Assembly: GCA_963706285.1 (NCBI GenBank) | Contig: CAVPLU010000016.1 | Span: forward strand, 48,111-112,110 | Source: Candidatus Bathyarchaeota archaeon | Lineage (GTDB): Archaea > Thermoproteota > Bathyarchaeia > 40CM-2-53-6 | DNA: 64,000 bases | Reading direction: 5' to 3' | In this document: positions 1 through 64,000 of the stretch, in pieces | Layout of the letters: every line of letters begins with the position of its first letter | Numbering within the stretch: the stretch's first letter is position 1 | Made by a program: the position numbers and the translations under genes | Notes under the pieces: generated by a model | The model's input: only the letters and a program-made list of their open reading frames with translations | The model's database searches: none | What the model was told of the DNA's origin: nothing

Positions 1-35
1 CGCGAGGATGAATTCCTTCAAGCGTCAGCGAGATC

Positions 36-323
36 TCACGTGACATCTGCCAGACGCGCATTGAAGCCAAGGCCGGCAGATCACAGTCACGCTTGAAGAA
101 TGATGCGGTGTGATATCACACGGGTCACAGTCATGTGATCCACAACTCCTACCTTAGCACGAACCTATCTCCTGAAGGCAATTACGCAGAAATTGAGCGT
201 AAATGGGAGGGCTAGATCACGCGACTCTCTCTCGAATGGGAACTCCTAGGAAAGACATGTTCGACCCGCGATCACGGCTGAGATCACGATCGTGACGTGT
301 GTGACGCGTCACAGCCAAATCAC
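36..323. repeat. Array of TCAC/GTGA half-sites including palindromes
   Basis: 10 TCAC plus 5 GTGA in about 290 bp. Palindromes TCACGTGA (36-43), GTGTGATATCACAC (108-121), TCACGATCGTGA (284-295) and TGTGACGCGTCACA (300-313). Confidence 0.7.
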
Positions 324-410
324 AAGGGTCAAAGACTGTGGAATTGACAAAGTCGCAGTATTCAAGACATAAAAGCCTAAGAGGGGAATTGTCAGGCGGC
401 ATGGATTACC

Positions 411-1115
411 TTGGATTATTTCTGGCTGTTCGCACCCATTTCGGCGGTTTTCGGAGCTCTACTGACTGGAGTTGTGCTTCGAAGGCTTGACATTTCTCGA
501 ATGAGCTACCGCGAAGCGAAGCAGATGCTGTCAGCGATCGTTGGTTCGCTGTCGAATCGGATCGAGCAGAATGAAGCACTCACGAAAGAATTGTCAGAGC
601 AGCTCGAGATCCTGTCGGCAAACCATGCACGCGTTAGTGTCGAAGGACAAACCGCTGACAAAGAACGACTTCTCATCTTCATGCAGGACTGGATGGGGAA
701 CCTGAAGCGGTTCATTGAGAAAGTGGATGGACTTCAGAAGAGCCTCAAGAGCGCTGAACATGAAATTCAGGAGATGCGAGTTCGCGTCGAACAGTTGAGC
801 GGTGCTCGCGCCCAAAGCTCAATCCCTTCAGAAGCACCAGTGGGTGTTGTGACAAAAGAGACGCTTACGAGGCTCTCGCCGACCGAGAAAACTGTGTTGG
901 AGCTTCTGATAGGTGGCCCAAAGGCAGCTCCTGAGATTGGGCGACTTGTAGGGAAATCACGTGAGCACACAGCCCGAATGATGAAGTCGCTCTTCGAACA
1001 GGGTTTCGTCGAGAGAGAAGCAAACCGTCAACCATACCAGTACCGTATCAACGACAAAGTTGGAGAGGTACTAGGACGCCCTTCTCAAGCAGAGGCTATT
1101 CAACGCGAAGGCTAG
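411..1115 (+). CDS. Membrane-anchored coiled-coil protein with C-terminal winged helix-turn-helix
   Basis: N-terminal hydrophobic helix (FWLFAPISAVFGALLTGVVL), heptad-like middle and C-terminal LSPTEKTVLELL..APEIGRLVGKSREHTARMMKSLFEQGFVER wHTH pattern. Confidence 0.8.
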   Translation: MDYFWLFAPISAVFGALLTGVVLRRLDISRMSYREAKQMLSAIVGSLSNRIEQNEALTKELSEQLEILSANHARVSVEGQTADKERLLIFMQDWMGNLKRFIEKVDGLQKSLKSAEHEIQEMRVRVEQLSGARAQSSIPSEAPVGVVTKETLTRLSPTEKTVLELLIGGPKAAPEIGRLVGKSREHTARMMKSLFEQGFVEREANRQPYQYRINDKVGEVLGRPSQAEAIQREG

Positions 1116-1507
1116 GCGTGCGCTGAGCGAGAGCAGTAGCGCCAACTACCGGGAGAACCGGAACGGTATAGGAGACCTCTGTCGACAAGCCTTGAAAGGT
1201 AGGTCGCAACCGTCGTCAGGGGAATTGGTTCGGCATACAATTGCTGGTACAATGTCCTGACTTCATGCGAAGAAAATGTGGCTTCCCGAAGCCTGTGAAC
1301 TACGAGATCTCGAACGCGCTCCAGTTTGGTACGCGCGTATTGGGATGGATCCTGGGTTGCTGATTGTGAGGAAACGCCGCCCATGAGCTCCGTGTAGTCG
1401 AGGATTCTCGCAATCTTCTCTCGAGTAAGAGGGCCCTCGAGAGAAACGGTATGCCGGCAGCCTGAATCGTCATAGAACTCAATTCTAAGACGTTTGACTG
1501 CCAACAC
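1112..1507 (-). CDS. Small protein with C-terminal winged-helix domain, divergent from oriC/cdc6
   Basis: FSSHEVRTLYQQLYAEPIPLTTVATYLSRLVDRGLLYR wHTH-like segment. Converges on 411-1115 with a 4-bp stop overlap. Confidence 0.75.
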   Translation of the reverse strand: MLAVKRLRIEFYDDSGCRHTVSLEGPLTREKIARILDYTELMGGVSSQSATQDPSQYARTKLERVRDLVVHRLREATFSSHEVRTLYQQLYAEPIPLTTVATYLSRLVDRGLLYRSGSPGSWRYCSRSAHA

Positions 1508-1585
1508 GCGACACTCTCACGAGTCTGTGTGAACGACGTGTAGATAAAGGGATTATGTGTGACATGACTGTTACTCCTTGGTCAG

Positions 1586-2071
1586 TTCCAATGGAAAAAT
1601 GAAGTATTCCAGCGGAAACGGAGGGGTGTGTCCTAGTTCACTTAATGTGAACCTATTTCTTGCCTGAAAACTTCCACAAAGCCCAGACCTGGTTGAGATA
1701 TGATTATGATTACACATGATGACAGTTGAATGTGAAGTGTCCCTAACCCCTGCCTTTCCAGTGGAGTTCGTTTTGACATTTCACGGTCTGAAAAAGAGTC
1801 TTAGTGTTACTACTACAATAATTAGCATAACCTTCCTTATCCTAAAACTCTCGCTAATATACACAGGATTTTTTTCTCAACACTACACTTCACTTCTTTA
1901 GGAATACGTTTCTCCAGGGGAAGTGCACGGGTGCCGGGGAGGTAATGCTCAACTCCATACAAATCAATATGATTCAGGTTTCACGATTTTTTTGTTGCAA
2001 CTAGTCTTACTTCTTCGACAATGATGATTATTATGAGTTCAAGTAGAAAGACGGGGATTACCAGTGGAGAT
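1586..2071. promoter_or_regulatory. Probable replication origin (oriC) with ORB elements
   Basis: ORB TTCCAGCGGAAACGGAGGGGT (1607-1627, +) and inverted ORB CTCCACTGGAAAGGCAGGGGT (1746-1766, -). Weaker boxes at 1586-1598, 1912-1932 and 2059-2071. AT-rich, gene-free and directly upstream of cdc6. Confidence 0.85.
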
Positions 2072-2076
2072 GCCTA

Positions 2077-3342
2077 ATGGAGAAGCCTAGTATGAAATCA
2101 GCAGACGTTCTTGAAGGCATCTTTGAGAACTTCCTCACTGGACCACAACTGTTCATTAATCGAGAAGTTCTGAGAAACGACTACATCCCCAGCACGCTAC
2201 CTCACCGTGCAGAACACATTCAGAGACTAGGCGGTATACTCGCGCCGGCCCTGAGTGGTTCCAAGATATCCAACCTTTTCGTGTATGGGAAGACTGGAAC
2301 CGGGAAAACCATAGTAGCAAAATTCGTGTTAGAGAGACTGAAGAAGAAGGCCGAGGATGTCGGCACACCTGTTCGAATCTCATACGTCAACTGTCGCATG
2401 GCAGGAAGCAACTATCGAGTGCTCGCTGATCTCTGTCGCTGCGTCGGAGTTGAGATTCCCTTCACAGGCCTGGCATTAGGTGAAGTTCTGGATAGATTCA
2501 GGACCGGCCTAAACGCCGACAAAACCCCTCTCATAGTTGTCTTAGATGAAATAGACGCCCTCGTCAAGGGTCGTCAAGACGACTCCCTGCTCTATGAATT
2601 GACCAGAATCAATGAAGAGCTTGGCCAAAGCTGGATTGGAATAGTCGGCGTCTCCAACGATCTCCACTTCAAAGAGTTCCTCGACCCTCGAGTGCTGAGT
2701 TCTCTAAGCGAAGAAGAGGTCGTCTTCAGGCCCTATCTCGCAAACGAACTCTACGACATTCTCCTCGACAGAGCCAAACTAGCGTTTGCTGATGGAATCC
2801 TATCGGAACCCCCCCTCCGACTCTGTGCAGGGCTCGCAGCCGGCGAACACGGCGACGCCAGAAGAGCACTCGACCTATTACGAGTGGCAGGAGAGCTTGC
2901 GGAACGCGAAGGCGCACGCACGATCCAGGAGGACCATGTCAAACGTGCGCAACACAAGATTGAACACGACAGAGTCGCCGAAGTGCTGAAGTCACTTCCT
3001 GTACATTCAAAGGTCGTGTTGGTCTGCGCGTATCTGGCCACTAATCAGGCGCCAGAAGGCGTGATCACAGGCGACATCTACGAGGTCTATCATGAGCTGT
3101 GCTCAGCGGCAGGGTTGGATCCACTTACGCAACGGCGTGTGAGCGGCCTAGTGAACGAGCTTGATGTAATGGGAATTCTCAACGCAAGGGTCGTAAGCTT
3201 CGGCCGGTACGGTAGAACTAAGAAGATAAGACTCGGCGTCTCACCTAGAGTCATCGTTGAAACCTACTCGGAAGACACCCTCGTCGGACGATTATTCAGC
3301 CACGTACCCAGATCTCTCCAGAAGCGCCCAGGAATCGCTTAG
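2077..3342 (+). CDS. cdc6: Orc1/Cdc6 replication initiator
   Basis: Walker A GKTGTGKT, Walker B VVLDEID, GDARRALDLLR sensor and C-terminal wHTH with GRYGRTKKI. Confidence 0.97.
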   Translation: MEKPSMKSADVLEGIFENFLTGPQLFINREVLRNDYIPSTLPHRAEHIQRLGGILAPALSGSKISNLFVYGKTGTGKTIVAKFVLERLKKKAEDVGTPVRISYVNCRMAGSNYRVLADLCRCVGVEIPFTGLALGEVLDRFRTGLNADKTPLIVVLDEIDALVKGRQDDSLLYELTRINEELGQSWIGIVGVSNDLHFKEFLDPRVLSSLSEEEVVFRPYLANELYDILLDRAKLAFADGILSEPPLRLCAGLAAGEHGDARRALDLLRVAGELAEREGARTIQEDHVKRAQHKIEHDRVAEVLKSLPVHSKVVLVCAYLATNQAPEGVITGDIYEVYHELCSAAGLDPLTQRRVSGLVNELDVMGILNARVVSFGRYGRTKKIRLGVSPRVIVETYSEDTLVGRLFSHVPRSLQKRPGIA

Positions 3343-3913
3343 AGCTGTCGGCATAGACGACGGCCCATCAAAACGCAGTGGAACAACGAAGTCATCTACG
3401 TCTCACGCCTCGTTGGTCGCAGTCTGGTTTGACCAACTAAGATTCGACCAAATACGCATCGGAGTTCTGGAAGTTGATGGACTGGATTCAACCAACGTAA
3501 TCCTCAAGCTACTCAGGGGAACACGAACAGACATAATCTTTCTTTCAGGAATCACCTTCGCAGGATTCAACATCGTCGATTCTACCCGACTTCACAATAC
3601 GCTTCACATTCCGATTATCGTTGTCTGCCGAGAGAAGCCTGATAATCGCTCCGTCAAACGTGCGCTTCAGAAGCATTTCACAGACTGGGAGAAACGATGG
3701 GAGCTGGTGCGCAAGTTTGGGAGGATATACTCATTCGCGCCGAAACCGTCAGAGCAGCCTCTACATTTTGAAGCTGTTGGCATCTCAGCAGCCCATGCGA
3801 AGAAGGTCATCAGTGCCTACTGTGCCACGTCGAGGATTCCCGAACCTATCCGGGTTGCCGGCATCGTCGCAAAAGGACTAGCTCTAACCGGCGCGGAGCT
3901 AAACGCTCGATAG
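3257..3913 (+). CDS. DUF99/UPF0215 family protein (endonuclease V-like fold); true start uncertain
   Basis: GIDDG, VDGLDST, LSGITFAGFNIVD and PEPIRVA motifs. Confidence 0.85.
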   Translation: MKPTRKTPSSDDYSATYPDLSRSAQESLRAVGIDDGPSKRSGTTKSSTSHASLVAVWFDQLRFDQIRIGVLEVDGLDSTNVILKLLRGTRTDIIFLSGITFAGFNIVDSTRLHNTLHIPIIVVCREKPDNRSVKRALQKHFTDWEKRWELVRKFGRIYSFAPKPSEQPLHFEAVGISAAHAKKVISAYCATSRIPEPIRVAGIVAKGLALTGAELNAR

Positions 3914-5428
3914 ACATGAAGTCGGTGACGCTAAGCTTCAGCGTCTGAAGGTTCACTACCGGGAGCAGACCAGGCGTAGGCTTTAGGCCCATTCGCTGCT
4001 GATATTCCGTCTGATGCTTGCCACGCACCCGAGTTCACAATGAGCGTCCCTCGATACTGCTCGTGACCAAAGACGTGAATATGTCCTGAATGAAATACGT
4101 CGGGCGGATTCTCAATTATCAAATGATCCTCTGGCATTGGCGCGATAGATGTTCGGTTGCCGTACTCAGGAGCCAAATGTCTGCATCGAAGCTGAAGCTC
4201 CATCGCCCTCTCGGGTTTGTCGAAACTCATTCCAGGAGCGCTTGTCAACATGTCCTCAAGGCTTCGGCCGTGATGTACGAGGAAACGTACTCCATGAAGC
4301 TCCACTTCGCATGGGTTCCCTAGCGACGTAACGTGTCGTGCCTCATAGACGGGTTCACCATACTCTCTCGAGATCGCGGGTTGGGGGAGCGCCTGTCTTA
4401 CGCCGTCGTGATTGCCTGGACTGATAATGACTTCCATGTGTTCTGGTATCTGTTGGATGAATCGAGCAGCATACTTGTACTGCTCGTAGATGTCTGGAAT
4501 GGTTAGCTCGTCCTCTTGGCGAGGATAGACTCCTATTCCATCTACGAGATCTCCAGCGATGATGACGTACTTGGTTCGTTGAGCAACGTAGACTTGTTGA
4601 GGGTTTCCCACTTCGCCGTTAAGCCAACGAATTGCACGTTTGAAAGCGTCTTCCAGGAACTTGTTGCTACCAACATGAATGTCAGATAGGAGAACCGCGT
4701 AGACTTCTTCCTTTGCGCCTCGGGGCCTTCTCTCCGGGATATCTGGAAGCGTGACTCTCTGGGCGACGAGGAGACTCCGGCTGCTCTTCACGGCTTCGAT
4801 GCAGACAACTTGGTCGAGCGGAGCCGTTAGAGCCATCTCGTAGAGTTGACGGTCGCGGTCTGTTGGGACCAGAACCTGTGCCGTGTCTTCGAAATCGTCC
4901 ACGCTTAGGAAGAGCTTGTTTCCTCGCTCACGCTTATCCATTATCATCCCAATGAACTTCACATGTGCGCTCTGCTGTGCGTTGAGAGCATCGGATATCG
5001 TGCCTGCATCTCTGGCGTCGCTTCTTCGTTGAAGGATCTCACGCATCTTCACGAATCGGTCTCGGAAGTGCCGGTTGAAGTCGTCCATTGATCCACCGAA
5101 GGTCGACATGCTGGAAGGGTCTTTCAACACCTTCAATTCGCTCTGGATCTGAGCCGCAACTGGGGCTCCGGCTCTGACGGGTTCGGAGATTCGAATCGTC
5201 TCAGCCAGCGGGAGCATGTGATTGAGGACTAGTTCAACAACGGGGCGGTCAATCAGGTGTTGCTTAGGATGCTGCTTCTTTGCCGCCGCGATCAATTCTT
5301 CAGCCAGTCTTATCTTGGTCGAGGCTGCCGGCCGAAGCCTGAATGAGGTCGAAGGCGTCCGTGCCAAATTGCCATCCTGCAGAGAGCACGCGCTCAACCA
5401 CATGCCTGAAGCCTTCGTGGACCTGCAA
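3846..5428 (-). CDS. DNA polymerase D small subunit (DP1); apparent frameshifts near 5310 and 4015
   Basis: OB-fold plus phosphoesterase motifs SDIHVGS, AGDLVDGIG, PGNHD, HLAP and GHIH. The expected C-terminus QTEYQQRMGLKPTPG is in the ORF 3846-4028 frame. The N-terminus MQVHEGFRHVVERVLSAGWQF is in another frame from a TTG at 5428. Confidence 0.92.
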
Positions 5429-5571
5429 CCGCGCTGCCTCTTAGCTGATAACTCAGAAGCCCTACTACACCTCTAGATCATGTCAGGGCGATCTTAAGCG
5501 AAGTGGTGGCCTTCCATGATGGCTTCATTAATCTGGATGCTCGTGGAACGAGTCACTGGTGCTGAAGCCGC

Positions 5572-6546
5572 TTGGATCTCCGTCGACTCCAAAGAACGTC
5601 AGATGGAACATTCTTCGTAACTCTACCCAAACCCTGGGTCGTCAAGAACAGGCTTGAGAAAGGTGCCATTCTAAGTTTCTCGGAGCGGAAAGACGGGAAG
5701 CTGCTTACTGAGCCATATGGCGAGCAGGAACGGAAGATCAGCACGGTCACGTTGGCGCCGAGCCCGATGTTGCGGCGAGAGATCGAGGAGAATTATCTCC
5801 TCGGATACGACGTATTCGAAATAGTCTCACAGCAAGCCATTCACTCAGACACGAGAGAGACGGTGAGAAGGATCGTTCGTAGCTTGGTGGGTCTTGAGAT
5901 TGTGGAGGAGGATACGAAGAAGATAGTCATACAATGCCTCATCGAACCATCGCTGCTCTTTCCGGACAAGATCCTGCGAAGGCTCCACTTGATCACATTG
6001 TCGATGCAGAAGGACGCTGTTTCATCGTTTGTTAGCGGCGATTCAAAGTTCGCTCACACCGTGATCGAACGCGACGAAGATGTTGACAGACTATACTTCC
6101 TTCTCGTGCGAGTTGTCCGAGCGGCTTTGACTGATCCGGCGATCGCTGAGAAACTTGCCACGAGCGCCATAGAGTGCCTCGACCATAGGATTCTCGCGAG
6201 TCTCGTTGAGAACTTCGCGGACTATGCCACCGATATTGCAGAAAGTACGTGGGCACGGGGAAAAGGTAGAGATATGGAGAGTACGATTCGAAGCATCGAG
6301 AAGGCGGGCGGCATTCTCAACCGCATGCACAAAGACGCGGTTGAAGCCGTGTTTACCAGAAACCTTGCGCTCGCTGAAGAAGCAACAAGCCTCTACAGGG
6401 ACGCAGAAACAAGCATCAAGACCGCAGAGCGGGGATTAGTTAACGCAAAGCCGGAAACCATCGATCGGTTGGCAACTGTTGTGTCCGCGCTGAAAGCGAT
6501 GTCAGAAATAAATGTCGACATTGCCGATTTGGCAGTCACTCGGTAG
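5572..6546 (+). CDS. AbrB-PhoU phosphate uptake regulator
   Basis: N-terminal RRLQ..FVTLPKPWV AbrB-like domain and ERDEDVDRLYFL PhoU repeat. Confidence 0.9.
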   Translation: MDLRRLQRTSDGTFFVTLPKPWVVKNRLEKGAILSFSERKDGKLLTEPYGEQERKISTVTLAPSPMLRREIEENYLLGYDVFEIVSQQAIHSDTRETVRRIVRSLVGLEIVEEDTKKIVIQCLIEPSLLFPDKILRRLHLITLSMQKDAVSSFVSGDSKFAHTVIERDEDVDRLYFLLVRVVRAALTDPAIAEKLATSAIECLDHRILASLVENFADYATDIAESTWARGKGRDMESTIRSIEKAGGILNRMHKDAVEAVFTRNLALAEEATSLYRDAETSIKTAERGLVNAKPETIDRLATVVSALKAMSEINVDIADLAVTR

Positions 6547-7105
6547 CTCGTCGCCGCGTCTTGCTCGCGTGTCGATATCGTCTAGCATGTGTTGCGAGGT
6601 AGTATAGTGCGGAGATTGTTTTTGCATCCTGGATCTTACCACGCTCGATCGCTCTTAGGGCTTGACGCAAATCGACGGCCTGAATAGCGATTGACTCGTC
6701 TTCTTCCTGTTTCCCCTTGGCTGGAATGAGTCGTGTCGCAAGGAAGAAGTGAATCTTCTCTGTGCTATAACCCGGTGCCAGATAGCAGGAGAACAGCTTC
6801 CTAATTCGTTTCGCTGCATATCCAGTCTCTTCGACAAGTTCCCTCTTTGCGCACGATAGAGGGCTCTCGCCTGGTTCGAGCGTTCCGGCGGGGATCTCCA
6901 TCAGCTGTCTATGCGTAGCCGCCCTGTACTGCTTAACGACTAGGAGCTTGCCGTTGTCTAGGATGGGGATGATTGCAGCGGCTCCTGGGTGCTCTACGAT
7001 CTCTCTAGTAGTCTCTCTACCGTTCGCTAGCTTGACTCTGTCAACGTGTAGTCTGAGTACTCTTCCTCTGTAGATGGTTCGGCTGCTGATGGTCGATTCG
7101 GTCAT
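6536..7105 (-). CDS. NUDIX hydrolase (ADP-ribose pyrophosphatase-like)
   Basis: Nudix box PAGTLEPGESPLSCAKRELVEETGY and IQDAKT motif. Confidence 0.92.
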   Translation of the reverse strand: MTESTISSRTIYRGRVLRLHVDRVKLANGRETTREIVEHPGAAAIIPILDNGKLLVVKQYRAATHRQLMEIPAGTLEPGESPLSCAKRELVEETGYAAKRIRKLFSCYLAPGYSTEKIHFFLATRLIPAKGKQEEDESIAIQAVDLRQALRAIERGKIQDAKTISALYYLATHARRYRHASKTRRRATE

Positions 7106-7244
7106 TATGCTCTTCAGCGTCTCTCATCGAGCACGGATATAGGCCCAGTCCTAAGGAAGGAATTTACACGCTACGCCCCGCAAGAAACACTACGATAAGG
7201 TACAATAGTACACACGGCGTTGGGCAGAAAGTCCTCCACGGATG

Positions 7245-7607
7245 CTATGCGTGCAGCCACAGAAGGTACGACGCCTGTCCCTTGCAGTGAGAGCATCTAC
7301 AGGCAGGGGTTGGAACGAACTCAGCTGGAATCCATGTCTCCAATAGACGGGATTGGGTTTCAAGACCGCAATTTGCGCAGAATACTCCCTCAAGTGTCCA
7401 TGCCATCTTTTCTGAACCGCACTCGCATGTTTCTCGTTCGAACTCAAGATCCGCCTTTGATATTCTAACCGCTCGTTTGAGGAACTTCGTCTTGTAGTAT
7501 CGTTTCTGTTTCCACATGAGATAGCATTCGTGGGAGCAGACGCGTCGTGGTCTACCGAAACTGTAGGGGATCTCTTTTCCGCAGACGACGCATGCGTTTT
7601 GAGCCAT
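7245..7607 (-). CDS. Small Cys-rich putative zinc-finger protein
   Basis: CVVCGK..CSHEC, CECGS and CANCG pairs. Confidence 0.55.
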   Translation of the reverse strand: MAQNACVVCGKEIPYSFGRPRRVCSHECYLMWKQKRYYKTKFLKRAVRISKADLEFERETCECGSEKMAWTLEGVFCANCGLETQSRLLETWIPAEFVPTPACRCSHCKGQASYLLWLHA

Positions 7608-7938
7608 GGACGGTTCTCTCGCTTTCTTTGTTCGATTGTATCGGCTAGGATGCCAACTGTTTCTTAAGCATATTCGAGTGCTCGTGTAGGCTCTAATGGG
7701 CGGTTACTTTCAGAATAGATGAACACTTCTCGCTCGTGGGAAGTCGTAGAGTCGCAGCATCTTCAGTGATCTCTACTTTAGGGTCGAGAATTCTCACACG
7801 AACAAGTACATCTCGTCATATGGTTTGTATGGATAGCTAGCAGGTTCTTTGAAAGATCCTCACGCGGGCTCGGGTGAGAGCGTCAGTGGAGTGATGGTAG
7901 GGAACGACATTTATGCGTGGCAAGCATCCGGTCGTGGT

Positions 7939-8078
7939 GCCCGGGTTGCCGAGCCAGGTACGGCGACAGAGCCTATGCGTTTCGGTGCGCTGGGCGTTGA
8001 ACCTCGAGATCGCAATAAATCGGACCAAGTAAGCTGTTGGTCCTCTGGGCCGCGTGGGTTCAAATCCCACCCCGGGCG
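7939..8078 (+). tRNA. tRNA-Ser(CGA) with two introns (7970-8001 at position 30/31; 8009-8031 at 37/38)
   Basis: Acceptor GCCCGGG/CCCGGGC with G discriminator, long variable arm and T-arm GTGGG-TTCAAAT-CCCAC. Removing both inserts restores stem ACAGC/GCTGT and loop CTCGAGA. Intron 1 forms a BHB (CGAC/GTTG helix with 3-nt bulges). Confidence 0.88.
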
Positions 8079-8147
8079 CCTAATCAAGCCCAGTGCAGAC
8101 GATCACAAAATCTCCAATCGCGACTAGAGTAGCTTGGGTCGCTGATG

Positions 8148-8402
8148 CTACGCGAAAAGCACCTTTCGCAGGGCGTCTTCGAGCGTATTCGGATTGGAAA
8201 GCGCGGCTCCTGCTAACCGGATTTTTCCGTCAACCTCAACGACCGGAATGATGTTCTTGTATCTTTCAAAGAGCTGCGAATCCGTTGTGATGTCTTTGAT
8301 TGAAATCTCGAAGGATTGCTCATCTCTGAGTTTCAGTAGCTCAGTTAGTACGCGCTCACAGAGATGGCATCCATCCTTTGTGTACAAAACCACTTTATGC
8401 AA
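8148..8402 (-). CDS. Glutaredoxin-like protein (DUF836 type)
   Basis: LYTKDGCHLC and IPVVEVDG motifs. Confidence 0.85.
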   Translation of the reverse strand: MHKVVLYTKDGCHLCERVLTELLKLRDEQSFEISIKDITTDSQLFERYKNIIPVVEVDGKIRLAGAALSNPNTLEDALRKVLFA

Positions 8403-8705
8403 ACGGGCTCACTTCGCTGCTATCAACCGTCGCTCTAATCCCATTGCGACATTGATCAATTTGACTGCACGCGTGTTTCACGTGAGCGAGCAGCATAACG
8501 AATTGTCCATTAGAATCCTGATCCCTAGAAGAGAGACCGACCACTTTCTCATACGAGAGTGGACTCGGACACCACACAATTGCTCGTATCACGGAAACTC
8601 GGAGTCGAGAATTCTTTGACTGATCTTGTCACATAATAAGCGCCTGTTGGAGAAGAGAAAAATGAGCTAAGGTTTATTCTCAGCTAGTTCGATGGAGATG
8701 ATTCC

Positions 8706-9323
8706 ATGTTCAAATTGTTGATCCTAGACATGGAGCCATTGATTTTCAATGCAGAGTATCTGCCGCTTTTGGCTAAGGAGGTCGGATTGGAAGAAAAGGT
8801 TGCCAAAATAACGAGCGATGGGTTAAGTGGAAGGATAGAGTGGAAAGTAGGACTGATTGAAAGAATCAAATTGCTAAAAGGGATTCCGCTAGATGTTGTC
8901 AAAAGAGTTGCGGATGAAATAGATTATACTGAAGGAATCCAGGATGTTTTTAGATTTGCAAAAGAAAAAGGAATAATCACGGCAGTAATAACTGGAGGTT
9001 TCAGGATTCAGGCCAGAAGAATAGAAGACGAGCAGGGAGCCGACTATATTCTTGCGAACGACCTGATCTTTAAAGAAAACAAACTTCACGACGTTAAGGT
9101 TCACGTTCACGCGAATAAGAATAGTCATGTAAACTTCCTCAAAGCACTTCTTGGAATTGACTCTCAAGACATTATAGCAGTCGGAGAAGGCATGAACGAT
9201 CTCACCATGCTCAAGAACAATTTCGGAGTAGGCTACAATCCAACTAATGAGAGGGTCAGAAAAGCATGCAAAGTGATCATTGAAAAACCAATAGAATTGA
9301 TCCATATCCTTGAAGCATCTTGA
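8706..9323 (+). CDS. HAD phosphoserine phosphatase-like protein
   Basis: SerB-like layout: ILDME motif I variant, ITGGF and AVGEGMND. Visibly AT-richer than neighbouring genes. Confidence 0.75.
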   Translation: MFKLLILDMEPLIFNAEYLPLLAKEVGLEEKVAKITSDGLSGRIEWKVGLIERIKLLKGIPLDVVKRVADEIDYTEGIQDVFRFAKEKGIITAVITGGFRIQARRIEDEQGADYILANDLIFKENKLHDVKVHVHANKNSHVNFLKALLGIDSQDIIAVGEGMNDLTMLKNNFGVGYNPTNERVRKACKVIIEKPIELIHILEAS

Positions 9324-9332
9324 AAATTCCAC

Positions 9333-9369
9333 GTTCAAATTCGACTCTACGCACCATGAGATCCACACA
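9333..9369 (+). repeat. Dispersed site: tRNA-3'-like arm plus CGCACCA-N6-CCACACA
   Basis: GTTCAAAT-TCGAC-TCTACGC-ACCA-TGAGAT-CCACACA. Confidence 0.75.
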
Positions 9370-9405
9370 AGAGAATCCGAATGCATGACGTTTGGCTGTT
9401 AGGCG

Positions 9406-9834
9406 CTATTTCTTTCGCTTCTTCTTAGGGGCGGGAGTTCTCTTTTTCGTTATGTGGTAGATGTCGAGCCAGATTCCGTCGATGACTTTGAAGAATGCGA
9501 CTTTCCATTCGCCATCTTCAATTGGTCCAATCATGGGAGGATATCCAGCATCTTTTAGTCGTTGCACGGCTCCGTCGAAATCATCAACCTCGAATCCTAA
9601 GTGATCCAGCTCGTCACCTTCTTTGAAGGGGCCTGCGACTGGGCTGTCATCTGCGTACCAGTTGATCTCTAGCCAATGCTTCTCGTCGAGTGACAAGAGG
9701 TTTGCGAACTCCCCTTTGTTCGAAGGAGCCTTGATACGACCTTGCACCTTCATTCCGAGGACATTCGTGAAGAATTGAATTGCGTTATCGAGATCTCGGA
9801 CACGTATCCCCGTGTAACCGAACTTGAATCTCAT
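9406..9834 (-). CDS. VOC/glyoxalase family protein
   Basis: YTGIRVRDLDNAIQFFTNVLGM and ELDHLGFEVDD. Start placed at MRFKF because the upstream extension runs through the repeat sites. Confidence 0.88.
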   Translation of the reverse strand: MRFKFGYTGIRVRDLDNAIQFFTNVLGMKVQGRIKAPSNKGEFANLLSLDEKHWLEINWYADDSPVAGPFKEGDELDHLGFEVDDFDGAVQRLKDAGYPPMIGPIEDGEWKVAFFKVIDGIWLDIYHITKKRTPAPKKKRKK

Positions 9835-9895
9835 GATAGGCAAGAGTGCTCGTTTCGGTATTAAGACTGTACCAAGGACCGATGCCATACCAGTG

Positions 9896-9991
9896 TGTGT
9901 GGTAGTAATGGTGCGAGCGCCCAAATTTTGGCCGTCGTCGTTTGAGGTTTTTGTGTGTGGATCTATTGGTGCGGGCGCCGTAATTTGAACC
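9896..9991 (-). repeat. Two tandem copies (58-bp period) of the dispersed site
   Basis: On the + strand: TGTGTGG-TAGTAA-TGGTGCG (9896-9915) and TGTGTGG-ATCTAT-TGGTGCGGGCGCCGTAATTTGAACC (9954-9991). Confidence 0.78.
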
Positions 9992-10349
9992 GTCGATTGG
10001 CGTCGTAGTTTGACTGTGTGTGCGCACCAAGATGCCTGTATACACACAAGAATCAATGGTTTGAACCGTGACGGACGACGGGTTAGGGAAAGAATCCTCC
10101 TACTGATTCCTCATTTGATGACTGACTCAAAGGGGTCGATCATAATCACTATGAAGAGTCCGATGAAGCTTGTGTGATTCCGGCAAGACGAAGAAACCAA
10201 GAACCACATGGAGTGCATGAGAGAGCCCGACGAAACGCGCAATGACAGAAGTTAATCGAAATAATTGTGGAAGTCATTAGCGATTCCAGAAAATGTATTT
10301 GAAAAATGGGGGTAACTGGGAGCGTATGTCTCCCAGGTTACTTACGATT

Positions 10350-10874
10350 TTATGCCTTAACGTTAGGCTCGTACGCGAATAGTGTCTCGCTTCTCCAGAT
10401 CCCATCAGTATGACCTATTTGTTCGACCGTAGATTTCATGAGGTCCTCATAGTTCCTTGCCTTGGAACTCATGATGATGTCGAACTGACCTGGAATACTC
10501 CACGCGTCGTATATGGCGGGTAGCTTCTTCAGCTTCTGTATAACTTCCGGTAATGGCTTATTCACTGATAGGAGACTGAATCCCCAAACGCCCTCCGCGT
10601 CAAGTTTCTGACCGTTAACGAATCCATCATTTGCAGTGAAAGTATTGGTGCTGTTTACTCCGTGGATACTACGTATCTTGTTAACTATACTGTAGACTTG
10701 CTCTGGAGTACTGTTCTTGATTCGCATAATGATATCGTATCGACCGGTCACTGGTGCGCTGAACTCTATATCGCTGTACTTGCGTAGCTCCTCAACCACA
10801 TGTGGCAACCGGTCATGCTGGACCTTTGCGAACACGTAAGTCGGGAACATTTTGTTTGCTTGCATTATTTTCAC
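10350..10874 (-). CDS. Tandem Lrp/AsnC ligand-binding (RAM) domain protein without HTH
   Basis: Two repeats: VTGRYDII..IRSIHGVNSTNT and IPGQFDII..IGHTDGIWRSET. Confidence 0.8.
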   Translation of the reverse strand: MKIMQANKMFPTYVFAKVQHDRLPHVVEELRKYSDIEFSAPVTGRYDIIMRIKNSTPEQVYSIVNKIRSIHGVNSTNTFTANDGFVNGQKLDAEGVWGFSLLSVNKPLPEVIQKLKKLPAIYDAWSIPGQFDIIMSSKARNYEDLMKSTVEQIGHTDGIWRSETLFAYEPNVKA

Positions 10875-10929
10875 CTACTAACTCCAAGTATTGTTAAGCC
10901 TAAGTATAGCTGTATCATGCATATAACAG

Positions 10930-11664
10930 TTGTTACCAGAAGATATATCTGTAACATTCACCAATTCAGGCATGAATGAACCCATGAAAACGGTAAGAAG
11001 GCGAACGATATCCGGAGTCGTAGTGGATCTGTTAACGCGAAACCACCCCGTTTACCAGCACATTCGGATGGGACTCATCAACTATCACGCCTTAGCCGCA
11101 AGAATCAAGCCTACCGTGGACCGGATTACTGGCAGGGACGTGAACGTTAACACGATAGTTGTAATTATCAAGAGGTTTTCGGATGCACAATCCAAACTTG
11201 GGCTACCACTCACCATGTCCATACTTAGAAATTCAAAAATGAGTTTGAGTAGTGGAGTGGTTGACGTGACAATTACTCCTAAGAGAGAAGCTTTCATTGG
11301 CGAATTGAGGAGGCTCGTGGAACTATCTACTGAAATGGACGAACGCCCACATATCTTCCCCCTCGTCAACTCAATCAAGATCATTGCCGACGTAAACGAC
11401 TATGGAAAACTGAAAACGGCACTGAAAGGCCGATACTCCCTAAAGCCTCGAATGAATACGGTGAAAATTATGATACATCTATCCGAGGATGCTGAGAGGC
11501 CTCCTGGAATCGCCGCGTACATTACTGACCTGCTCTACCGCAACGGAATAAACATCATAGACGCATTCCTAGGATACGAAGACATCATCCTCATACTCGA
11601 TGAGTCAGATGGATCACGAGCATACACAATATTGGAAGAGGAGACCAGCGAAGCTCGCAAGTGA
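10930..11664 (+). CDS. Archaeal ACT-domain regulatory protein
   Basis: MGLINYHALAARIKP N-terminal motif and PGIAAYITDLLYRNGINII ACT domain. Confidence 0.8.
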   Translation: MLPEDISVTFTNSGMNEPMKTVRRRTISGVVVDLLTRNHPVYQHIRMGLINYHALAARIKPTVDRITGRDVNVNTIVVIIKRFSDAQSKLGLPLTMSILRNSKMSLSSGVVDVTITPKREAFIGELRRLVELSTEMDERPHIFPLVNSIKIIADVNDYGKLKTALKGRYSLKPRMNTVKIMIHLSEDAERPPGIAAYITDLLYRNGINIIDAFLGYEDIILILDESDGSRAYTILEEETSEARK

Positions 11665-11708
11665 GCCTGCCAATGCACTATTCGAGGGATGCGGCTACAA
11701 CTCTTTAA

Positions 11709-11835
11709 CGCGTGGGTCAGCTGGTGCGCGACGACGAAAAACGTCCCTCCCATGCGAGGTTCAATTCTGGGTGCTCCACACTAGTGACCACGACGACGGG
11801 TCAGATCCAGTAGTTTTGTGCGTGCGCACCAAGAG
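11709..11835. repeat. Cluster of degenerate copies of the dispersed site
   Basis: CGCGTGG-GTCAGC-TGGTGCG (11709-11728), GGTTCAATTCTGGGTGCTCCACACTAGTGACCACGACGACG (from about 11758) and GTGCGCACCAAGA (about 11822). Confidence 0.55.
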
Positions 11836-12018
11836 GCTCTCATGAGTGAGGAGCGAGACAGAGCACGAATCCTATCTCCAAATGCTTTGCGGCAGCCATA
11901 GACGGATACGTTCCAGTACGCAACCAGCTTGTGTTTGCAGCGCTTGCAGTTGAATGAGAAAAAGGAGGTCGAGCATGTGTTGTGCTCGACCTAGGTCGGT
12001 TTAGTTTCGACGCTCTAA

Positions 12019-12186
12019 TTACCAATAGTTCGGATATCCGTACGAACCGTAGGTGTATGGATAACTATACGAACCATAGCTGTAACCGTACGTTGGGTTG
12101 TCGCATGATGGATAACCGTACGACGTAGGGAACAGATAGTCCGATAAGTGATTGTAGTAAGTACCTCCAATAGTTACATGACCCAT
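12019..12186 (-). CDS. 55-aa Tyr/Gly/Ser-rich low-complexity peptide (not in ORF track)
   Basis: MGHVTIGGTYYNHLSDYLFPTSYGYPSCDNPTYGYSYGSYSYPYTYGSYGYPNYW. GGAGGTGG ribosome-binding site upstream. Starts 21 bp after the stop of the RHH gene. Confidence 0.7.
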   Translation of the reverse strand: MGHVTIGGTYYNHLSDYLFPTSYGYPSCDNPTYGYSYGSYSYPYTYGSYGYPNYW

Positions 12187-12207
12187 TTTTCTTTCCACCT
12201 CCCCTTC

Positions 12208-12372
12208 TTACATCCGATCTCCAGGCTTCGACCAAGCCTTACCTAGCCAGTCATTGACAGCTTCCTCGATCGCGCAGCTGAGGTCTCCTTTCTTCCCTCC
12301 GAGCCTCTTCACAATTGTCAATCGCAGTCGGTGCTCAACATTGTCCGAGAGCACTACGTAGATTCTTCCCAA
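12208..12372 (-). CDS. Ribbon-helix-helix protein, 54 aa (not in ORF track)
   Basis: MGRIYVVLSDNVEHRLRLTIVKRLGGKKGDLSCAIEEAVNDWL. Clear paralog of the gene at 12466-12762. Confidence 0.8.
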   Translation of the reverse strand: MGRIYVVLSDNVEHRLRLTIVKRLGGKKGDLSCAIEEAVNDWLGKAWSKPGDRM

Positions 12373-12410
12373 AGATTATCTGGCCGAACCCTATATGCGC
12401 AAAGCGCGCT

Positions 12411-12420
12411 ATAAGCTTAT
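12411..12420. promoter_or_regulatory. Palindrome ATAAGCTTAT, candidate RHH operator
   Basis: About 40-50 bp upstream of the RHH start. The same palindrome lies upstream of the paralog. Confidence 0.5.
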
Positions 12421-12465
12421 CTATTTAACGTTATACAGATATAACTGCATGACTGCGACTGAATT

Positions 12466-12762
12466 TCAGTACGTCTTGGGGGCAGATTTAGAATGCGTGT
12501 ACACATCGGTCTTTTTGGGATCATGCTCATTGTTCTCGTTGGATCGTTTCGAAGCACGGGGTCTCTCTGGACCTCTTTCATGCAGCTGGCCGCGCACCCA
12601 TTTGGTAATGTCGGCTTCTGTCGCATGTTTGTCCAGCCATTCTTTGATAGCCACCTCGATGGCACTGCTTAGATCGCCCTTCTTTCCGCCGAAAATTGTG
12701 ACAACGGCCAGTCGGAGTCTGCGTTCCGTTTCGTCAGAAAGAACTATGTACATCTTACCCAA
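12466..12762 (-). CDS. Ribbon-helix-helix protein with charged C-terminal tail
   Basis: MGKMYIVLSDETERRLRLAVVTIFGGKKGDLSSAIEVAIKEWL. TTG start chosen by alignment with the paralog. Confidence 0.8.
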   Translation of the reverse strand: MGKMYIVLSDETERRLRLAVVTIFGGKKGDLSSAIEVAIKEWLDKHATEADITKWVRGQLHERGPERPRASKRSNENNEHDPKKTDVYTHSKSAPKTY

Positions 12763-12793
12763 AATCAACATTCCCCTGACGGACGCCATATTC

Positions 12794-12833
12794 AGCTTAT
12801 CGATATAAGCTTATAACTTATAACCTTATAAGC
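12794..12833. promoter_or_regulatory. CTTATA/TATAAG repeat cluster with TATAAGCTTATA palindrome, candidate RHH operator/promoter
   Basis: AGCTTATCGATATAAGCTTATAACTTATAACCTTATAAGC, between divergent genes. Confidence 0.55.
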
Positions 12834-12871
12834 GGCACAGTTCAACTATTTTAGGTCCTGAGTTAATTGAT

Positions 12872-13132
12872 ATGAGCAAGATCTATTCTATGATAGCACC
12901 TTTACTTGGCGTAAGTTTGTTTCGAATTCTTAACGAATTAGGTGTGAATCAGACTGCAGGTTCTATGGTTAATTCAGCCTATACGTGGCTGGTGACCCTG
13001 AATCCGATCCTACTGATAATCCTGGGCATAATCGTATTCGTCGCTGGGAGGCTAGCGAAATGGATCGGCATCATAATGGTCATCGTCGGCGTCATCTTCC
13101 TAGTCCTACCGTACATACTAGGCGTCATCTAG
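12872..13132 (+). CDS. Small membrane protein
   Basis: Two strongly hydrophobic helices in the C-terminal half. Confidence 0.65.
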   Translation: MSKIYSMIAPLLGVSLFRILNELGVNQTAGSMVNSAYTWLVTLNPILLIILGIIVFVAGRLAKWIGIIMVIVGVIFLVLPYILGVI

Positions 13133-13147
13133 CCGAGGCCGTGTAAC

Positions 13148-13318
13148 ATGAGCAAAGAAGAAGTAAAGGGAAAAAGTAAGCAAATCAAGGGACAGATTCG
13201 TGAAGAAGTAGGCAAATTGACGAAGAACAAAACGGAACAGCTCAAAGGCAAGATTGAGCAAGTCGAAGGAAAAGCACAAGAGGAAATAGGGAAGTTCAAA
13301 AGAAAGGCCAAAGAGTAA
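13148..13318 (+). CDS. CsbD-like stress protein, 56 aa (not in ORF track)
   Basis: MSKEEVKGKSKQIKGQIREEVGKLTKNKTEQLKGKIEQVEGKAQEEIGK matches the CsbD/YjbJ pattern. Confidence 0.85.
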   Translation: MSKEEVKGKSKQIKGQIREEVGKLTKNKTEQLKGKIEQVEGKAQEEIGKFKRKAKE

Positions 13319-13491
13319 GCCGACGTTCTGGCACGTACGCGCGCACTAATTTTCTCCGTAGTTTTGCGTTTACAGAGCTTTTTCAACTGTTTGGATACTC
13401 ATGCTCTGCTCAGCTGAAAGAAGAATTGTGTAGCGTAGTCTCACCAAGGCTTATCTACAAATTTCGAATAATTAGCATCCGGGTAATCATA

Positions 13492-13692
13492 ATGGCTGTG
13501 AAGATACTGGAACTGATAGGAAGCTCCGATAAGAGTTGGGAGGATGCAGTGCAAGAGGCCTTGAGAGAAGCCGCGAAAACTGTGAGGGAAATCGTTGGCG
13601 TAGATGTGTTGGGATTCAAAGCAGATGTGAAGAATGGCAAGATTAGCCGATATAAGGCCCACGTCAAGATAGCCTTCACCGTTGAACGATAA
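13492..13692 (+). CDS. Dodecin (flavin-binding) family protein
   Basis: KILELIGSSDKSWEDAVQEAL..YKAHVKIAF. Confidence 0.9.
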   Translation: MAVKILELIGSSDKSWEDAVQEALREAAKTVREIVGVDVLGFKADVKNGKISRYKAHVKIAFTVER

Positions 13693-13721
13693 TTCAATCC
13701 GGTAACATTGGAGGATCACGG

Positions 13722-13937
13722 ATGTTATCGGAACTCAAGACTTGTGGCATTTGTAACAGGGAGAACCTGCCAGAGAGCAGTTTTTGTGACCTATGCGGAT
13801 CGCCTTTCGAAGTTCTGGTGGAATGCAGTTGCGGATGCTGTCATCCTGAAGCAGTATTCTCTGATCCAAGCGACTATCCTGAAGCAGTATTCTTGATAGA
13901 CTATCCTGAAGCAGTATTCGCGACAATTATTGGTTAA
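13722..13937 (+). CDS. Small zinc-ribbon protein with triple (D)YPEAVF repeat
   Basis: CGICNRENLPESSFCDLCG. ATCCTGAAGCAGTATTC repeated at 13843, 13876 and 13903. Confidence 0.55.
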   Translation: MLSELKTCGICNRENLPESSFCDLCGSPFEVLVECSCGCCHPEAVFSDPSDYPEAVFLIDYPEAVFATIIG

Positions 13938-14515
13938 CACTTAACGCTAATCGCATTCGAAGATTACTCTATCCTTACATCAGAACTAGCTGACAAGATA
14001 CGGAAGACTAGAGCCTCAAAGAGGGAACGAAACGCAGCACCAAGTGACCCGACAACGACGATAAACGAACGCCTATCCTGTGGCAGTTCAATTCGCTGCA
14101 ATGAGAGCCGACACGCGGACAGAGCACCGCCAGTACGGGTCCTTTTTCAGATGTGTACCCTTAAGCACACAACCACCTGAGGAACCCCCGACATCCAAGT
14201 CCCGTGAAAAGGCGAGCCTGTCTAACCTATGATGATGACAGGCCAGTGAAACTGTGGCATGACTGCCATACGCGACACTCAGCGCTCGTTAATGACACAG
14301 GCATTACCCCTCCGAAGAACTCTCGGTGCGGCAAATACGGACGATCTCGTGCAAGCAACGAGTCGCAACTCTTTAGCAGCTTGCAAGCATCCGCGTCAGA
14401 TATCGGCATCTACTGTCTCTCGAATGCTCAATTTTGGGGTGTTCTGATCCCGAAAGACTCTTACAGCAGATTATCCCATACAGTTGAACTGGGATTGTTC
14501 TTGAGATTCAAGTCG

Positions 14516-16144
14516 GTGAAATCGCGAACAATAGTTCTGGCTGCGTTGATTTTGGTCGCGTATTTTGTTGGTTTGCTTGTACCGCAAGCGCATGCCTGGA
14601 ACCTATCCTCGAGTCCTGCGACGAGAACGACGACACCCGGCGGCACGGTTACGTTTACGATCTCGGTTTTTTACGAGCCTCCCGAGGCCGTTCTTGGGAC
14701 GGTCCAGCTGTTGGTGTCGCCTCCAGAGCTGGGCTTAACGCCCAGTTTTTCGCCGACAAGTGGGTCTATTCCGTTTACCTCAACCTTGACGGTTCAAGTA
14801 AGCGCCACGAAGGCAGTTGGGGTTTACTCTCTCCCTGTGTGGGCGCATCCTACAGCCATCCCCTACCCCGGCCCTGGCAACAAAGCAATTAATGTGCAAG
14901 TTGTGGTGGCAGCAGCTTCAACGGATTGGGCATTATCAAGTCCCACATTGTCACCTGCTTCTCCTAACGTCGGAGACCCAACCACCTTCCAAGTGATTCT
15001 GACCGCTTTGAGCACGAGTCTATCTTATCCGCAGAGTCCAACCCTTCTTGCGCAAGTCGATGGCGTCCCCGTCGGTGGTGGTTCCGTAAGCTACCCCGGC
15101 CCAACAGGGATCCCGGCTACTGTCTACTCGGCGCCGCCATGGTCTGCCACAGCCGGCACCCACACGATAGTTTGGACAGTAAGTTCTGGAGTCTCAGATC
15201 CTAACCCGTCGAACAATCAGGTGTCGCGTACGTTCACGGTGGGGCCTCCGCCCGCTCAGTTTGATTTCGAAGTATTGGCCTCACCGACTGATAGCACAGC
15301 AACGCCCGGGAGCAGCACTAGCTACACAATAATGGTGAATCTCCTCTCCGGCTCAACTCAGAGCGTCACACTGAGCTTATCCGGACAACCGGGAGGCGTC
15401 AGTGGAGCATTCTCTCCTTTGTCTGGAAGTCCCACGTTCTCATCGTCGCTGACGCTTTCCGTTGCTTCTTCTGTCTCCACGGGAAGCTACACAATGACTG
15501 TAACTGGGGTCGGCGGAGGCAAGACGCACACAGCCACAATCAAGCTGACCGTGTCACAAGCTCCAGACTTCCGGATTGATGTGAGCCCGCCGTCTGTGAG
15601 TGTCAGCCAAGGACAGGTAGCCTCTTACTCTGTCAGCATCTCGGGTCTGAACGGATTCAACTCGCAAGTCTCGTTATCAGTCTCAGGAGCACCAGCTGGC
15701 GTCAATCCTGTATTCACCGTCCCGTCAGGAACCCCCAGTTTCAATTCGATTCTGACCGTTACCCTTCCAGGCAATGTCCAGACCGGTTCCTTCACTTTGC
15801 AGATAACAGCGTCGGGGGGAGGTCTCACTAAGATCGCGAATGCTGTGCTAGTCATCTCGGCTGCTACTGGAACTCAAACTCAAACACAGACTCAAACCGA
15901 AACGCAGACTGAAACAACGACTTCAGGTGTCTTACCGTTCGACATATTCCAACAGAGCAACCTGCTCTTGATAGCCGTTCTAGCCATAGTGATACTGGCG
16001 CTTCTTGCGCTGTTGCTGCGAAGGCGGAAGTCTGCTTCGCCGCCTCCACCACCCGCCAACCCCTGTCCAAAGTGCGGCCAACCATTGACGTACGTCAAGG
16101 AATATGATCGATGGTACTGCAACAACTGTAAAGAGTACAAGTGA
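14516..16144 (+). CDS. Secreted/surface protein with Ig-like repeats, Thr-rich linker, TM helix and cytoplasmic zinc finger
   Basis: Signal peptide ending AHA, beta-rich repeats (F.P.SG.P.F.S.LT), CARDB-like SNN motif, TQTQTQ linker, TM helix and CPKCG..WYCNNC. Confidence 0.85.
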   Translation: MKSRTIVLAALILVAYFVGLLVPQAHAWNLSSSPATRTTTPGGTVTFTISVFYEPPEAVLGTVQLLVSPPELGLTPSFSPTSGSIPFTSTLTVQVSATKAVGVYSLPVWAHPTAIPYPGPGNKAINVQVVVAAASTDWALSSPTLSPASPNVGDPTTFQVILTALSTSLSYPQSPTLLAQVDGVPVGGGSVSYPGPTGIPATVYSAPPWSATAGTHTIVWTVSSGVSDPNPSNNQVSRTFTVGPPPAQFDFEVLASPTDSTATPGSSTSYTIMVNLLSGSTQSVTLSLSGQPGGVSGAFSPLSGSPTFSSSLTLSVASSVSTGSYTMTVTGVGGGKTHTATIKLTVSQAPDFRIDVSPPSVSVSQGQVASYSVSISGLNGFNSQVSLSVSGAPAGVNPVFTVPSGTPSFNSILTVTLPGNVQTGSFTLQITASGGGLTKIANAVLVISAATGTQTQTQTQTETQTETTTSGVLPFDIFQQSNLLLIAVLAIVILALLALLLRRRKSASPPPPPANPCPKCGQPLTYVKEYDRWYCNNCKEYK

Positions 16145-16246
16145 CGCTCCGAGTAACCTTCATGTTCTCGCGCCCGCTACTACGCAGTTCGCAAACCCAT
16201 ATCGCTATATGAAAGTTGGTACCGTTCACAACAGCAGGGAAAATCT

Positions 16247-16618
16247 ATGGTAGATCTAACTTCAATAGTCATACAAGTAATCGTGGGCGTCATCATCGTA
16301 TCTCCAGTTCTCTGGCTTGTAGGCCGCTCAATGGTCGGCAAACTGAAGGCAAAGTTCACTGACGCAATATGGATCGTAGTTCTAGGCACAGTCATCAATG
16401 CTCTCCTTGGAGCGTACATCCACGGTGTAGTAGGACTCGCAGTGACCCTGATAGTGTGGATCGCGCTAATCCATCACTTCTTCGATGCGGGCTGGGGCAG
16501 ATCGATACTGATCGGCGTCATCGCAATAATAGTCCTAGTAGTGATAGTCTTCATACTTGCATTGCTAGGCTTCGCCGCTCTAGCCGGGCTGGGCGGACTA
16601 AGCGCACTAGGACTCTGA
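16247..16618 (+). CDS. Integral membrane protein
   Basis: Four hydrophobic helices, followed by a T-rich tract. Confidence 0.8.
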   Translation: MVDLTSIVIQVIVGVIIVSPVLWLVGRSMVGKLKAKFTDAIWIVVLGTVINALLGAYIHGVVGLAVTLIVWIALIHHFFDAGWGRSILIGVIAIIVLVVIVFILALLGFAALAGLGGLSALGL

Positions 16619-16808
16619 TTTTCATCACAGACACCTAACCCCTCTCCTTTTCTTTCTTCGTTTGGTAATTAGAAGCTGCGTCCCTATCGTCGGCTGTACC
16701 TCGCGAGAGAATGACATTCGACTAGGACGAGTCGGGTGCGTCCTTTCGCTTGTGCCCACCCACTATAGGCTCTGATGTGGGCTCGCATCCACTAAGGGTG
16801 GATATCGG

Positions 16809-17030
16809 TTAGTTGAATTGGCAAAAGTCGAGCGTCCACTGAACCCTGTAGTGACGTCTCTGGCAGAGCGCAGCCAGATTCCACGGCAGAAGATTCCACT
16901 TGTTACCGTTCAGGTTGTGGACTGCTAGCAGACCTCTAAAGAGGGGCCGCTTTCCGGGAAAGAGGGGCCGCTTTGAGACGTGCCGGGCACTGGTCCGAAA
17001 TACGAGCGGGTAGACGACTTTGACGATCAC
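16809..17030 (-). pseudogene. Degenerate HNH endonuclease relic
   Basis: LAVHNLNGNKWNLLPWNLAALCQRRH resembles the HNH motif VHHxxGNKxN..NLxxLCxxCH with H-to-N and C-to-R changes. Internal 15-bp duplication AAGAGGGGCCGCTTT. Confidence 0.55.
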
Positions 17031-17072
17031 GCTTTGAATCTCTCGGCGAGTTCTGATCGAAATGCATGACCG

Positions 17073-17468
17073 CTAGAGAATGAGTTTTCCGAATGTGATA
17101 AGATCCTTCATCGTTACGATCCCGACGAGTCTGTCGGACTTGTCGACGATGGGTAGGTGGCGTATGTTGTTTCTTCGCATGTGCGCGTAGGCTTCTTCCA
17201 CCGGTGCTTGCGGAGTACATGTCACTGGGGGGCTCTTCATGATGTCCTTGACGAGCATGTGGTTTGGGTCGTGTCCTGATGCGGCGCATCCCACGAGATC
17301 GCCCTCCGTTACTATGCCTACAACTTTCTCTCGTTCAACCACGACCACGCATCCTATCTTCCTCGCAAGCATGGTTTTGGCTGCGTCGACTAGGTGATCG
17401 TCGGGCTTCGCGGTCCCGACTTCCTTGTTCATGATTTCCTCGATCTGATCGAGAACTTTAGGAAACAT
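17073..17468 (-). CDS. CBS domain pair protein
   Basis: VGIVTEGD and IRHLPIVD..LVGIVTMKD. Confidence 0.92.
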   Translation of the reverse strand: MFPKVLDQIEEIMNKEVGTAKPDDHLVDAAKTMLARKIGCVVVVEREKVVGIVTEGDLVGCAASGHDPNHMLVKDIMKSPPVTCTPQAPVEEAYAHMRRNNIRHLPIVDKSDRLVGIVTMKDLITFGKLIL

Positions 17469-17564
17469 CTTCTATCCTTACTGTGGGAGTTGGACATTAG
17501 ACGATAAATGTGTTGCCAATACAGCCGTACGGTGCGGCCGGTGGGTTCTATGGAGCGCCACAGG

Positions 17565-18494
17565 TTAGTGGGCGTGGAGTCGTTTCTCTTCCAGGTAACT
17601 CTCTACATCGATCGCTGCGCGACAGCCATCTCCGGCAGCGGTGACAGCTTGCCTGTAACGGAAATCTCGTACGTCGCCACATGCAAACACTCCTTCCGCG
17701 CTCGTCGCTGTTCCCTCATTCGCGACAATGTAGCCTTTCTGATCTAACTCGACCTGTCCTTGGAACAATGCGGTGTTTGGCTGGTGGCCTATCGCGACGA
17801 ATACCCCATCACACTTCAGCACTTCCTGTTTGCCAGTCTTTACGTTTCTGATGCGAACGCCCTCGACTTTCTTGTCGCCTAGCACTTCTTCGACCATCGA
17901 ATCCCAGACGAACGAGATCTTCGGGTTCTTGATTGCACGTTCTCGCAGGATCTCGCTGGCTCGAAGTTCGTTGCGTCGGTGTACTATTGTCGCGTGGTTG
18001 ACGAATTTCGTGAGGAAGATCGTGTCCTCCAGGGCGACGTCTCCTCCCCCGACGGTAACCGTGTCTTTGCCTCGGAAGAAGAATCCGTCACACGTGGCAC
18101 AGCTGGATACTCCTTTGCCGCGGAGTCGAGTCTCGGAATCGATTCCCAACCATTTCGCGGAGGCGCCGGTCGCGATGATAACGGCGTTCGACTCGTACGT
18201 CCCGTTAGCCGTTTTGACTTTGAGTGGACGTGCCTTGAAATCGACGGATGTGGCGTCTTCCTGCACGAACTCTGCCCCAAACCGTTCGGCCTGTTTCCTC
18301 ATCCGTTGCATTAGATCCGGGCCGAGAATTGATTCTTCAAAACCTGGAAAGTTCTCCACATCGGTGGTCAACATTAGCTGACCTCCAGGCACGGCGCCAG
18401 CGATGACGAGCGTTTTGAGCAGCGCCCGACCACAGTAGAGTGCAGCGGTGACCCCTGCGGGGCCGGAACCGAGCACAATCACATCATAGATCAC
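17565..18494 (-). CDS. trxB: Thioredoxin-disulfide reductase
   Basis: GSGPAG, CATCDG active site, HRR and FACGD. GTG start at 18494. Confidence 0.95.
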   Translation of the reverse strand: MIYDVIVLGSGPAGVTAALYCGRALLKTLVIAGAVPGGQLMLTTDVENFPGFEESILGPDLMQRMRKQAERFGAEFVQEDATSVDFKARPLKVKTANGTYESNAVIIATGASAKWLGIDSETRLRGKGVSSCATCDGFFFRGKDTVTVGGGDVALEDTIFLTKFVNHATIVHRRNELRASEILRERAIKNPKISFVWDSMVEEVLGDKKVEGVRIRNVKTGKQEVLKCDGVFVAIGHQPNTALFQGQVELDQKGYIVANEGTATSAEGVFACGDVRDFRYRQAVTAAGDGCRAAIDVESYLEEKRLHAH

Positions 18495-18499
18495 TGCTA

Positions 18500-18970
18500 T
18501 CACCGCGGCATCAATGATGTCGTTCCTACGTGTTCTACTTGAGGTTTCGCCGTTTTCAGACGTTCCCATAGACCAGCGGCGGCATTTTGGGCCTCACTTT
18601 GTACTCTCTCCTCCTCCACGGTGAGCACTCTTCGCTCTTTCATGATGACGTTTCCGTCGAGGATTGTCGTTCGGACATCGCGTCCGTTTATCGAGTTGAT
18701 GAGATGACCGACTACGCTATCTCGGTTAAGTGGAGTCGGAAGGATATCCGGCTTGACTACGATCAGATCTGCCTTCTTGCCAAGCTCAATTGAGCCTAGT
18801 TGATCGGAGAGACCGTACAGTTGAGCGCCTCTGATTGTTGCCATCTCGAGGACTGTGTAAGCGTCAATTGCGTTCGGATCTCTGGAGACGATTATCGAGT
18901 GGTCGGAGAGTATTCTATGACTCGGATCCATGGTGACGATTATGCCGTCTTTCACCAAGATCGACGTCAT
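18500..18970 (-). pseudogene. Amidohydrolase (MtaD/deaminase-like) with catalytic core deleted in frame
   Basis: The N-terminal strand ILVKDGIIVTMD is joined directly to the C-terminal part (LEMATIRGA..GSIELGKKADL). No HxH metal motif. Confidence 0.75.
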
Positions 18971-19108
18971 GCCCAGGCTTCCTAGCGAATAGTCTGAGGG
19001 TTCATGCTAATGATTTTAACCTTAACAAGCGTAAACACGCATCTCTAACAGTCGGAGTGCCCCTACTCTCCGTGCTGACCGTGATACAGTAGCAGTTGGT
19101 CGACAATC

Positions 19109-20464
19109 ATGTCTCTTCTGATCAAGAATGGAAACGTCATCCTCGGAGGTAAAACCGTCAAGTCGGATGTATTGGCCGAAGATGGAAAGATCAAGAAAAT
19201 CGCCAAGAAAATCTCTGCGACAGCAGATGAAATTATCGATGCAAAAGGGAAGTTCGTTCTTTCTGGCCTTGTCGACGCTCATGCACACGTAGGCGATCTG
19301 AATTTCTCTGGGCGAGAGGATTTCACGAGCGGAACGCGTGCCGCTGCAGCGGGCGGCGTCACCACAATCATAGATATGGTTCTCAGTGCGCCTGTCGTCA
19401 ACGCAGACGCTGCTAAGGAGAAGATCGATAGAGGCGTTCGGCTGGGAATAGTCGATTTCTCTCTTCACGCAGGCATGATGAATTCATCGAACTTCGCAAA
19501 TATCGAAGCTTTGACTCAGATTGGTATCTACTCTTTCAAAGCTTTCATGTGCACGCCCTACTTCATCGACAAAGTGGCCCTTGAAACTCTGATGAAAACG
19601 ACTGCTGAATTCGGCGCAATCACTAATGTCCACGCGGAGGATGAGGAACTCAGCCAGCAACTCACCGTGACGCTGAAGAGAGCCAATCGTATGGATCCGA
19701 TAGCGCATAATGAATCGAAACCCAACGCCGTCGAAGAGAAAGCCATCAAAGAGGCTATCGGTATCGCGCGGGCGGCTAAAAGTAAGCTTCACATTTCACA
19801 CATGTCCACGAGCGAGGGCGTACGGTTGATCGCGGCCGCGAAACGCGATAACGTGAATGTAACTGCTGAGACCTGCCCACACTACTTGTCACTCACGACA
19901 GCGGATGTGCTGAAACTTGGACCATATCTGAAGATGAGCCCCCCACTAAGGAGAGAAGCCGATGTGCTTGCGCTATGGCGTGGACTAGCTAACGGAACGG
20001 TTGACATGATTACCTCCGAACACGCGCCAGGCGGAGCTGACGAGAAAGAGCTCGGATGGGAGAACATCTGGGAGGCATGGAGCGGAGTACCAAGCATAGA
20101 GACCATGCTGCCGGTCGTGCTGAGTGAAGGCGTCAACAAGAAACGCATCAACATAGAGAAGGCGGCCAAGGTTCTCTCAGAGAATCCAGCCAGACGTTTC
20201 GGACTGTACCCAAGGAAAGGGCGGATCGCCGTTGGAGCAGATGCGGATTTCGTGATCGTCGATCTATCGATGGAGAAGAAAGTGAAAGCTAGCGATCTCC
20301 ACTACAAGGTAGGTTGGACTCCGTACGAGGGATGGATCCTGAAAGGCTGGCCAACAACAACCATCGTTCGAGGACAAGTAGTAGCCAAGGACGGCCAGAT
20401 CTTGGCGAAGGAAGGGCGGGCGCAGTTCGTTCCAATGACGATGCGAAGGCGAGCGAGTAAGTGA
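19109..20464 (+). CDS. Cyclic amidohydrolase (allantoinase/dihydropyrimidinase/dihydroorotase family)
   Basis: DAHAH, AAAAGGVTT, VHAED, ETCPHYL, SEHAP and KGRIAVGADAD. Confidence 0.9.
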   Translation: MSLLIKNGNVILGGKTVKSDVLAEDGKIKKIAKKISATADEIIDAKGKFVLSGLVDAHAHVGDLNFSGREDFTSGTRAAAAGGVTTIIDMVLSAPVVNADAAKEKIDRGVRLGIVDFSLHAGMMNSSNFANIEALTQIGIYSFKAFMCTPYFIDKVALETLMKTTAEFGAITNVHAEDEELSQQLTVTLKRANRMDPIAHNESKPNAVEEKAIKEAIGIARAAKSKLHISHMSTSEGVRLIAAAKRDNVNVTAETCPHYLSLTTADVLKLGPYLKMSPPLRREADVLALWRGLANGTVDMITSEHAPGGADEKELGWENIWEAWSGVPSIETMLPVVLSEGVNKKRINIEKAAKVLSENPARRFGLYPRKGRIAVGADADFVIVDLSMEKKVKASDLHYKVGWTPYEGWILKGWPTTTIVRGQVVAKDGQILAKEGRAQFVPMTMRRRASK

Positions 20465-21072
20465 TATCATTAGTAATCCTCGCAGCCGGCAAATCAACTC
20501 GGATGAAGGAAAACAAACTACTTCTCAAAGTCAACAGCGAGACGCTAATCCAACACGTTGTGAAGACTGCGAAAAAATCAAGCGTAGACGAACTAATCGT
20601 GGTGCTCGGACACGAGGTCGAGAAGATCAAAGAACAGCTTGCGAACCTCGACTGCAGACTAGTGACTAACGAGAACTACACTAAAGGCCAAAGCGAGAGC
20701 GTGAAGGTTGGCTTAGCCGCAGTTTCCAGCAACTCGGAGGCTATGATGATCCTTCCAGCTGATGTCGCCCTCATCGACGCGCAGTCAATCAACAAGGTCG
20801 TAGAGGAGTATATGAGATCCAAGAGCAGAATCGTAATTGCTTCACATCGGCAACAGAGTGGTCATCCGATCCTCATTGACAAAGCGCTGTTTCCCGAAGT
20901 TGCACAGATAGGCGAGGACTCACAGGGGCTCAAGGCTGTGGTCGATCGCCACCGAAGTGAAATCAAGTATGTTGAAGTTGGCACAGAGAACGTACTGATT
21001 GACATCGACACCAGAGAGGAATTCAACAAATACTTCTCTAAAACTACGTCTACATCACTCAATGCGAATTGA
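20461..21072 (+). CDS. Molybdenum cofactor cytidylyltransferase (MocA-like)
   Basis: ILAAGKSTRM..KLLL, GHPILI and DIDTREE. Confidence 0.85.
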   Translation: MISLVILAAGKSTRMKENKLLLKVNSETLIQHVVKTAKKSSVDELIVVLGHEVEKIKEQLANLDCRLVTNENYTKGQSESVKVGLAAVSSNSEAMMILPADVALIDAQSINKVVEEYMRSKSRIVIASHRQQSGHPILIDKALFPEVAQIGEDSQGLKAVVDRHRSEIKYVEVGTENVLIDIDTREEFNKYFSKTTSTSLNAN

Positions 21073-21192
21073 TCTAACAAACCCGTTTCACTGCAATCTG
21101 TCTTGACATTTCGCAGTTGGTTTAAATTCGGCTCGATGACTAGCCATTCATACGTTCAACACCAATCAATCTGTAATCGGTAGGGTTTTTGG

Positions 21193-22017
21193 ATGCGCGA
21201 GGTCCTTCAAGCGATTAGCAGACTTGCAAATGAAGGGAAGACCTTCGCAGTCGCGACTATTATCGGTCATACTGGTTCTGTGCCAAGGCGCGTTGCAAAG
21301 ATGATCATCCAACCCGACGGCACGACAATCGGAACGATCGGTGGCGGATGCGTCGAGACCGAGGTTGCGGCTCAGGCTCTCAAACTTCTGAAGGAAGGAG
21401 AGGCGGGCGTTCACGTCAACAGTTACGACCTGGTCGAGGAAGAATTTGACGGTGTCGGAATGAATTGTGGAGGCAAGATGGACGTGGCGATCGAGGTTAT
21501 TGAGCCATCATCAAAACTTGTGATCATTGGGAGCGGCCATCTAACAGAGGCTCTCAGCCGAATGGCGAAGATGCTTGGCTTCGAGATCGCGGTTTTGGAT
21601 CCGATGGCTAAGAAGGAAAGGTTCCCTGAAGCCGCGCAAGTCGTCGCCGAGTTCGTGGACAAAGGGCTGCCTAAGATCCATGTCGACCAGTCCACATACA
21701 TTGTGATACTCACTAGACACAAGGACGACGTGCCCGCACTCAAAGCGTCGCTCAAAACGAACGCTGCATACGTCGGCATGATAGCGAGCCGAAGGCGAGC
21801 CGCGCTCGTCTTCAAGCAGGTGATGAAGAAAGGCGTGCCGGAGAAGCAATTCGAGAGAGTTTACTCTCCCGTCGGATTGGACATAGGCGCCGACACACCC
21901 GAAGAGATAGCCATCAGCATCCTTAGTGAGATAATCAGGATCAAGAGATTGGGACGGGAACACGAAACCTCCTCGAAGCGTCTCCGATTCCCACCACTCA
22001 AGACAACAAGCAAGTGA
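21193..22017 (+). CDS. XdhC/CoxI family Moco insertion chaperone
   Basis: GSVPR, GTIGGGCVE, CGG and SPVGLDIGADTPEEIAISI. Confidence 0.92.
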   Translation: MREVLQAISRLANEGKTFAVATIIGHTGSVPRRVAKMIIQPDGTTIGTIGGGCVETEVAAQALKLLKEGEAGVHVNSYDLVEEEFDGVGMNCGGKMDVAIEVIEPSSKLVIIGSGHLTEALSRMAKMLGFEIAVLDPMAKKERFPEAAQVVAEFVDKGLPKIHVDQSTYIVILTRHKDDVPALKASLKTNAAYVGMIASRRRAALVFKQVMKKGVPEKQFERVYSPVGLDIGADTPEEIAISILSEIIRIKRLGREHETSSKRLRFPPLKTTSK

Positions 22018-22139
22018 AGGGCACTGCGTCTAGCCGCTGGATAGCTGTACTGAAGGGCGTTGGCTGTTCATTCGAGTAGCATCAAGAAAGTATGGTACGT
22101 ATGTTGAGAAGTTGCTCCTTCTGAAAGAAGGCGCGAGGA

Positions 22140-23060
22140 CTAGTCTCTGAGAATGGGCATTGTCATGCAGCGTGGTCCGCCGTATCCACGAATCAGTTCT
22201 GCTTCCTCGATCTCGATGAGGTCAACTCCGTTTTGAGCGAATTCTCTCTTGACTCTAGCGTTTCCTGCGTATCCAACGACCTTGCGGGGACCGATGACGA
22301 TGACATTCGTTGCGCGTCTTTGTCTTTCGTAATCAGTGACCTTCACCAATCTCATTCCAATTGCTTTCAGAAATTGAAGGAGATTCGTACGCTTGCTCAT
22401 TTTCCCGTTTTTGAAAACGGAGGCAGTCCCTGCAAAACATGGTTGATGGACGACAGCTAGGTCTTGATCGATGACCATCATGGTTCCGTCCAAGTGAATC
22501 ACCCAGGGTGGCAGTCGGATCGCCACCAATCTGTGCAGCCCTGACTTGGTGGCGGCTGCCATCAATTGTCGAAAGCCTGCAAGGTTGCTTCTATTTCCAA
22601 TTCCGAGAAGTAGCGTGTCATCGTCCAGAAAGACCAGGTCTCCACCCTCAATCGTTGAGGGCGTTTCCGGCTTCATCAGCATGGGAACAGCAAGTCGGTG
22701 CAGTGCGGCTTCGATAATCTTGGTTTCGCGTCGTCTTACAGGACTCTTCATCCTGCCAAGCACGTATCCTCTCCGCGTGACAGCTGCGGTATCTCGAACG
22801 TACACCAGATTAGGCAGTCGCTCAATCGCATCGAGGAGACTGCGATCGCGTACTATCTCGGTGACTAGGTGAACTTTCACTCCTTCAGATCGCAGCACAT
22901 CGACGAAACGTTCATGATCTTCTCGGAACTGCTCTGGGTCGACGGCATCTGCGAATAGGCATTTTTCGTATGTCGTCGGGTGAACTAACTGAAGCTCCTT
23001 CCCGGGCGCGTGCATGAGCACGCGGCGTAGTGCGCCGTATTCCCGGAAGCAGAATGCCAC
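22140..23060 (-). CDS. Arginine deiminase/amidinotransferase family protein
   Basis: NLVYVRD, IEGGD, HLD and GGPRCMTMP catalytic motifs. Confidence 0.88.
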   Translation of the reverse strand: MAFCFREYGALRRVLMHAPGKELQLVHPTTYEKCLFADAVDPEQFREDHERFVDVLRSEGVKVHLVTEIVRDRSLLDAIERLPNLVYVRDTAAVTRRGYVLGRMKSPVRRRETKIIEAALHRLAVPMLMKPETPSTIEGGDLVFLDDDTLLLGIGNRSNLAGFRQLMAAATKSGLHRLVAIRLPPWVIHLDGTMMVIDQDLAVVHQPCFAGTASVFKNGKMSKRTNLLQFLKAIGMRLVKVTDYERQRRATNVIVIGPRKVVGYAGNARVKREFAQNGVDLIEIEEAELIRGYGGPRCMTMPILRD

Positions 23061-23160
23061 TCGCCTGACCCTCTCGAACGTCGTAGTCGTGATTATTCAT
23101 TGAAAACCTATAAACCGTGCTCGCATTTTGCTCCTCGATTTCTCATCTGGAGACTCACCC

Positions 23161-23937
23161 ATGGCTAGGGGAAGACGATTCACCGCCTTGTTGACGTTCG
23201 ACATCGACGCCGACAGCTCGGTCCGAGGCCCTTACAGTGGACGCCCACACGAACCCGTGGCGCGTTCCAAAGGGCAGTTCGGTCCAATGGTGGGACTTCC
23301 CAGAATCCTAGATCTACTTGACAAGTATTCGATCAAGTCCACATTTTTCGTGCCTGGCTGGACCGCTGAAAACTATGCCGAAAACGTGAGGGAAGTCATC
23401 AAACGCGGGCATGAGGTGGGAGTTCACGGTTACAGACACGAGAACCTAGCCCAACTCAATTCTCCGGAAAGTGAGGTTAAGATCTTCAGAAGATCAGTCG
23501 ATTGCTTGCAGTCATTGACAGGTCAGCCGCCGCTCGGTTTCAGAGCGCCAGATTGGGAATTTAGCCCATACACGATGGAGAATTTGGCGAGATTCAGTTT
23601 CAAGTATGATAGCAGTCTCATGGGCAGTGAGGAACCCTACGTGATGCCGTCGAATGGGATAGTGGAACTGCCTGTTGCGTGGTCTTGGGACGACTGGGGA
23701 CCATTTGAAGTGCATCGAAGATCTCCCAGCGACGTCTTCAACGGTTGGATGCAAGAGTTCACCGCGCTCTACAAAGCCAAGATGCCATACTTCAATCTCA
23801 CAATGCACCCACAAACAATCGGAAGAATATCGAGAATTGTGATGCTCGAGAATTTCATAAAGGCAATGAGGAAAAGTCCGGGCGTTCGGTTCTCTCGATG
23901 CATAGACCTAGCCAAGGAAATTATCATCAAGACTTGA
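23161..23937 (+). CDS. Polysaccharide deacetylase-fold protein (PuuE/PgdA-like)
   Basis: LTFDIDA, TFFVPG, HGYRH, GFRAP, YDSS and MHP. Confidence 0.88.
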   Translation: MARGRRFTALLTFDIDADSSVRGPYSGRPHEPVARSKGQFGPMVGLPRILDLLDKYSIKSTFFVPGWTAENYAENVREVIKRGHEVGVHGYRHENLAQLNSPESEVKIFRRSVDCLQSLTGQPPLGFRAPDWEFSPYTMENLARFSFKYDSSLMGSEEPYVMPSNGIVELPVAWSWDDWGPFEVHRRSPSDVFNGWMQEFTALYKAKMPYFNLTMHPQTIGRISRIVMLENFIKAMRKSPGVRFSRCIDLAKEIIIKT

Positions 23938-24016
23938 CATCATACACACGAAGAGTATGAACGTGAATCTCTGTCAGCGAGTTGCCGATTCCCTCTAGCA
24001 GGTCCGCATTCGGGTC

Positions 24017-24418
24017 CTATGTCTGAAGTTGAATCTGGTTGTCTACGCTCCAGTGTTCGCCCACCCATATTCCGAAAACCTGAACATTGAGTCCCCAAGA
24101 GGTTATGGTTCTGATTGCGGAATGTATCTGTGCGAGGTGGATCTGCATATCTACCGGATTACCTGCGCAGTCATGATGTCCAACTACTACAATGAACCTC
24201 GAGTTGTGCTTCTCAATAGAGATGTTCACCTTTTCCCTTATGCGTTGAATCGTCTGCAGATCCTTGTTTTCTGCCAATATTGCGTCTACACCGGGTTCTG
24301 TGACCATATCCACATAGTCCACGCCGCAGTGTTTCTTCACCCATTCGATTACAGGAATCTGCGTTCTTCCGTCCATACAATTGATTGCTGTGGCAAACTT
24401 TGCGTTTCCGGATGGCAA
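24017..24418 (-). CDS. Putative beta-class carbonic anhydrase-like protein
   Basis: CMDGR and HHDCAGN zinc-ligand motifs. Confidence 0.75.
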   Translation of the reverse strand: MPSGNAKFATAINCMDGRTQIPVIEWVKKHCGVDYVDMVTEPGVDAILAENKDLQTIQRIREKVNISIEKHNSRFIVVVGHHDCAGNPVDMQIHLAQIHSAIRTITSWGLNVQVFGIWVGEHWSVDNQIQLQT

Positions 24419-24529
24419 TACGCCAATCCTCCTGCGACCAGATCTGTATACTTAACCTCAGTATTGTTTTATGTTGTTGGAACGGAGTGCTTTGTTCCCG
24501 AAAAGCAATGCCGTCTAAGAAAATCTGGA

Positions 24530-25786
24530 TTATTGAGCGAGATCTTGTTTCGGCATTTCCTTTAGGTCAATCACGTGTCCAGACATTATCCAGAGAACTG
24601 CTGCTCCCTGCAGGACTCCGCCAATGACTATGGTACCGATGAGGCCAACGGTAGAACCTAGTGCGCCGCCTATTATCGCGCCGATGGGTAGGGTTCCCCA
24701 ATTTATCGTTCGTACGGTCGCGTTCATGCGACCCTGCAACCGATCAGGAACAATCGTTTGCCTTAGACTCACTTGGTTGATATTGTAGATCGGCAGCATC
24801 ACATCTGCGACAAGGCCAATCGCAGCAAGAATCAGGAACGCATATCCGTATGTCGCAAGCGGCGCAGCCATGTTTATGATCGTAACACCGACCGAAATCG
24901 CAATTGTCCGACCTAGTCCCAGTCGTTTGGTGATATTTGGCGTAGCGATAGTTCCTATGAGGAATCCTACTGCACCGATTGTGCCGAGCAAACCAATGAG
25001 TGCGGGAGAGAACCCCAGAGTGTTAAGCAGGAAAATTACGAAGACTGCGCCGAATATGGCAGAACCGAGATTTGCTGTCGCAGTGCACGCCGTAATCCTC
25101 CAGAGAATCGGGTTATCAAAGACAACATGCATGCCCTCCTTCATCTCAGCGAAGAAATCCGGATGTCCGGTCGGAGAATTGGTGTCCGGTTTTGTTTCTC
25201 GCTTTCTGATAGAGACAAGTGATAATGCAGATACAAAGTAGCCAATCGCATCGACGGCAATAGTGACGGCTCCTCCGACAAGCTCGTAGACAAATCCGGC
25301 TGCGGCTGGTCCCAGTACTTGAGCACCTGAAGCGCTCGTCTGGAGTTTGGAATTCCCTTCTATGAGGTCATCTCGTTCTATCAGAGCCGGCAAGTATGAC
25401 TGGTAGGATATTTCAAAGAAAACAGTGAATATGCCATTGATAGCCGCCACCGCATAGAGCTGATAGAGCGTCAACGCGGAAAAGAAGTATGCTAATGGGA
25501 TTGATGCTAGACTTGCCATGCGGCCGAAATTGCAGATGATCATGATCGGGCGCTTCCTGAGCCGGTCAGCCCAAACCCCAACGAATAGTCCCAGGATGGG
25601 GAAGGAAATCGTTTGAAGGGCCATCAGTAAGCCGATCTCAAAAGCGCCAGCATGCAGAGTGAGAACGGCAAGGATCGGTAAAGCGAGATTAGTGAACTGA
25701 TTGCCGATCTGGCTGACTGTGTCACTGAACCAGAGTCTATTGAAATCACGGTGCGACCAAAGTCGCCCGCTGAGTAAACGCCTCAA
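24530..25786 (-). CDS. MFS transporter
   Basis: About 12 TM helices, GVWADRLRKR motif A and LQGRMNA. Confidence 0.92.
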   Translation of the reverse strand: MRRLLSGRLWSHRDFNRLWFSDTVSQIGNQFTNLALPILAVLTLHAGAFEIGLLMALQTISFPILGLFVGVWADRLRKRPIMIICNFGRMASLASIPLAYFFSALTLYQLYAVAAINGIFTVFFEISYQSYLPALIERDDLIEGNSKLQTSASGAQVLGPAAAGFVYELVGGAVTIAVDAIGYFVSALSLVSIRKRETKPDTNSPTGHPDFFAEMKEGMHVVFDNPILWRITACTATANLGSAIFGAVFVIFLLNTLGFSPALIGLLGTIGAVGFLIGTIATPNITKRLGLGRTIAISVGVTIINMAAPLATYGYAFLILAAIGLVADVMLPIYNINQVSLRQTIVPDRLQGRMNATVRTINWGTLPIGAIIGGALGSTVGLIGTIVIGGVLQGAAVLWIMSGHVIDLKEMPKQDLAQ

Positions 25787-25884
25787 TCAGTCTGCCCTAC
25801 CTGAAGCACTGTGCGCGTATGACCATGAGGAAGTGGGCTTCGTTCGCGGAAGAGCGCTCCAACTAGTCGCGAGCCGCTGGGTCT

Positions 25885-26496
25885 TCATTCCGCTTTTGCT
25901 TGTGCTGGTTCGGCCAGTTTTGGTTTCAGAAGCTCTCTTGCTTGTTTCTGGAGTGTCTGCAACTCCTCGAACTGTTTATCGCTCATGCAGATGTTGCATG
26001 AAATTTCAATTGCGTCTTGCTTGGTAAAGGAATCTAGATCTTCCAGTTGCGAAATCTTCTCTGCTAGATCTGGAATACAGCATTGGTGGACGGAGTTCAT
26101 TCTGGCTGATAGTTTAGCATATTTCGATATCGTTTCCTCGTCTATGGGAATCGTCAAGCCGATTTTGGTTAGGGCTGTGAGAGCCTCTTTTGTTCGGCCT
26201 TCCTGATACTTCTGATCGCTAGTTTCGCCGTACGTGAATTCGAAGATTTCCGCCGCTGCTTGATAGTAAGTCTCGATGAAGTGGTCGATCCTCTCTTCCT
26301 TTGCAACTTCTATGAGCCCTACTTCGAGCATTTTTCGAACGTGGTGGTAGATTGCCTGCGGGGTCATCTCAAGTTCGTCAGCGATTTGACTGACGGATAG
26401 TTCTCGTGCTCTGAGGAGATGGATAATCCGGCGTCTTGTTCGGTCTGCTGCAAGCTCGAACGCTTTGGGGTCTTTGAAGACCTTGAGAGTCCTCAT
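25885..26496 (-). CDS. ArsR-family transcription regulator
   Basis: ADRTRRRIIHLL..LSVSQIADEL..YHHVRKMLEVGLIEV. Confidence 0.88.
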   Translation of the reverse strand: MRTLKVFKDPKAFELAADRTRRRIIHLLRARELSVSQIADELEMTPQAIYHHVRKMLEVGLIEVAKEERIDHFIETYYQAAAEIFEFTYGETSDQKYQEGRTKEALTALTKIGLTIPIDEETISKYAKLSARMNSVHQCCIPDLAEKISQLEDLDSFTKQDAIEISCNICMSDKQFEELQTLQKQARELLKPKLAEPAQAKAE

Positions 26497-27205
26497 GATT
26501 GTGTCATCAGTGTAATGCGCCCTTCATGCTTAATATAGCCATTATGCTAATTGAAAGATAGATTTTAATAAGACAACGCTAACCTATAGTTGTGTGATGC
26601 AAATATGCATTTGAATAAGCCAAGGTTGGAATTGACGAGGTCACGACCAATCTCGGAACCCACCTGCGGCGACCTGCAGACTTCACAAGGGCGACACCCT
26701 CACTTCAGTCATCTCATCCGATTAGGGGACATGGGAGAACGGAGTTCACAGGTCTCGGGGGCGTGTGCTCACGCGGAGATAAGACATGCCCAAAAAGACG
26801 CTCAGCATACCAAAGAGACCGCGCTCAGTAGTGCGATGCAAATCAGACAGCTCGCCAGATAGACAAAGCGCCTCAGCAAGCCGGAGTAGTCCCATCGGAT
26901 ATTGTGGCCTCAACCGGCATCTTTGTGCAATGCGCCAGGTGCTAGGTAATGGGTCGTCCGACAGGACCCGGCGCGTGGGATCGGTGACTGCAATCCACGC
27001 GAATGGTACCATAGTTCTCTGATGACCAAATACTGTTAGATCTTACAGCGCCGTCAGAACCTAGGCGACAAAGAAATTGTCCTTTTTGTAACATCGTGGT
27101 TGTTTGCTTGCCCCCGTGTGGCCAAGAGCATGCGCTTTTACCGATCTTTGTAAGGGGGGAAACTCACATTACAGGCAGCTGCGAACTGGCCTCGATGAGA
27201 AATCG

Positions 27206-28285
27206 ATGCCTAGAGAGGTTGCAGGAAAATTCGAAGTAAGCCTGCTTAGGATCCTGGACGAGCAAGGGAATTGCGATGAGGCACTGAAACCAGCGCTTAC
27301 ACAGGATCAGGTCAAGCAGCTCTACGAACTAATGATCCTGACGAGGGCTTTCGACGATCTAGCATTGAAGCTGCAACGCGAGGGAAGAATCGGAACCTAT
27401 CCCTCGAGCAGAGGACAAGAGGCGACACAGGTTGCCAGCGCGTACGCGCTTGCTGAGTCTGACTGGCTCTTCCCAGCGTTCAGAGAGGCCGGCGCGTATA
27501 TCACACGAGGCTGGCCGCTGGAGATGCAGTATCAGTATTGGGCGGGAGACGAAAGAGGGTGCAGGCTATCTGAGAATAGTCACATCTTCACAATAGCGAT
27601 TCCCGTCGGAACTCAGATTCCTCACGCTGTAGGCTTCGCTTGGGCTGCAAAACTGAAGGGTGACAAAATCGCAGTCCTAGTGTATCTTGGCGACGGCGCT
27701 ACCTCAGAGGGCGACGTTCACGAAGGTATGAATTTTGCCGGAGTATTCAAGGTCCCCGTTGTCATAGTATGTCAGAACAACCAATGGGCAATCTCGGTTC
27801 CGAGAAGCAAACAAACCGCTGCCGAGACATTAGCTCAACGAGCATTCAGTTACGGATTTGAAGGCCTCCAAGTCGACGGAAACGACATCTTCGCCGTCTA
27901 CAAGGCCACTAAGGAAGCACTCGACAAGGCCCGATCCGGAAACGGACCAACTTTCATCGAATGTATGACCTATAGAATGGGCGACCACACCACTTCAGAC
28001 GACGCCCAAAGATACAGGACAAATCAGGAGATGGAAGAATGGGCTAGGCGCGACCCGATCGATAGACTGCGCAAATACTTGACGAAGAACGGCCTATGGA
28101 GCGATGATTACGAAAACAAGGTACAAGCGGAAGTCGCAGAGAAGGTCCGTAAAGCAGTTGACAAATTCGAGTCGGTAACGGCTCCGGAAATTAAGGACCT
28201 ATTCGCGTGGACATATGCGGAATTGCCACCCAATTTGAAGAAGCAGTACGAGGATCTCGCCGGCTCATCAAGGGGAGAGAACTGA
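27206..28285 (+). CDS. pdhA: 2-oxoacid (pyruvate) dehydrogenase E1 alpha
   Basis: GQEA, TPP-binding GDGATSEG..QNNQWAIS and HTTSDD. Confidence 0.93.
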   Translation: MPREVAGKFEVSLLRILDEQGNCDEALKPALTQDQVKQLYELMILTRAFDDLALKLQREGRIGTYPSSRGQEATQVASAYALAESDWLFPAFREAGAYITRGWPLEMQYQYWAGDERGCRLSENSHIFTIAIPVGTQIPHAVGFAWAAKLKGDKIAVLVYLGDGATSEGDVHEGMNFAGVFKVPVVIVCQNNQWAISVPRSKQTAAETLAQRAFSYGFEGLQVDGNDIFAVYKATKEALDKARSGNGPTFIECMTYRMGDHTTSDDAQRYRTNQEMEEWARRDPIDRLRKYLTKNGLWSDDYENKVQAEVAEKVRKAVDKFESVTAPEIKDLFAWTYAELPPNLKKQYEDLAGSSRGEN

Positions 28286-28286
28286 C

Positions 28287-29261
28287 TTGGTTCAGCTCAA
28301 TCTGGTTGGAGCCGTAAGGCTAGCTCTGAAACAAGAGATGGAGAGAGACCCGGACGTAGTTCTGCTCGGCGAAGATATCGGAATGGACGGTGGAGTATTT
28401 CGAGCCACAGATGGTCTGATCAAAGAATTTGGTGAGAACCGAGTTATCGACACGCCACTCTCCGAATCCGGAATAGTTGGTGTCGCCATAGGCTTGGCGG
28501 TATACGGTCTCAAACCCGTCGCAGAGATACAGTTCGAAGGTTTCCTTTACCCTGCGCTGGATCAAATCATCTCTCATGCTGGCAGGATTCGGAATCGATC
28601 GAGAGGGAGATTCCACGTACCGTTAGTGATCAGGTTCCCCTACGGCGGGGGAATCCGTGCACCCGAACATCATTCCGACAGTCCCGAGGCGTTGCTCGTC
28701 CACACTCCCGGGGTCAAGGTTGTGATGCCATCCACTCCATATGATGCAAAGGGGTTGCTGACGTCAGCGATTAGAGATCCTGACCCGGTATTGTTCATGG
28801 AGCCCAAGAGAATCTACCGCGCGATCGTCGAGGATGTCCCTGAAGACAATTATGTTGTTCCATTGAGCGAAGCCAAGGTTGTCAGAGAAGGGACAGATGT
28901 CACACTCGTCTCTTGGGGGGCCATGATGAGACTCTCCAGAGAAGCTGCTGAAAAAGTGAAGGACACTGTAAGTGTTGAAGTGATCGACCTTCGGACTCTC
29001 TCGCCGATGGACACAGCAACGATAACCAAATCGGTAGAGAAGACTGGAAAAGCTATAGTTGTGCACGAAGCGCCTAAGACCGCTGGACTCGGAGCGGAAA
29101 TTGCTGCGACCATCAACGAGACTGCTTTCCTTAGCCTCGAAGCGCCGATTGAAAGGGTCACAGGTTTCGACGTTCCATTCCCTCAGCATAAACTAGAGAA
29201 CTATTATCTTCCAGACACGGAGAGGATTATCAAAGCAATCGAGAAAGTGGCCGCTTTCTAG
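28287..29261 (+). CDS. pdhB: 2-oxoacid dehydrogenase E1 beta
   Basis: GEDIG..GGVFRAT, DTPLSE, EIQF and DLRTL. Confidence 0.93.
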   Translation: MVQLNLVGAVRLALKQEMERDPDVVLLGEDIGMDGGVFRATDGLIKEFGENRVIDTPLSESGIVGVAIGLAVYGLKPVAEIQFEGFLYPALDQIISHAGRIRNRSRGRFHVPLVIRFPYGGGIRAPEHHSDSPEALLVHTPGVKVVMPSTPYDAKGLLTSAIRDPDPVLFMEPKRIYRAIVEDVPEDNYVVPLSEAKVVREGTDVTLVSWGAMMRLSREAAEKVKDTVSVEVIDLRTLSPMDTATITKSVEKTGKAIVVHEAPKTAGLGAEIAATINETAFLSLEAPIERVTGFDVPFPQHKLENYYLPDTERIIKAIEKVAAF

Positions 29262-29271
29262 ATGATCTCAC

Positions 29272-30480
29272 ATGCCTACTGACTTCAAGTTTCCCGACAT
29301 CGGCGAAGGCATTACCGAGGGAGAAATCGTAAAGTGGGAAGTCAAAGAAGGCGACCGAGTACAAGAACACCAAACATTAGCTAGGATCGAAACAGACAAG
29401 GCAATAGCCGAAATACCATCTCCCAGATCCGGACTCATTCTGAAGATCTATCACAAAGAAGGCGACACGGTCAAAGTCGGAGAAACTCTCGTAACCATCG
29501 GAGAAGAAAGCGAAATCACCGCTAAGCCGCCGCAATCCCTCAGTCGCCCTACGGCTTCAGTCGTCGGAGTACTGGAAGAAGCGCACACCGAACCTCCCGG
29601 CCCGTTGAGAATAGCCGCCACCCCTGTGACTAGAAGATTGGCAAGAGAACTCGGCGTCGACCTATCGCAGGTTACAGGCACAGGCCTCCAAAACAGGATT
29701 ACTGAGGATGATGTGCGTAAGTTCGCCGAGTCAAAGAAGGCGAGGGTTGAGGCAGTCGCGACGCCTACGCAAAAGCAGGATACCTACGGATGCTACGAAA
29801 CCATCCCGATGAAGGGCATACGAAAAAGCGCAGCCAAAAGATTGACGGAATCAGCTAGAACAGCGGTTCATGTTACTCACATGGATGACGCCGACGTAAC
29901 TGAACTCGTCGCGTTTAGAGGAAAGGAGAACAAGATCGCAGAAAAGAGGGGCATCCACCTCACTTACATGCCGTTTGTAGTTAAGGCCGCTGTGGCGGCG
30001 CTGAAGCAGTACCCATACCTGAACTCTTCAATAGACGACAAACATGAAGAGATCATCCTCAAGAAGTACTACAACATTGGAGTAGCAGTCGATACGCCGG
30101 ACGGTCTAATTGTTCCTGTTGTCAAGAGTGCGGATGAGAAGGATATTTTCACAATTGCTCAGGAAATTCAGACTCTGACTGAGAAGGCGCAGTCACGAGA
30201 CATCAGTCTATCAGACCTTAGAGGAGGAACCTTCACAATCACTAACATCGGCTTCATAGGAGGAACGCATGCAACACCCATAATCAACTATCCAGAAACT
30301 GCGATCCTAGCAACAGGACGCATATGCGATACACCAGTTGTTCGAGACGGGCAGGTCGTGATTCGAAGCATAATGCCGCTATCGCTATCCTTCGATCACA
30401 GAGTAATTGACGGAGCCCTCGCAGCACGTTTCGTCAATATGTTCATCAAATTTCTGCAAGATCCCAGTCTCCTGATGTGA
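29272..30480 (+). CDS. pdhC: Dihydrolipoamide acyltransferase E2
   Basis: Lipoyl motif ETDKA, E3-binding domain and DHRVIDG. Confidence 0.93.
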   Translation: MPTDFKFPDIGEGITEGEIVKWEVKEGDRVQEHQTLARIETDKAIAEIPSPRSGLILKIYHKEGDTVKVGETLVTIGEESEITAKPPQSLSRPTASVVGVLEEAHTEPPGPLRIAATPVTRRLARELGVDLSQVTGTGLQNRITEDDVRKFAESKKARVEAVATPTQKQDTYGCYETIPMKGIRKSAAKRLTESARTAVHVTHMDDADVTELVAFRGKENKIAEKRGIHLTYMPFVVKAAVAALKQYPYLNSSIDDKHEEIILKKYYNIGVAVDTPDGLIVPVVKSADEKDIFTIAQEIQTLTEKAQSRDISLSDLRGGTFTITNIGFIGGTHATPIINYPETAILATGRICDTPVVRDGQVVIRSIMPLSLSFDHRVIDGALAARFVNMFIKFLQDPSLLM

Positions 30481-31120
30481 CACGGAGAAACTGAACAAAA
30501 ACACGCTCTTCTCATGAGTGATCCCGGGAACACCCGCAGAGAACACAACACCCCAGAAGAAATCACGCCAGAAATAGGGGGAATTCCCGTCGGAACACGT
30601 CACTTTCAATTCTCTTCAATTGTTCACCATCTGTCAGTCACAGGGAGTCCGGCAACTACAACTGTCGCAATCACTGCCTGTCCGTATGTGATAAGCGACT
30701 CCGGAACCTCGCTGGCTTTGCAGGTAACAGGATAGTCGTGCACAGAAGCAGCCAGCGCCGTGACCCCCGTACGGTTTCACCTCCGTTCAATTACCCGTCA
30801 TAATGTAGGCGAAGGCGAGGCTTACGTTTTTGACTTTACAATCGTAATGTAGGTAACGCCCTCAGGCTTACTGCTGGGCCCTTCAATGTTGACAGACGTT
30901 TCCACATGTACTTCGATAAGCATTCAATCTTTCTTTTCGTCTGGAACCTAAAGTTCAGCATATGTCGGGATCAGCATTAGGACGTCGCTTTCATCATGTA
31001 GCATACGAGAAACGTAGAGCCACGAATTTAGACGAGGTTCGCTGAATCGGTGAAGGCCGAAAGCCGCCAGGGCAAGCTACCGTGGGAAGGCGTCTCGTGT
31101 AGACGATGGCGGGATGAGAT

Positions 31121-31525
31121 CTAGATCCCCAACAGAAAATCGAGCGAGTATATGCCGCCTCCAAGCATAGCCAGAGCTAGCGCGGCTAGCATCAAAGTGA
31201 TGTCCAGCTCGTATCCGCCGAAGTACTTCTTCTTCATCTTTCCTTTCGCAAGCCAAGTTGTTGATAGCATCCACAGGGCTGAGAGCAACGCGACAATCTG
31301 AGTGAATACGCCTAAGAGAAGAGCTAGGCCTCCGAAGAATTCGACCACACCAGCGAAGCCGGCAAAGCCCGAAGAAAAACCCATACTCTTCAACCATTCC
31401 CCAGTGCCTTTCCTTTGTGCTGTCAGCTTTGGGTAGCCATGAATCATGAATAGGGTTCCTATGGCCAAGCGCAAAAGCAGCGATGCCGTACTCAAGTGAA
31501 GGCCAAAAATCGATCCAATGGTCAT
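31121..31525 (-). CDS. DoxX family membrane protein
   Basis: LLLRLAIG..HGYPK, EFFGG and GGYE. Confidence 0.88.
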   Translation of the reverse strand: MTIGSIFGLHLSTASLLLRLAIGTLFMIHGYPKLTAQRKGTGEWLKSMGFSSGFAGFAGVVEFFGGLALLLGVFTQIVALLSALWMLSTTWLAKGKMKKKYFGGYELDITLMLAALALAMLGGGIYSLDFLLGI

Positions 31526-31540
31526 TCAGTCACCTCCGTC

Positions 31541-31640
31541 TCAGTTTCTTTCCAGAAACTCTTTCAGGACAAGTGCTTGGTTGTGCAGTTCGTCCTTGGC
31601 AGAATATAAGAGAGTCAGCGTACCCTTTTTCGACGGGCAT
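31541..31640 (-). pseudogene. C-terminal remnant of a DUF488/YeaO family gene
   Basis: GTLTLLYSAKDELHNQALVLKEFL. The N-terminus is missing. Confidence 0.6.
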
Positions 31641-31742
31641 AACAATCCTGCACGGCGTCTTTGAACGTGCATGTAGGATCTCGTCCGATCTCCTGAAGAG
31701 GAGGAGCATCGTGACTTATCGAAGTGAAAAGAGGACCAACAG

Positions 31743-32371
31743 TTGGACATCATTTTCTTTCTGAGAGGATTGGTCATCGGCCTCTCGATTGCGGCACCTG
31801 TTGGGCCAATTGGAGTGCTCTGTATTCGTCGCACATTGACCGAAGGTCGAAGGGTCGGGCTGCTCACAGGTCTGGGAGCTGCGTCGGCTGATGCCATATA
31901 CGGGTACGTTGCTGGTTTCGGGCTAGTATTCATCTCAAGTGTTCTGGTCAGTCAACAGATCTGGCTTAGGATAATAGGAGGTTTGTTTCTCTGTTTTCTC
32001 GGCCTCAAAACGCTTCTTTCTCGACCTGCTGAAAAAGCCGCGTCCAACTCAGACGATATGGTCATGCAGAAGCTTATGTCTCAACGTTCTTTCTGACACT
32101 AACCAACCCTATGACGATCCTTTCCTTTTTGGCAATATTCGCCGGGTTGGGGTTGAGTGGAGGAAGCTATGTTTCCGCGGGACTGCTAGTGTTGGGAGTT
32201 TTCTCAGGATCGGCTCTCTGGTGGCTCTTACTAAGCGGACTGGTTAGCGCTTTTCGAAGTGGATTCGACGCTCACCGATTGCAGTGGGTGAATAGGATTT
32301 CTGGCATGATCATATTGGCGTTTGGTGTATTCGCTATCCTAAGCCTGACACAATTCGTAGGTTTGAATTGA
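31743..32371 (+). CDS. LysE family translocator (frameshift near 32050-32090)
   Basis: AAPVGPIG in the first frame, LTNPMTIL..W in the second. Confidence 0.85.
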
Positions 32372-32395
32372 CTGATACTATCCTGGATCCGATCT

Positions 32396-33340
32396 TCAAG
32401 AATAGGAACTAACAACCTCGTCCGCGAACAGATCCATGGCTTCGAGCTGCCGTCGTGGTTCGAAATTCACAATGAGATACTCTATTCCTACGTTTCTGAA
32501 TTCTTCGATCTGACGGCGGACGTCTTCTGGAGTTCCGTAGATCACGAACTCCCTTCGCATCTGGTCTGGAAACTGTTTGTAAGTTTCTGCGATCCTGTTC
32601 TCAACTGCCTGTCTATCTTTGTCTATCGCGACAGTTCCAAGTTTCGTCTTTAGAATCGAACCGTAATCCCTGCCCACGACTGTACAGTGATCACGAAGAA
32701 CCGCGAGTTTCTTCTTCACGGTCTCGGGAGAGCCAAAGAGGTTGCAGGCGTCGCCATATTTGGCGACGGTTCTCAAGGTTCTATGTTCTCCGCTGCCTCC
32801 GATCAAAATTGGCGGATGCGGTTTTTGGATGGGTAGAGGATTGCAGTATGCTCCGCGGATTTGATAGAAATGGCCGTTGAAATTGGCGGGTTGTTCAGTC
32901 CACATTTTCCGAATAACTTGAACAGCTTCGTCAAGGCGTTCTAGGCGTTCTTTCGTTGAGGGAAATGGAATCCCGTATGCGTTGGACTCGTCTTCGTTCC
33001 ACGCACCCCCTATGCCCATGAATAGTCTGCCTTTGCTTAGGACGTCGAGAGTTGCGCCGATCTTCGCTACAACCGAAGGGTGCCTGTACACGTTCCCCGT
33101 CACGAGTGTTCCGAGCCTGATCTTGGAAGTGAACCCGGAAAGCCCGGACAGTGTGGTCCAGCTCTCCAGCATAGGTTCGTGTGGATCTCCCACATGTTCG
33201 ATTTGATGAAAATGGTCCATAACCCAAAACGAATCGAAGCCTAGACGTTCAGCCTGTGTGACGACTCGACGCAGGGAATCCACAATTTCGGAGCCTGTCC
33301 CATCGTAGGAGAAGTTGGGATGCTGTACACCGAATTTCAT
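32396..33340 (-). CDS. LLM-class F420-dependent oxidoreductase
   Basis: GFDSFWVMDH, RLGTLV, DVLSKGR and ILIGGSGE. Confidence 0.92.
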   Translation of the reverse strand: MKFGVQHPNFSYDGTGSEIVDSLRRVVTQAERLGFDSFWVMDHFHQIEHVGDPHEPMLESWTTLSGLSGFTSKIRLGTLVTGNVYRHPSVVAKIGATLDVLSKGRLFMGIGGAWNEDESNAYGIPFPSTKERLERLDEAVQVIRKMWTEQPANFNGHFYQIRGAYCNPLPIQKPHPPILIGGSGEHRTLRTVAKYGDACNLFGSPETVKKKLAVLRDHCTVVGRDYGSILKTKLGTVAIDKDRQAVENRIAETYKQFPDQMRREFVIYGTPEDVRRQIEEFRNVGIEYLIVNFEPRRQLEAMDLFADEVVSSYS

Positions 33341-33486
33341 TAGACAACCTCACACACGAAGTATACTCGGATTCTAATTAGTCAGTTGCTTTAATGATGA
33401 GGATTAGAGAAAACGTAATGACGTGACGCCATGGCAGGCGAAGACAATCATTATTCGAACTTACCGTTGCATAATGAGGCTGGACT

Positions 33487-34011
33487 CTAGCGAATCTTTC
33501 TCAATCCTTTCGGATACCGCAGTGCCAAGTCTGCGTAGACATCCTTGTATTTGCTCCAAACCTGTTTGTCGGAGTCCGATACGTCTCTGATTATTTTCGC
33601 TGGAACACCAACAGCGACTTTTCCGTCTGGGATTGAAGCTCCGCTTGCGACGACGGCGCCTTCACCTACGATGCTCCAAACTCCTACTGTTGCGTAGTCG
33701 CTTACGATCGCGCCAACGCCTATCACAGCATAGTCTTTGACTGTGCAGTTGTGGAGTATGGCGCCATGCCCGATTTGGACATAATTTCCAACTTCGCATT
33801 TTTCGTTCATACGTGCATGTAGAATGCAGTTCTCTTGCACGCTTGTCTTGTCGCCAATTATGATAGATCCGTAGTCTCCTCTAATTCTAGCGCCTGCGCC
33901 GATGTAACATTGAGCTCCGATCCTGACATCGCCGATAACCTTCGCATCCTCATCGACGTACGCTGTCGAGGCAATAGAGGGGATCCGTCCCTCAAACTCA
34001 TGTATTGTCAA
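33487..34011 (-). CDS. Gamma carbonic anhydrase family protein
   Basis: Hexapeptide repeats, RGD, QEN..H and GH.AILH. Confidence 0.92.
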   Translation of the reverse strand: MTIHEFEGRIPSIASTAYVDEDAKVIGDVRIGAQCYIGAGARIRGDYGSIIIGDKTSVQENCILHARMNEKCEVGNYVQIGHGAILHNCTVKDYAVIGVGAIVSDYATVGVWSIVGEGAVVASGASIPDGKVAVGVPAKIIRDVSDSDKQVWSKYKDVYADLALRYPKGLRKIR

Positions 34012-34040
34012 ATCATTTTCCGCCTAGTTTGGCCAATTTC

Positions 34041-34389
34041 CTATTTGCGGAGGTAGTCGTCTTTTCCGCTGAGCCAGTCCTCTCTAATCGGGCTGAAGAC
34101 ATCTAGATCCAGAGTCTCCTCAAGAGCCACCGCGCTATGTTCAACCGATGATGGGATATGAAGAACTTCACCCTCGTTCAGCGTCACTTCCTTGTCAGGA
34201 AGACGGAGCCTTAGAGATCCTTTGAGAATGTAGGTCATCTGTTCGCTTTCGTGGCTGTGCGAGGGAACAATGCATCCCTTCTTGAGGAAGACCTGAGCAA
34301 GCATCACTTTCTTGCCTGTGATCAATTTGCGCGATAACTTGTCGGTTACCTTCTCCTCCAGGAATCTTGCTCCAGTTGTAGTGGCTCAT
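34041..34389 (-). CDS. Cupin domain protein (frameshift near 34360)
   Basis: HSHESEQ and IPSSVEH. N-terminus MSHYNWSKIP is in a different frame. Confidence 0.85.
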
Positions 34390-34536
34390 TGAAATCACAC
34401 AGAACTGGAAAACTGTTTCACTATTTAAGTCGGGTTCCATCGACAATCATTCGATTGGCCGAGTGAAAGAATCAGAATTCTGTGACGGAGCGCATTTATA
34501 GAGAAACGTCTGTGAGAACCCGGTCTGGCTAAGAGT

Positions 34537-35207
34537 TTGGAAATAGCAAAAGGCATTCATCTTATCCCGAGAGTAAGAGGCGCGAACGCGTATCTCGTCA
34601 AGAGCGACAGCGGCATAGTAGTCGTGGATACCGGTCTGCCTGGAAACGCGGACAAGATACTAGACTATGTCGAAAGCATCGGTTGCCATCCTTCAGACAT
34701 CAAAACAATAGTCTTGACTCATTCCGACATGGATCACATGCAGGAAGCGTTGCTCGACTGAAAGAAGAGACGAACGCAAAGGTGGCGATCCATGAAGCCG
34801 ACGCGCCGAGACTATCCGGAGAAAAGGAACCAAAGACGGTGAAAGGGGTTCTTGGCGTGTTCCTTCGCGTAATTGGCCTCTTTATGAGGTTCACCCGAGT
34901 GAAGGCCGATGTTCTTTTGAAAGATTCAGACACCATTGATGGGTTGACTGTAGTCCATACTCCGGGACACACTGACGGTAGCATCTGTCTCTACCTTCCA
35001 GGCCAGGCAATCTTCGTCGGAGACGCCCTTCTTACTGACGGTGAACGTATGCTGACTCTTCCCCGGAGATCCATGAGCGTGGATATGAATCAAGGAAAGG
35101 AGTCTATCAAGAAACTGTTAATGCTGAACTATTCGGTTTTGTTGCCCGGTCACGGGCCACCGATCGAGCAGAATGCGTCAACGGTGACGAAAGGAGTTCG
35201 TTGCTAG
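34537..35207 (+). CDS. Metallo-beta-lactamase fold hydrolase (frameshift near 34740)
   Basis: THSDMDH, TPGHT, GD and PGHG, split over two frames. Confidence 0.88.
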
Positions 35208-35291
35208 CCTATGAACTGGCTATGTGAACTCGGCATCAACTGGTGCGTGAACTAATTCGCGATCCGAAACTGGAGTGCGACCAAACTGCAG

Positions 35292-36633
35292 GTGAAGGTG
35301 AACGATCGGCACGAAATTTTCGGCTGGGCTATGTACGATTGGGCGAACAGCGCTTTCGCGACAACTGTCTCTGCGGTCTTCCTAGGTCCATATCTGACGA
35401 CTCTGGCAAAGGCTGCTTCTGACAAGAATGGATTCGTGTACTTGCTCGGTATCGGGATTGCTCCTGCATCATTCCTGCCATATGCCGTGTCATTGTCAGC
35501 GCTGTTACAGGTTTTGATTCTACCGATATTGGGGGCAATAGCCGACTACTCGCACTTACGTAAGCGCATGCTAATGATCTTCACCGCGCTGGGTGCGACT
35601 GCCACGACGCTACTGTTCTTCGTGGAAGGGAACTTGTGGTGGCTCGGTGGAGTCCTATATTTGATCGCGAGTCTCTCCTTCGCCGCATGCATTGTCTTCT
35701 ACAATTCCTATCTTCCCGACATTGCAAGTGAGGATCAACGCGATCGCGTTTCCTCATTTGGTTGGGCGCTCGGCTATCTTGGCGGCGGACTATTACTGGT
35801 GTTCAATCTCGCATTCTACCAAGCAAGCCCTTGGATCTTCGGTGAAGCAAGTACAGGCTTGACTCGTTCGTCTCAATTTGGCGTCGGCTGGCATATGGTG
35901 GATGGGATGGTCAATTTGGACTTTCATGACTTTACGACCTCGCAATGGGGTACCCAAATTGCTCGAAGGCGAGGCCTATCTCACGATTGGCTTCAGAGAA
36001 ATGGCGGCAACACTTCGCGAGATGCGACGTTATCCGCAGACTCTTCGTTTTCTCTTGGCGTATCTGATCTACAACGACGGAGTGCAGACAGTGGTCGTTA
36101 CAGCAGCGATTTTTGGAGCAGAGGCTCTGAAGATTTCACAGTCGACGCTCGTCCTCGTGATTTTGATGGTGCAAGTCGTGGCTTTCTTTGGAGCGCTCCT
36201 TTTCGGTAGGATTGCTGGTCTGGTCTCCGCTAAGACCGCAGTACTCATCAGTCTAGCGATTTGGTCTGGAACGGCATTCTACACCTATGGATTTCTCTCA
36301 AGCGAATTCGAGTTCTGGCTGCTCGGCGGCGTAATTGCGCTCGTCCTCGGAGGGAGTCAAGCGTTAAGCCGAAGCATCTACGCCCAGATGATACCTAAGC
36401 ACAGGGAAGCCGAGTTCTTTTCTTTCTACGAGTTGGCCGATCGTGGCAGCTCCTTGTTGGGACCACTTGTCTTCGGTTTGACAAATCAATGGCTCGGCAG
36501 TCTCCGATACGCGGCCTTGTCAGTGAGCTTCTTCTTCGTGGCAGGCCTAGCATTATTGACGCGTGTGAATGTTCAGAAAGCAATACAAGACTCACGAGTC
36601 AGGCAAACACACGATCCTACAGTCAGAAGCTAG
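35292..36633 (+). CDS. MFS transporter, UMF1/Atg22 type (frameshift near 35865)
   Basis: WAMYDWANSAF, FYNSYLP, GYLGG, YNDG and QALSRS. Confidence 0.88.
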
Positions 36634-36638
36634 CGGGC

Positions 36639-37481
36639 CTAGTGCTCGTTGCTTGATTGTGAGATCTTCGTTGGGTGTCGTTGCTCTATGTCTTTTCGCA
36701 GCATCTCAAGCTGATTCGGTCTATCGACATCCATCGCGATTTCCACATACGGACAAACAACCGGTCTGATCCTTAGACCTGTACGTTGAGCTATTCTCTT
36801 TACAACTCGATCCGAATCGATCGTGCCGAACGTCACCGAGAAGAGCGTGGAGTACCCAAGGTAGTGGATTATGATGCCGATTTTCTTGAGCAGGTCTCTG
36901 CGTCCTTCTGCTAGGCGATCCATAAGTTTGTAGTTCTCGGTGATCGCCGTGATTCGAAATGCATTGATCAGTCCTCCGCAGAAATCTATGTCCTTCAATC
37001 GTGTTCCTTCAAACGGAAACGGGCGCTTAGAGCCTGGATAGCGAGCTTCCAAATCTTGCCGTGTGACAATGGTATAGCATACATCTTGATCGGCTTCATT
37101 CGCAGAGTGAACCACCCAATCCACCATCTCGGAGGTGATTGCAGGTATGTCAGAAGTGACAAGAAGAGCGTACCGAGCTGTCGGATCTATCTCCGCGACT
37201 TTCTTGAATCCAACGCGTACGTTCTCAAGGAGACTGCCCTGGTTGGGTAGGAGGAAGTTACGCTTCGAGCAAGTCATCTCGTTTTCTGGTAGTCCGACAA
37301 TCACAATTTGGTCAATGGTCTTAGCGCCCACTAACGCATCCAGGACCCATTGGATCATTGGTTTCCCGCAGATATCCAAGAGAGCCTTCGGTTTCCCCAG
37401 TGTATATCTGTAAAGTGGATCATCGGGTTCAGGAATACCGCCGGCAATCACGACCGCATCCATTTTCGACTCCTTCCTCAC
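36639..37481 (-). CDS. MobA-like NTP transferase
   Basis: DAVVIAGG..KAL, SDIP and MDVD. Confidence 0.8.
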   Translation of the reverse strand: MRKESKMDAVVIAGGIPEPDDPLYRYTLGKPKALLDICGKPMIQWVLDALVGAKTIDQIVIVGLPENEMTCSKRNFLLPNQGSLLENVRVGFKKVAEIDPTARYALLVTSDIPAITSEMVDWVVHSANEADQDVCYTIVTRQDLEARYPGSKRPFPFEGTRLKDIDFCGGLINAFRITAITENYKLMDRLAEGRRDLLKKIGIIIHYLGYSTLFSVTFGTIDSDRVVKRIAQRTGLRIRPVVCPYVEIAMDVDRPNQLEMLRKDIEQRHPTKISQSSNEH

Positions 37482-37724
37482 AAAGACACAGACTGGGGAG
37501 TAGCCAGTTTCAGTCGAGAAAAGCTTTCTTAGGAATAATGGAGCGGAGAAGCGTCGACATGTGTGCGCACCACAGAATAGGAGACATAGACAATCAGCAT
37601 GGTTTGGAGTTCCGTGTGGAGGCTATGTGAAAGTCAGGTACAATTCGAAAAGAGATAGCTGCTTATGTAATAGCGCACGCGATTGAATCATGTAACAGGA
37701 AAGATGGAATTCCGGTAAATCATT

Positions 37725-39680
37725 ATGATACGTGCTGGTCGAAGGATCTATTCTCCGGACTCCCCCGACGAGAGATCCAAAGTTACCTGGGGGTTGCTGC
37801 GACGCGTCTTGAACTATGCTCGCCCCTACCGTTGGTGGATTCTCTGGATGTTGATCCTTACCTTGGTCACCACGGGCCTCTCATTGCTGACCCCCTTGAT
37901 CCTGCGTGATCTTATCGACCGGACTCTCCCGCAGCGCGATGTTTCACACCTGATCTTGCTCATTTTTGGATTGCTTACGATCCCCGTCTTGACCGGTGCG
38001 CTCAATGTGTGGCAACGACAGATCAACGCCCGGGTGGGCGAAGGCGTGGTCTATGATCTGCGCACAGCGCTCTTTTCTCATCTGCAACGGATGTCTCTGA
38101 GTTTTTTCACCCATACCAAACTTGGCGAATTGATGAGCCGCCTTAACAACGACGTGGTTGGCGCACAGAATGCTATCAGCAACACCTTCGTCAGCATCGT
38201 CACCAGTCTCATCCAGGCAGTGGTGCTGCTTTCCGTGATGTTCACATTGGAGTGGCGGTTGACGTTGATCAGCATTGCCATCTTGCCATTATTCCTTGTT
38301 GCCGCTCGCCAGTTGGGGAATCGTCTACGTAAGATTGCCCGTCTGCAATTGGATCTCAATGCAAACATGAACGCGATGATGAACGAGATGCTCAATATCA
38401 GTGGCGCATTGCTGGTCAAGCTCTTTGGGCGCATTGCCCAGGAAGATACACGCTTCGAAGAACGCGCCGCACGGGTACGCGACAGCGGCGTCCAGCGGGC
38501 TGTGTCGGGTACGCTTTTCTTTGCTAGCGTGGGGTTGCTAAGCGCGATCAGCACGGCGCTGGTTTATGGGGTCGGTGGTTACCTGGTCATTCAGGGTACG
38601 CTCACCATCGGTACAATTGTTGCCTTGGGCCTATACTTGGGCAGTCTGTATGGTGCATTGCAGAGCCTGACCAACGCACCGATAGACTTTGCCACATCCT
38701 TGGTTAGTTTCGAGCGCGTCTTTGAAGTACTAGATCTGCCGCTGGAAATTGACTCAAAACCTGGAGCATATGTATTGCAGGACGTTCGTGGCGTACTAGA
38801 GTTTGACGACGTCACCTTCCGGTACTCAGTGGACGAGAAGGGCTTGCTCAAGGACGTACGACGTTTTGGTCAGATGCAAGATGTCAAAGCGGTGCTCTCT
38901 AATGATTCAATGGAAGAGCGGCGAGACTTCGAGAATGTGGCTGAGGACGAGAAACTGGCCGCTCTCAGTCAGGCTCGTGACGAGGTGTTTGAGCATATCT
39001 CCTTCCGCGCCGAACCGGGGCAGCTGGTCGCATTGGTGGGGCCGAGTGGCGCGGGCAAGACAACACTCACCTATCTGATTCCGCGTCTTTACGATCCGAC
39101 TGCCGGTCGTATCTTGATTGACGGACATGATTTACGTGATGTGACGCTCGCCTCGCTCACCGCGCAGATCGGCATGGTCACGCAAGAGACATATCTGTTT
39201 CATGACACGATCCGGATGAACTTGCGTTATGCCAAGGCGGATGCCACGCAAGACGAAATCGAAAATGCGGCCAGAGCGGCCAACATCCACGATTTCGTGA
39301 TGGGTTTGCCGGACCGTTATGAGACAATTGTCGGGGAACGCGGTTATCGACTGAGTGGTGGCGAAAAGCAGCGGTTGTCACTGGCGCGGGTGATTCTGAA
39401 GAACCCACGCATTCTGGTGCTCGATGAGGCGACCAGCTCGTTAGACAGCGAATCTGAAGCCTTGATCCAGGAGGCCCTCAAGCGGGTCATGGCTGGACGT
39501 ACCTGCATTGTGATCGCCCACCGTTTGAGCACAATCTTGGCCGCCGATTTGATCCTCGTGATAGATCAAGGACAAATTGTGGAACGAGGTACTCACAACG
39601 AACTCCTAACGCAAGCGGGATTGTATGCACGGTTATATGAGACTCAGTTTCGTCGAGAATTGGAGAAAACCAACCCTTAG
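37725..39680 (+). CDS. ABC exporter, fused permease/ATPase
   Basis: TM domain, GPSGAGKT, LSGGEKQR, DEATS and IAHRLST. Confidence 0.95.
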   Translation: MIRAGRRIYSPDSPDERSKVTWGLLRRVLNYARPYRWWILWMLILTLVTTGLSLLTPLILRDLIDRTLPQRDVSHLILLIFGLLTIPVLTGALNVWQRQINARVGEGVVYDLRTALFSHLQRMSLSFFTHTKLGELMSRLNNDVVGAQNAISNTFVSIVTSLIQAVVLLSVMFTLEWRLTLISIAILPLFLVAARQLGNRLRKIARLQLDLNANMNAMMNEMLNISGALLVKLFGRIAQEDTRFEERAARVRDSGVQRAVSGTLFFASVGLLSAISTALVYGVGGYLVIQGTLTIGTIVALGLYLGSLYGALQSLTNAPIDFATSLVSFERVFEVLDLPLEIDSKPGAYVLQDVRGVLEFDDVTFRYSVDEKGLLKDVRRFGQMQDVKAVLSNDSMEERRDFENVAEDEKLAALSQARDEVFEHISFRAEPGQLVALVGPSGAGKTTLTYLIPRLYDPTAGRILIDGHDLRDVTLASLTAQIGMVTQETYLFHDTIRMNLRYAKADATQDEIENAARAANIHDFVMGLPDRYETIVGERGYRLSGGEKQRLSLARVILKNPRILVLDEATSSLDSESEALIQEALKRVMAGRTCIVIAHRLSTILAADLILVIDQGQIVERGTHNELLTQAGLYARLYETQFRRELEKTNP

Positions 39681-39847
39681 GGCGAAGCCTCACCAAAGAA
39701 GATCCGGACAGATGGGAATGAGAATTAGTAGCAAGGGTGCGCTATGGCGTTAGGTGCGAGCTTAGATTCTGCGAGCCACTTCGCCCTGACTTGATGAATC
39801 TATGCAGCGAGAACTAGGACGCGCGAGGGTTCAAATCCTGGATCCAT

Positions 39848-40603
39848 GTGCAAGGTTATGAGGTCATCGAGGGAAGATCCAAAGTGAGAAAGGGGGAGTT
39901 GGGCCTATCTTCACTCTGCATCGCCCTTCTGCTTTTGACACTCGTGCTTGCGAATCAAATCGAGATGGATAGGCGTACAATATCGGATCTTCAACATCAA
40001 ATCAATGGATTAGGAAACAGCACTGAAATGATTGAAGCACGGATTAGGCCTCAAGTGTGGAGTCAGTATGGTTTGCCATCTTGGCAATCATTTCAGTACT
40101 ACGCTCTTCCTTACGGATTTAGCGTCGTCGCAGCCGATTCTACAAACGCAACGAGCTATATCTGCAACAGGGCTCTCGGCTACTTCATCATCGACGCTCT
40201 GCCAAACCATCTGTGGATCACTGGCAGAGTAAGGCTGGACGATGCCGCCCAATCCGGGCAAAGCTGGAGCCGCATTGCCTTCGTAATGGCAGTTGAACAT
40301 GGAAACAACACGAGTTTCTTAGAATTAGACGTCTACGATAGCCCCAATTCTCCAATTCAGCCCGGAAAGCCGGGGACATGGACTAACGTCTATGAGTACA
40401 ACAAGTACCAGCTTCATGTTGGGGAGGAGCAGGTCTTCACCTTTGACATCGGATCGGAATACCTCAACCACTATGCTGACAAGAGCTACGCAGGCATAGA
40501 GAACATTCATCTGTATTTTGTGCTCGAATGCCAAACCGCGACCAATAGCGGCTGGAACATCGCATACAGTATCAATGATATGGGCTACTGGGAAACCACG
40601 TGA
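39848..40603 (+). CDS. Hypothetical membrane-anchored exported protein
   Basis: N-terminal hydrophobic helix, short coiled coil and aromatic beta-rich domain. Confidence 0.65.
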   Translation: MQGYEVIEGRSKVRKGELGLSSLCIALLLLTLVLANQIEMDRRTISDLQHQINGLGNSTEMIEARIRPQVWSQYGLPSWQSFQYYALPYGFSVVAADSTNATSYICNRALGYFIIDALPNHLWITGRVRLDDAAQSGQSWSRIAFVMAVEHGNNTSFLELDVYDSPNSPIQPGKPGTWTNVYEYNKYQLHVGEEQVFTFDIGSEYLNHYADKSYAGIENIHLYFVLECQTATNSGWNIAYSINDMGYWETT

Positions 40604-40653
40604 GGTGGTACTCGAGGAGTCTTGAGTGCGGAGTACGGTTTTGGCATGCTTCG

Positions 40654-40914
40654 CTAATGCTTGATTTTTGTCCACAGAAATAGTACAGCACCTACAACCA
40701 CGCTCCAGACGACAACATCAGCAATCAAAGCCACCGCGTCAACGTGCCATGGAAAGTACTCAGGCGCTATTATGAGACGAAATAGCCACGCAAGAGGGTA
40801 TCCATAGTGTTCCGCGCCCAGCAACGGAGTAGGCATGTTCGAGAACAGACCTGTCAAGAGACAGATCGCCACGCCTCCGATGATGGAGAGGGTCAGAATC
40901 TTCAATGCGTTCAA
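40654..40914 (-). CDS. Small membrane protein
   Basis: Two TM helices around YGYPLAW. Confidence 0.7.
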   Translation of the reverse strand: MNALKILTLSIIGGVAICLLTGLFSNMPTPLLGAEHYGYPLAWLFRLIIAPEYFPWHVDAVALIADVVVWSVVVGAVLFLWTKIKH

Positions 40915-41177
40915 GATCTTCCACTTGCCTTGATGTAGGTTAATACGGCGATATTATACGTCTTTTTAGAACAAGGTGTTTCGAACAATAGACATGATGT
41001 CTTCAGGAAGTAGCTCACTAGGCATATTGTTGTGCGGAAATCGTTTTTGATGCATGGGCTGTAATTTGAATGGCCGTCCATAATATTGGCGGCAGAAAAT
41101 CAGATCGTCTGAAACGTATTTCGAATGATCTTGGGAGCAGGATGAACAAGGGCGAGGCGAGCTGAAGCGCTCTCTTT

Positions 41178-41372
41178 CTAGGTCTTCTGGTCACTTTCAG
41201 GTTCGGGGGCACGTTTTTCAGATTCGGCACTCGATACCCTCGCCAAGAGAACAGAGGCTGAAGGTCTTCCCAGCAAACCATGTACCTCACAATGGTACAC
41301 GAGCTCGCTGATCCTCCCTCTTCTTGCTCCTGGAAGGAGGGTCATTTCACGTCCACAGAGTGGGCATCGCAT
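41178..41372 (-). CDS. Small zinc-finger-like protein
   Basis: MRCPLCG..YHCEVHG. Confidence 0.5.
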   Translation of the reverse strand: MRCPLCGREMTLLPGARRGRISELVYHCEVHGLLGRPSASVLLARVSSAESEKRAPEPESDQKT

Positions 41373-41802
41373 GCAAGATCTACCTAGCTTTCAATCTGCT
41401 CGATTGATTGTCAGTTCAGTCTGGACTTTCGTCTCGTGCGTTCATAGCTCTTCCTTTGAACAATTGGTGCTTGCAATGATAGTGTGCATACGCCACGTTC
41501 TCGGTGGACTGGGTTTCACGACAATTGTAGGGGTCATCAGAGTAGCTGCTAATCCAACTCATTATCTGAAGAGAAAACGCCGACTACCATGTATGGGAGG
41601 TCTCTGAAGATTTGCTCCATGCTTCGCACATACTTGCGAAAAGCTCTTCGGTTCTTTCGCGGTTAGACGTGACGCTGTGTATAGCTACCATTTCTGCGTC
41701 ATCGCACTCAGACGTATGATTCATGGATCCAATGCGTCAATATTGGCTAGAGGGTTGTCCCCTTCCAATCCGGAGCTACTCCAGATACGAAGAATGCGTT
41801 GC

Positions 41803-42270
41803 CTATGGGATTGCTTCGTTCCCGTGCTTGGCTCTGAGCAGTTCAAAACCGGTTTGTCTGTCGAAGACTCGCACGGCTGTTGTGTTAACAAGTTCGAAAA
41901 GTATGATCTCCAGAACATGCCACACTCTCACACCTCTTCTTACGCAACCGGTTACCGTTGATGTTTCTCTGCCCGCCGCAATATGCATGTGTAGTACCGG
42001 TGCGCCCTTTTCATTGGGAAATATCGTTCCCGTTCCTGTGACCTCGTGAACGTTGTTGAGCACATGTTCCATGGGAGTGATTGGTTGCGAACGCCCCTCC
42101 TGCGGGCCTACGACGAGTCTGCTTCCTTCATCCGCGCCGCCGACTGCGATCAGCGCCGCTGCTCTAATGGAATGTTGCGTGGCGAACCGTTCAACTTCTT
42201 CATGGAGAATCTCACCATCGTGGAGGCGTATGACAAAAACCCGACCGTGTTGAGCCTGCGAGAACTCCAT
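41803..42270 (-). CDS. PPC/DUF296 domain protein
   Basis: FVIRLHDGE, EVTGTG and LHMHIAAG. Start placed at MEFSQA. Confidence 0.85.
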   Translation of the reverse strand: MEFSQAQHGRVFVIRLHDGEILHEEVERFATQHSIRAAALIAVGGADEGSRLVVGPQEGRSQPITPMEHVLNNVHEVTGTGTIFPNEKGAPVLHMHIAAGRETSTVTGCVRRGVRVWHVLEIILFELVNTTAVRVFDRQTGFELLRAKHGNEAIP

Positions 42271-42425
42271 ATGTCGCCGTATCTCCTCAAAATCATCATA
42301 GGAAATGCCGCCTTCTAAGGATGGCACTGAGCAAGCCTTGGAATGCTTCGGGGCATCACGCCAAATAGATTTTGGATGCAGAATAATGGGAGCAAGCGAC
42401 TATGAATAGTCTGTCAGAATCAACG

Positions 42426-42626
42426 TTACGGTTTCATTCGCTTCGTCATCAGGACTGGTTCACAGAGTCTATCCTCTTTCGCAGCGACTCTGCCGCATTG
42501 TTTGCAAAGGAAGCGTCCTCCGTCAACAAGCTTCGAATATTGATTCAGCGTTGTTCCAGCTTCGACCAGTTGACAAAGATGCATCTCATGCTTCTTCGGA
42601 TTATGATGTTTCTCGTATAGCGGCAT
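42426..42626 (-). CDS. Small Cys/His-rich metal-binding protein
   Basis: HLC..FLCKQCGRVA..LCEP. Confidence 0.65.
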   Translation of the reverse strand: MPLYEKHHNPKKHEMHLCQLVEAGTTLNQYSKLVDGGRFLCKQCGRVAAKEDRLCEPVLMTKRMKP

Positions 42627-42714
42627 CCAAATTACCCCGTGTCATCATTTTGGTGATGTATCTCTACTTAACTTTCGCCTTGATTGAGGTGGCATCGCAA
42701 TTCCTGAAATAGGG

Positions 42715-43305
42715 GTGCTTTTCACAAGCAAGAATGGTGCTGGATCGCTGGAATCTTACTGCCACATGTTGCTGCCATCTGTCTTTGGCACGTTCGGAAT
42801 CGTGTGGAAAAAGACAGAGGCTCGACCGAAGGTCCAGAGGGTGTTCCTCCCAAACGCGAAGACTCAACTGATAAACCGCATTCACGCAGACTTCGCCGGC
42901 TCAAAGGCCGCATCATGCGAGAGCGTATTGGAACTCGGCGAACAAATCCAAAGATTTCTCAAGGGTGAACCTGTCAAGTTTGACCTGGATATCGTAGCTC
43001 TTGAAACCTGTTCTTCATTTCAGAGAAGGGTCCTCCTAGCTGAATATGGGATTCCGCGAGGGTGGATCAGCACGTATGGGAGGATATCGAAGAGTCTGGG
43101 AATTGCGAAGGGAGCACGGGCTGTTGGAAGGGTTCTTTCGCGGAACCCCTTTCCCATAATCATTCCCTGTCATCGAGCGATCAGATCTAATGGTGAACTT
43201 GGGGGATTCCAAGGCGGGCTAAGGATGAAGAAAGTTCTGCTTGAACACGAGGGCGTGTGTGTCTCAAATGAGGGAAAGGTTCTCACTACTCAGATCTACT
43301 ACTAG
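42715..43305 (+). CDS. ogt: Methylated-DNA--protein-cysteine methyltransferase
   Basis: ARAVG..NP..IIPCHR active site. Confidence 0.92.
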   Translation: MLFTSKNGAGSLESYCHMLLPSVFGTFGIVWKKTEARPKVQRVFLPNAKTQLINRIHADFAGSKAASCESVLELGEQIQRFLKGEPVKFDLDIVALETCSSFQRRVLLAEYGIPRGWISTYGRISKSLGIAKGARAVGRVLSRNPFPIIIPCHRAIRSNGELGGFQGGLRMKKVLLEHEGVCVSNEGKVLTTQIYY

Positions 43306-43510
43306 AGTCGTTGCACGCTTTTTCGTTCTATTTGGTGCGCACCGTCACATCTGACCGCTATTCAGAACAGCGAGAGGATTCTCGGAACCACATTAGAATT
43401 TGGGAATGGAGACTGAACCTCAAAGAGGTGCTTAGCATTTTCGCGTCTCTGCAGAAACGCCATTGTGTTATTAGCGACCAAATACGAATCCAGATCTACA
43501 GGTGATTTCA

Positions 43511-43896
43511 ATGGCTGCAGATAGTCAGATGTTGGAGGAGTTGAGGAAGATTAGGGAAGCTCTGACCCGAAACCTGAGCCACCGGCGCCAAAGGGATTGT
43601 GGGCTGAGTTCAAGGATTTCCTCGGCAAGGCTGGAGTGCTTGGCCTAGCGATTGGTTTCATTATGGGCACCTACATTGGCAAGGTTGTTTCAGCGCTCGT
43701 CCAGGACATCATAATGCCAATTCCAGGAGCCCTCATACCCGGAGGCGATTGGAGGAAAGCCGTCATAAGCATACCATTAGGGAGTGGAGTGAACTTCGCA
43801 GTCGGCGACTTTGCCGGAGTGATAATTGACTTTCTAATCGTCGCAGCAGTAATCTTTGTGATCGCAAGGTATGCGGGGAAGATGGGGCTCAAGTAA
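43511..43896 (+). CDS. mscL: Large-conductance mechanosensitive channel (frameshift near 43570)
   Basis: EFKDFL..VLGLAIGFIMG..LVQDIIMP and GDF..IIDFLI. ATG at 43511 is out of frame. Confidence 0.88.
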
Positions 43897-44133
43897 GGAG
43901 CCCCGCAGCTTCGAATTTGTGCTGCGTTGTTTTCTCACTTTCTTTTCTTTATTGCGTCCGTCTACCAGTCGTTCCGTCACACTCATCGAGTCCTAATTCT
44001 TAGTCTACATGATTGGCGCGTTCGCTCATTCATCATCGCGTTTTGTTCCACAATCCATCGCATGTAGCCGGTGCGCGTATCAAGAATTCGATTGGTGGAA
44101 GAGCCGGTCTATATGCGCTATCTTGGAGAGCGA

Positions 44134-44406
44134 TCAAATCCGCAATGCTAACAAAGCTACTACAAGTGCCCATAGGCCTGCAGCTATGACAACCTTGATC
44201 TGAAAACTCGTCTTGCGAGTCTTATGGTGGAATGCAAACATGCCCAAGACTATTCCGAGAAACGCTCCCGCAAGAGAAATCAGAAAGAACCACATTTCCG
44301 GAATCCTTCCGGAATCTATTTTTGCACTTAGCTTGTCGAATCCCATCAGGAGAAAACCTGCGGCGTTTATGACTAGTAGATAGATCCAGACTAACTGGCT
44401 GACCAA
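44134..44406 (-). CDS. DUF1294 family membrane protein
   Basis: DK..A..RIPE and HHKTRK. Confidence 0.88.
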   Translation of the reverse strand: MVSQLVWIYLLVINAAGFLLMGFDKLSAKIDSGRIPEMWFFLISLAGAFLGIVLGMFAFHHKTRKTSFQIKVVIAAGLWALVVALLALRI

Positions 44407-44412
44407 GCAGGA

Positions 44413-45684
44413 TCACGCCTGGCGTGTCATTCGAGATCGGCGTGGTAGGAACACGACAAGTACCGTGGAGAGCCCTGACACTATGGCGAGCGTGAGGAAG
44501 ATCGTGGGCAACAATGAGAGGTTGGCTCCGACCGCTAGTCCAACTACTAGAGGACCGATTGAGTTGCCTCCTAGCACTCCGACTCCCCAAACAATCGCGT
44601 TCGATAATGAAAGAAATTTCGACGGTACTGAATCAGATACTGCTGAGAGGAACACAGGATAGGAACTGTAGGTGAAGAACCCAAAGAGCGCGAGACACGT
44701 TACGGAAATAATCGGGTTCGATAACGTGTAGAGATAGAATATGATCGAAATGCTCTGGCCGGCGGTGTTTATGGCGAGGGAGGCGGTCCTGTGCATGTCA
44801 GAGAAATGGCCGAAGATGATCTGCCCTGGAACGCCAAGCACGATCGCAATCATCATTATCACGCCGACACCGAAACTGAAAGAGTACTGCTGAACCTGCA
44901 CGATGAAGATTGAGAGAAAAGCCATGACGCCTTGACCGAATGTTCCTCGAATCACCGCTATCGTTGTCAGCACCAGGACGTTCAATATGGCAGATCGATC
45001 GAGCGGCGTGGATTTTCCGGACTTGAATTCGCGGTCGAACGCTTCTGTAGCATCTGACGCTCCAGGGGTGCTGCTCCGCGTTCCTTCGAGCGGATAGAGT
45101 CCGATCAGGGTGGCTGGAATGAGTCCTAGAAATCCAAGTGCGATGACTCCGTATGGCAGATTGAGGCTAGTAATCAGGACGACAACGATGCTAGGGTATA
45201 GTGCTCGTCCTAGACTGCCGACGGCGCCGTTCAATCCTAGTGCCTTACCGGTCTTGGAAGATGGGTAGGCTTGGCTTAGCACGGTTCCGCCTACTGGATG
45301 GGCGACTGCGGAGCCTAAACCGCCAATTGCCGCAAAAAAGACGAGCGCGGGGTACACATCGAAAGGCAACAGGGATCGAACTGTGCCAACGCTGATTGAC
45401 CAGCCTGTTCCGATCACACCGGCCGCCATCATTATGAGGCCTCCTAGGAGAAGTGCGCCGTTTCGTCGGAATCGGTCTGACAAATGGCCGACTGCTGGGC
45501 TTCCGATGACGGAGGTTATGTTCCACATTGCCGCGACCACGCCCAGCTCAGGTGCAGCCAATCCAAACAGAGTGAGCAGCAGAGGAAAGATTGACAGTGG
45601 AACCATAGAGACGCCGTCATTCACGAAATGAGTCAGAGACGTGAGAATGAGCGCTCGTTTCTGACGTGGCGTCTCATAGAACAT
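44413..45684 (-). CDS. MFS transporter
   Basis: HFVND, GHLSDRF and about 12 TM helices. Confidence 0.88.
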   Translation of the reverse strand: MFYETPRQKRALILTSLTHFVNDGVSMVPLSIFPLLLTLFGLAAPELGVVAAMWNITSVIGSPAVGHLSDRFRRNGALLLGGLIMMAAGVIGTGWSISVGTVRSLLPFDVYPALVFFAAIGGLGSAVAHPVGGTVLSQAYPSSKTGKALGLNGAVGSLGRALYPSIVVVLITSLNLPYGVIALGFLGLIPATLIGLYPLEGTRSSTPGASDATEAFDREFKSGKSTPLDRSAILNVLVLTTIAVIRGTFGQGVMAFLSIFIVQVQQYSFSFGVGVIMMIAIVLGVPGQIIFGHFSDMHRTASLAINTAGQSISIIFYLYTLSNPIISVTCLALFGFFTYSSYPVFLSAVSDSVPSKFLSLSNAIVWGVGVLGGNSIGPLVVGLAVGANLSLLPTIFLTLAIVSGLSTVLVVFLPRRSRMTRQA

Positions 45685-45695
45685 GCATTGCTCAC

Positions 45696-46271
45696 CTAGC
45701 TTGATCTGTTCGTCTGTTTGGACTCGTTGAATCCGATCAGAACGGTGCCCAAGTTCGGGTCATCAGGATTCCAGCCCGCTTTCTGTGAGAAGCGAAAATG
45801 CACCGGGATCGTAATCGTGATCGAAACGACTTCTTTCACTCCGGGAATTTCTTCGATCTCCGGAAATGGTAGAGCCTTGTACATGAGTTTGAGAGGCTTC
45901 CCTTTGGCCTTTGCAAGTGCGTCACGATAGAGAACCAGACTCTTGCCTAGGAACAGTGTGTTCGGATCCTTCGAGAGCTTCTCGAATTGGCCGGGTTCCC
46001 AGATCTCCTCACCTACTACGTTGTCTTCATCACACATCAATATGATAGGGCCTGGCGGATGTCTCAAAGTTGGAGAATGAGAAATCACTACTACATGCTG
46101 ACGGGCAAGCGCGTCCTTGATTCCTTCGTTGACGATATCCATTCCCGGTAGTCCGAGGCGAGAATTCGCTTCATTCTCAAGCTGCCGCAGTGAGTCTCTA
46201 TCTTCATCCGGCACAACCCAGCACGCCACGACGCCAGGCGTATTCAGTAGTCGCTCTAATGACCGCGTCAA
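45696..46271 (-). CDS. Hypothetical protein co-oriented between mtrH and the MFS gene
   Basis: Uninterrupted 191-aa ORF with tight operon-like spacing. Confidence 0.7.
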   Translation of the reverse strand: MTRSLERLLNTPGVVACWVVPDEDRDSLRQLENEANSRLGLPGMDIVNEGIKDALARQHVVVISHSPTLRHPPGPIILMCDEDNVVGEEIWEPGQFEKLSKDPNTLFLGKSLVLYRDALAKAKGKPLKLMYKALPFPEIEEIPGVKEVVSITITIPVHFRFSQKAGWNPDDPNLGTVLIGFNESKQTNRSS

Positions 46272-46304
46272 CTGCGTCCATGATATCGTCTTCTCAGAGC
46301 TAGG

Positions 46305-47204
46305 TCAACCGATTCTGTAGCGTGGATGGGTTTTTGGAATCTGGATTCTCTTCTCTATTGGGAGTTGACTGTAGGCTGTGTCAACCATTGCTACGGCGGG
46401 AAAGACCACTTTCGCATCATCGATCGGTCCGTAGAGTATGAAATCTGCTCCAACCGCAGCGCTTACGGCGTTCACCGAAGCGAGGCATGGTTTCACAGCT
46501 TGCTCTCCCATTTTGCTCTTCAGTCCTTTCCACAGTGCAACGGCGTTGTGTGCACCGCATCCCACGGGAAACCCCAGTTCATCTTTCAGGTCATACATCG
46601 CACGGAGAGCTGAGCCGAGCGTCGGTAAGTCAAGCACGCAAGTATCGATCAATGGTTTCTCAATTCCGAACTCTTGCCGCTTGCTCACGAGTTCCTTGAT
46701 CGCGCTAATCCGCCCTGCAGTGCTGAAGTCTTTCATATTGTATGCAAGAAGGACTGAGCTTGAGACGCCGGATGATTGGATCGTCTTCAGTTCGTCCGGT
46801 TTGCTGCTCGGATTAATTGAGTTGTAGACTACGCGGTCAAGGATTCCCTGCTCCTTCGCGTGCGCGAGCCCTACTGCTCTTATCTCTGCTGATGGACTAT
46901 CGATCATGAGTGGCGCTTTGGTCCGATCTGCAACAAACTCAAGATGCGTCTTCATTGCTGGAATGCTCGCACTAACGACGTCTATCATAGCGGGGTTCCC
47001 GGTCTTGTCAGACATCTCGTCCTGAGTCTTCACGAGCGCCTCGGCAGCTGCTTCATCAAATGTTCCAGCATTTTCGTCTTTCACAATCTTGTGGCCGTGG
47101 TAGAATAAGGTGCCAACAAGCACCACGGGGCGTTGTCCCGGAATACCGCCGATGCTGATGCCGCCAATCTGGAAGACTTTCTGTTCAGCTTTGAAATTCC
47201 ACAA
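46305..47204 (-). CDS. mtrH: MtrH-family pterin-binding methyltransferase
   Basis: EQKVFQIGG..GG.PG..P.VLVGTLFY, MIDS, YNSIN, GCGAHN and GADFILYGPI. Confidence 0.88.
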   Translation of the reverse strand: MWNFKAEQKVFQIGGISIGGIPGQRPVVLVGTLFYHGHKIVKDENAGTFDEAAAEALVKTQDEMSDKTGNPAMIDVVSASIPAMKTHLEFVADRTKAPLMIDSPSAEIRAVGLAHAKEQGILDRVVYNSINPSSKPDELKTIQSSGVSSSVLLAYNMKDFSTAGRISAIKELVSKRQEFGIEKPLIDTCVLDLPTLGSALRAMYDLKDELGFPVGCGAHNAVALWKGLKSKMGEQAVKPCLASVNAVSAAVGADFILYGPIDDAKVVFPAVAMVDTAYSQLPIEKRIQIPKTHPRYRIG

Positions 47205-47297
47205 GCGTATCGGCGTCTCCTATTCGAACGTTAGTAAATGTACGGGATTGTTTTCTTTGATAAAGCAGTCGGAGCAGGGGAGTCGAATAGATCGCCA

Positions 47298-47505
47298 TCA
47301 CTTACGTCTGATTGAGAAAAGCACTTTCTCTGGTGTGAGAGGGAGACTGAAGACTCTAGATCCGGTTGCATCATTGATGGCGTTTGAGAGGGCTGCCGCA
47401 ATTGGAACCAGCGCGATTTCTCTTACCCCTTTTGCTCCAAATGGACCGGATTTCTCGAAAATCTCCACAGGCACGGCTTCAATTTCAGGCGCGTCCGCAA
47501 GTATA
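47298..47505 (-). pseudogene. C-terminal remnant of a xanthine dehydrogenase/CoxL-family molybdopterin subunit
   Basis: Hand translation: SGPFGAKGVREIALVPIAAALSNAINDATGSRVFSLPLTPEKV, with no start codon. Confidence 0.8.
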
Positions 47506-47778
47506 CTACGGAGTCTTCATTTCGGTGAGGGGATAGATTTCGTATGCGGCGAAATTGTGGACAGGCATCTTAGCTAGGATAGTTTCCAGCTCTTCGTTGG
47601 ATTTCACTTCACATATCCACGCGCCGCCATGTCTGCCGACCACGTGGTAGTAGTGTTCAAGCTTCTGCTGGGCATGGAGCTCCTTTGCATAACTCTGAAG
47701 ATCGGAAAGCATCTTCACCATTTCGGGCATGCCAACCCTAATTCCAGCTTGAAGATTCCAAAGAACTAGAAACTTCAC
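47506..47778 (-). CDS. Muconolactone isomerase-like small protein
   Basis: MKFLV..EVKSNEELETILAKMP..YEIYPL pattern. Confidence 0.65.
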   Translation of the reverse strand: MKFLVLWNLQAGIRVGMPEMVKMLSDLQSYAKELHAQQKLEHYYHVVGRHGGAWICEVKSNEELETILAKMPVHNFAAYEIYPLTEMKTP

Positions 47779-48046
47779 GATTTTGCCGCTCCGATTATGA
47801 TTCTTCCATTGTTGGACTTAAGCTCTGCTGGACCCAAGCAATGGATACTGGGTCCTACGTGTGGGGGACTCTCTTAGTGCACATATACCGAGTAGGAATG
47901 TGCTCACTTGGCACTTAGCGGAAGGCTGGAGCCTTAGCCAGCTAACAATCATGCCTGCATTCCTGGGTGCCAGAGATGTCTGGATGTGAACTCTGGTTCA
48001 GGAATGGGGAAGTTTGATCAGTTCGATAGGAAGGAGGCTGAGTAGG

Positions 48047-49348
48047 CTAGCTTCTTTGTGTTTGTTTCTTTCCTTTCTTCTTTATTGTGTCTAGAATCGC
48101 TTTGTGAGCCATCAGTCTTATTGCGTTTATCTTGATGAAGCCCATCGAGTCTGTTTGGTCGAATCCTCCTGCTTTGTGCATGGAGCCTAACTCTTCGTCG
48201 TATAGTGAAGTGGGCGATTCTCTTCCGACTGTAAGCACGTTGCCTTTGTACAGTTGCAGAGTAACCTTGCCGTCCACGTATTCTTGGCTCTTGTTGAATG
48301 CTGCTGTAAGGAAATCCATCTCTGGCGAGAACCAGAATCCATTGTAGACTATCTGGGCGTATATGGGGGAGAGCATGTCCTTCAGTCTCATTACTTCTCG
48401 GTCCATTGCTATTGCTTCAATGTCTCTATGTGCAGCCATGAGGATGGTGCCGCCGGGTGTTTCGTACACGCCTCTCGATTTTATCCCGACGTATCTGTTT
48501 TCCACCATGTCTATCCTTCCAACTCCGTTCTCGGAGCCGAGTTGGTTCGCGTAAAGGAAAAGCTCTAGCGGGTCGGTTTTTACTGTGCCGTCGTTCTTGT
48601 TCTCTATTTTGACGGGAGTTCCGTCTTTGAAGTGCACCACTATAGTGGTGATCTTGTCCGGTGCCTTCGCGGGTGAGGTGGTTTTTGAGTATACATTTTC
48701 TTCGGGCACATGTGCAGGGTCTTCGAGTATGCCTGCTTCATGGCTGATATGCATCAGATTATCATCCTCAGAATAGGGCTTCTTGTGCGTCTGCGTAATC
48801 GGAATACCGTTCTTCCTGGCATAATTCATGAGGTCGTCTCTGCCCTTGAATTGCGCTAGGAACTCCGCATTTTTCCAGGGAGAGATTATCTTGATATCTG
48901 GTTTCAGCGCATAGTAAGAGAGTTCGAATCTCACTTGGTCATTGCCTTTGCCAGTGGCGCCGTGTGCAACATAGGCTGCTCCTTCCTGCTCTGCCACTTC
49001 TATCTGGTATTTGGCGATAAGGGGTCTTGCAAGTGAAGTGCCAAGAAGGTATCTGTTTTCGTAGATCGCATTTGCACGAATTGCGGGAAAAATATAGTCG
49101 GTGACAAACTCCTTTCTCAGGTCTCTTACCACTACTTTCTTGGCACCGATTTCTCTGGCCTTTTGTTTTGCAGCCTCAAAGTCTTCCTGCTGACCAACAT
49201 CCGCAATATAGCAGATCACCTCGTACCCCTTGTCAATAAGCCACTTGAGTATGCAGGAAGTGTCCAATCCGCCCGAATATGCTAGAACCACTTTCTTGTT
49301 AGTTTCCTCGCTAACTCTGAGCGCCTCGCCTTCCGCTTCGTCTCCCAT
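48047..49348 (-). CDS. argG: Argininosuccinate synthase
   Basis: [24 protein letters not shown] and [10 protein letters not shown]. Confidence 0.97.
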
Positions 49349-49494
49349 GTCAAATACCTCCGGACTTACCCAGCCGTGGTGTGCGTTTAATTCGATTCTT
49401 CGTTATTAAGGCGCACCAGAACCGCACATAATCAGTAGTCCAAGTCCTCAATAGGCGGCAATGAGGAGTCTTAAGAACAGACAGAATGGAATCC

Positions 49495-49612
49495 TGGTGC
49501 GGAGAGCAACAATTGAAGCTCGCCAAGTTACTTCCTATCCTTTGGGCAATTTGAAGCGTCGTTCGTGCGTTGGAATTTGATCTCTGTGTGCGAGCACCAG
49601 TCTACCCACACA
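49495..49612. repeat. Dispersed-site copies left of the 49.6-51.7 kb module
   Basis: AGCACCA-GTCTAC-CCACACA (49593-49612, +) and degenerate TGGTGCGGAGAGCAACAATTGAAGC (49495-49519). Confidence 0.65.
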
Positions 49613-49640
49613 AGCGATAATAGCTCACAGTGCTAGTGCC

Positions 49641-50913
49641 ATGAATGCCTTGACCACCAAGATTGTTCCATTGCTCCTTCTTGGGATTTGTCTGTTTTGC
49701 CTCTTGCCTCAAACCAAAGCCGTTGACATACCTTCCGCTAAAGTGGTGTCTCTCTACGAATCCATCCTAGACACGGACATAGCCACCCTAACCAAAATCC
49801 TAGTCGAAACTAAAACAGAGGTCATATTCAGGGGATATTTCAGATGGGGAAAGGAGAGTCTTGGCGACTATCCGCGGCTTGCTAATCGGATCAAGAGTCT
49901 CAAGACAGCAATGCCCTGGATTCATTTTATGGGAGGCATATCATGCGCGAACTTCGTGGACGGTGACTATTGGCCTAACGGCACCATTGTTTCTGCAGAT
50001 CAGAAACTTCAGATGTTATGGATAGTCCCTAATGGGACGATGCCTCGACATTTCGCTGACCCTGACAAAGCCTACGTCTTGGACATATCCAAACCTCTTG
50101 CAAGACAGTTCATCCTGCAACATTCGTACAAGTTGATCGATGCTGGCTTCGACTCGCTCTTCTTTGATGAGGTCTCATTCATACCTTGGAACAGCGGGGG
50201 CTTCTTAACGACTTACGGTTTGGGGCAGAATTTCCGAGGAGCCGTATTTGGAAGCTTGGAAGGAAATCTCGTCCTCTGTCAAAGAGTATGCCCGAACCAT
50301 CTATCGAAAGGAATTGCCAGTCACGCTCAATAATGGAAATGTGAACGCGATCGGAGAAGATCGTTGGTCAGCAAACCGCTATTGGCCTTATCAGGACTTC
50401 ATCTCAATAGGGATCAATTTGCAGACATTGGAGACTTTATCGATTCAAGACGATTGGGCTGGCTACAAGGCTGCGGTCCAGCAAGCATACGGTCGTGTAC
50501 CGGCGACTATGATTTTCATGGATTGGGGAAAGCCTCCAACTCCAATGTCGCTCTTTAGCAACCTACCCGTGGACGAGCAGGTTAGGATGCTGAATATGTC
50601 TCATGAGAGAGCTCTGCGTGAAGGCTTTCTCTTCGTTTATCCATTGCATGGCGGCGCAATGTCAGAGTACTCATCTGTAGCGTACGACGCTTGTAGAGAA
50701 GGAACCTATGACACTATACGACAATTGACGAACACACCAGTTGGAACATACACACAGACTGTTACCGCAACTTCAACAGTAACCGCACAGGTCATTACAA
50801 CAATGACAATCAACACGCTTGGAACTAGTCCTAGTGCATTCGTAATTATGGCTGTAATTTGTGTTCTTATAGGATCGATGGCAGTCAATCTGAAGCGCCG
50901 GACTCTCGAGTAG
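49641..50913 (+). CDS. Secreted, membrane-anchored glycoside-hydrolase-like protein (frameshift near 50230)
   Basis: Signal peptide, YVLDIS..GFDSLFFDE TIM-barrel-like motif, Thr-rich linker and C-terminal TM helix. Confidence 0.65.
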
Positions 50914-51389
50914 CGTGATATGTCGTAATTGGAATTCCGGGTTTGCGATTTTGTGTGAGCCCCATCATACGTGCAATGCCAGCCTCTAGATCTGCATCGT
51001 GATTCGGGTCGTTCTTCCACGTGGCGTCCAAGTCGCATTGACTGTTCATGCACTCCACCAAGGTATCCACCACGCGGAAAAGGAAAAGAAGGACCGCAGA
51101 TGCGTCGCATGATTGAGACGAACCATGTTGAGGCGAGCTCTTTCAAGGATGTCAAAGTATGTTGGAGGTCTGGTTTGTACGTTCGGTGGAGTATACTTGG
51201 GTAACGCATACGGGGCGTCTTACTGGCGGTACGGGCCTTTCAACCTCGCTTGGGATACACTATTTCGAGGAAGCGTTCTGGTACTCATAGGGCTCATACT
51301 GATCCATGGTAAGGAAAGCTGATACTCACCTCTATATGCGCCGACTCATACATGCATATCAGACGCCAGACGATCCGAGGTGAATTATC

Positions 51390-51665
51390 ATGGTAGATGA
51401 AATTCCAGAAAGCGTGAACGAAAGAATTCGACTCATTGAACGAGCGATAAAGAATCAGTGTAGAAGTCTGCAAGTGAAGGATCAGGATCAGCACATAGAA
51501 ATCAGCGGGCACGCTGGCAGACTCTCGAAAGAAGAGAAAGACGCGCTTAGAAACCTAGGAATACGTCATTCAACCTATGGAGCTAAATTGTACAAGGAAC
51601 GCGACGAATACGGTGACTATGTCAAGTCACTGATTAATCGGGGTTTGATAACCTCCACTCGATAA
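51390..51665 (+). CDS. Hypothetical protein
   Basis: 91-aa ORF with GAGGTGA RBS upstream. Confidence 0.6.
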   Translation: MVDEIPESVNERIRLIERAIKNQCRSLQVKDQDQHIEISGHAGRLSKEEKDALRNLGIRHSTYGAKLYKERDEYGDYVKSLINRGLITSTR

Positions 51666-51766
51666 TCGATTAGAGGGCCCTTTCAAGATTCTCTGATATT
51701 GGTTGGCGAAAGCAGTCTGAGTAATAACCAACGAAGATCCAACATTTCGTGGGACGACTGTTCGTG

Positions 51767-51844
51767 TGTGTGGGTCGCGTGGTGCGCGTCGTCGTTAGGC
51801 ATCGTGTGTGGTTCTCCTAGTGCGGGGGTCGGAATTTGAACCCC
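51767..51844 (-). repeat. Two tandem dispersed-site copies, the outer one with a tRNA-3'-like arm
   Basis: On the + strand: TGTGTGG-GTCGCG-TGGTGCG (51767-51786) and TGTGTGG-TTCTCC-TAGTGCGGGGGTCGGAATTTGAACCCC (51805-51844). Confidence 0.78.
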
Positions 51845-51963
51845 ATAGAGGCCAAGTCATTTTGTTAAGTTCAGAAATCTCATAGTCAACATTAGATGAG
51901 GGAGCCAGTGTCGACAGTTAATTTGATCGGTCAGATACCTTTACTTTTCTTCCATAACGAAGC

Positions 51964-52368
51964 TTGATAGCGTGTTCCGTGTTGACGACTGTACGGTTTG
52001 AGAAATCCGTGATCGACAGCATACTTAGCCACGCCCTCGACACGTATCCAAGAGAGGCGATTCTGCTTCTGCGTGGCAAGAAAGGCGGGGACGAGTTACT
52101 AGTCAACGATATCGTGGTGCCTCCTCTTGCCACGCACGGATTCGGATTCTCAGGCTTTCCGAGTTTCATGCTTCCGCTGGACTTGCGTGTTGTTGGCGTC
52201 TCGCATTCGCATCCTTCAGGACATCTTGAACCTTCTAGTCACGATCTGAATCACTTTTACGGAAGAATCATGGTTATCGCCGCGTATCCATTCCAATCAT
52301 ACAGTGACGTCGCTGTCTTTGACAAAGATGGTAGCAGACTTCGATGGCAACTAACTTCAGATCTTTGA
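51964..52368 (+). CDS. JAMM/MPN+ (Mov34) metalloprotease
   Basis: YPREAILLLRG and HSHPSG..PS..D motif. Confidence 0.9.
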   Translation: MIACSVLTTVRFEKSVIDSILSHALDTYPREAILLLRGKKGGDELLVNDIVVPPLATHGFGFSGFPSFMLPLDLRVVGVSHSHPSGHLEPSSHDLNHFYGRIMVIAAYPFQSYSDVAVFDKDGSRLRWQLTSDL

Positions 52369-52650
52369 GTTGCGGATTCCGGGGAAATAGTCGCTCTTGA
52401 CGAGGCAGTGACTATCGTGCTGCAATATTGAAATCGAATATGACTGAATGGGTCGTCGAGTCAGAGACATGTTCAAAGAATAATCGTTAGCCGCCAACTA
52501 TGCTCCTTCGCGTCAGCATATGCTCATTGGGGGCAAAGTGTGCCGGTTTGCAGCTGTTGTTCGACCACTTGTGAGTAGGCTCATCTTTCAGGTGGTTCCC
52601 GGCAAACTTTGTAATACTGACTTTGGATAGTTTAGCGCGAGTGTGAATGC

Positions 52651-53280
52651 ATGAGGATCATGTCTCAAATTGTTGAAGCAGTGAAGAGAATGCGGAAGTT
52701 GCTGCTTCTGGTGGCTCTGCTTTACGTTGGGTCTTATCTCGTTGGTTGGTATTTGATCAGTATTAAGTCGCAGGTAGCGCTCGAGTTGGCTCAGCTTGTG
52801 TCTGGAGCCGTTCTAACAGAGTCACCATTCACGACCATACTTCAGTCGTTAAGTTCAGGAGATCTCGTTCAGGCGATTCTGATCACTTTCCTGCTGAATT
52901 TGTCTACTGGAGCGTTCTTTTCGACGACGCTTCCCGGGATCTTACCCTTGATTGGAGCATTCGGTACCGTTGCGATTACATTGTTTAGGGGTTTCATCAT
53001 AGGCGTGACCTATCCGGCGGTCCTTGCTTCGTCGGGAGCTGGATTTGTACTTGGAATGGGGACAATGGTTTTGGAGTTGGGCGCCTACGTTTTCTCAGGT
53101 GCAGCTGGAATCAACATTGCTTTGGCTCCAATCTTGCCGAAGAGATATGGCACAGCAAGCAGATGGGTCGCCTTCAAGATGGCGTGGAAGGACGCTGCCA
53201 GAATCTACGTGATCGTGATCGTTCTCTTGGCTCTGGGCGCAATATGGGAGATGACTGGCCTCTTTCTGGTTCTCCGCTAA
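52651..53280 (+). CDS. SpoIIM-family membrane protein
   Basis: ITFLLN, LELGAY..AG and A.WE motifs. Confidence 0.75.
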   Translation: MRIMSQIVEAVKRMRKLLLLVALLYVGSYLVGWYLISIKSQVALELAQLVSGAVLTESPFTTILQSLSSGDLVQAILITFLLNLSTGAFFSTTLPGILPLIGAFGTVAITLFRGFIIGVTYPAVLASSGAGFVLGMGTMVLELGAYVFSGAAGINIALAPILPKRYGTASRWVAFKMAWKDAARIYVIVIVLLALGAIWEMTGLFLVLR

Positions 53281-53315
53281 AGGTAGATATTCACCTCACT
53301 AACTGAAAATTCTAT

Positions 53316-54233
53316 TTGACTACATGTAAGATGAAGGTCATTCGTGTGCAAAACATCAATGCGTTATACTTTCTCCAGCCAATCATTACTTTGGCGTTTA
53401 GTGCAGGTCTAGTCATCTACTGGAATCGCAAACGAACTTTCACCAGAGCTACCCTTGTCCTGTCTCTGCTAGCATATGCGGGAGCGATAGCGGCGAAGAT
53501 CGTGCTCCAGAACTTCACGTATGTTGCATATCTATCGAGCTTTAGTCATAGTTCTGTGGCGCTTGGAGCTTACTTCGGAATTCAAACAGTCATCTTTGAA
53601 GTTGGCGGAGCATACTTGGTAGCGGCATTGGCGTTTTCTCGAAACAAGCTGAACGTCAAAGATGCCGAGGGATACGGTCTCGGACTCGCGTTCTGGGAAA
53701 ACGCGGGCTACTTGGGAGTTCTCAGCTTAGTCAACCTGCTATCAGTCTATCTGACGTTGGCGTCCAGCGGCCTAGCTGCGCAAGAACTCTATTCAACTCT
53801 AATGAAGCTTCGACCCGATCTCTTCTATCCCGCAGCGCAAGTCTTGCCCTTGCTAGGCTACGGCTTACTGGAACGGGTGACTTCGCTGCTGTTCCATTTC
53901 TCCTGGGGATACCTTTGCCTTCTAGCAGTCTGCTTACACAATAGGCGATATCTTCTGCTTGCCTTACCGATGGGCTTGCTGGATTTCTTGGTGCCTTTTG
54001 CCGGTAGTCTAGGACTTTTCGTATTCGAATTGTTGATCTTTGTGCTGGGATTAGTCGCTCTTGGATTGACGTGGTTTGTGACGAAGGACTCACGCCAGAA
54101 ATTGGCGCGACAAATCATGCCATTTAGGACTGGTTGGGATACGTTTCTTGCTCAGCCCCAATCTCCGTCTGGTGCACATGCGTTGCCATCGAGAATGTCG
54201 GGTTCGAGAGTCTGGGTAGGCGTCGCCACCTAG
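53316..54233 (+). CDS. YhfC/PrsW-like intramembrane metalloprotease
   Basis: FEVG, GYGLGLAFWE and ER...LLFH. Multi-pass membrane protein. Confidence 0.65.
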   Translation: MTTCKMKVIRVQNINALYFLQPIITLAFSAGLVIYWNRKRTFTRATLVLSLLAYAGAIAAKIVLQNFTYVAYLSSFSHSSVALGAYFGIQTVIFEVGGAYLVAALAFSRNKLNVKDAEGYGLGLAFWENAGYLGVLSLVNLLSVYLTLASSGLAAQELYSTLMKLRPDLFYPAAQVLPLLGYGLLERVTSLLFHFSWGYLCLLAVCLHNRRYLLLALPMGLLDFLVPFAGSLGLFVFELLIFVLGLVALGLTWFVTKDSRQKLARQIMPFRTGWDTFLAQPQSPSGAHALPSRMSGSRVWVGVAT

Positions 54234-54708
54234 ATCTCCGGCAGAACGAATAGCCGTTCATCGAGTCACGAAGTTCGCAACCGCAATCAGCTTGCTGTCA
54301 GCGGCGGGCGCTTTCAAGGCAAATCATGGGGACCAAGCGCATACCTAGACTCAGCTGCATGCGGCTTACACGCGCGTCAATGGAAAGATACTCGAGAAAG
54401 GGATATCGCGAAGATGGCGAGGATCAGAGCGTTCATGCCAATCGGCGTGTTGGAATGATTGTGCTTCAACGCGAGGCTGCGAAGCTCGACTCGATGTCTT
54501 GAAGCTGTCTAGACTCTCGCTGTATTTTCTTGTACAAATGCAACAGGATCAGTCGCAGTTGCCAACGCTTGTTCAAGGAAATCAATTCCTTTTCACGATC
54601 AGTTCTGAATGCAACCAGCCTAATGTCCTGGCAAAGGGATTGTTTGGGTAGGCGGACCGATAGTGAAGAGGAGTCTGCCGAAGAATTCGACTTGGAAGGT
54701 GGAAACAG

Positions 54709-55085
54709 ATGCAGCAGAGCCGAGTTAACCAGAGAAGAGGAAACGGTACTCATTTACCATGGAACAGAGCCGCCTTTCAGCGGCAAGTACAACGATTTCT
54801 GGGAAAAAGGTACATACATCTGCAAACGCTGCAACGCAGTGCTGTACCGTTCAGAAGACAAGTTCAATGCTGGATGTGGATGGCCTAGCTTCGACGATGA
54901 GATCCCCGGCGCCGTGAAGAGGAATACCGGATCCTGACGGTATTCGCACAGAGATAGCCTGTGCCAGCTGTGGCGCACATTTGGGTCACGTCTTCTTCAG
55001 AGAAGGTTTCACCAAGAAGAGCGTTCGGCACTGTGTGAATTCGATGTCTCTTCTCTTTGTTCCCGCGGACAGACGTCGTGCATAA
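54709..55085 (+). CDS. msrB: Methionine-R-sulfoxide reductase (frameshifted)
   Basis: GTEPPFSG and GCGWPSF, then in the next frame [13 protein letters not shown] and RHCVNS. Confidence 0.9.
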
Positions 55086-55190
55086 AGTGCCTGAATTTGT
55101 CTCTCATGTGTGTTGAGGCTCTTCTTTGTTTTCTGGCTCAAGAGCGACTGGATGGCTAGAGTACTCGATTCTTTCCATGTCGAGCAATGA

Positions 55191-55401
55191 CTATGCAATC
55201 ATTGGTTCAGCGACTTGTTTTCTGCGTTTGCGTCTCACCGAATCAACGATCGCCAAGAACTCGGCTTCGGTGAGCAGTTCAACTCCTTTGTCGCAGTATC
55301 GTCGTGTCCTGTCGCTCGATCTCTCGATCTATCTCTTCTCGTTCTTCGTGAGTCGTATCGATTCCAAGCCTGCGCAGCCACTCTTTGACCTTGATGCTCA
55401 T
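55191..55401 (-). CDS. Small hypothetical protein (frameshifted)
   Basis: MSIKVKEWLRRLGIDTTHEEREEIDREIER continues in another frame as YCDKGVELLTEAEFLAIVDSVRRK. Confidence 0.5.
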
Positions 55402-55409
55402 CTCAGTCA

Positions 55410-57000
55410 GCTCAATTATGGTGGAATAGTCGAGCAGAGTGCTTCTGGCTCTCTCAGGTCTGAGTTTCCTACGCTTCACGGTCTCTAGGAGGTGTCGCAT
55501 TCGTTCTTCTTTGCGTCTACTGCTGTAGTAGTATGCTTCGTCAACTGTGCCTTCAGCCATGAGCACCGTTACCTTTCCCACGCTCGTCCTGCCAGTTCTT
55601 CCTCGTCTCTGTATAGATCGTATCTCTGACGGCACCGCTTCATAGAAGATCACGTGATCCACATCCGGCACATGGAGGCCCTCTTCACCGACGCTCGTCG
55701 TAACTAGAACATTGTAGCGTCCCTGATCTGAAGTCCTCCAGTATTCGTAATTGCTCGGTTTGCGTCAACCCCGTGTCGTCAGCGGTCCGTGTGGCTTGAC
55801 CTACGAAACGGACCGGCATGATACCGCCGATGCGGTTGAGGTTCTCAACAATGGTTTCGACCGTATCTCTGAATTGCGTGAATATGATCAGCTTCGAGTC
55901 AACGTTTCCTTTCATTTGCTCCGTAACTATTTCTCGCAGGCGTGTCTGCTTCGGATGCTCGACGCCCGCAAGAGATTCGCAGCTTTGCAGTGCGTAGATG
56001 ATGCGTGGGTCTTTAGCTAAGGAACGTGTGGATCTGTTCTTGCTCTCTCCAAGTCGAAGAAGATACTTTCTCAGGATCAACATTCCTTGTGTTTCAACTA
56101 GTTCGATTGCGTGATGTAGTGAGATCGTTTGAGATTGGAGGAGTGTCGCTGCGAAAAGGTAGCCTACTCTACGGCTGGTGAGTCTTCGACGTAGTGTTTC
56201 GCCCAGTTCGAGTAGCATTCGTTTTGTGACGGTCGTATCGCGTGGTAGGAGATGCATGGCTCGGAGTTTCTCGATCTTCTCACCCAAAATCCCGCGGAGG
56301 AATAGGCTTGTCTCCTTGTAACTCGCGGGTAGTGCAATACGTTCCCAGTTGAGAGAGACCGACTTAACATATACTCACTACATCTTCATCGATTTCGCTT
56401 CGTGCTTCAACATTCTTGATCGCGAGCTTCTCACATATCTCGATGATTCTATCTCTACGGGCGCTCGGGGAGGCTGTTAATCCTAGGATCAGAGGGTTCA
56501 ATGATTCACGCTTGTAGATTTCTGCGACTTCAGAGTAGGCGTACTCTTTCGCGCATCGGTGAGCTTCATCGAAGACGATCAGGCATACATCTGCCAAGGT
56601 GTAACGGTGGTCGAGGATGTCGTTGCGTATCACTTCAGGAGTAGCGAAGATCAGTCTCGATCTCAAGAACTCTGAACTTCTCAGTTCGGGTGCGAGTTCT
56701 CCAGTCAATGTCGCCGAAAAGACACTATTGTCCGTGAGATGATCTTTGAAGAATTGAGCATGCTGCAACACAAGCGGTCTTGTAGGTGCTAGAACGACGA
56801 CCTTGCCGGTGGGGAACATGGAGAGTCGTTGGGCTAGCCACAAGCAGGGCAACGATCGTCTTCCCCAGCCCTGTGGGAAGGACAACCAGCGTGTTCGACT
56901 TGCAGGGCAGACATGGCTATTGTTGTCTGGTACTCGCGAGCCTCGATTCCAACAGGACAAGGCATGATCACTCACTGGATGTTCGAAGCGTACACGGGCA
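55410..57000 (-). CDS. Hef/Mph1-like DEAH helicase, split by several frameshifts
   Basis: REYQ, LPTGLGKT, FDEAHR, LTASP, FVGQ, EEGL and QRRGRTGR, spread over several frames. Confidence 0.88.
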
Positions 57001-57024
57001 AGAGGCAGTGGGTCTGTGAGCTAG

Positions 57025-57357
57025 TCAAGGAGTCTTGAGGAACTGTTGTTTCAGTCGTTCGACTTTGGACGCGATGTCTTTGAAATCAAATCGGCCTACA
57101 CTGAATCGTGCGAGGTCAACCTTCCACGATTCCTGTCCAGACTGTGCATTCTTTCGGAGTTGCCAACGGTAGAATCGAATGTCCCTCGCACCTTGCCCTG
57201 TCTCCACCGCTACGACAGCCATGATCAAGCTGCTGGAACGGTAGATATCGAATCCTCCTAGCTGCTTAAGGAAACCACCTTCGCGAATGGGGTAATCTCT
57301 TCTAGGGTCCTCGCTCATCTTGTCGCGTCTCCACGATCCTTTCTCCTTCTCATACAT
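57025..57357 (-). CDS. Hypothetical protein (possibly PC4-like nucleic-acid binding)
   Basis: Intact ORF directly upstream of the helicase, with a DIRFYRW..WK beta-rich pattern. Confidence 0.6.
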   Translation of the reverse strand: MYEKEKGSWRRDKMSEDPRRDYPIREGGFLKQLGGFDIYRSSSLIMAVVAVETGQGARDIRFYRWQLRKNAQSGQESWKVDLARFSVGRFDFKDIASKVERLKQQFLKTP

Positions 57358-57408
57358 TACAGCTCACTACGATTCCTGACAAACCATCCTCTGAGCGCAC
57401 ATATTCTG

Positions 57409-58311
57409 TCAACGGAGATCCGTCACCGCTTTTTGAGCCAAAGCTATCGCGCCCAAGACTCCAGACCGATCGCCTAACTCTGCCGGCACGATATACTGGT
57501 CAATTTGTTCCAGAATTGTCGGCACTTGGAGGTACCCGTTCAGTAGTTGCAGAACATTTCGTCTGACCATCTGAAAGAGCGTCGTCTGCTTCATGACGCC
57601 GCCACCCAGGATAATTCGCTGTGGAGAAAGCGTGAGGATTAGGTTCGTCAATCCCAAGGCGAGATAAGCGCCTCCAAGCTCCATGCAGGATGATCCGGTG
57701 CGTAGTTCTTCAGCGGGTCGTCCCCATCTTCCAAGCAAAGCTGGACCCGCCGCTAAGCCTTCGAAACAATCGCCGTGCACGGAACAAGCTCCGCGGCAGG
57801 GATCGTCGGCGAAGTCGTGCGGGATTCGAATGTGGCCTATCTCTGGATGAAGAAGCCCATGCATCAGTCTGCCGTTGACGATCCCTCCTCCACCGATGCC
57901 AGTGCCGACAGTCACGTAGGCGAAAGTCTCCAACCCTTTGGCCGCTCCCCAAGTTGCTTCACCCAACGCAGCAACGTTCACGTCGGTGTCAAACGCGACC
58001 GGTACGTCTCAGGACGCGTACGAATCCGTCCAAAGGAATGTCGTATTAACCAGTCTGGTTTCGGTGTGGTCGTGATGTAACCGAAGGTAGGTGATACAGG
58101 ATTCAGATCGACAGGACCAAAGGAACCCACGCCGACTGCCAACAATTCCTTCCGCTGTTGATACTCTCGGAAAAAAGCTACTGCTTGAGCGATTGTCTCT
58201 CGAGGCGTTGTTGTGGCGAACGATATTTCCGTTTCAAGTTTGCGTCGGGACCGGAACCTATTGCGCATACGAATTTTGTCCACCGGCCGCAACGCCTCCA
58301 TATGTCGACAT
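57409..58311 (-). CDS. ROK family sugar kinase (fructokinase-like), frameshifted
   Basis: [30 protein letters not shown] and HPEIGH. Confidence 0.88.
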
Positions 58312-58418
58312 TATGCTCTCCTCTGGGTTTCACAGCGATAATAGGTAATGCCTAACTATGCGTTTCTTGTCCAAATATTCCTATTAGGAATCTCCTACGA
58401 TCCGGCTGGAGAGTGACG

Positions 58419-58969
58419 ATGGTACTGTGATCTCCGATATTGTTCAGAGATGCGTTTCTGGAATGGACCAAGGGCCTAAGCGACAAGGATGCTCGAATCA
58501 GTATCTTCAGCCAGATACGTGACATACCCTACGCCGTAGTTCCCGTGATCAACAACCCTACAGAAGGTCCGGAGGGATTGTTGAAACGTATGAAGGGCTC
58601 CTGTCTACCAAAGCATTTTCTCTTAGGCCGCATGTTCGAAATGCTCGGATTCCGACGCAATTTCTGACCTACCCATTTTCGTGGAACGTCAAGTCAGTAG
58701 CGTACCCTCTAGAACTGAGGAAATTGGCGGAAGCTGTACCTATTAGATATCATTTGACATGCAAGCCCAAGATTCAAGAGCAGTGGGTGGTTGTTGATGC
58801 TCACGTGGGATCGACCACTCGCTCGCGTCGGATTTCCAGTCAACGACAGTTGGGATGGAGGAGGCGATACCAGACTTGCCGTCGAACGAGGCTTAGGATG
58901 TCTGAGTGTTGCACGGACATGACCTTGAGGTCTCCTCTAATGATAAACTTCAGGTCATCCGTACGATAA
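58419..58969 (+). pseudogene. Transglutaminase-like protein, broken frames
   Basis: IRDIPY, GSCLPKH, YHL and WVVVDA(TWD) over three frames. Confidence 0.65.
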
Positions 58970-59133
58970 GTGCACTCGATCTCTGCTTCATCAACTGCTG
59001 ATTTGGAGAAGTCATGAAGAACGATTCAGTCCCTTTGGACAAGACTGTTGGCATTGGCGAATCTCGTCGAGGCCTGTGATCCAATTACTATGGAAGCAAT
59101 TGAATCAGTATCAGCAAGCAAGTAGTCATCCTA

Positions 59134-59511
59134 TCATGCATTCTCAATCTGGTGTGCCTGTTCGAGGCGGTCGATGCTTTCCCCCAACTCATCCGTTGAG
59201 ATACCGAGTGCAGCGCTTGTTTCAGAGAGTGATATCACGCCTCCACGGAGCTTGATTATTGCGAGGACTGCTTGGTCAAGCGCTCCGAGGTCTCGGTCTT
59301 CCCAAGTGATTATCTTGGTGATTTCGTTCGGGTAGGATGAAACTATCATCGATTCCCCGCACATGTGGCAGAAGTCTGCAAGTGCGAGGTTAACTGATCT
59401 ACATCCTTGGCAGACACTCAATTCGATGCCACATTGCAGGCAGAAGGTGGAATTCTTGGTTACCTGGGTTCCGCATTGTGGGCATATTGAGGATGGGCGT
59501 GTTCTTCTCAT
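59134..59511 (-). CDS. Double zinc-ribbon protein with C-terminal wHTH
   Basis: Four CxxC pairs, then ISLSETSAALGISTDELGESIDRL. Confidence 0.75.
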   Translation of the reverse strand: MRRTRPSSICPQCGTQVTKNSTFCLQCGIELSVCQGCRSVNLALADFCHMCGESMIVSSYPNEITKIITWEDRDLGALDQAVLAIIKLRGGVISLSETSAALGISTDELGESIDRLEQAHQIENA

Positions 59512-59744
59512 TGCAGTCTCCTAACCTGTACAGGGACTGGGACTGGTTTCACGCGAATTCGGCGGCTTGAAAACGTCTGTCCTTGGGGGCGAAGGGCCTG
59601 TTGCTCCCAGTTGTTGTAGGTGATTTGATTCGCGGGGCGATTGTTCGAGGTGCATGATAGTAGAGCCTGAATGCCGATCGTTAGAGCGACGAATCCGAAT
59701 GTCGTCAGAAACAGGAAGGTGATTATGTCAGCCAACTCATTCAC
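59508..59744 (-). CDS. Small membrane protein
   Basis: Single TM helix. Stop overlaps the next start by 4 bp. Confidence 0.6.
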   Translation of the reverse strand: MNELADIITFLFLTTFGFVALTIGIQALLSCTSNNRPANQITYNNWEQQALRPQGQTFSSRRIRVKPVPVPVQVRRLQ

Positions 59745-59954
59745 CTGTAGATACGTGTATCTACACTATGAGACTTCTAAGGATATATGTGTTTCGATAC
59801 TGACGATACACTTTTAAACACGCAGAGCCACAAGATCTGCGTTGACGACCTGTGAGCCAGGATGTGCGAGTCTGGTTGAAATTGAGGATGGCTGAGGTTG
59901 ACCGCAGGATCTTGGAACTGAGCCGTCGGCTGACCAATCGAGTGATCAAGAAGA

Positions 59955-60311
59955 ATGTCAAATGATGATGATCTTAAGAAGTGGCTGGATTCACGTTTTC
60001 GGAAGATAGAGCAACGGATCGACGGACTTGAGAAATCCATCGCCGAAGAGAAACAGCCCAACGTTCGAATCGCATGGTACAGAACACTGCTAGGCATGAC
60101 CGATCTTGGAGGCCAGGTGGGCACTGAAAAGCTCGCCAGCCACCTAGGTATAAGCAGAAGCGTCATCAGCGAGTACTTGAACCGGATGGAAGAAGAGGGC
60201 CTCGTGAAGAGGGACTTCAACGAAGACCCAGCACAGAAGTCAAGGTACGTATGGCGAATAGACTGGAATTCTCTCCCTCCTGAAATAGCGTCTAGACTCA
60301 AGAAGAAATAA
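59955..60311 (+). CDS. Winged-HTH regulator with N-terminal coiled coil
   Basis: TEKLASHLGISRSVISEYLNRMEEEGLVKR. Confidence 0.8.
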   Translation: MSNDDDLKKWLDSRFRKIEQRIDGLEKSIAEEKQPNVRIAWYRTLLGMTDLGGQVGTEKLASHLGISRSVISEYLNRMEEEGLVKRDFNEDPAQKSRYVWRIDWNSLPPEIASRLKKK

Positions 60312-60340
60312 CGGCTGGCTGTATACCCGGAGACATTAGA

Positions 60341-62339
60341 GTGAGCTGCCCAGTGACTATCCCACGCTTGGGAATCCTATGTCTTCTCCTATCCGTACTA
60401 TCTCTGCAGTTACCGGTCGCACATGCTCTGCCTCCTCTGGAGAACGGCGTTCTCTTTCCAGCCGGAACCTACGTGATTCCTATGGACGAGAAGCAGGCAG
60501 AAAGGATACTGGTATGGGGATTCATCGATGCCCTTCTCAGGTCTTCTAGCAATGTTCAGATCTTCCGAGTAATAGAACCGCCAAACGTGACTCTATCAAC
60601 GAATTTGGCTACATCACCAAAATCGTTCACTGGTGGGCCGTTCTTGGTGTACCCAAGCGATGCCTCAACTGTGACCCAGGTCGGGAACAGACCAGAATTT
60701 AGGAAAGTGACCATTGGGACTCTAACTACCCAGCAGACTCTGAACAACATTCTCAGAATAATAGAACCATCCAAGACGCTCATCGTGAAAGGTCTGTGGG
60801 GAAGAACGGACCTGACTCTGGATGCGATGATGATTCCGTACAATATCACGACCCCCGAAGATCTGGCCGCAAACCCGAACATGATTCTCAACTATTCACT
60901 GGTGGTCATCGATTCCTTCGGCTGGAACGGCTACATTCCACCTCAAGTTGCGAACAGTCTCAGAAATCACGTTAACACGGGCAATGGAGTCATCTTCACT
61001 GATATCGCACTCAAGGACATGAATGCCACTTTTCCAAGCTACGTAACGCTGTGGGGTCCTCAGCTGAATAATACGGTGGCAAACAGCTACGTGTACAGTC
61101 CCCCGAAAAAGTATGGAAGCGCAAGGAGTCTGTTCTCACCCGAGTCTCCAAGCCAATACTATAACCCTTCACCTCACGCCAATGAGATACGTCTCTATTC
61201 GGAGAATGCCGGGTATGTTGTGTCATCTGTACCTTCTGCAAGAATCAATGATGTGCGGATTCTGATCGACTCGAACAATCTTGGTCTTACGGGCGCTCAG
61301 TATGGCGTGCTCGCATTCTATTTCCAGTACGGTCGCGGCATCGTCGAAGGGTTGGCTTTCAACCCGCAGAAGCAGACCGAGGATCTTGTTTGGGCCAACG
61401 GTTACTACGCCGTGTCTCAGTTGTGCGGCAACATGCTCATACAAGGGAGCGACGCGGTTGTACAAGTACAACGCGACAGTCTCACTTGTTGGTCTGCCCG
61501 AAGATGGTCGACGACTCTGCAGGTTGACGGGGTCAAGATGGGCGACATGAATGGCAATGAAGTCCAGGTTCTACCTATTCTATGGGACATCACATACAAT
61601 CCAAGTTGATCAATATGTCAGCGGATCGTCTGGCTATCGATATTATTGCGTATCGAACATCCGCACCGTAAGCTCGGCTGGATCAATTGTGTTCAACTAT
61701 GTGACTCAGGTTCATTTGAGCGTGGAAGCTACCCCGTCAGGTGTGGGGTCGGTATCACTCGTTCCTAACTCCAGGACCGATGGTATAATGTAGGAACATC
61801 AGTTCAAGCAACGGCTAACTCCATAACTTCCACCTACACATTTGCAAATTGGGTGCTTGACGGGTCAATCATCAAAACCCCAACCTTGGCAATTGACATG
61901 AATCTCCCTCACGCTCTGACAGCCGATTTTGCAGTGGTAACGACCACAAGTTCTGCAAGTACAACCACAAGTACTATCCAAACAACTCGCAGCTCAACAT
62001 CTAGCACGACATCCAGTCTCAGTACACAGAAAACGAGCAGCGTCGAGACGGTGACGAGTTCGCCACCACTCTGACCACTGAAACCATTCCAGCACGATCA
62101 CTACAGAGAATCCTTCCACGACCCTCAGCTGTTTTGGATCCAGCTCCGTTCTCACTGGCAGTGGTAGTTGGTGGGTTCTTCTATTGCGGCTTTTGTTGTG
62201 CTTGCCTTTCCGTGTGCGCCGCATTCGTGCGTCTAGGAGGGCTCTTCGGATCTGCCCGGATTGTGGTTTTGGCAATCCACCTTACACGAGGGCGTTTTGT
62301 GTGAAATGCGGCGGCTCGTTGGAACGTCCTAAGGGTTAG
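60341..62339 (+). CDS. Large secreted/surface protein with Thr-rich linker, TM helix and C-terminal zinc ribbon (frameshifted)
   Basis: Signal peptide. Collinear fragments 60341-61609, 61551-61793 and 61853-62074. Terminal CPDCGFGNPPYTRAFCVKCG. Confidence 0.7.
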
Positions 62340-62746
62340 TACAGTATCGGTATTCGGTAGAGATTCTGGAGAAACGGTTGCAGAATCTCCGGAATCTCGT
62401 CAACATCGCAGTCTTGGCATGATGGATCCAACATCACGCGAATCATTCTGTTCTTGTCTGATAGCTCAACTTCGAGCATCATGTGGCCCTGCATCTTCTT
62501 CTCTGTGTCGTCTTTCGTGTCTACGTAGGTCCCTGGAGGAAGGACGAGTATGTGCATCCTTCGAAAGGCAAGGCTTGCAAGCATCGTTGCGAGCAGGACG
62601 ACTTTGCAGTCGCAGTCTCCTCCCGTCTTGATAGTTTCCCATGGCCATCTGATGTATTCTCCAAAAGCTTCTCCCTTGTAGCCTACCTTGTCACGCGTGT
62701 ATTCGAAGACGAGAGTCAACAGTCTAAGCTGGTCTGAAAAGGGCAA
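62336..62746 (-). CDS. Transglutaminase-like cysteine protease domain
   Basis: V.Y..E..EY..WP.ET..GGDCDCK..LLA and GH..L motifs. Confidence 0.8.
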   Translation of the reverse strand: MPFSDQLRLLTLVFEYTRDKVGYKGEAFGEYIRWPWETIKTGGDCDCKVVLLATMLASLAFRRMHILVLPPGTYVDTKDDTEKKMQGHMMLEVELSDKNRMIRVMLDPSCQDCDVDEIPEILQPFLQNLYRIPILY

Positions 62747-62756
62747 CTCGTTCGCG

Positions 62757-63293
62757 TCATGAGGCTTTTCCCTTCCTAGGGCAACTTCTCCCGATTGTGG
62801 TTGTTAGCTGATCTATTGTCGAATACTCAGAATGGTCTCTTGCTTCGGTGATTCTAGCGAGCACTGCAACTGCAGTTTTCATCGTGTATGGGTCAAGTGA
62901 AGTGTGGGGTTCAGGGTGAAGAATGACCTGTTTTGATCCACAGTATGAACAGAACCGTTCACTATCTCCTATTGCTTTGTTGCAGGAAGCGCAGAGGCGC
63001 ATTCTCTCAACAATCGGCATGTCTTCAGTTTCGGATGGCAAGGGAGTATGTCCGTCTGTGATCGATCCCCTTCCTGTCGGGGTGGTTTTCGATTTGCCCA
63101 TTTGTACACTGGTGAGTTGTGCTCCACAATTGTGGCAGAAGTTGGACCACGTCAGATTCACTGCTCCGCAACTTCCACAAGAAATCAGTTCTTGACCGCA
63201 GCCACCACAGAGAAGTCTGCCTTCAAGTGCTCTCGCTGTTCTTGTCGATGCGCCACATTGAGGGCAATTGCGTGGGCTACTTTTCGGAGCCAT
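62757..63293 (-). CDS. Multi zinc-ribbon protein, probably the N-terminus of the transglutaminase-like gene
   Basis: Six CxxC pairs. Ends 10 bp before the transglutaminase fragment. Confidence 0.7.
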   Translation of the reverse strand: MAPKSSPRNCPQCGASTRTARALEGRLLCGGCGQELISCGSCGAVNLTWSNFCHNCGAQLTSVQMGKSKTTPTGRGSITDGHTPLPSETEDMPIVERMRLCASCNKAIGDSERFCSYCGSKQVILHPEPHTSLDPYTMKTAVAVLARITEARDHSEYSTIDQLTTTIGRSCPRKGKAS

Positions 63294-63849
63294 CTGAAAG
63301 TGCTTCCAGGCGGAGAATCAGAACGAGATGCATCTCGCATTTGAGCCTTTTTGGGCGCCTTGCGAGTTTACCCAATTGAGCAGCCATGGTTTCCATCAGT
63401 CCAGAAAATGGATGCTTTGTTCTTGCGTCACCCATTTATCAGCATGGGCAGCCATATTGTATGCGAATGAGACTTAGCCTTTGATAGTACGATTCCGCAG
63501 AAGAACAAGAAGAAGGCGGCCAAGCCGCAGCCTGTTCAAGCGGCTGACTTTGAGTCCTCATCGGCTTGCACATGGAACAGCTCTGTGCGATGCAGGTCAT
63601 CCATCCGCGCTTCTTAGTCTAGGCTGATGCGTGCCAAGACATTTTATATGACAACAAGACGGGCTGTGTCAGCATCGCTTATGGGAAGTGAGCCGCGTAA
63701 TGGTCGAAGAAGACGAAGAAGAAGAGGAAGAAGAAGAGGAAGAAGAGGCTGAATACTGAAGAAAGCGTTTTAGCCCCTTCGAAAAACCACTTATTATTAT
63801 CAATAGTATGATCCGCCGGCACTCGACCCTCTTTCTTGAGTTGCCATGT

Positions 63850-64000
63850 GTGTTGCCCCGGTTTTTCCTGAAGTCGAATGACCTCGTTCGTTCCGGTTTG
63901 ACGGTTACCTTCACCCACTTTGCGAGCTTGAACATGGTTCTGGCGTAGGCTCCGGGGCACTTCGCTTTTTCTCATATATCTCTGCAATAGTGCCAGCAAC
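63850..64000 (-). CDS. Partial 3' end of a possible PPOX-class (F420-binding) gene
   Basis: WVKVTVKPERTRSFDFRK resembles the PPOX C-terminal strand. Runs off the window edge. Confidence 0.35.

Follow-up and report, generated by a model that had tools for sequence, protein, structure and literature searches.

Gene organization of the locus

The window analysed here is a stretch of 64,000 nucleotides from Candidatus Bathyarchaeota archaeon. At its beginning it holds the 3' end of one gene, designated A, and two further genes, B and C, together with an array of short repeats, a predicted replication origin and a cdc6 gene. The features of the locus, in coordinates of the window, are the following:

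1..43, + strand: 3' end of gene A (full gene G000:C16:47668-48153, 161 aa), coding for an orphan all-helical protein
36..330, no strand: B-box array of 15 half-sites, extended consensus GTGA-YR-TCAC-R
36, 40, 81, 87, 110, 116, 125, 135, 217, 272, 284, 292, 301, 309, 320: starts of the TCAC/GTGA half-sites
36, 110, 284, 301: the four palindromes of paired half-sites, TCACGTGA, GTGATATCAC, TCACGATCGTGA and GTGACGCGTCAC
108..121, no strand: perfect 14-bp palindrome GTGTGATATCACAC, then GGGTCACA; the best-conserved box of the array
284..323, no strand: promoter-proximal box cluster; includes a direct pair at 11-bp spacing, GTCAC-N6-ATCAC, besides TCACGATCGTGA and GTGACGCGTCAC
343..375, + strand: promoter-like block ATTGACAAA-N5-AGTATTCAAGACATAAAAG
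411..1115, + strand: gene B, 234 aa; predicted N-terminal TM signal-anchor, coiled coil, flexible linker and C-terminal TrmB/MarR-like wHTH
1112..1507, - strand: gene C, 131 aa, convergent with gene B and overlapping its end; its start faces the origin and cdc6
1508..2076, no strand: predicted origin region with ORB-like repeats, an AT-rich stretch at about 1700-2000 and C-boxes
1529, 1636, 1647: GTKAAC C-boxes, the last two forming GTTCAC-N5-GTGAAC
1586-1598, 1607-1619, 1755-1766, 1911-1923, 2058-2070: five ORB-like repeats
2077..3342, + strand: Orc1/Cdc6 initiator (Cdc6_C 2e-27, Cdc6 lid 1.7e-25, AAA domains)

An earlier reading of the sequence alone (hereafter the sequence-only reading) had placed an ORB-bearing origin next to these genes. 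This is borne out by the cdc6 gene, by a GC content that drops to 0.365-0.38 at 1701-2000, and by five TTCCA-N3-GGA repeats, which resemble the ORB consensus and are kept in 6 of 6 aligned congeners. The prediction of oriC at 1508..2076 is sound. According to a review (PMC4010727), one origin has been mapped in Nitrosopumilus maritimus.

A second motif, GTKAAC, is found three times in the origin region against 0.48 expected, and the C-boxes are located between the ORBs. Seven amoA-type loci contain four to six of these boxes against 0.03-0.25 expected, and in other lineages the motif also spans the start of gene C. The additional GTGA/TCAC sites that had been reported at 1517-1562 are present at 1517, 1529 and 1559; at least part of them represent this other motif. 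C appears to be a factor apart from B, having GTKAAC boxes of its own both within the origin and across its promoter. The boxes of the array (B-boxes) do not occur within the ORB region, the array being 1.2-1.9 kb from the ORB elements.

The TCAC/GTGA array

The sequence-only reading had counted 15 half-sites in about 290 bp where two or three would occur by chance. A direct count at 36-330 also gave 15. The density of half-sites in the genome (0.0083 per bp) predicts 2.4 per 290 bp, while dinucleotide-preserving shuffles of 31-335 averaged 4.47 half-sites (sd 1.9), 0 of 5000 of them reaching 15. The four paired palindromes were likewise confirmed. When all 21 contigs of the 2.13-Mb genome were scanned in 300-bp segments with a 50-bp step, the array was the densest segment, with 13 sites against 11 at the next-best loci. 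It is non-coding and occupies the 367-bp spacer from the stop codon of gene A (TGA, 41-43), which sits within the first palindrome, to the TTG start of gene B (411). No structured RNA was matched in Rfam at E <= 1 in 1-2200. The array offers 7-8 dimer sites, far above the usual need of autoregulation, and its half-site centres lie 6 bp apart, which is tight for many wHTH dimers; both observations speak against the explanation that is preferred below.

The extended consensus and the spacings were derived from 227 sites in 18 loci. Across loci GTGA-YR-TCAC forms the core box and RTCACR the unit that is conserved, while direct repeats follow a phase of 11 bp (14 + 8 cases). In the alignment of eight congeners the spacer is otherwise diverged, and the conserved islands are the TCAC blocks. 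At the box at 108..121, GTGTGAYRTCACAC-N2-3-GTCACA was found in 8 of 8 congeners, and in the promoter-proximal cluster GCGTCACAG and AATCAC show little or no variation among the eight; a comparable pair, ATCAC-GATAAA-TCAC, lies just upstream of gene B in amoA-type genomes. The block at 343..375, invariant in the same eight congeners, probably carries the BRE/TATA of gene B.

There is one array per genome, and it is located at gene B's own locus. A search of the 2.13 Mb revealed nine occurrences of GTGAYRTCAC, about the chance level by our own estimate, and no second cluster; a genome-wide regulon was rejected on these grounds. Other TCAC-dense segments of the genome lie inside ORFs or carry a distinct GTGAG repeat that precedes a gene for a ribosomal protein. 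GATCAC was also rejected as a motif, being observed 52 times against 48 expected in the whole window and 0-2 times per spacer in relatives. The complete amoA-type genomes likewise show clustering of paired GTGAT sites at the module locus only: within 260 bp there lie 5 of the 44 genome-wide matches of G332, 3 of the 33 of G178 and 2 of the 30 of G220.

Products of genes A, B and C

Gene B had been read as coding for a TM segment, a coiled coil and a wHTH, and each part was recovered. Hydropathy analysis predicts a TM segment at residues about 5-23 (Kyte-Doolittle 19-residue mean 2.03), followed by RRLDISR. Weak coiled-coil matches cover residues about 30-130, and the wHTH at about 152-214 scores 25.5 bits with the Pfam family TrmB (PF01978, cut-off 25.6) while also matching IclR, MarR_2 and other models. 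No sugar- or effector-binding Pfam domain was found C-terminal of the wHTH, the protein ending some 20 residues past it. The recognition helix is KSREHTARMMK; S183, R184, E185, H186 and R189 are invariant in the alignment, and SREH..R is present in 23 of 23 sequences. The invariance of this helix parallels that of the TCAC core from Bathyarchaeia to amoA-type archaea. The predicted TM helix, with basic residues after it, is retained in 61 of 75 homologues; it is absent in the other 14, though the loci still bear arrays, and it has been lost in g2, g5, f9, f40 and f53, where arrays remain. Of the genomes sampled, 103 of the 151 from Bathyarchaeia and 138 of the 251 from the phylum as a whole have gene B, which is single-copy.

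Further protein searches gave only generic names. The 152 matches of the homologous-protein search had only labels such as 'hypothetical' or 'MarR family', and the protein Atlas search returned unnamed clusters of Bathyarchaeota and Nitrososphaerota only. Sequence-profile searches of the PDB with A, B and C found nothing significant except generic coiled coils and wHTH. AspA chains compared with the gene B profile were insignificant (E 0.34-0.48), and the names RocS, RicO and RacA were not among the Pfam, NCBIfam and PDB search matches.

ToxR/CadC of bacteria and ArnR/ArnR1 of Sulfolobus are transmembrane transcription regulators, and B resembles them in joining, in one polypeptide, a DNA-binding domain and a TM segment, so as to act on DNA from the membrane as predicted. 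It differs from them in having the TM segment at the extreme N-terminus, no extracytoplasmic or sensor domain, a C-terminal wHTH behind a coiled coil, and, next to oriC, an array of some 15 half-sites at the gene that encodes it. A census of such regulators (PMC10269533) gives about four per archaeal genome, mostly single-pass, and defines them by a DNA-binding domain plus at least one TM region. B has both parts as predicted, a wHTH and a TM region, and by architecture is a transmembrane transcription regulator.

Gene A belongs to no Pfam or NCBIfam family, nor was a Pfam family found across 19 of its members. Its model (pLDDT 69.5) has six helices, for which Foldseek gave no match at E <= 0.001 and VIA-align gave generic helical hairpins only (Z <= 7.1). 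A homologue of A is present in 20 of 20 first-round loci.

Gene C, which had been described as a small convergent wHTH gene, is modelled (pLDDT 80) with an N-terminal domain of beta-hairpin plus helix at 6-42 and a canonical wHTH at 61-126. Its fold matches are wHTH chains of MecI, BlaI, ArsR, Fur and RosR with Foldseek E of about 4e-3 to 5e-2, none being <= 0.001. The family matches are weak as well: C scores 19.6 bits with Penicillinase_R (PF03965; E 0.0012), below the cut-off of 22.6, and an amoA-type orthologue scores 21.2 bits with CopY_TcrY (E 2.6e-4), below the cut-off of 121.95. These matches point to the BlaI/MecI/CopY proteins, which are small wHTH proteins like C. Unlike them, C has an N-terminal beta-hairpin domain and not a C-terminal dimerisation or sensor domain, and the conserved motif near it is GTKAAC. 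A single copy of gene C is found in 92 of 151 Bathyarchaeia.

Conservation of the module

The succession A-array-B-C-oriC-cdc6 is found again throughout Bathyarchaeia and also in archaea that bear amoA. The best 80 records of the related-locus search of genome contigs were of Bathyarchaeia type only; the distant loci owe their amoA-type (ammonia-oxidiser) label to an amoA family search. The neighbours are the PolD large subunit, Elf1, A, C, Cdc6, Endo_dU and the PolD small subunit, and the same set is found in relatives. No partition NTPase or motor of ParA/SegA/ParM/TubZ type was found in the neighbourhood of this locus or of its relatives. The array is conserved as well: 20 of 20 first-round relatives have 7-15 sites in 193-367 bp upstream of B, and arrays are also present well beyond them.

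Linkage of both wHTH genes to cdc6, a point raised by the sequence-only reading, stands in part. In most of the Bathyarchaeia loci that were examined, the genes adjoin cdc6, and linkage was seen in 7 of the 7 amoA-type loci whose fetched stretch reached cdc6. It is lost in families f22/f28 (9 of 9 loci), where C and this cdc6 paralogue are both absent, and in f40 and f53 the module is 116-194 kb from cdc6.

The boxes follow gene B. At least one GTGAYRTCAC was found in 60 of 75 loci with B and in 0 of 18 without it; a 200-bp stretch with at least eight half-sites was found somewhere in the module in 58 of 75 and 0 of 18, respectively. The 18 B-less loci come from two family sets, f2/f7/f8/f10 and f18/f21/f23, in which a genome-wide search found no B; all 18 keep C, and 10 also keep A. 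Behind this pattern there may be no more than two or three separate losses of B, and related genomes are not independent samples. Arrays persist where C is not found, namely in f5 and f14 loci and in f22 (C profile in 1 of 27 f22 genomes), and where A is not found, in f40 (A profile in 0 of 4 genomes), which has 11-12 half-sites per 200 bp upstream of B. In f22, hypF lies between A and B; boxes remain around A, and 0-5 half-sites are left in the 250 bp upstream of B. Upstream of C, TCAC/GTGA sites are still enriched in the B-less loci, though less strongly (3-7 per 200 bp), a residue that is to be set against the explanation preferred below.

Proposed function of the array and its likely binder

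B is the likely binder of the array, acting at its own locus, because the boxes track B across loci and outlast the loss of A or C. We estimate at roughly one half the probability that B is a membrane-anchored regulator, dimerized through its coiled coil, which binds the array at its own locus, while C is a separate factor. B would be a single-pass protein with its N-terminus in the membrane and its wHTH in the cytoplasm, an orientation that fits the basic residues after the TM helix. The coiled-coil dimer would bind GTGA-YR-TCAC boxes and looser TCAC half-sites, and the array at 36-330, directly upstream of the B promoter, would serve as its landing pad. From there the gene of B itself would be controlled, and probably those of A and C too, because further boxes lie on either side of A and near the start of C. 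The array is not simply the operator of B, because in f22 the boxes stay around A and few lie upstream of B. As the binder is predicted to be inserted in the membrane, an occupied array would keep the origin-proximal locus at the membrane. C would act via its own GTKAAC boxes.

A family precedent for B as a regulator is found in TrmBL1/Tgr of the TrmB family, which, according to PMC4158304, bind TATCAC-N5-GTGATA and activate when the site is upstream of BRE/TATA or repress when it is downstream. TrmB is the best Pfam match of B, and the ATCAC core is shared with TATCAC, the half-site of the Thermococcales glycolytic motif. Unlike these proteins, B is without a sugar-binding effector domain, its boxes are mainly GTGA-N2-TCAC, in the opposite orientation, and it has one target locus and no regulon.

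The sequence-only reading had proposed a centromere-like module for tethering and segregation. In such a case the array would anchor the oriC region via B for positioning or segregation of sister origins, with any effect on transcription secondary. The two checks that it named, synteny with cdc6 and conservation of the array, bear it out in part. A TM anchor and a DNA-binding domain are joined in one polypeptide, and most homologues keep the helix; the site array is far larger than an ordinary operator, with its direct repeats in 11-bp phase; and the module is situated among PolD-Elf1-cdc6-PolD genes across Bathyarchaeia and amoA-type genomes. Iterated sites upstream of the binder's gene also resemble the plasmid centromeres parC/ParR and tubC/TubR. 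TubR-tubC and AspA of pNOB8 are wHTH binders with a short-repeat array upstream of their own gene that serves as operator and assembly platform. The predicted wHTH gene B likewise has a repeat array immediately upstream, but there is no adjacent TubZ or ParA/ParB, and B is chromosomal and membrane-anchored. With the partition cassettes in general (ParABS types, SegAB, AspA-ParBA) it shares iterated sites and lacks the adjacent NTPase motor.

RocS and RacA are Firmicutes tethers that link the origin to the membrane or pole, and RacA sites are dispersed over the origin domain. B differs from RacA in having one compact array. A further bacterial precedent, RicO, ties origin-proximal sites to the membrane (bioRxiv 10.64898/2026.03.06.710092). 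Like RocS, RicO and RacA, B combines a predicted DNA binder and a membrane anchor in one protein with no NTPase of its own. Unlike them, it has a predicted integral N-terminal TM helix, whereas those proteins place the DNA-binding domain at the N-terminus and use an amphipathic helix at the C-terminus or a contact with DivIVA. The domain order is the reverse of that in RocS and RicO, and the likeness is one of logic. A dedicated tether or centromere is held to be unlikely. The sites form a single cluster and are not spread through an origin domain, no motor adjoins, and several families without B retain C, the origin and cdc6. Against a dedicated role in segregation stand the missing motor, the one array per genome, the seemingly different boxes of C, and the loss of the TM helix (14 of 75 homologues, despite arrays) and of cdc6 linkage or proximity in some lineages. 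A single array at B's own gene, moreover, fits autoregulation too, an outcome that the sequence-only reading had named as one that would count against it. An extended form of the idea is rather doubtful: that Bathyarchaeia and ammonia-oxidising archaea share an ancient, motor-less attachment of the origin to the membrane, in which C would mark oriC through GTKAAC and membrane-bound B on a centromere-like array 1-2 kb away, perhaps with A, would hold the freshly replicated origin region at the membrane to position or license it.

Binding of the array by another protein, whether C, A or some unlinked factor, with B no more than a regulated target whose own sites lie elsewhere, is distinctly unlikely. 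CopY-family wHTH dimers use the 4-N2-4 box TACANNTGTA (PMC7253601), which has the same geometry as GTGAYRTCAC. The wHTH of C, the more BlaI/MecI/CopY-like one, could take such boxes, and this tells against the assignment of the array to B. Boxes are also found on both sides of A, with one at the A stop codon in most class-level loci, and in f22 they remain with A after B has been displaced. Against this, arrays and palindromes exist where C or A was not found, the boxes are absent from all 18 B-less loci despite the retention of C and, in 10 of them, of A, and C has a distinct candidate motif of its own.

Control of replication, with B and C modulating origin firing or cdc6 expression and the array as a loading site for the nearby origin, is improbable. 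It might work, for example, by sequestering the origin region at the membrane once initiation has taken place, or by transcribing cdc6 and polD in step with the cell cycle. It is favoured by the gene order kept amid core replication genes over very long distances, by C being divergent from cdc6 across the origin (<=1.2 kb apart in 32 of the 36 class-level loci with C), by the C-boxes between ORBs and by the joint absence of C and this cdc6 paralogue from f22/f28 loci, and the accessory origin-binding protein UBP of Sulfolobales offers a precedent (PMC12141716), but the B-boxes lie outside the ORB region and A-B-array modules survive away from cdc6.

Biological significance

The organization, positioning and regulation of origins are largely unknown in archaea outside Sulfolobales and haloarchaea, and no archaeal link between origin and membrane was described in the literature as far as searched. 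The present module is single-copy, widespread and sited amid core replication genes. Its orthologues occur in amoA-bearing complete assemblies, a group with cultured organisms, so that the predictions are directly testable. Even on a conservative reading, the locus provides, around an archaeal oriC, a new cis-element, GTGA-YR-TCAC, and the protein that probably binds it, an additional origin motif, GTKAAC, for which a binder can be proposed, and a family of orphan proteins. This arrangement beside a replication origin is uncharacterised, and B could fix that stretch of the chromosome to the membrane. A membrane-anchored protein on such an array would place origin-proximal DNA at the membrane; if true, the attachment device would be an archaeal form of the origin-membrane attachment idea of the replicon model.

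The TCAC/GTGA array

The sequence-only reading had described 15 TCAC/GTGA half-sites and four palindromes upstream of a gene (B) encoding a transmembrane (TM) segment, a coiled coil and a winged helix (wHTH). The recount agrees: 15 half-sites lie at window 36-330, against 2.4 per 290 bp expected from the genome-wide density, and none of 5000 dinucleotide-preserving shuffles of the stretch reached 15 (4.47 +/- 1.9). The array makes up the 367 bp from the stop codon of orphan gene A, which falls within the first palindrome, to the TTG start of B. The features are as follows.

ends at 43 (+): A, 161-aa orphan gene
36-330: array of half-sites
36: palindrome TCACGTGA
110: palindrome GTGATATCAC
284: palindrome TCACGATCGTGA
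301: palindrome GTGACGCGTCAC
411-1115 (+): B
1112-1507 (-): C, small wHTH gene
1508-2076: origin spacer with ORB-like repeats
2077-3342 (+): cdc6

In 300-bp windows taken every 50 bp over all 21 contigs, the array is the densest in the source genome (13 half-sites vs 11 at the next-best loci). The box GTGAYRTCAC has just 9 copies across this genome, and a genome-wide motif search found no second cluster. In three complete genomes of the ammonia-oxidiser (amoA) type, the A/B locus is the one place where the paired-site pattern clusters. Arrays are single per genome. No Rfam family matched window 1-2200. Three half-sites were seen in the Elf1-A spacer of the source genome (locus L001, ~9420-9442). 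Another TCAC/GTGA-dense region of this genome (L003 ~1900-2080; contig C9 ~96900-97080) has a different motif, seven same-strand GTGAG/GTGAA repeats in ~200 bp, upstream of an ORF read by eye as, presumably, ribosomal protein L10e/uL16.

Conservation of the array in relatives, raised as a question by the sequence-only reading, was found upstream of B in all 20 first-round loci, whose long A-B spacers (193-367 bp) contain 7-15 half-sites, and also in amoA-type genomes. The latter carry up to 12-14 GTGA(T) sites in the equivalent region, some within the 3' end of A, and a conserved ATCAC-GATAAA-TCAC pair immediately upstream of B. Congeners share the TCAC blocks and a promoter-like block at 343-375; the rest of the spacer has diverged among them. 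Among 227 sites pooled from 18 loci, the extended box reads GTGA-Y-R-TCAC-R; GTGA-N2-TCAC is the most frequent arrangement (29 cases), followed by direct repeats at 11-bp spacing (14 + 8 cases). Most loci with both A and B have one box at the A stop codon or a few bases off (e.g. L078 3365, L080 3144, L083 3066; window 36-43), and class-level loci have further boxes 200-600 bp upstream of A.

Gene order and linkage to cdc6

The neighbourhood reads PolD large subunit (-), Elf1 (-), A (+), array, B (+), C (-), origin, Cdc6 (+), Endo_dU (+), PolD small subunit (-). B as a single query matched 29 of 41 relatives, and A, B and C stood in the same order in 20/20 loci returned, C being cut off in one short contig; those homologues that carry a name belong to Candidatus Bathyarchaeia. 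In profile searches, B was single-copy in 103/151 sampled class genomes and 138/251 phylum genomes, and C in 92/151 class genomes.

The order PolD-Elf1-A-B-C-origin-Cdc6-(Endo_dU)-PolD is also found in distant class families and in family f34 (genomes 99% complete), where archaeal amoA was present in both genomes tested. The synteny with cdc6 that the sequence-only reading proposed to check therefore holds in Bathyarchaeia (B at most 3.2 kb from cdc6 in all 10 wide order-level loci; cdc6 within 4 kb in 20/30 class-level loci that have B) and in ammonia oxidisers (A/B/C adjoining cdc6 in 7/7 f34 loci whose fetched stretch extended to it). It is not universal. In nine f22/f28 loci (L084-L091, L098), both C and the window-type cdc6 paralogue are gone while A-B and the boxes stay next to the PolD genes; the sole Cdc6 of five f22 genomes is a divergent paralogue (27-33% identity) elsewhere, which no A, B, C or array adjoins. 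In f40 and f53, 116-194 kb separate the B-C pair from the orthologous cdc6, and in f42 the distance is ~15 kb; in g2 the module has moved to the opposite side of cdc6-Endo_dU.

The source genome has two additional, divergent Orc1/Cdc6 paralogues (C4:408922-410076 and C9:146393-147469; 27-29% identity to that of the window), which have no A, B or C beside them since each of these is single-copy in the genome. The longest Endo_dU ORF (window 3257-3913) overlaps the cdc6 end by 86 nt, so the true start is probably later. Window 5572-6546 holds a gene with an AbrB/MazE-like N-terminus and two PhoU domains.

The three proteins

B begins with a hydrophobic segment followed by basic residues, has weak coiled-coil matches at residues ~30-130 and carries a TrmB/MarR-like wHTH (TrmB 25.5 bits vs cut-off 25.6), whose recognition helix, S-R-E-H-x-x-R, is invariant in 23/23 sequences. 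A TM-like segment occurs in 61/75 B homologues, among them those of all 30 class-level loci; g2, g5, f9, f40 and f53, most of which keep dense arrays, lack it. The TM anchor of B and its cdc6 link are widespread, not universal. The stretch between TM and wHTH differs in length among lineages: Bathyarchaeia have a long coiled coil there, amoA-type genomes a short one together with a low-complexity linker, and f42/f47 next to nothing. The predicted conserved features of B are anchor, spacer and wHTH.

Short B forms of 130-147 aa in f42 and f47 (L128, L129, L133, L134) have a TM helix and wHTH without coiled coil, and their start overlaps or abuts the end of A. At these loci, f42 has boxes within the A coding region, and in f47 the array was not seen (at most 4 half-sites per 200 bp).

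The C model (pLDDT 80) combines a domain of beta-hairpin plus helix with a canonical wHTH similar to that of ArsR/BlaI/MecI/Fur/RosR, with no structural match reaching E <= 0.001. The A model is all-helical (pLDDT 69.5); no family match or informative fold match was found.

Regulation or tethering

The preferred reading, with a probability of about 0.5, makes B a dimeric wHTH protein with a membrane anchor, which sits on the array at its own locus and from there controls B itself and probably also A and C. Within the genus, the boxes stop ~20 bp upstream of the promoter-like block, a position associated with activation in archaea (PMC4158304). In g2/g4 a palindrome abuts the B start, a position associated with repression.

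If B is both membrane-inserted and bound, the locus would necessarily lie at the membrane, 1.2-1.9 kb from the ORBs. The sequence-only reading proposed tethering of the origin region as the selected function. An oversized and helically phased array, a conserved anchor and the replication-gene context favour this, but the neighbourhood has no motor gene, there is one site cluster only, the TM helix is lost while arrays are retained, cdc6 linkage is lost in some groups, and B is wholly lost in several families; tethering as the selected function is unlikely.

Which protein binds the boxes

Boxes were scored against B with one locus per genome; the 75 and 18 loci compared come from related genomes and are not independent samples.

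Table. Boxes and half-sites in loci with and without B
Loci; n; at least one GTGAYRTCAC; at least 8 half-sites in some 200 bp of the module
Encoding B; 75; 60; 58
Lacking B; 18; 0; 0

The B-less loci comprise 10 from f2/f7/f8/f10 and 8 from f18/f21/f23, families in which a genome-wide profile search did not find B; B may have been lost only two or three times. Arrays are kept in the absence of a C hit (f5, three f14 loci and f22, with the C profile matching 1/27 genomes) or of an A hit (f40, profile matching 0/4 genomes; 11-12 half-sites per 200 bp upstream of B in 3/4 loci). The invariance of the B recognition helix parallels that of the TCAC core. Half-site and box geometry both have precedents, since TrmBL1/Tgr of the TrmB family bind TATCAC-N5-GTGATA (PMC4158304), and for CopY-type wHTH dimers the target is the 4-N2-4 box TACANNTGTA (PMC7253601). 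Because of the phyletic coupling, the arrays without C or A, the helix and these precedents, B is most likely the binder of the boxes.

The f22 loci speak against this: a convergent, putative hypF gene stands between A and B there, palindromes still flank A, one of them at the A stop codon, and the 250 bp upstream of B has just 0-5 half-sites. Since the palindromes stay around A, the boxes may serve A as much as B. That another protein binds them is somewhat less probable than tethering.

In several lineages, the gene between A and B is a 775-aa gene convergent with A (L086 4933-7257(-), L083 3072-5399(-)), which from its sequence features we take to be a HypF-like carbamoyltransferase; in four f22 genomes, it contains a GTGAYRTCAC at a constant offset, 582 bp from the palindrome at the A stop. 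Several distant lineages have, directly upstream of B where A would be, another gene (L083 5473-6045(+); L130, L131, L136-L139), read by eye as presumably HTH plus CBS-domain.

C and the origin

C starts facing the origin and lies at most 1.2 kb from cdc6 in 32/36 class-level loci with C. The spacer 1508-2076 is AT-rich and has five ORB-like TTCCA-N3-GGA repeats kept in 6/6 aligned congeners. A second motif, GTKAAC/GTTMAC, lies over the 5' end and promoter of C and between the ORBs. In the source genome, it occurs at 1529, 1636 and 1647 (3 vs 0.48 expected), the last two forming GTTCAC-N5-GTGAAC (1636-1652), invariant in 6/6 congeners. The C-cdc6 spacers (390-615 bp) of seven amoA-type loci (L121-L127) hold 4-6 GTTMAC copies, where the remainder of each locus predicts 0.03-0.25. 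The motif reads GTTCAC/GTGAAC in the window and GTTAAC in amoA-type genomes, and GTGAA repeats upstream of C are retained in B-less lineages. Within oriC, GTKAAC is a candidate box for binding by C, and C would be an origin-associated factor with its own candidate boxes. The further GTGA/TCAC sites noticed earlier at 1517-1562 are present, but part of them would belong to this separate motif. The least probable reading is that the module controls replication by acting on oriC or on cdc6.

Relation to known systems

RocS and RacA are origin-membrane tethers of Firmicutes. RicO is another (bioRxiv 10.64898/2026.03.06.710092); B differs from all three in architecture and site distribution. By prediction, B fits the definition of transmembrane transcription regulators, a recognised class described as common in archaea (PMC10269533). 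A search of openly accessible papers, supplements excepted, found nothing on the B family, on its box or on any link between an archaeal origin and the membrane. The conservative reading is an ordinary autoregulated membrane-bound regulator. Its setting is unusual: an oriC gene module kept across the phylum, which combines two cis-elements with three proteins, DNA-binding or orphan, that are uncharacterised.

Follow-up and report, generated by a model that had tools for sequence, protein, structure and literature searches.

A lineage-specific family of short mosaic repeats resembling a tRNA 3' end in the variable islands of a Micrarchaeota-like archaeon

Introduction

Between the genes of a 64,000-nucleotide stretch of archaeal DNA (in the following, the window), a bipartite motif, CGCACCA-N6-CCACACA, recurs in both orientations. 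The host organism is a Micrarchaeota-like (DPANN) archaeon, whose genome (G000) is available as an assembly of 89% completeness. A preliminary description had seen in the motif a dispersed family of tRNA-3'-like sites that bracket cargo genes in inverted orientation, and had proposed them as att-derived ends at which a trans-acting recombinase would capture or shuffle small gene modules. This raises the question whether the sites form a genuine repeat family and, if so, what the repeat does: does it serve recombination, does it spread selfishly, or does it act on genes as a regulatory DNA or as an RNA element?

Results

The motif is the core of a three-block repeat unit

Seven matches to the motif were present in the window, whereas 100 dinucleotide shuffles averaged 0.27 and never reached seven; the motif is non-random and represents a real family. 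All positions given previously were reproduced, with exact copies at 9350(+), 9896(−), 9954(−) and 51767(−), copies with one mismatch at 49593(+) and 51805(−) and one with two mismatches at 11709(−). The motif is the core of a unit of 45-57 nt, (ACGAC)GGTTCAAATT-N5-GCY-CGCACCA-N3-GAY-CCACACACA, in which variable spacers separate three fixed blocks, A (GGTTCAAATT), B (GCY-CGCACCA) and C (CCACACACA). The spacer preference noticed before was found, as NNN-GA(C/T)/TAC, in the window and genus-wide and varied between lineages, and the ACGACGACG-type runs reported near copies indeed flanked many of them.

Genome-wide, nhmmer (E<=0.01) detected 49 copies, and the exact motif occurred 19 times. All nine further species of the genus have the exact motif, and in two more genera it is distributed patchily; the reversed control pattern gave no match across all 41 genomes. 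Similarity among copies reached no further than about 110 nt. The repeat is built from a few short motifs combined like a mosaic in either orientation; tandem arrays of 48-65 nt (tandem period 57 nt) occur, as do head-to-head pairs of 38-90 nt, the ends of which read TGTGTGG...CCACACA. Six such compact pairs (38-90 nt) with inverted B-C ends had no target-site duplication visible by eye in their flanks, and no internal palindrome was found in the unit. In genome G034, 17 of 18 dispersed copies, near-identical to each other, had one and the same 20-mer, and differing longer repeats shared an identical end of 22-24 nt. Unit positions differed between species and the spacers evolved in concert.

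In the window, a full unit with blocks A-B-C (9320..9375, +; exact motif 9350-9369; nhmmer E 1.5e-08) starts at the stop codon of a HAD gene. It is followed by a tandem pair on the opposite strand, composed of a full unit whose block A, GGCCAAAATT, has diverged (9890..9945, −; exact motif 9896-9915), and, 58 nt from it, a second full unit (9948..10003, −; exact motif 9954-9973; E 1.2e-13). A partial unit of the 'TGTGTG-CGCACCA...CACACA' type lies at 10018..10050 (+; E 0.43). The composite at 11709..11835 consists of an inverted B-C module (11709-11728, −, two mismatches), a CGACGACG run, a block A (11756-11776, +) and a partial block B (11815-11835, +), a layout that recurs in the viral contig G042. 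Further along, a partial unit with blocks A-B (49489..49517, −; E 0.021) lies at a synteny break relative to the closest relative, near a B-C module preceded by TGTGTG (49588..49615, +; motif 49593-49612, one mismatch). Beyond a variable segment (49616..51762) follow a B-C module preceded by CGTCGTCG (51763..51787, −; exact motif 51767-51786) and a full unit ending in ACTA instead of ACCA (51799..51854, −; motif 51805-51824, one mismatch; E 4.6e-12). The segment contains a frame-shifted surface-protein-like gene and small ORFs, with overlapping ORFs at 49641-50333 and 50248-50913, and its pieces are scattered over different contigs in other species. As for the weaker copies listed earlier, the one at about 49495 corresponds to the partial A-B unit, whereas those at 13325 and 14036 stayed under the threshold of every model used, even if 14036 reads by eye as a degenerate unit.

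The unit resembles the end of one conserved tRNA

The tRNA register that had been described, TTCAAAT + 12 nt + ACCA/ACTA, is present in the sequence at 9333-9356, 9967-9991(−) and 51818-51843(−). A real tRNA ending in CGC-ACCA exists in the genome (G000 C4:162292-162429), and the unit consensus matched its end GGTTCAAATCCCGGCGGCCGCACCA (C4:162405-162429) at 22 of 25 nt, as counted by hand. The tRNA with this end is conserved in genera g1, g4 and g15, and CCA is genomically encoded in the real tRNAs of G000. In the distant genome G034, this tRNA is followed by a trailer, AGGTACCCACACACAC, which completes the motif, tRNA plus trailer being equal to the dispersed 20-mer; G023 has a degenerate version of this trailer, and in G016 a unit lies 17 nt past a matching tRNA end. 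Judged by sequence, blocks A and B with the five variable nt between them appear to imitate the final 25 nt of a single conserved tRNA gene, and the N6 spacer with block C appears to mimic its trailer. The supposed likeness of the family to a tRNA 3' end was thereby substantiated, since the matching tRNA exists and the G034 trailer supplies the rest.

The five nt at the place of the T-stem differed among copies, which are therefore not plain duplicates of one tRNA end. In 24 copies, a mean of 2.08 of the 5 would-be T-stem positions were paired, against a random expectation of 1.9, and RNAalifold gave no consensus fold on either strand (0.0 and −0.55 kcal/mol). ARAGORN called no unit a tRNA. 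Rfam searches gave no match anywhere in the window, nor at the units of viral contigs, and the 16 RF00005 matches in G000 were real tRNAs, none of them a unit. A tRNA gene or pseudogene was rejected on the grounds that the units have neither an RF00005 match nor a paired T-stem around the TTCAAAT loop.

Units lie between genes of variable islands

The statement that the window copies are all intergenic proved correct, and in the whole genome 48 of 49 copies were intergenic, compared with 27% of the genome (p about 3e-26). The copies were strongly clustered, 38 of 49 falling into 9 of 114 20-kb bins, with a median nearest-neighbour distance of 778 nt versus 16,750 nt under random placement. The repeat-bearing islands are missing from sister species, and the bracketed genes are non-syntenic there.

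With default settings ARAGORN found no tRNA in the window; an intron-bearing tRNA gene at 7939..8080 (+; C16 56049-56190) emerged only when introns were allowed (aragorn -i). The left edge of an accessory island of single-gene modules and interspersed units (8081..15139) coincides with the 3' end of this tRNA; in place of the island, G008 and G009 have about 250 nt and about 770 nt, respectively, at the same tRNA locus. Homology with both breaks off at 8079/8082, and in contigs from runs X2, X4 and X5 the divergence sets in at 8080/8083. The island modules were named from Pfam as HAD, glyoxalase, AsnC-type, ACT, RHH-like and small membrane protein, and from a reading of translations by eye as thioredoxin-like, CsbD-like and dodecin-like. 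The island on contig C3 starts 47 nt after a tRNA, and altogether two, perhaps three, of about nine islands lie beside a detected tRNA. This location of the sites in variable DNA, with two of the regions starting at the 3' end of a tRNA, supports the preliminary interpretation. Cassette ends are not precisely joined to the repeats.

Among the cargo beside units, genes for oxidative-stress defence and detoxification abound (catalase-peroxidase, flavodiiron-like protein, hemerythrin, CMD, glyoxalases, flavodoxin, cupredoxin), and cassettes also encode cupin, SRPBCC, thioesterase-type and regulator proteins. Inverted bracketing was found for a glyoxalase-family gene (9350+/9896−) and for 49593+/51767−, but is a minority arrangement genome-wide, where neighbouring copies (<=2 mismatches, <=3 kb apart) formed 20 direct, 7 convergent and 3 divergent pairs. 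Relative to genes, 19 copies were tandem-anti, 12 tandem-co, 10 divergent and 7 convergent, and the distance from unit to downstream gene start ranged from 2 to >500 nt without a mode. Of the A-side neighbours facing a unit with their 3' end, 12/21 were within 100 nt of it; on that side, units stayed at least 119 nt away from gene starts. A core promoter was ruled out by the mixed orientation, the variable gene distance and the tRNA promoters of G000, which read CTTTAWR, unlike GGTTCAAATT.

Rearrangement junctions are in excess inside units

In a relative of 96-97% identity, modules were rearranged with junctions inside repeats. Internal block ends lay within 40 nt of a unit in 6 of 23 cases, versus 3.4% for control positions (p about 1e-4), which corresponds to four independent junctions; the other 17 of 23 were away from any unit. 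Breaks with this relative fall inside the sites more often than by chance, and the link to synteny breaks considered in the preliminary description is indeed present.

The comparison of variants was based on short assembled contigs. In G001, the glyoxalase-HAD block adjoins a C3-type tRNA via a hybrid unit, whose crossover maps to block A of unit 9890..9945; the glyoxalase-HAD block is followed by the 29.6-31.0 kb module of C3, units bounding both sides. A loose contig end of run X5 closely resembles this G001-type junction sequence at 8609 when compared with G001:C335 by eye, and a contig of run X1 joins 10032 to 11729 (depth 3). Homology with G002:C165 begins at 10015, near the partial unit 10018..10050, and homology with G001:C176 (L009/L295) ends at 49493-49517. 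The strain-variant contigs C15 and C16 show a replacement of 1.05-1.3 kb that abuts a unit in both, and the end of the C3/C10 duplication coincides exactly with the end of block C. Junctions fell in block A, at block B, at the border between N6 and C, and where C ends. They share no single crossover point and so do not demonstrate site-specific exchange.

No recombinase is consistently linked to the repeat

No candidate for the trans-acting recombinase postulated earlier was linked to the sites. The assembly of G000 yielded no PF00589, Y1 or rve match (tyrosine recombinase, Y1- or rve-type transposase): Y1_Tnp gave 0 matches and one rve match of 19.5 bits was sub-threshold. Searches of G000 for RAYT/Y1, rve and RT genes were negative, and the single TnpB of this genome is far from any unit. 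There was no recombinase among 50 island proteins, nor, by inspection, a transposase-like ORF in the flanks of the G034 copies. Across the 41 genomes, integrase presence does not track motif presence: G003, G004, G005, G006, G021 and G034 have the motif without a PF00589 match, and genera g2 and g3 have integrases without the motif.

The suggestion that the motif would stand beside an integrase held for one viral contig and two relatives, but not as a consistent link. Among 58 integrase loci scanned, full units were near the integrase in three: G009:C50, in the order tRNA-integrase-orf-unit; G002:C50, where two units flank the integrase region; and G009:C227, at a distance of 2 kb. The locus G016:C8 (L246) had two weak partial B-C matches, and about 55 other loci had no full unit. 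A head-tail viral contig has a full unit 256 nt upstream of its sole integrase and 860 nt from the contig end, and close to the edge of a provirus contig lie two units in direct orientation. No unit was present in the neighbourhood of homologues of the viral-contig integrase. Compared with an integrase-encoding element flanked by direct repeats, the cases of viral contig G041, G009:C50 and G002:C50 are one-sided.

Discussion

The preliminary interpretation is supported in part, and none of the findings named there as refuting it turned up: the units have no fixed distance to gene starts, they are linked to synteny breaks, and the genes they bracket are not syntenic in sister species. The reading towards which we lean, tentatively, is that of a lineage-specific family of short mosaic DNA repeats acting as att-like recombination or insertion sites at tRNA-end-like sequence. 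The units would be attachment-type sites: integrative viruses or plasmids aimed at a tRNA 3' end would have left some of them behind as remnants and used others as secondary targets, and integrases brought in by the mobile elements would recombine them in trans. We infer that such an integrase may act on the units and that the exchange may be site-specific. Integrative elements with SSV/pNOB8/pTN3-type integrases that target tRNA 3' ends are described for archaea and bacteria (PMC8371274, PMC5495485, PMC7253208). Like their att sites, the units resemble the 3' end of a tRNA, CCA included; islands start right behind tRNA genes, copies stand beside an integrase in a viral contig and two relatives, and rearrangements occur at tRNA-end-like sequence. 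Unlike them, the units come in dozens of copies, have lost the T-stem part and are followed by a fixed non-tRNA block, N6-CCACACACA; most are far from a tRNA or an integrase, and the G000 assembly has no integrase. Furthermore, simple integration into a tRNA does not predict both orientations, tandem 48-65 nt arrays or head-to-head pairs.

Integron attC sites and Vibrio cholerae repeats separate small, mostly single-gene cassettes, and archaeal integrons have been reported. The units, too, are a repeat family between small single-gene modules (glyoxalase, cupin, SRPBCC, thioesterase-type, regulators), but lack IntI, attI and the R''-L''/L'-R' hairpin symmetry, have mixed orientation and show imprecise cassette joints. 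An integron was rejected given the absence of PF00589 matches in G000, the absent consensus fold and the mixture of pair orientations. The units might still form a cassette platform in DPANN archaea, integron-like but independently built, in which modules would be captured and reshuffled at mimics of a tRNA 3' end and trailer by a recombinase from viruses or plasmids in trans, or of an unrecognised family, with the tRNA gene as founding attachment site; we regard this as quite unlikely. In Acinetobacter, pdif modules have sites with a 6-bp spacer around single genes. The units share this spacer and sometimes form inverted pairs around one gene, yet neither of their arms, CGCACCA and CCACACA, is the reverse complement of the other, direct pairs are commoner than inverted ones and no Xer-type recombinase was found in G000. 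Xer/dif (pdif) modules were rejected on account of the arms and the missing PF00589 match.

A close rival of the att-like reading, although in itself rather unlikely, is a selfish repeat of the REP/BIME or MITE type, spread by a candidate trans-acting transposase or by gene conversion and piling up where insertions are tolerated, that is in 3' gene flanks and accessory islands; the junctions would then arise secondarily, as dispersed copies recombine with one another. In enterobacteria and pseudomonads, REP/BIME elements occur in high copy number as short, strictly intergenic sequences, are grouped in mosaic clusters in both orientations, frequently right behind stop codons, and are hot spots for rearrangement and insertion of accessory DNA. 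The mosaic build of the units, with tandem arrays and head-to-head pairs, agrees with this, as do their closeness to gene 3' ends, the lineage-specific spacers, the patchy phyletic distribution, the near-identical G034 copies, the common end of different longer repeats in that genome and the fact that no enzyme is consistently adjacent. Against it, the units have neither an internal palindrome nor a fold, their similarity never exceeds about 110 nt, target-site duplications were not visible at the compact pairs and searches for a RAYT gene were negative, as were those for a transposase-bearing autonomous relative of the kind expected for a MITE (Y1_Tnp, rve and the distant TnpB, see above). 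REP/BIME elements are spread over the chromosome, whereas the units are confined to islands; a selfish repeat leaves this restriction and the exact tRNA register with CCA unexplained.

Two further explanations place the function in gene expression. Units serving as regulatory DNA, whether to bind a protein as operator, insulator or silencer nucleation site or to act as promoter/terminator module of a stress and redox regulon, would fit the detoxification cargo and the three fixed blocks with variable spacers, which resemble a protein-binding site; the spacing from TTCAAATT to CCACACA would suit an archaeal TATA-to-start distance, and CTTTAAATA-type boxes stand just upstream of two G034 copies. 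In halovirus HF2, intergenic repeats of 29-58 bp are described as AT-rich promoters upstream of genes (PMC8707807); they are comparable in size to the 57-nt tandem period and likewise lie between genes of an archaeal mobile genome. In contrast to these, the units have no fixed orientation or distance to genes, their block A is not the tRNA promoter sequence, unit-adjacent genes have their own TATA-like boxes between unit and ATG (by eye), and positions are unconserved between species while spacers evolve in concert, so that we consider regulatory DNA distinctly improbable. A transcribed tRNA-like RNA element, used as processing signal, 3' tag or small RNA through its T-arm/acceptor mimic, is largely refuted and hardly credible: the exact tRNA register and the genomic CCA of real tRNAs speak for it, but T-stem pairing is at random level, neither strand folds, no Rfam family matches and there is no strand bias relative to genes.

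In conclusion, the data show a repeat family with an island location, a likeness to one tRNA, an excess of rearrangement junctions inside units and a DNA-level character, neither that of an RNA nor that of a core promoter. In the att-like reading, single-gene modules would be inserted, lost and exchanged at the units, and the repeat would travel with accessory DNA and may mark the places where the chromosome breaks and rejoins.

Results

Scanning the window with the motif CGCACCA-N6-CCACACA recovered every position given in the preliminary description: exact copies at 9350(+), 9896(-), 9954(-) and 51767(-), copies with one mismatch at 49593(+) and 51805(-), and one with two mismatches at 11709(-). 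Seven such matches compare with an average of 0.27 over 100 shuffles that preserved dinucleotides, none of which reached seven. The tRNA register described there was also found, with a T-loop-like TTCAAAT lying 12 nt ahead of ACCA or ACTA at three window copies. The source assembly as a whole contained 19 exact copies, and 70 with at most two mismatches, chance matches among them. Alignment of 36 anchored copies yielded the consensus (a)ACGAC-GGTTCAAATT-N5-GCY-CGCACCA-N3-G/T-A-C/T-CCACACACA-caa. This unit of about 50 nt has three fixed blocks, A on the T-loop-like side, B (GCY-CGCACCA) and C on the CCACACA side, and beyond it the information content of the alignment was essentially nil. A profile built from 19 copies found 49 places in the assembly at E ≤ 0.01 and 59 at E ≤ 0.05.

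Units occurred singly or in tandem arrays of two to three, with a period of 48-65 nt and short, similar linkers. Head-to-head pairs of 38-90 nt were present as well, for example a perfect 38-nt pair on contig C9 (33481-33518), and in partial units TGTGTG or CGTCGTCG replaced block A ahead of the B-C module. Pairwise likeness between copies in the assembly never extended past about 110 nt, the length of two tandem units, so this genome contains no parent element of greater length. On the reverse strand, a run of four to five T residues adjoined block C. At two loci of G034, a genome of another family (L127 and L136), two TGTGTG-type modules lay about 21-27 nt downstream of CTTTAAATA/CTTTAGATA boxes resembling archaeal TATA elements; judging from these boxes, some copies in G034 may stand at transcript 5' ends.

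The assembly, in which the window is C16:48111-112110, comprises 2.13 Mb in 21 contigs (89% complete, 7.5% contaminated), and the argininosuccinate-synthase loci nearest to its own are those of Micrarchaeota or Anstonellaceae-type DPANN archaea. It includes partial second-strain contigs that repeat several regions at 92-97% identity (C7/C6 at 96%, C15/C16 at 95-97%, also C20/C4, C11/C10 and C5/C4), which inflate copy counts and can serve as internal strain comparisons. ARAGORN called three doubtful tRNA genes without introns and 26 with introns allowed, and the Rfam model RF00005 called 16. Almost all detected genes, one of them in the window at 7939-8080(+), were interrupted by one or more introns. 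The set of tRNA genes appears to be incomplete, and not all anticodon calls are reliable.

Resemblance to a tRNA 3' end

An intron-bearing tRNA gene at C4:162292-162429 ends in GGTTCAAATCCCGGCGGCCGCACCA, with which the unit consensus agrees at 22 of 25 nt by manual count. This tRNA end was conserved in three genera (g1, the genus of the source genome, g4 and g15), where 11 of the 13 loci examined had a match; at the other two the contigs stopped just short of the tRNA 3' end. In G034, AGGTACCCACACACAC directly follows the C4-type tRNA, so that tRNA end and trailer together form the full motif, and 17 of 18 dispersed copies in that genome had the same 20-mer as this tRNA end plus trailer. Another genome, G023, carried a degenerate form of the G034-type trailer behind the tRNA, with a further block A after it. 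Trailers of this tRNA in genus g1 were unrelated. One contig (G005) ended exactly at the CCA of this tRNA and two others (G007, G008) stopped 5-11 nt before it, which is compatible with heterogeneity at the CCA, though contigs often break at tRNAs.

No unit, those on viral contigs included, was matched by RF00005, Rfam or ARAGORN as a tRNA, a tRNA pseudogene or a split-tRNA half. The five bases flanking TTCAAAT paired at 2.08 of 5 positions against a random expectation of 1.9, giving no T-stem, and RNAalifold found no consensus structure on either strand.

Accessory islands and their cargo

Units were strongly clustered in the assembly, with a median nearest-neighbour distance of 778 nt where random placement gave 16,750 nt, and 38 of 49 fell in 9 of 114 bins of 20 kb. 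They mark accessory regions, which we call islands. That of the window starts at 8081, immediately behind the tRNA, reaches about 15.1-16.3 kb, and is replaced by about 250 nt in G008 and about 770 nt in G009. Assembled Logan contigs from three other metagenome runs diverged from the window at 8080/8083; the tabulated comparison of such contigs contained no joints, and parts of the stretch that they leave uncovered are not evidence. The large C3 island begins 47 nt past another tRNA, and in the related genome G016 a unit lies 17 nt beyond the matching tRNA end; the remaining islands had no adjoining detected tRNA. GC content near units was only marginally lower than that of the genome (0.505 vs 0.510).

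The cargo consists of single-gene modules, among them catalase-peroxidase, cupin, KARI-like, CMD, flavodoxin, hemerythrin, flavodiiron-like, SDR, MFS and CorA genes, together with glyoxalases, SRPBCC, isochorismatase, thioesterase, HAD and AsnC/HTH regulators. The 50 island proteins scanned included no recombinase. Some small modules were 85-94% identical across species whose core genes are 70-77% identical, and they sat in different contexts, always with units nearby at varying distance and orientation. Examples on C9 lie at 33557-34224, 35856-36274 and 36489-36746 (a DUF3796 gene with an HTH gene, and others); their sequence identity suggests recent exchange between species of the genus.

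The only island protein that recurred in our search belongs to a family of large secreted or surface-type proteins with weak fn3/CBM9 matches; of its 15 members, 7 are found no more than 500 nt from a unit. Its loci include C3 33670-37506, C4 175489-180075, C16 10710-13238 (contig coordinates) and window 14204-16144. A surface-protein-like gene at window 49641-50913, with a Thr-rich C-terminal stretch, a membrane anchor and no Pfam match, is divided over two frames that overlap (49641-50333 and 50248-50913), which could reflect a frameshift or a sequencing error. Within the window island, a non-coding segment of 130-140 nt (11803-11941) is 91% identical in G002:C112. Both edges of the segment coincide with ends of contigs from three metagenome runs (X1, X2, X5), and one X1 contig that covers it reached a word depth of 47. 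The segment may represent a small RNA or a further mobile module. Two paralogous small genes related to ribbon-helix-helix proteins (12208-12372 and 12466-12789), followed by AT-rich CTTATAAG-type repeats at 12790-12840, may constitute a plasmid- or toxin-antitoxin-type regulator pair.

Rearrangement junctions

In G001, the closest relative of the source genome (96-97% identical), the glyoxalase-HAD block of the window adjoins a C3-type tRNA. The junction is a hybrid unit, with GGTTCAAA from the C3 copy and TTTGGGCG...CGCACCATTACTACC from the window copy at 9896, and on its opposite side the block runs into the C3 module at 29.6-31.0 kb, which has units at both ends. Close resemblance to the junction sequence was also seen in the loose end, at 8609, of a contig from run X5, which argues against mis-assembly of G001 there. 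Overall, 6 of 23 internal ends of homology blocks between the two genomes, representing four independent junctions, lay within 40 nt of a unit, compared with 3.4% of control positions drawn at random within 3 kb of the same places (binomial p about 1e-4); the other 17 ends lay away from units.

Further cases were seen at other loci. Homology with G001:C176 upstream of argG stops inside a partial unit at 49489-49517. The strain variants C15 and C16 differ by a replacement of 1.05-1.3 kb whose right edge abuts a unit in both. A duplication between C3 and C10 ends exactly after block C, and a paralogous block of C9 and C14 starts at the edge between N6 and block C. The hybrid-unit junction and these last two differ, so the position of the junction within the unit varies from case to case.

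Distribution and search for an enzyme

The exact motif was present in 16 of 41 related genomes, and the reversed control pattern had no match in any of them. Leaving the source genome aside, it occurred in 9/9 genomes of g1, 4/5 of g4 and 1/1 of g15, with a single copy in one g13 genome, and it was absent from six g2 and three g3 genomes of the same family. Spacer preference followed lineage: AAGRGA, GCCTAC and TGAGAC in g1, YYAGAC in g4 and AAGGTA in G034.

The source assembly, which is 89% complete, gave no match to PF00589, Y1_Tnp, rve or RVT_1, and across the 41 genomes the presence of integrases was uncorrelated with that of the motif. Model R1, built from the sequences of 16 units and run on 58 integrase loci (29 + 29), located full units at three: G009:C50, where a tRNA-Ser, the integrase and a 97-aa ORF precede the unit; G002:C50, where two units flank the integrase region; and G009:C227, where the unit is 2 kb from the integrase. 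The other loci had no full unit, and G016:C8 (L246) showed two weak partial B-C matches. In the source assembly, a fragment at C4:5130-5423 beside a tRNA-Ser-like gene corresponds to the first third of an integrase, being 77% identical to residues 1-98 of the G009:C50 protein; part of the match is tRNA sequence itself. The fragment looks like what is left of an integrated element that has decayed.

When IMG/VR was scanned with the full pattern of 21 bases, two contigs were returned. G041 is a 51.7-kb fragment of a head-tail virus with a single integrase (363 aa, PF00589 plus a zinc ribbon) and a full unit located 256 nt upstream of the integrase gene, at a distance of 860 nt from the contig end; the other contig, G042, is a provirus that has two direct units close to one of its edges. 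Homologues of the G009:C50 and G041 integrases were scanned too, and those of the latter, in relatives and another viral contig, had no unit nearby. Because few loci combine units with integrases and the G041 homologues lack them, the link between the two is suggestive but anecdotal.

Discussion

Our data establish the units as a DNA-level repeat family that resembles the 3' end and trailer of one tRNA, is confined to accessory DNA, viral contigs included, shows concerted evolution and contains an excess of rearrangement junctions. The reading we favour, at somewhat less than even confidence, is that of att-type sites, which would be recombined in trans by integrases of integrating elements. 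It explains the tRNA register, the islands next to tRNAs, the G034 trailer that completes the motif and the copies in viral contigs. It leaves unexplained why units lie in both orientations and in tandem arrays, why the T-stem segment and the junction positions vary, and why the enzyme is missing. All five points are accounted for if the units are a REP/BIME- or MITE-like repeat, an origin that we consider somewhat less likely, and which in turn leaves the tRNA likeness and the restriction to islands unexplained. The family differs in at least one tested defining feature from each of integron attC sites, pdif sites, MITEs and REPs, and so is not a member of any of them; it is kin to short interspersed or att-like repeats. 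A narrow keyword search of the open-access literature found no description of it. Other mobile elements were rejected. A tRNA-primed retroelement was considered, the reverse strand resembling a primer-binding site, but no more than 2 of the 41 genomes had RVT_1, and the source genome was not one of them. Tn7- or Mu-like ends were rejected too, the genome being without an rve-type transposase, as were IS200/605 or RAYT elements, with no Y1_Tnp match and a single TnpB at C10:220335, far from any unit.

Less likely than att-type sites or a REP- or MITE-like repeat are two further explanations. Regulatory DNA is improbable. Units are intergenic, in 19 tandem-anti, 12 tandem-co, 10 divergent and 7 convergent contexts in the source genome, and block C lies from 2 to more than 500 nt from the downstream gene start; neither orientation nor distance is fixed, as would be required of a core promoter or terminator that serves the neighbouring genes, and the tRNA promoters of this genome are CTTTAWR at about -30. 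Units often abut gene 3' ends and, on the block-A side, are at least 119 nt from gene starts, which is the pattern of tolerated insertions. Concerted change and the patchy distribution point to a repeat family undergoing turnover and horizontal spread, which a conserved regulatory site does not fit. That the units act as a tRNA-like RNA is very improbable given the tRNA and structure searches.

Little is understood of the ways in which DPANN archaea, whose genomes are small, acquire and swap accessory genes. A conserved tag that is simple to search for, and that marks accessory islands, lies at rearrangement junctions of near-identical genomes and is present in viral contigs beside an integrase, would offer a handle on gene flux in this uncultured lineage. 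As a practical marker, it can serve to delimit islands and may account for breaks between contigs of these MAGs. Should an enzyme act on the sites, they would represent a new site-specific system whose target mimics a tRNA end; if none does, they would join the small number of REP-like repeat families that have been described in archaea.
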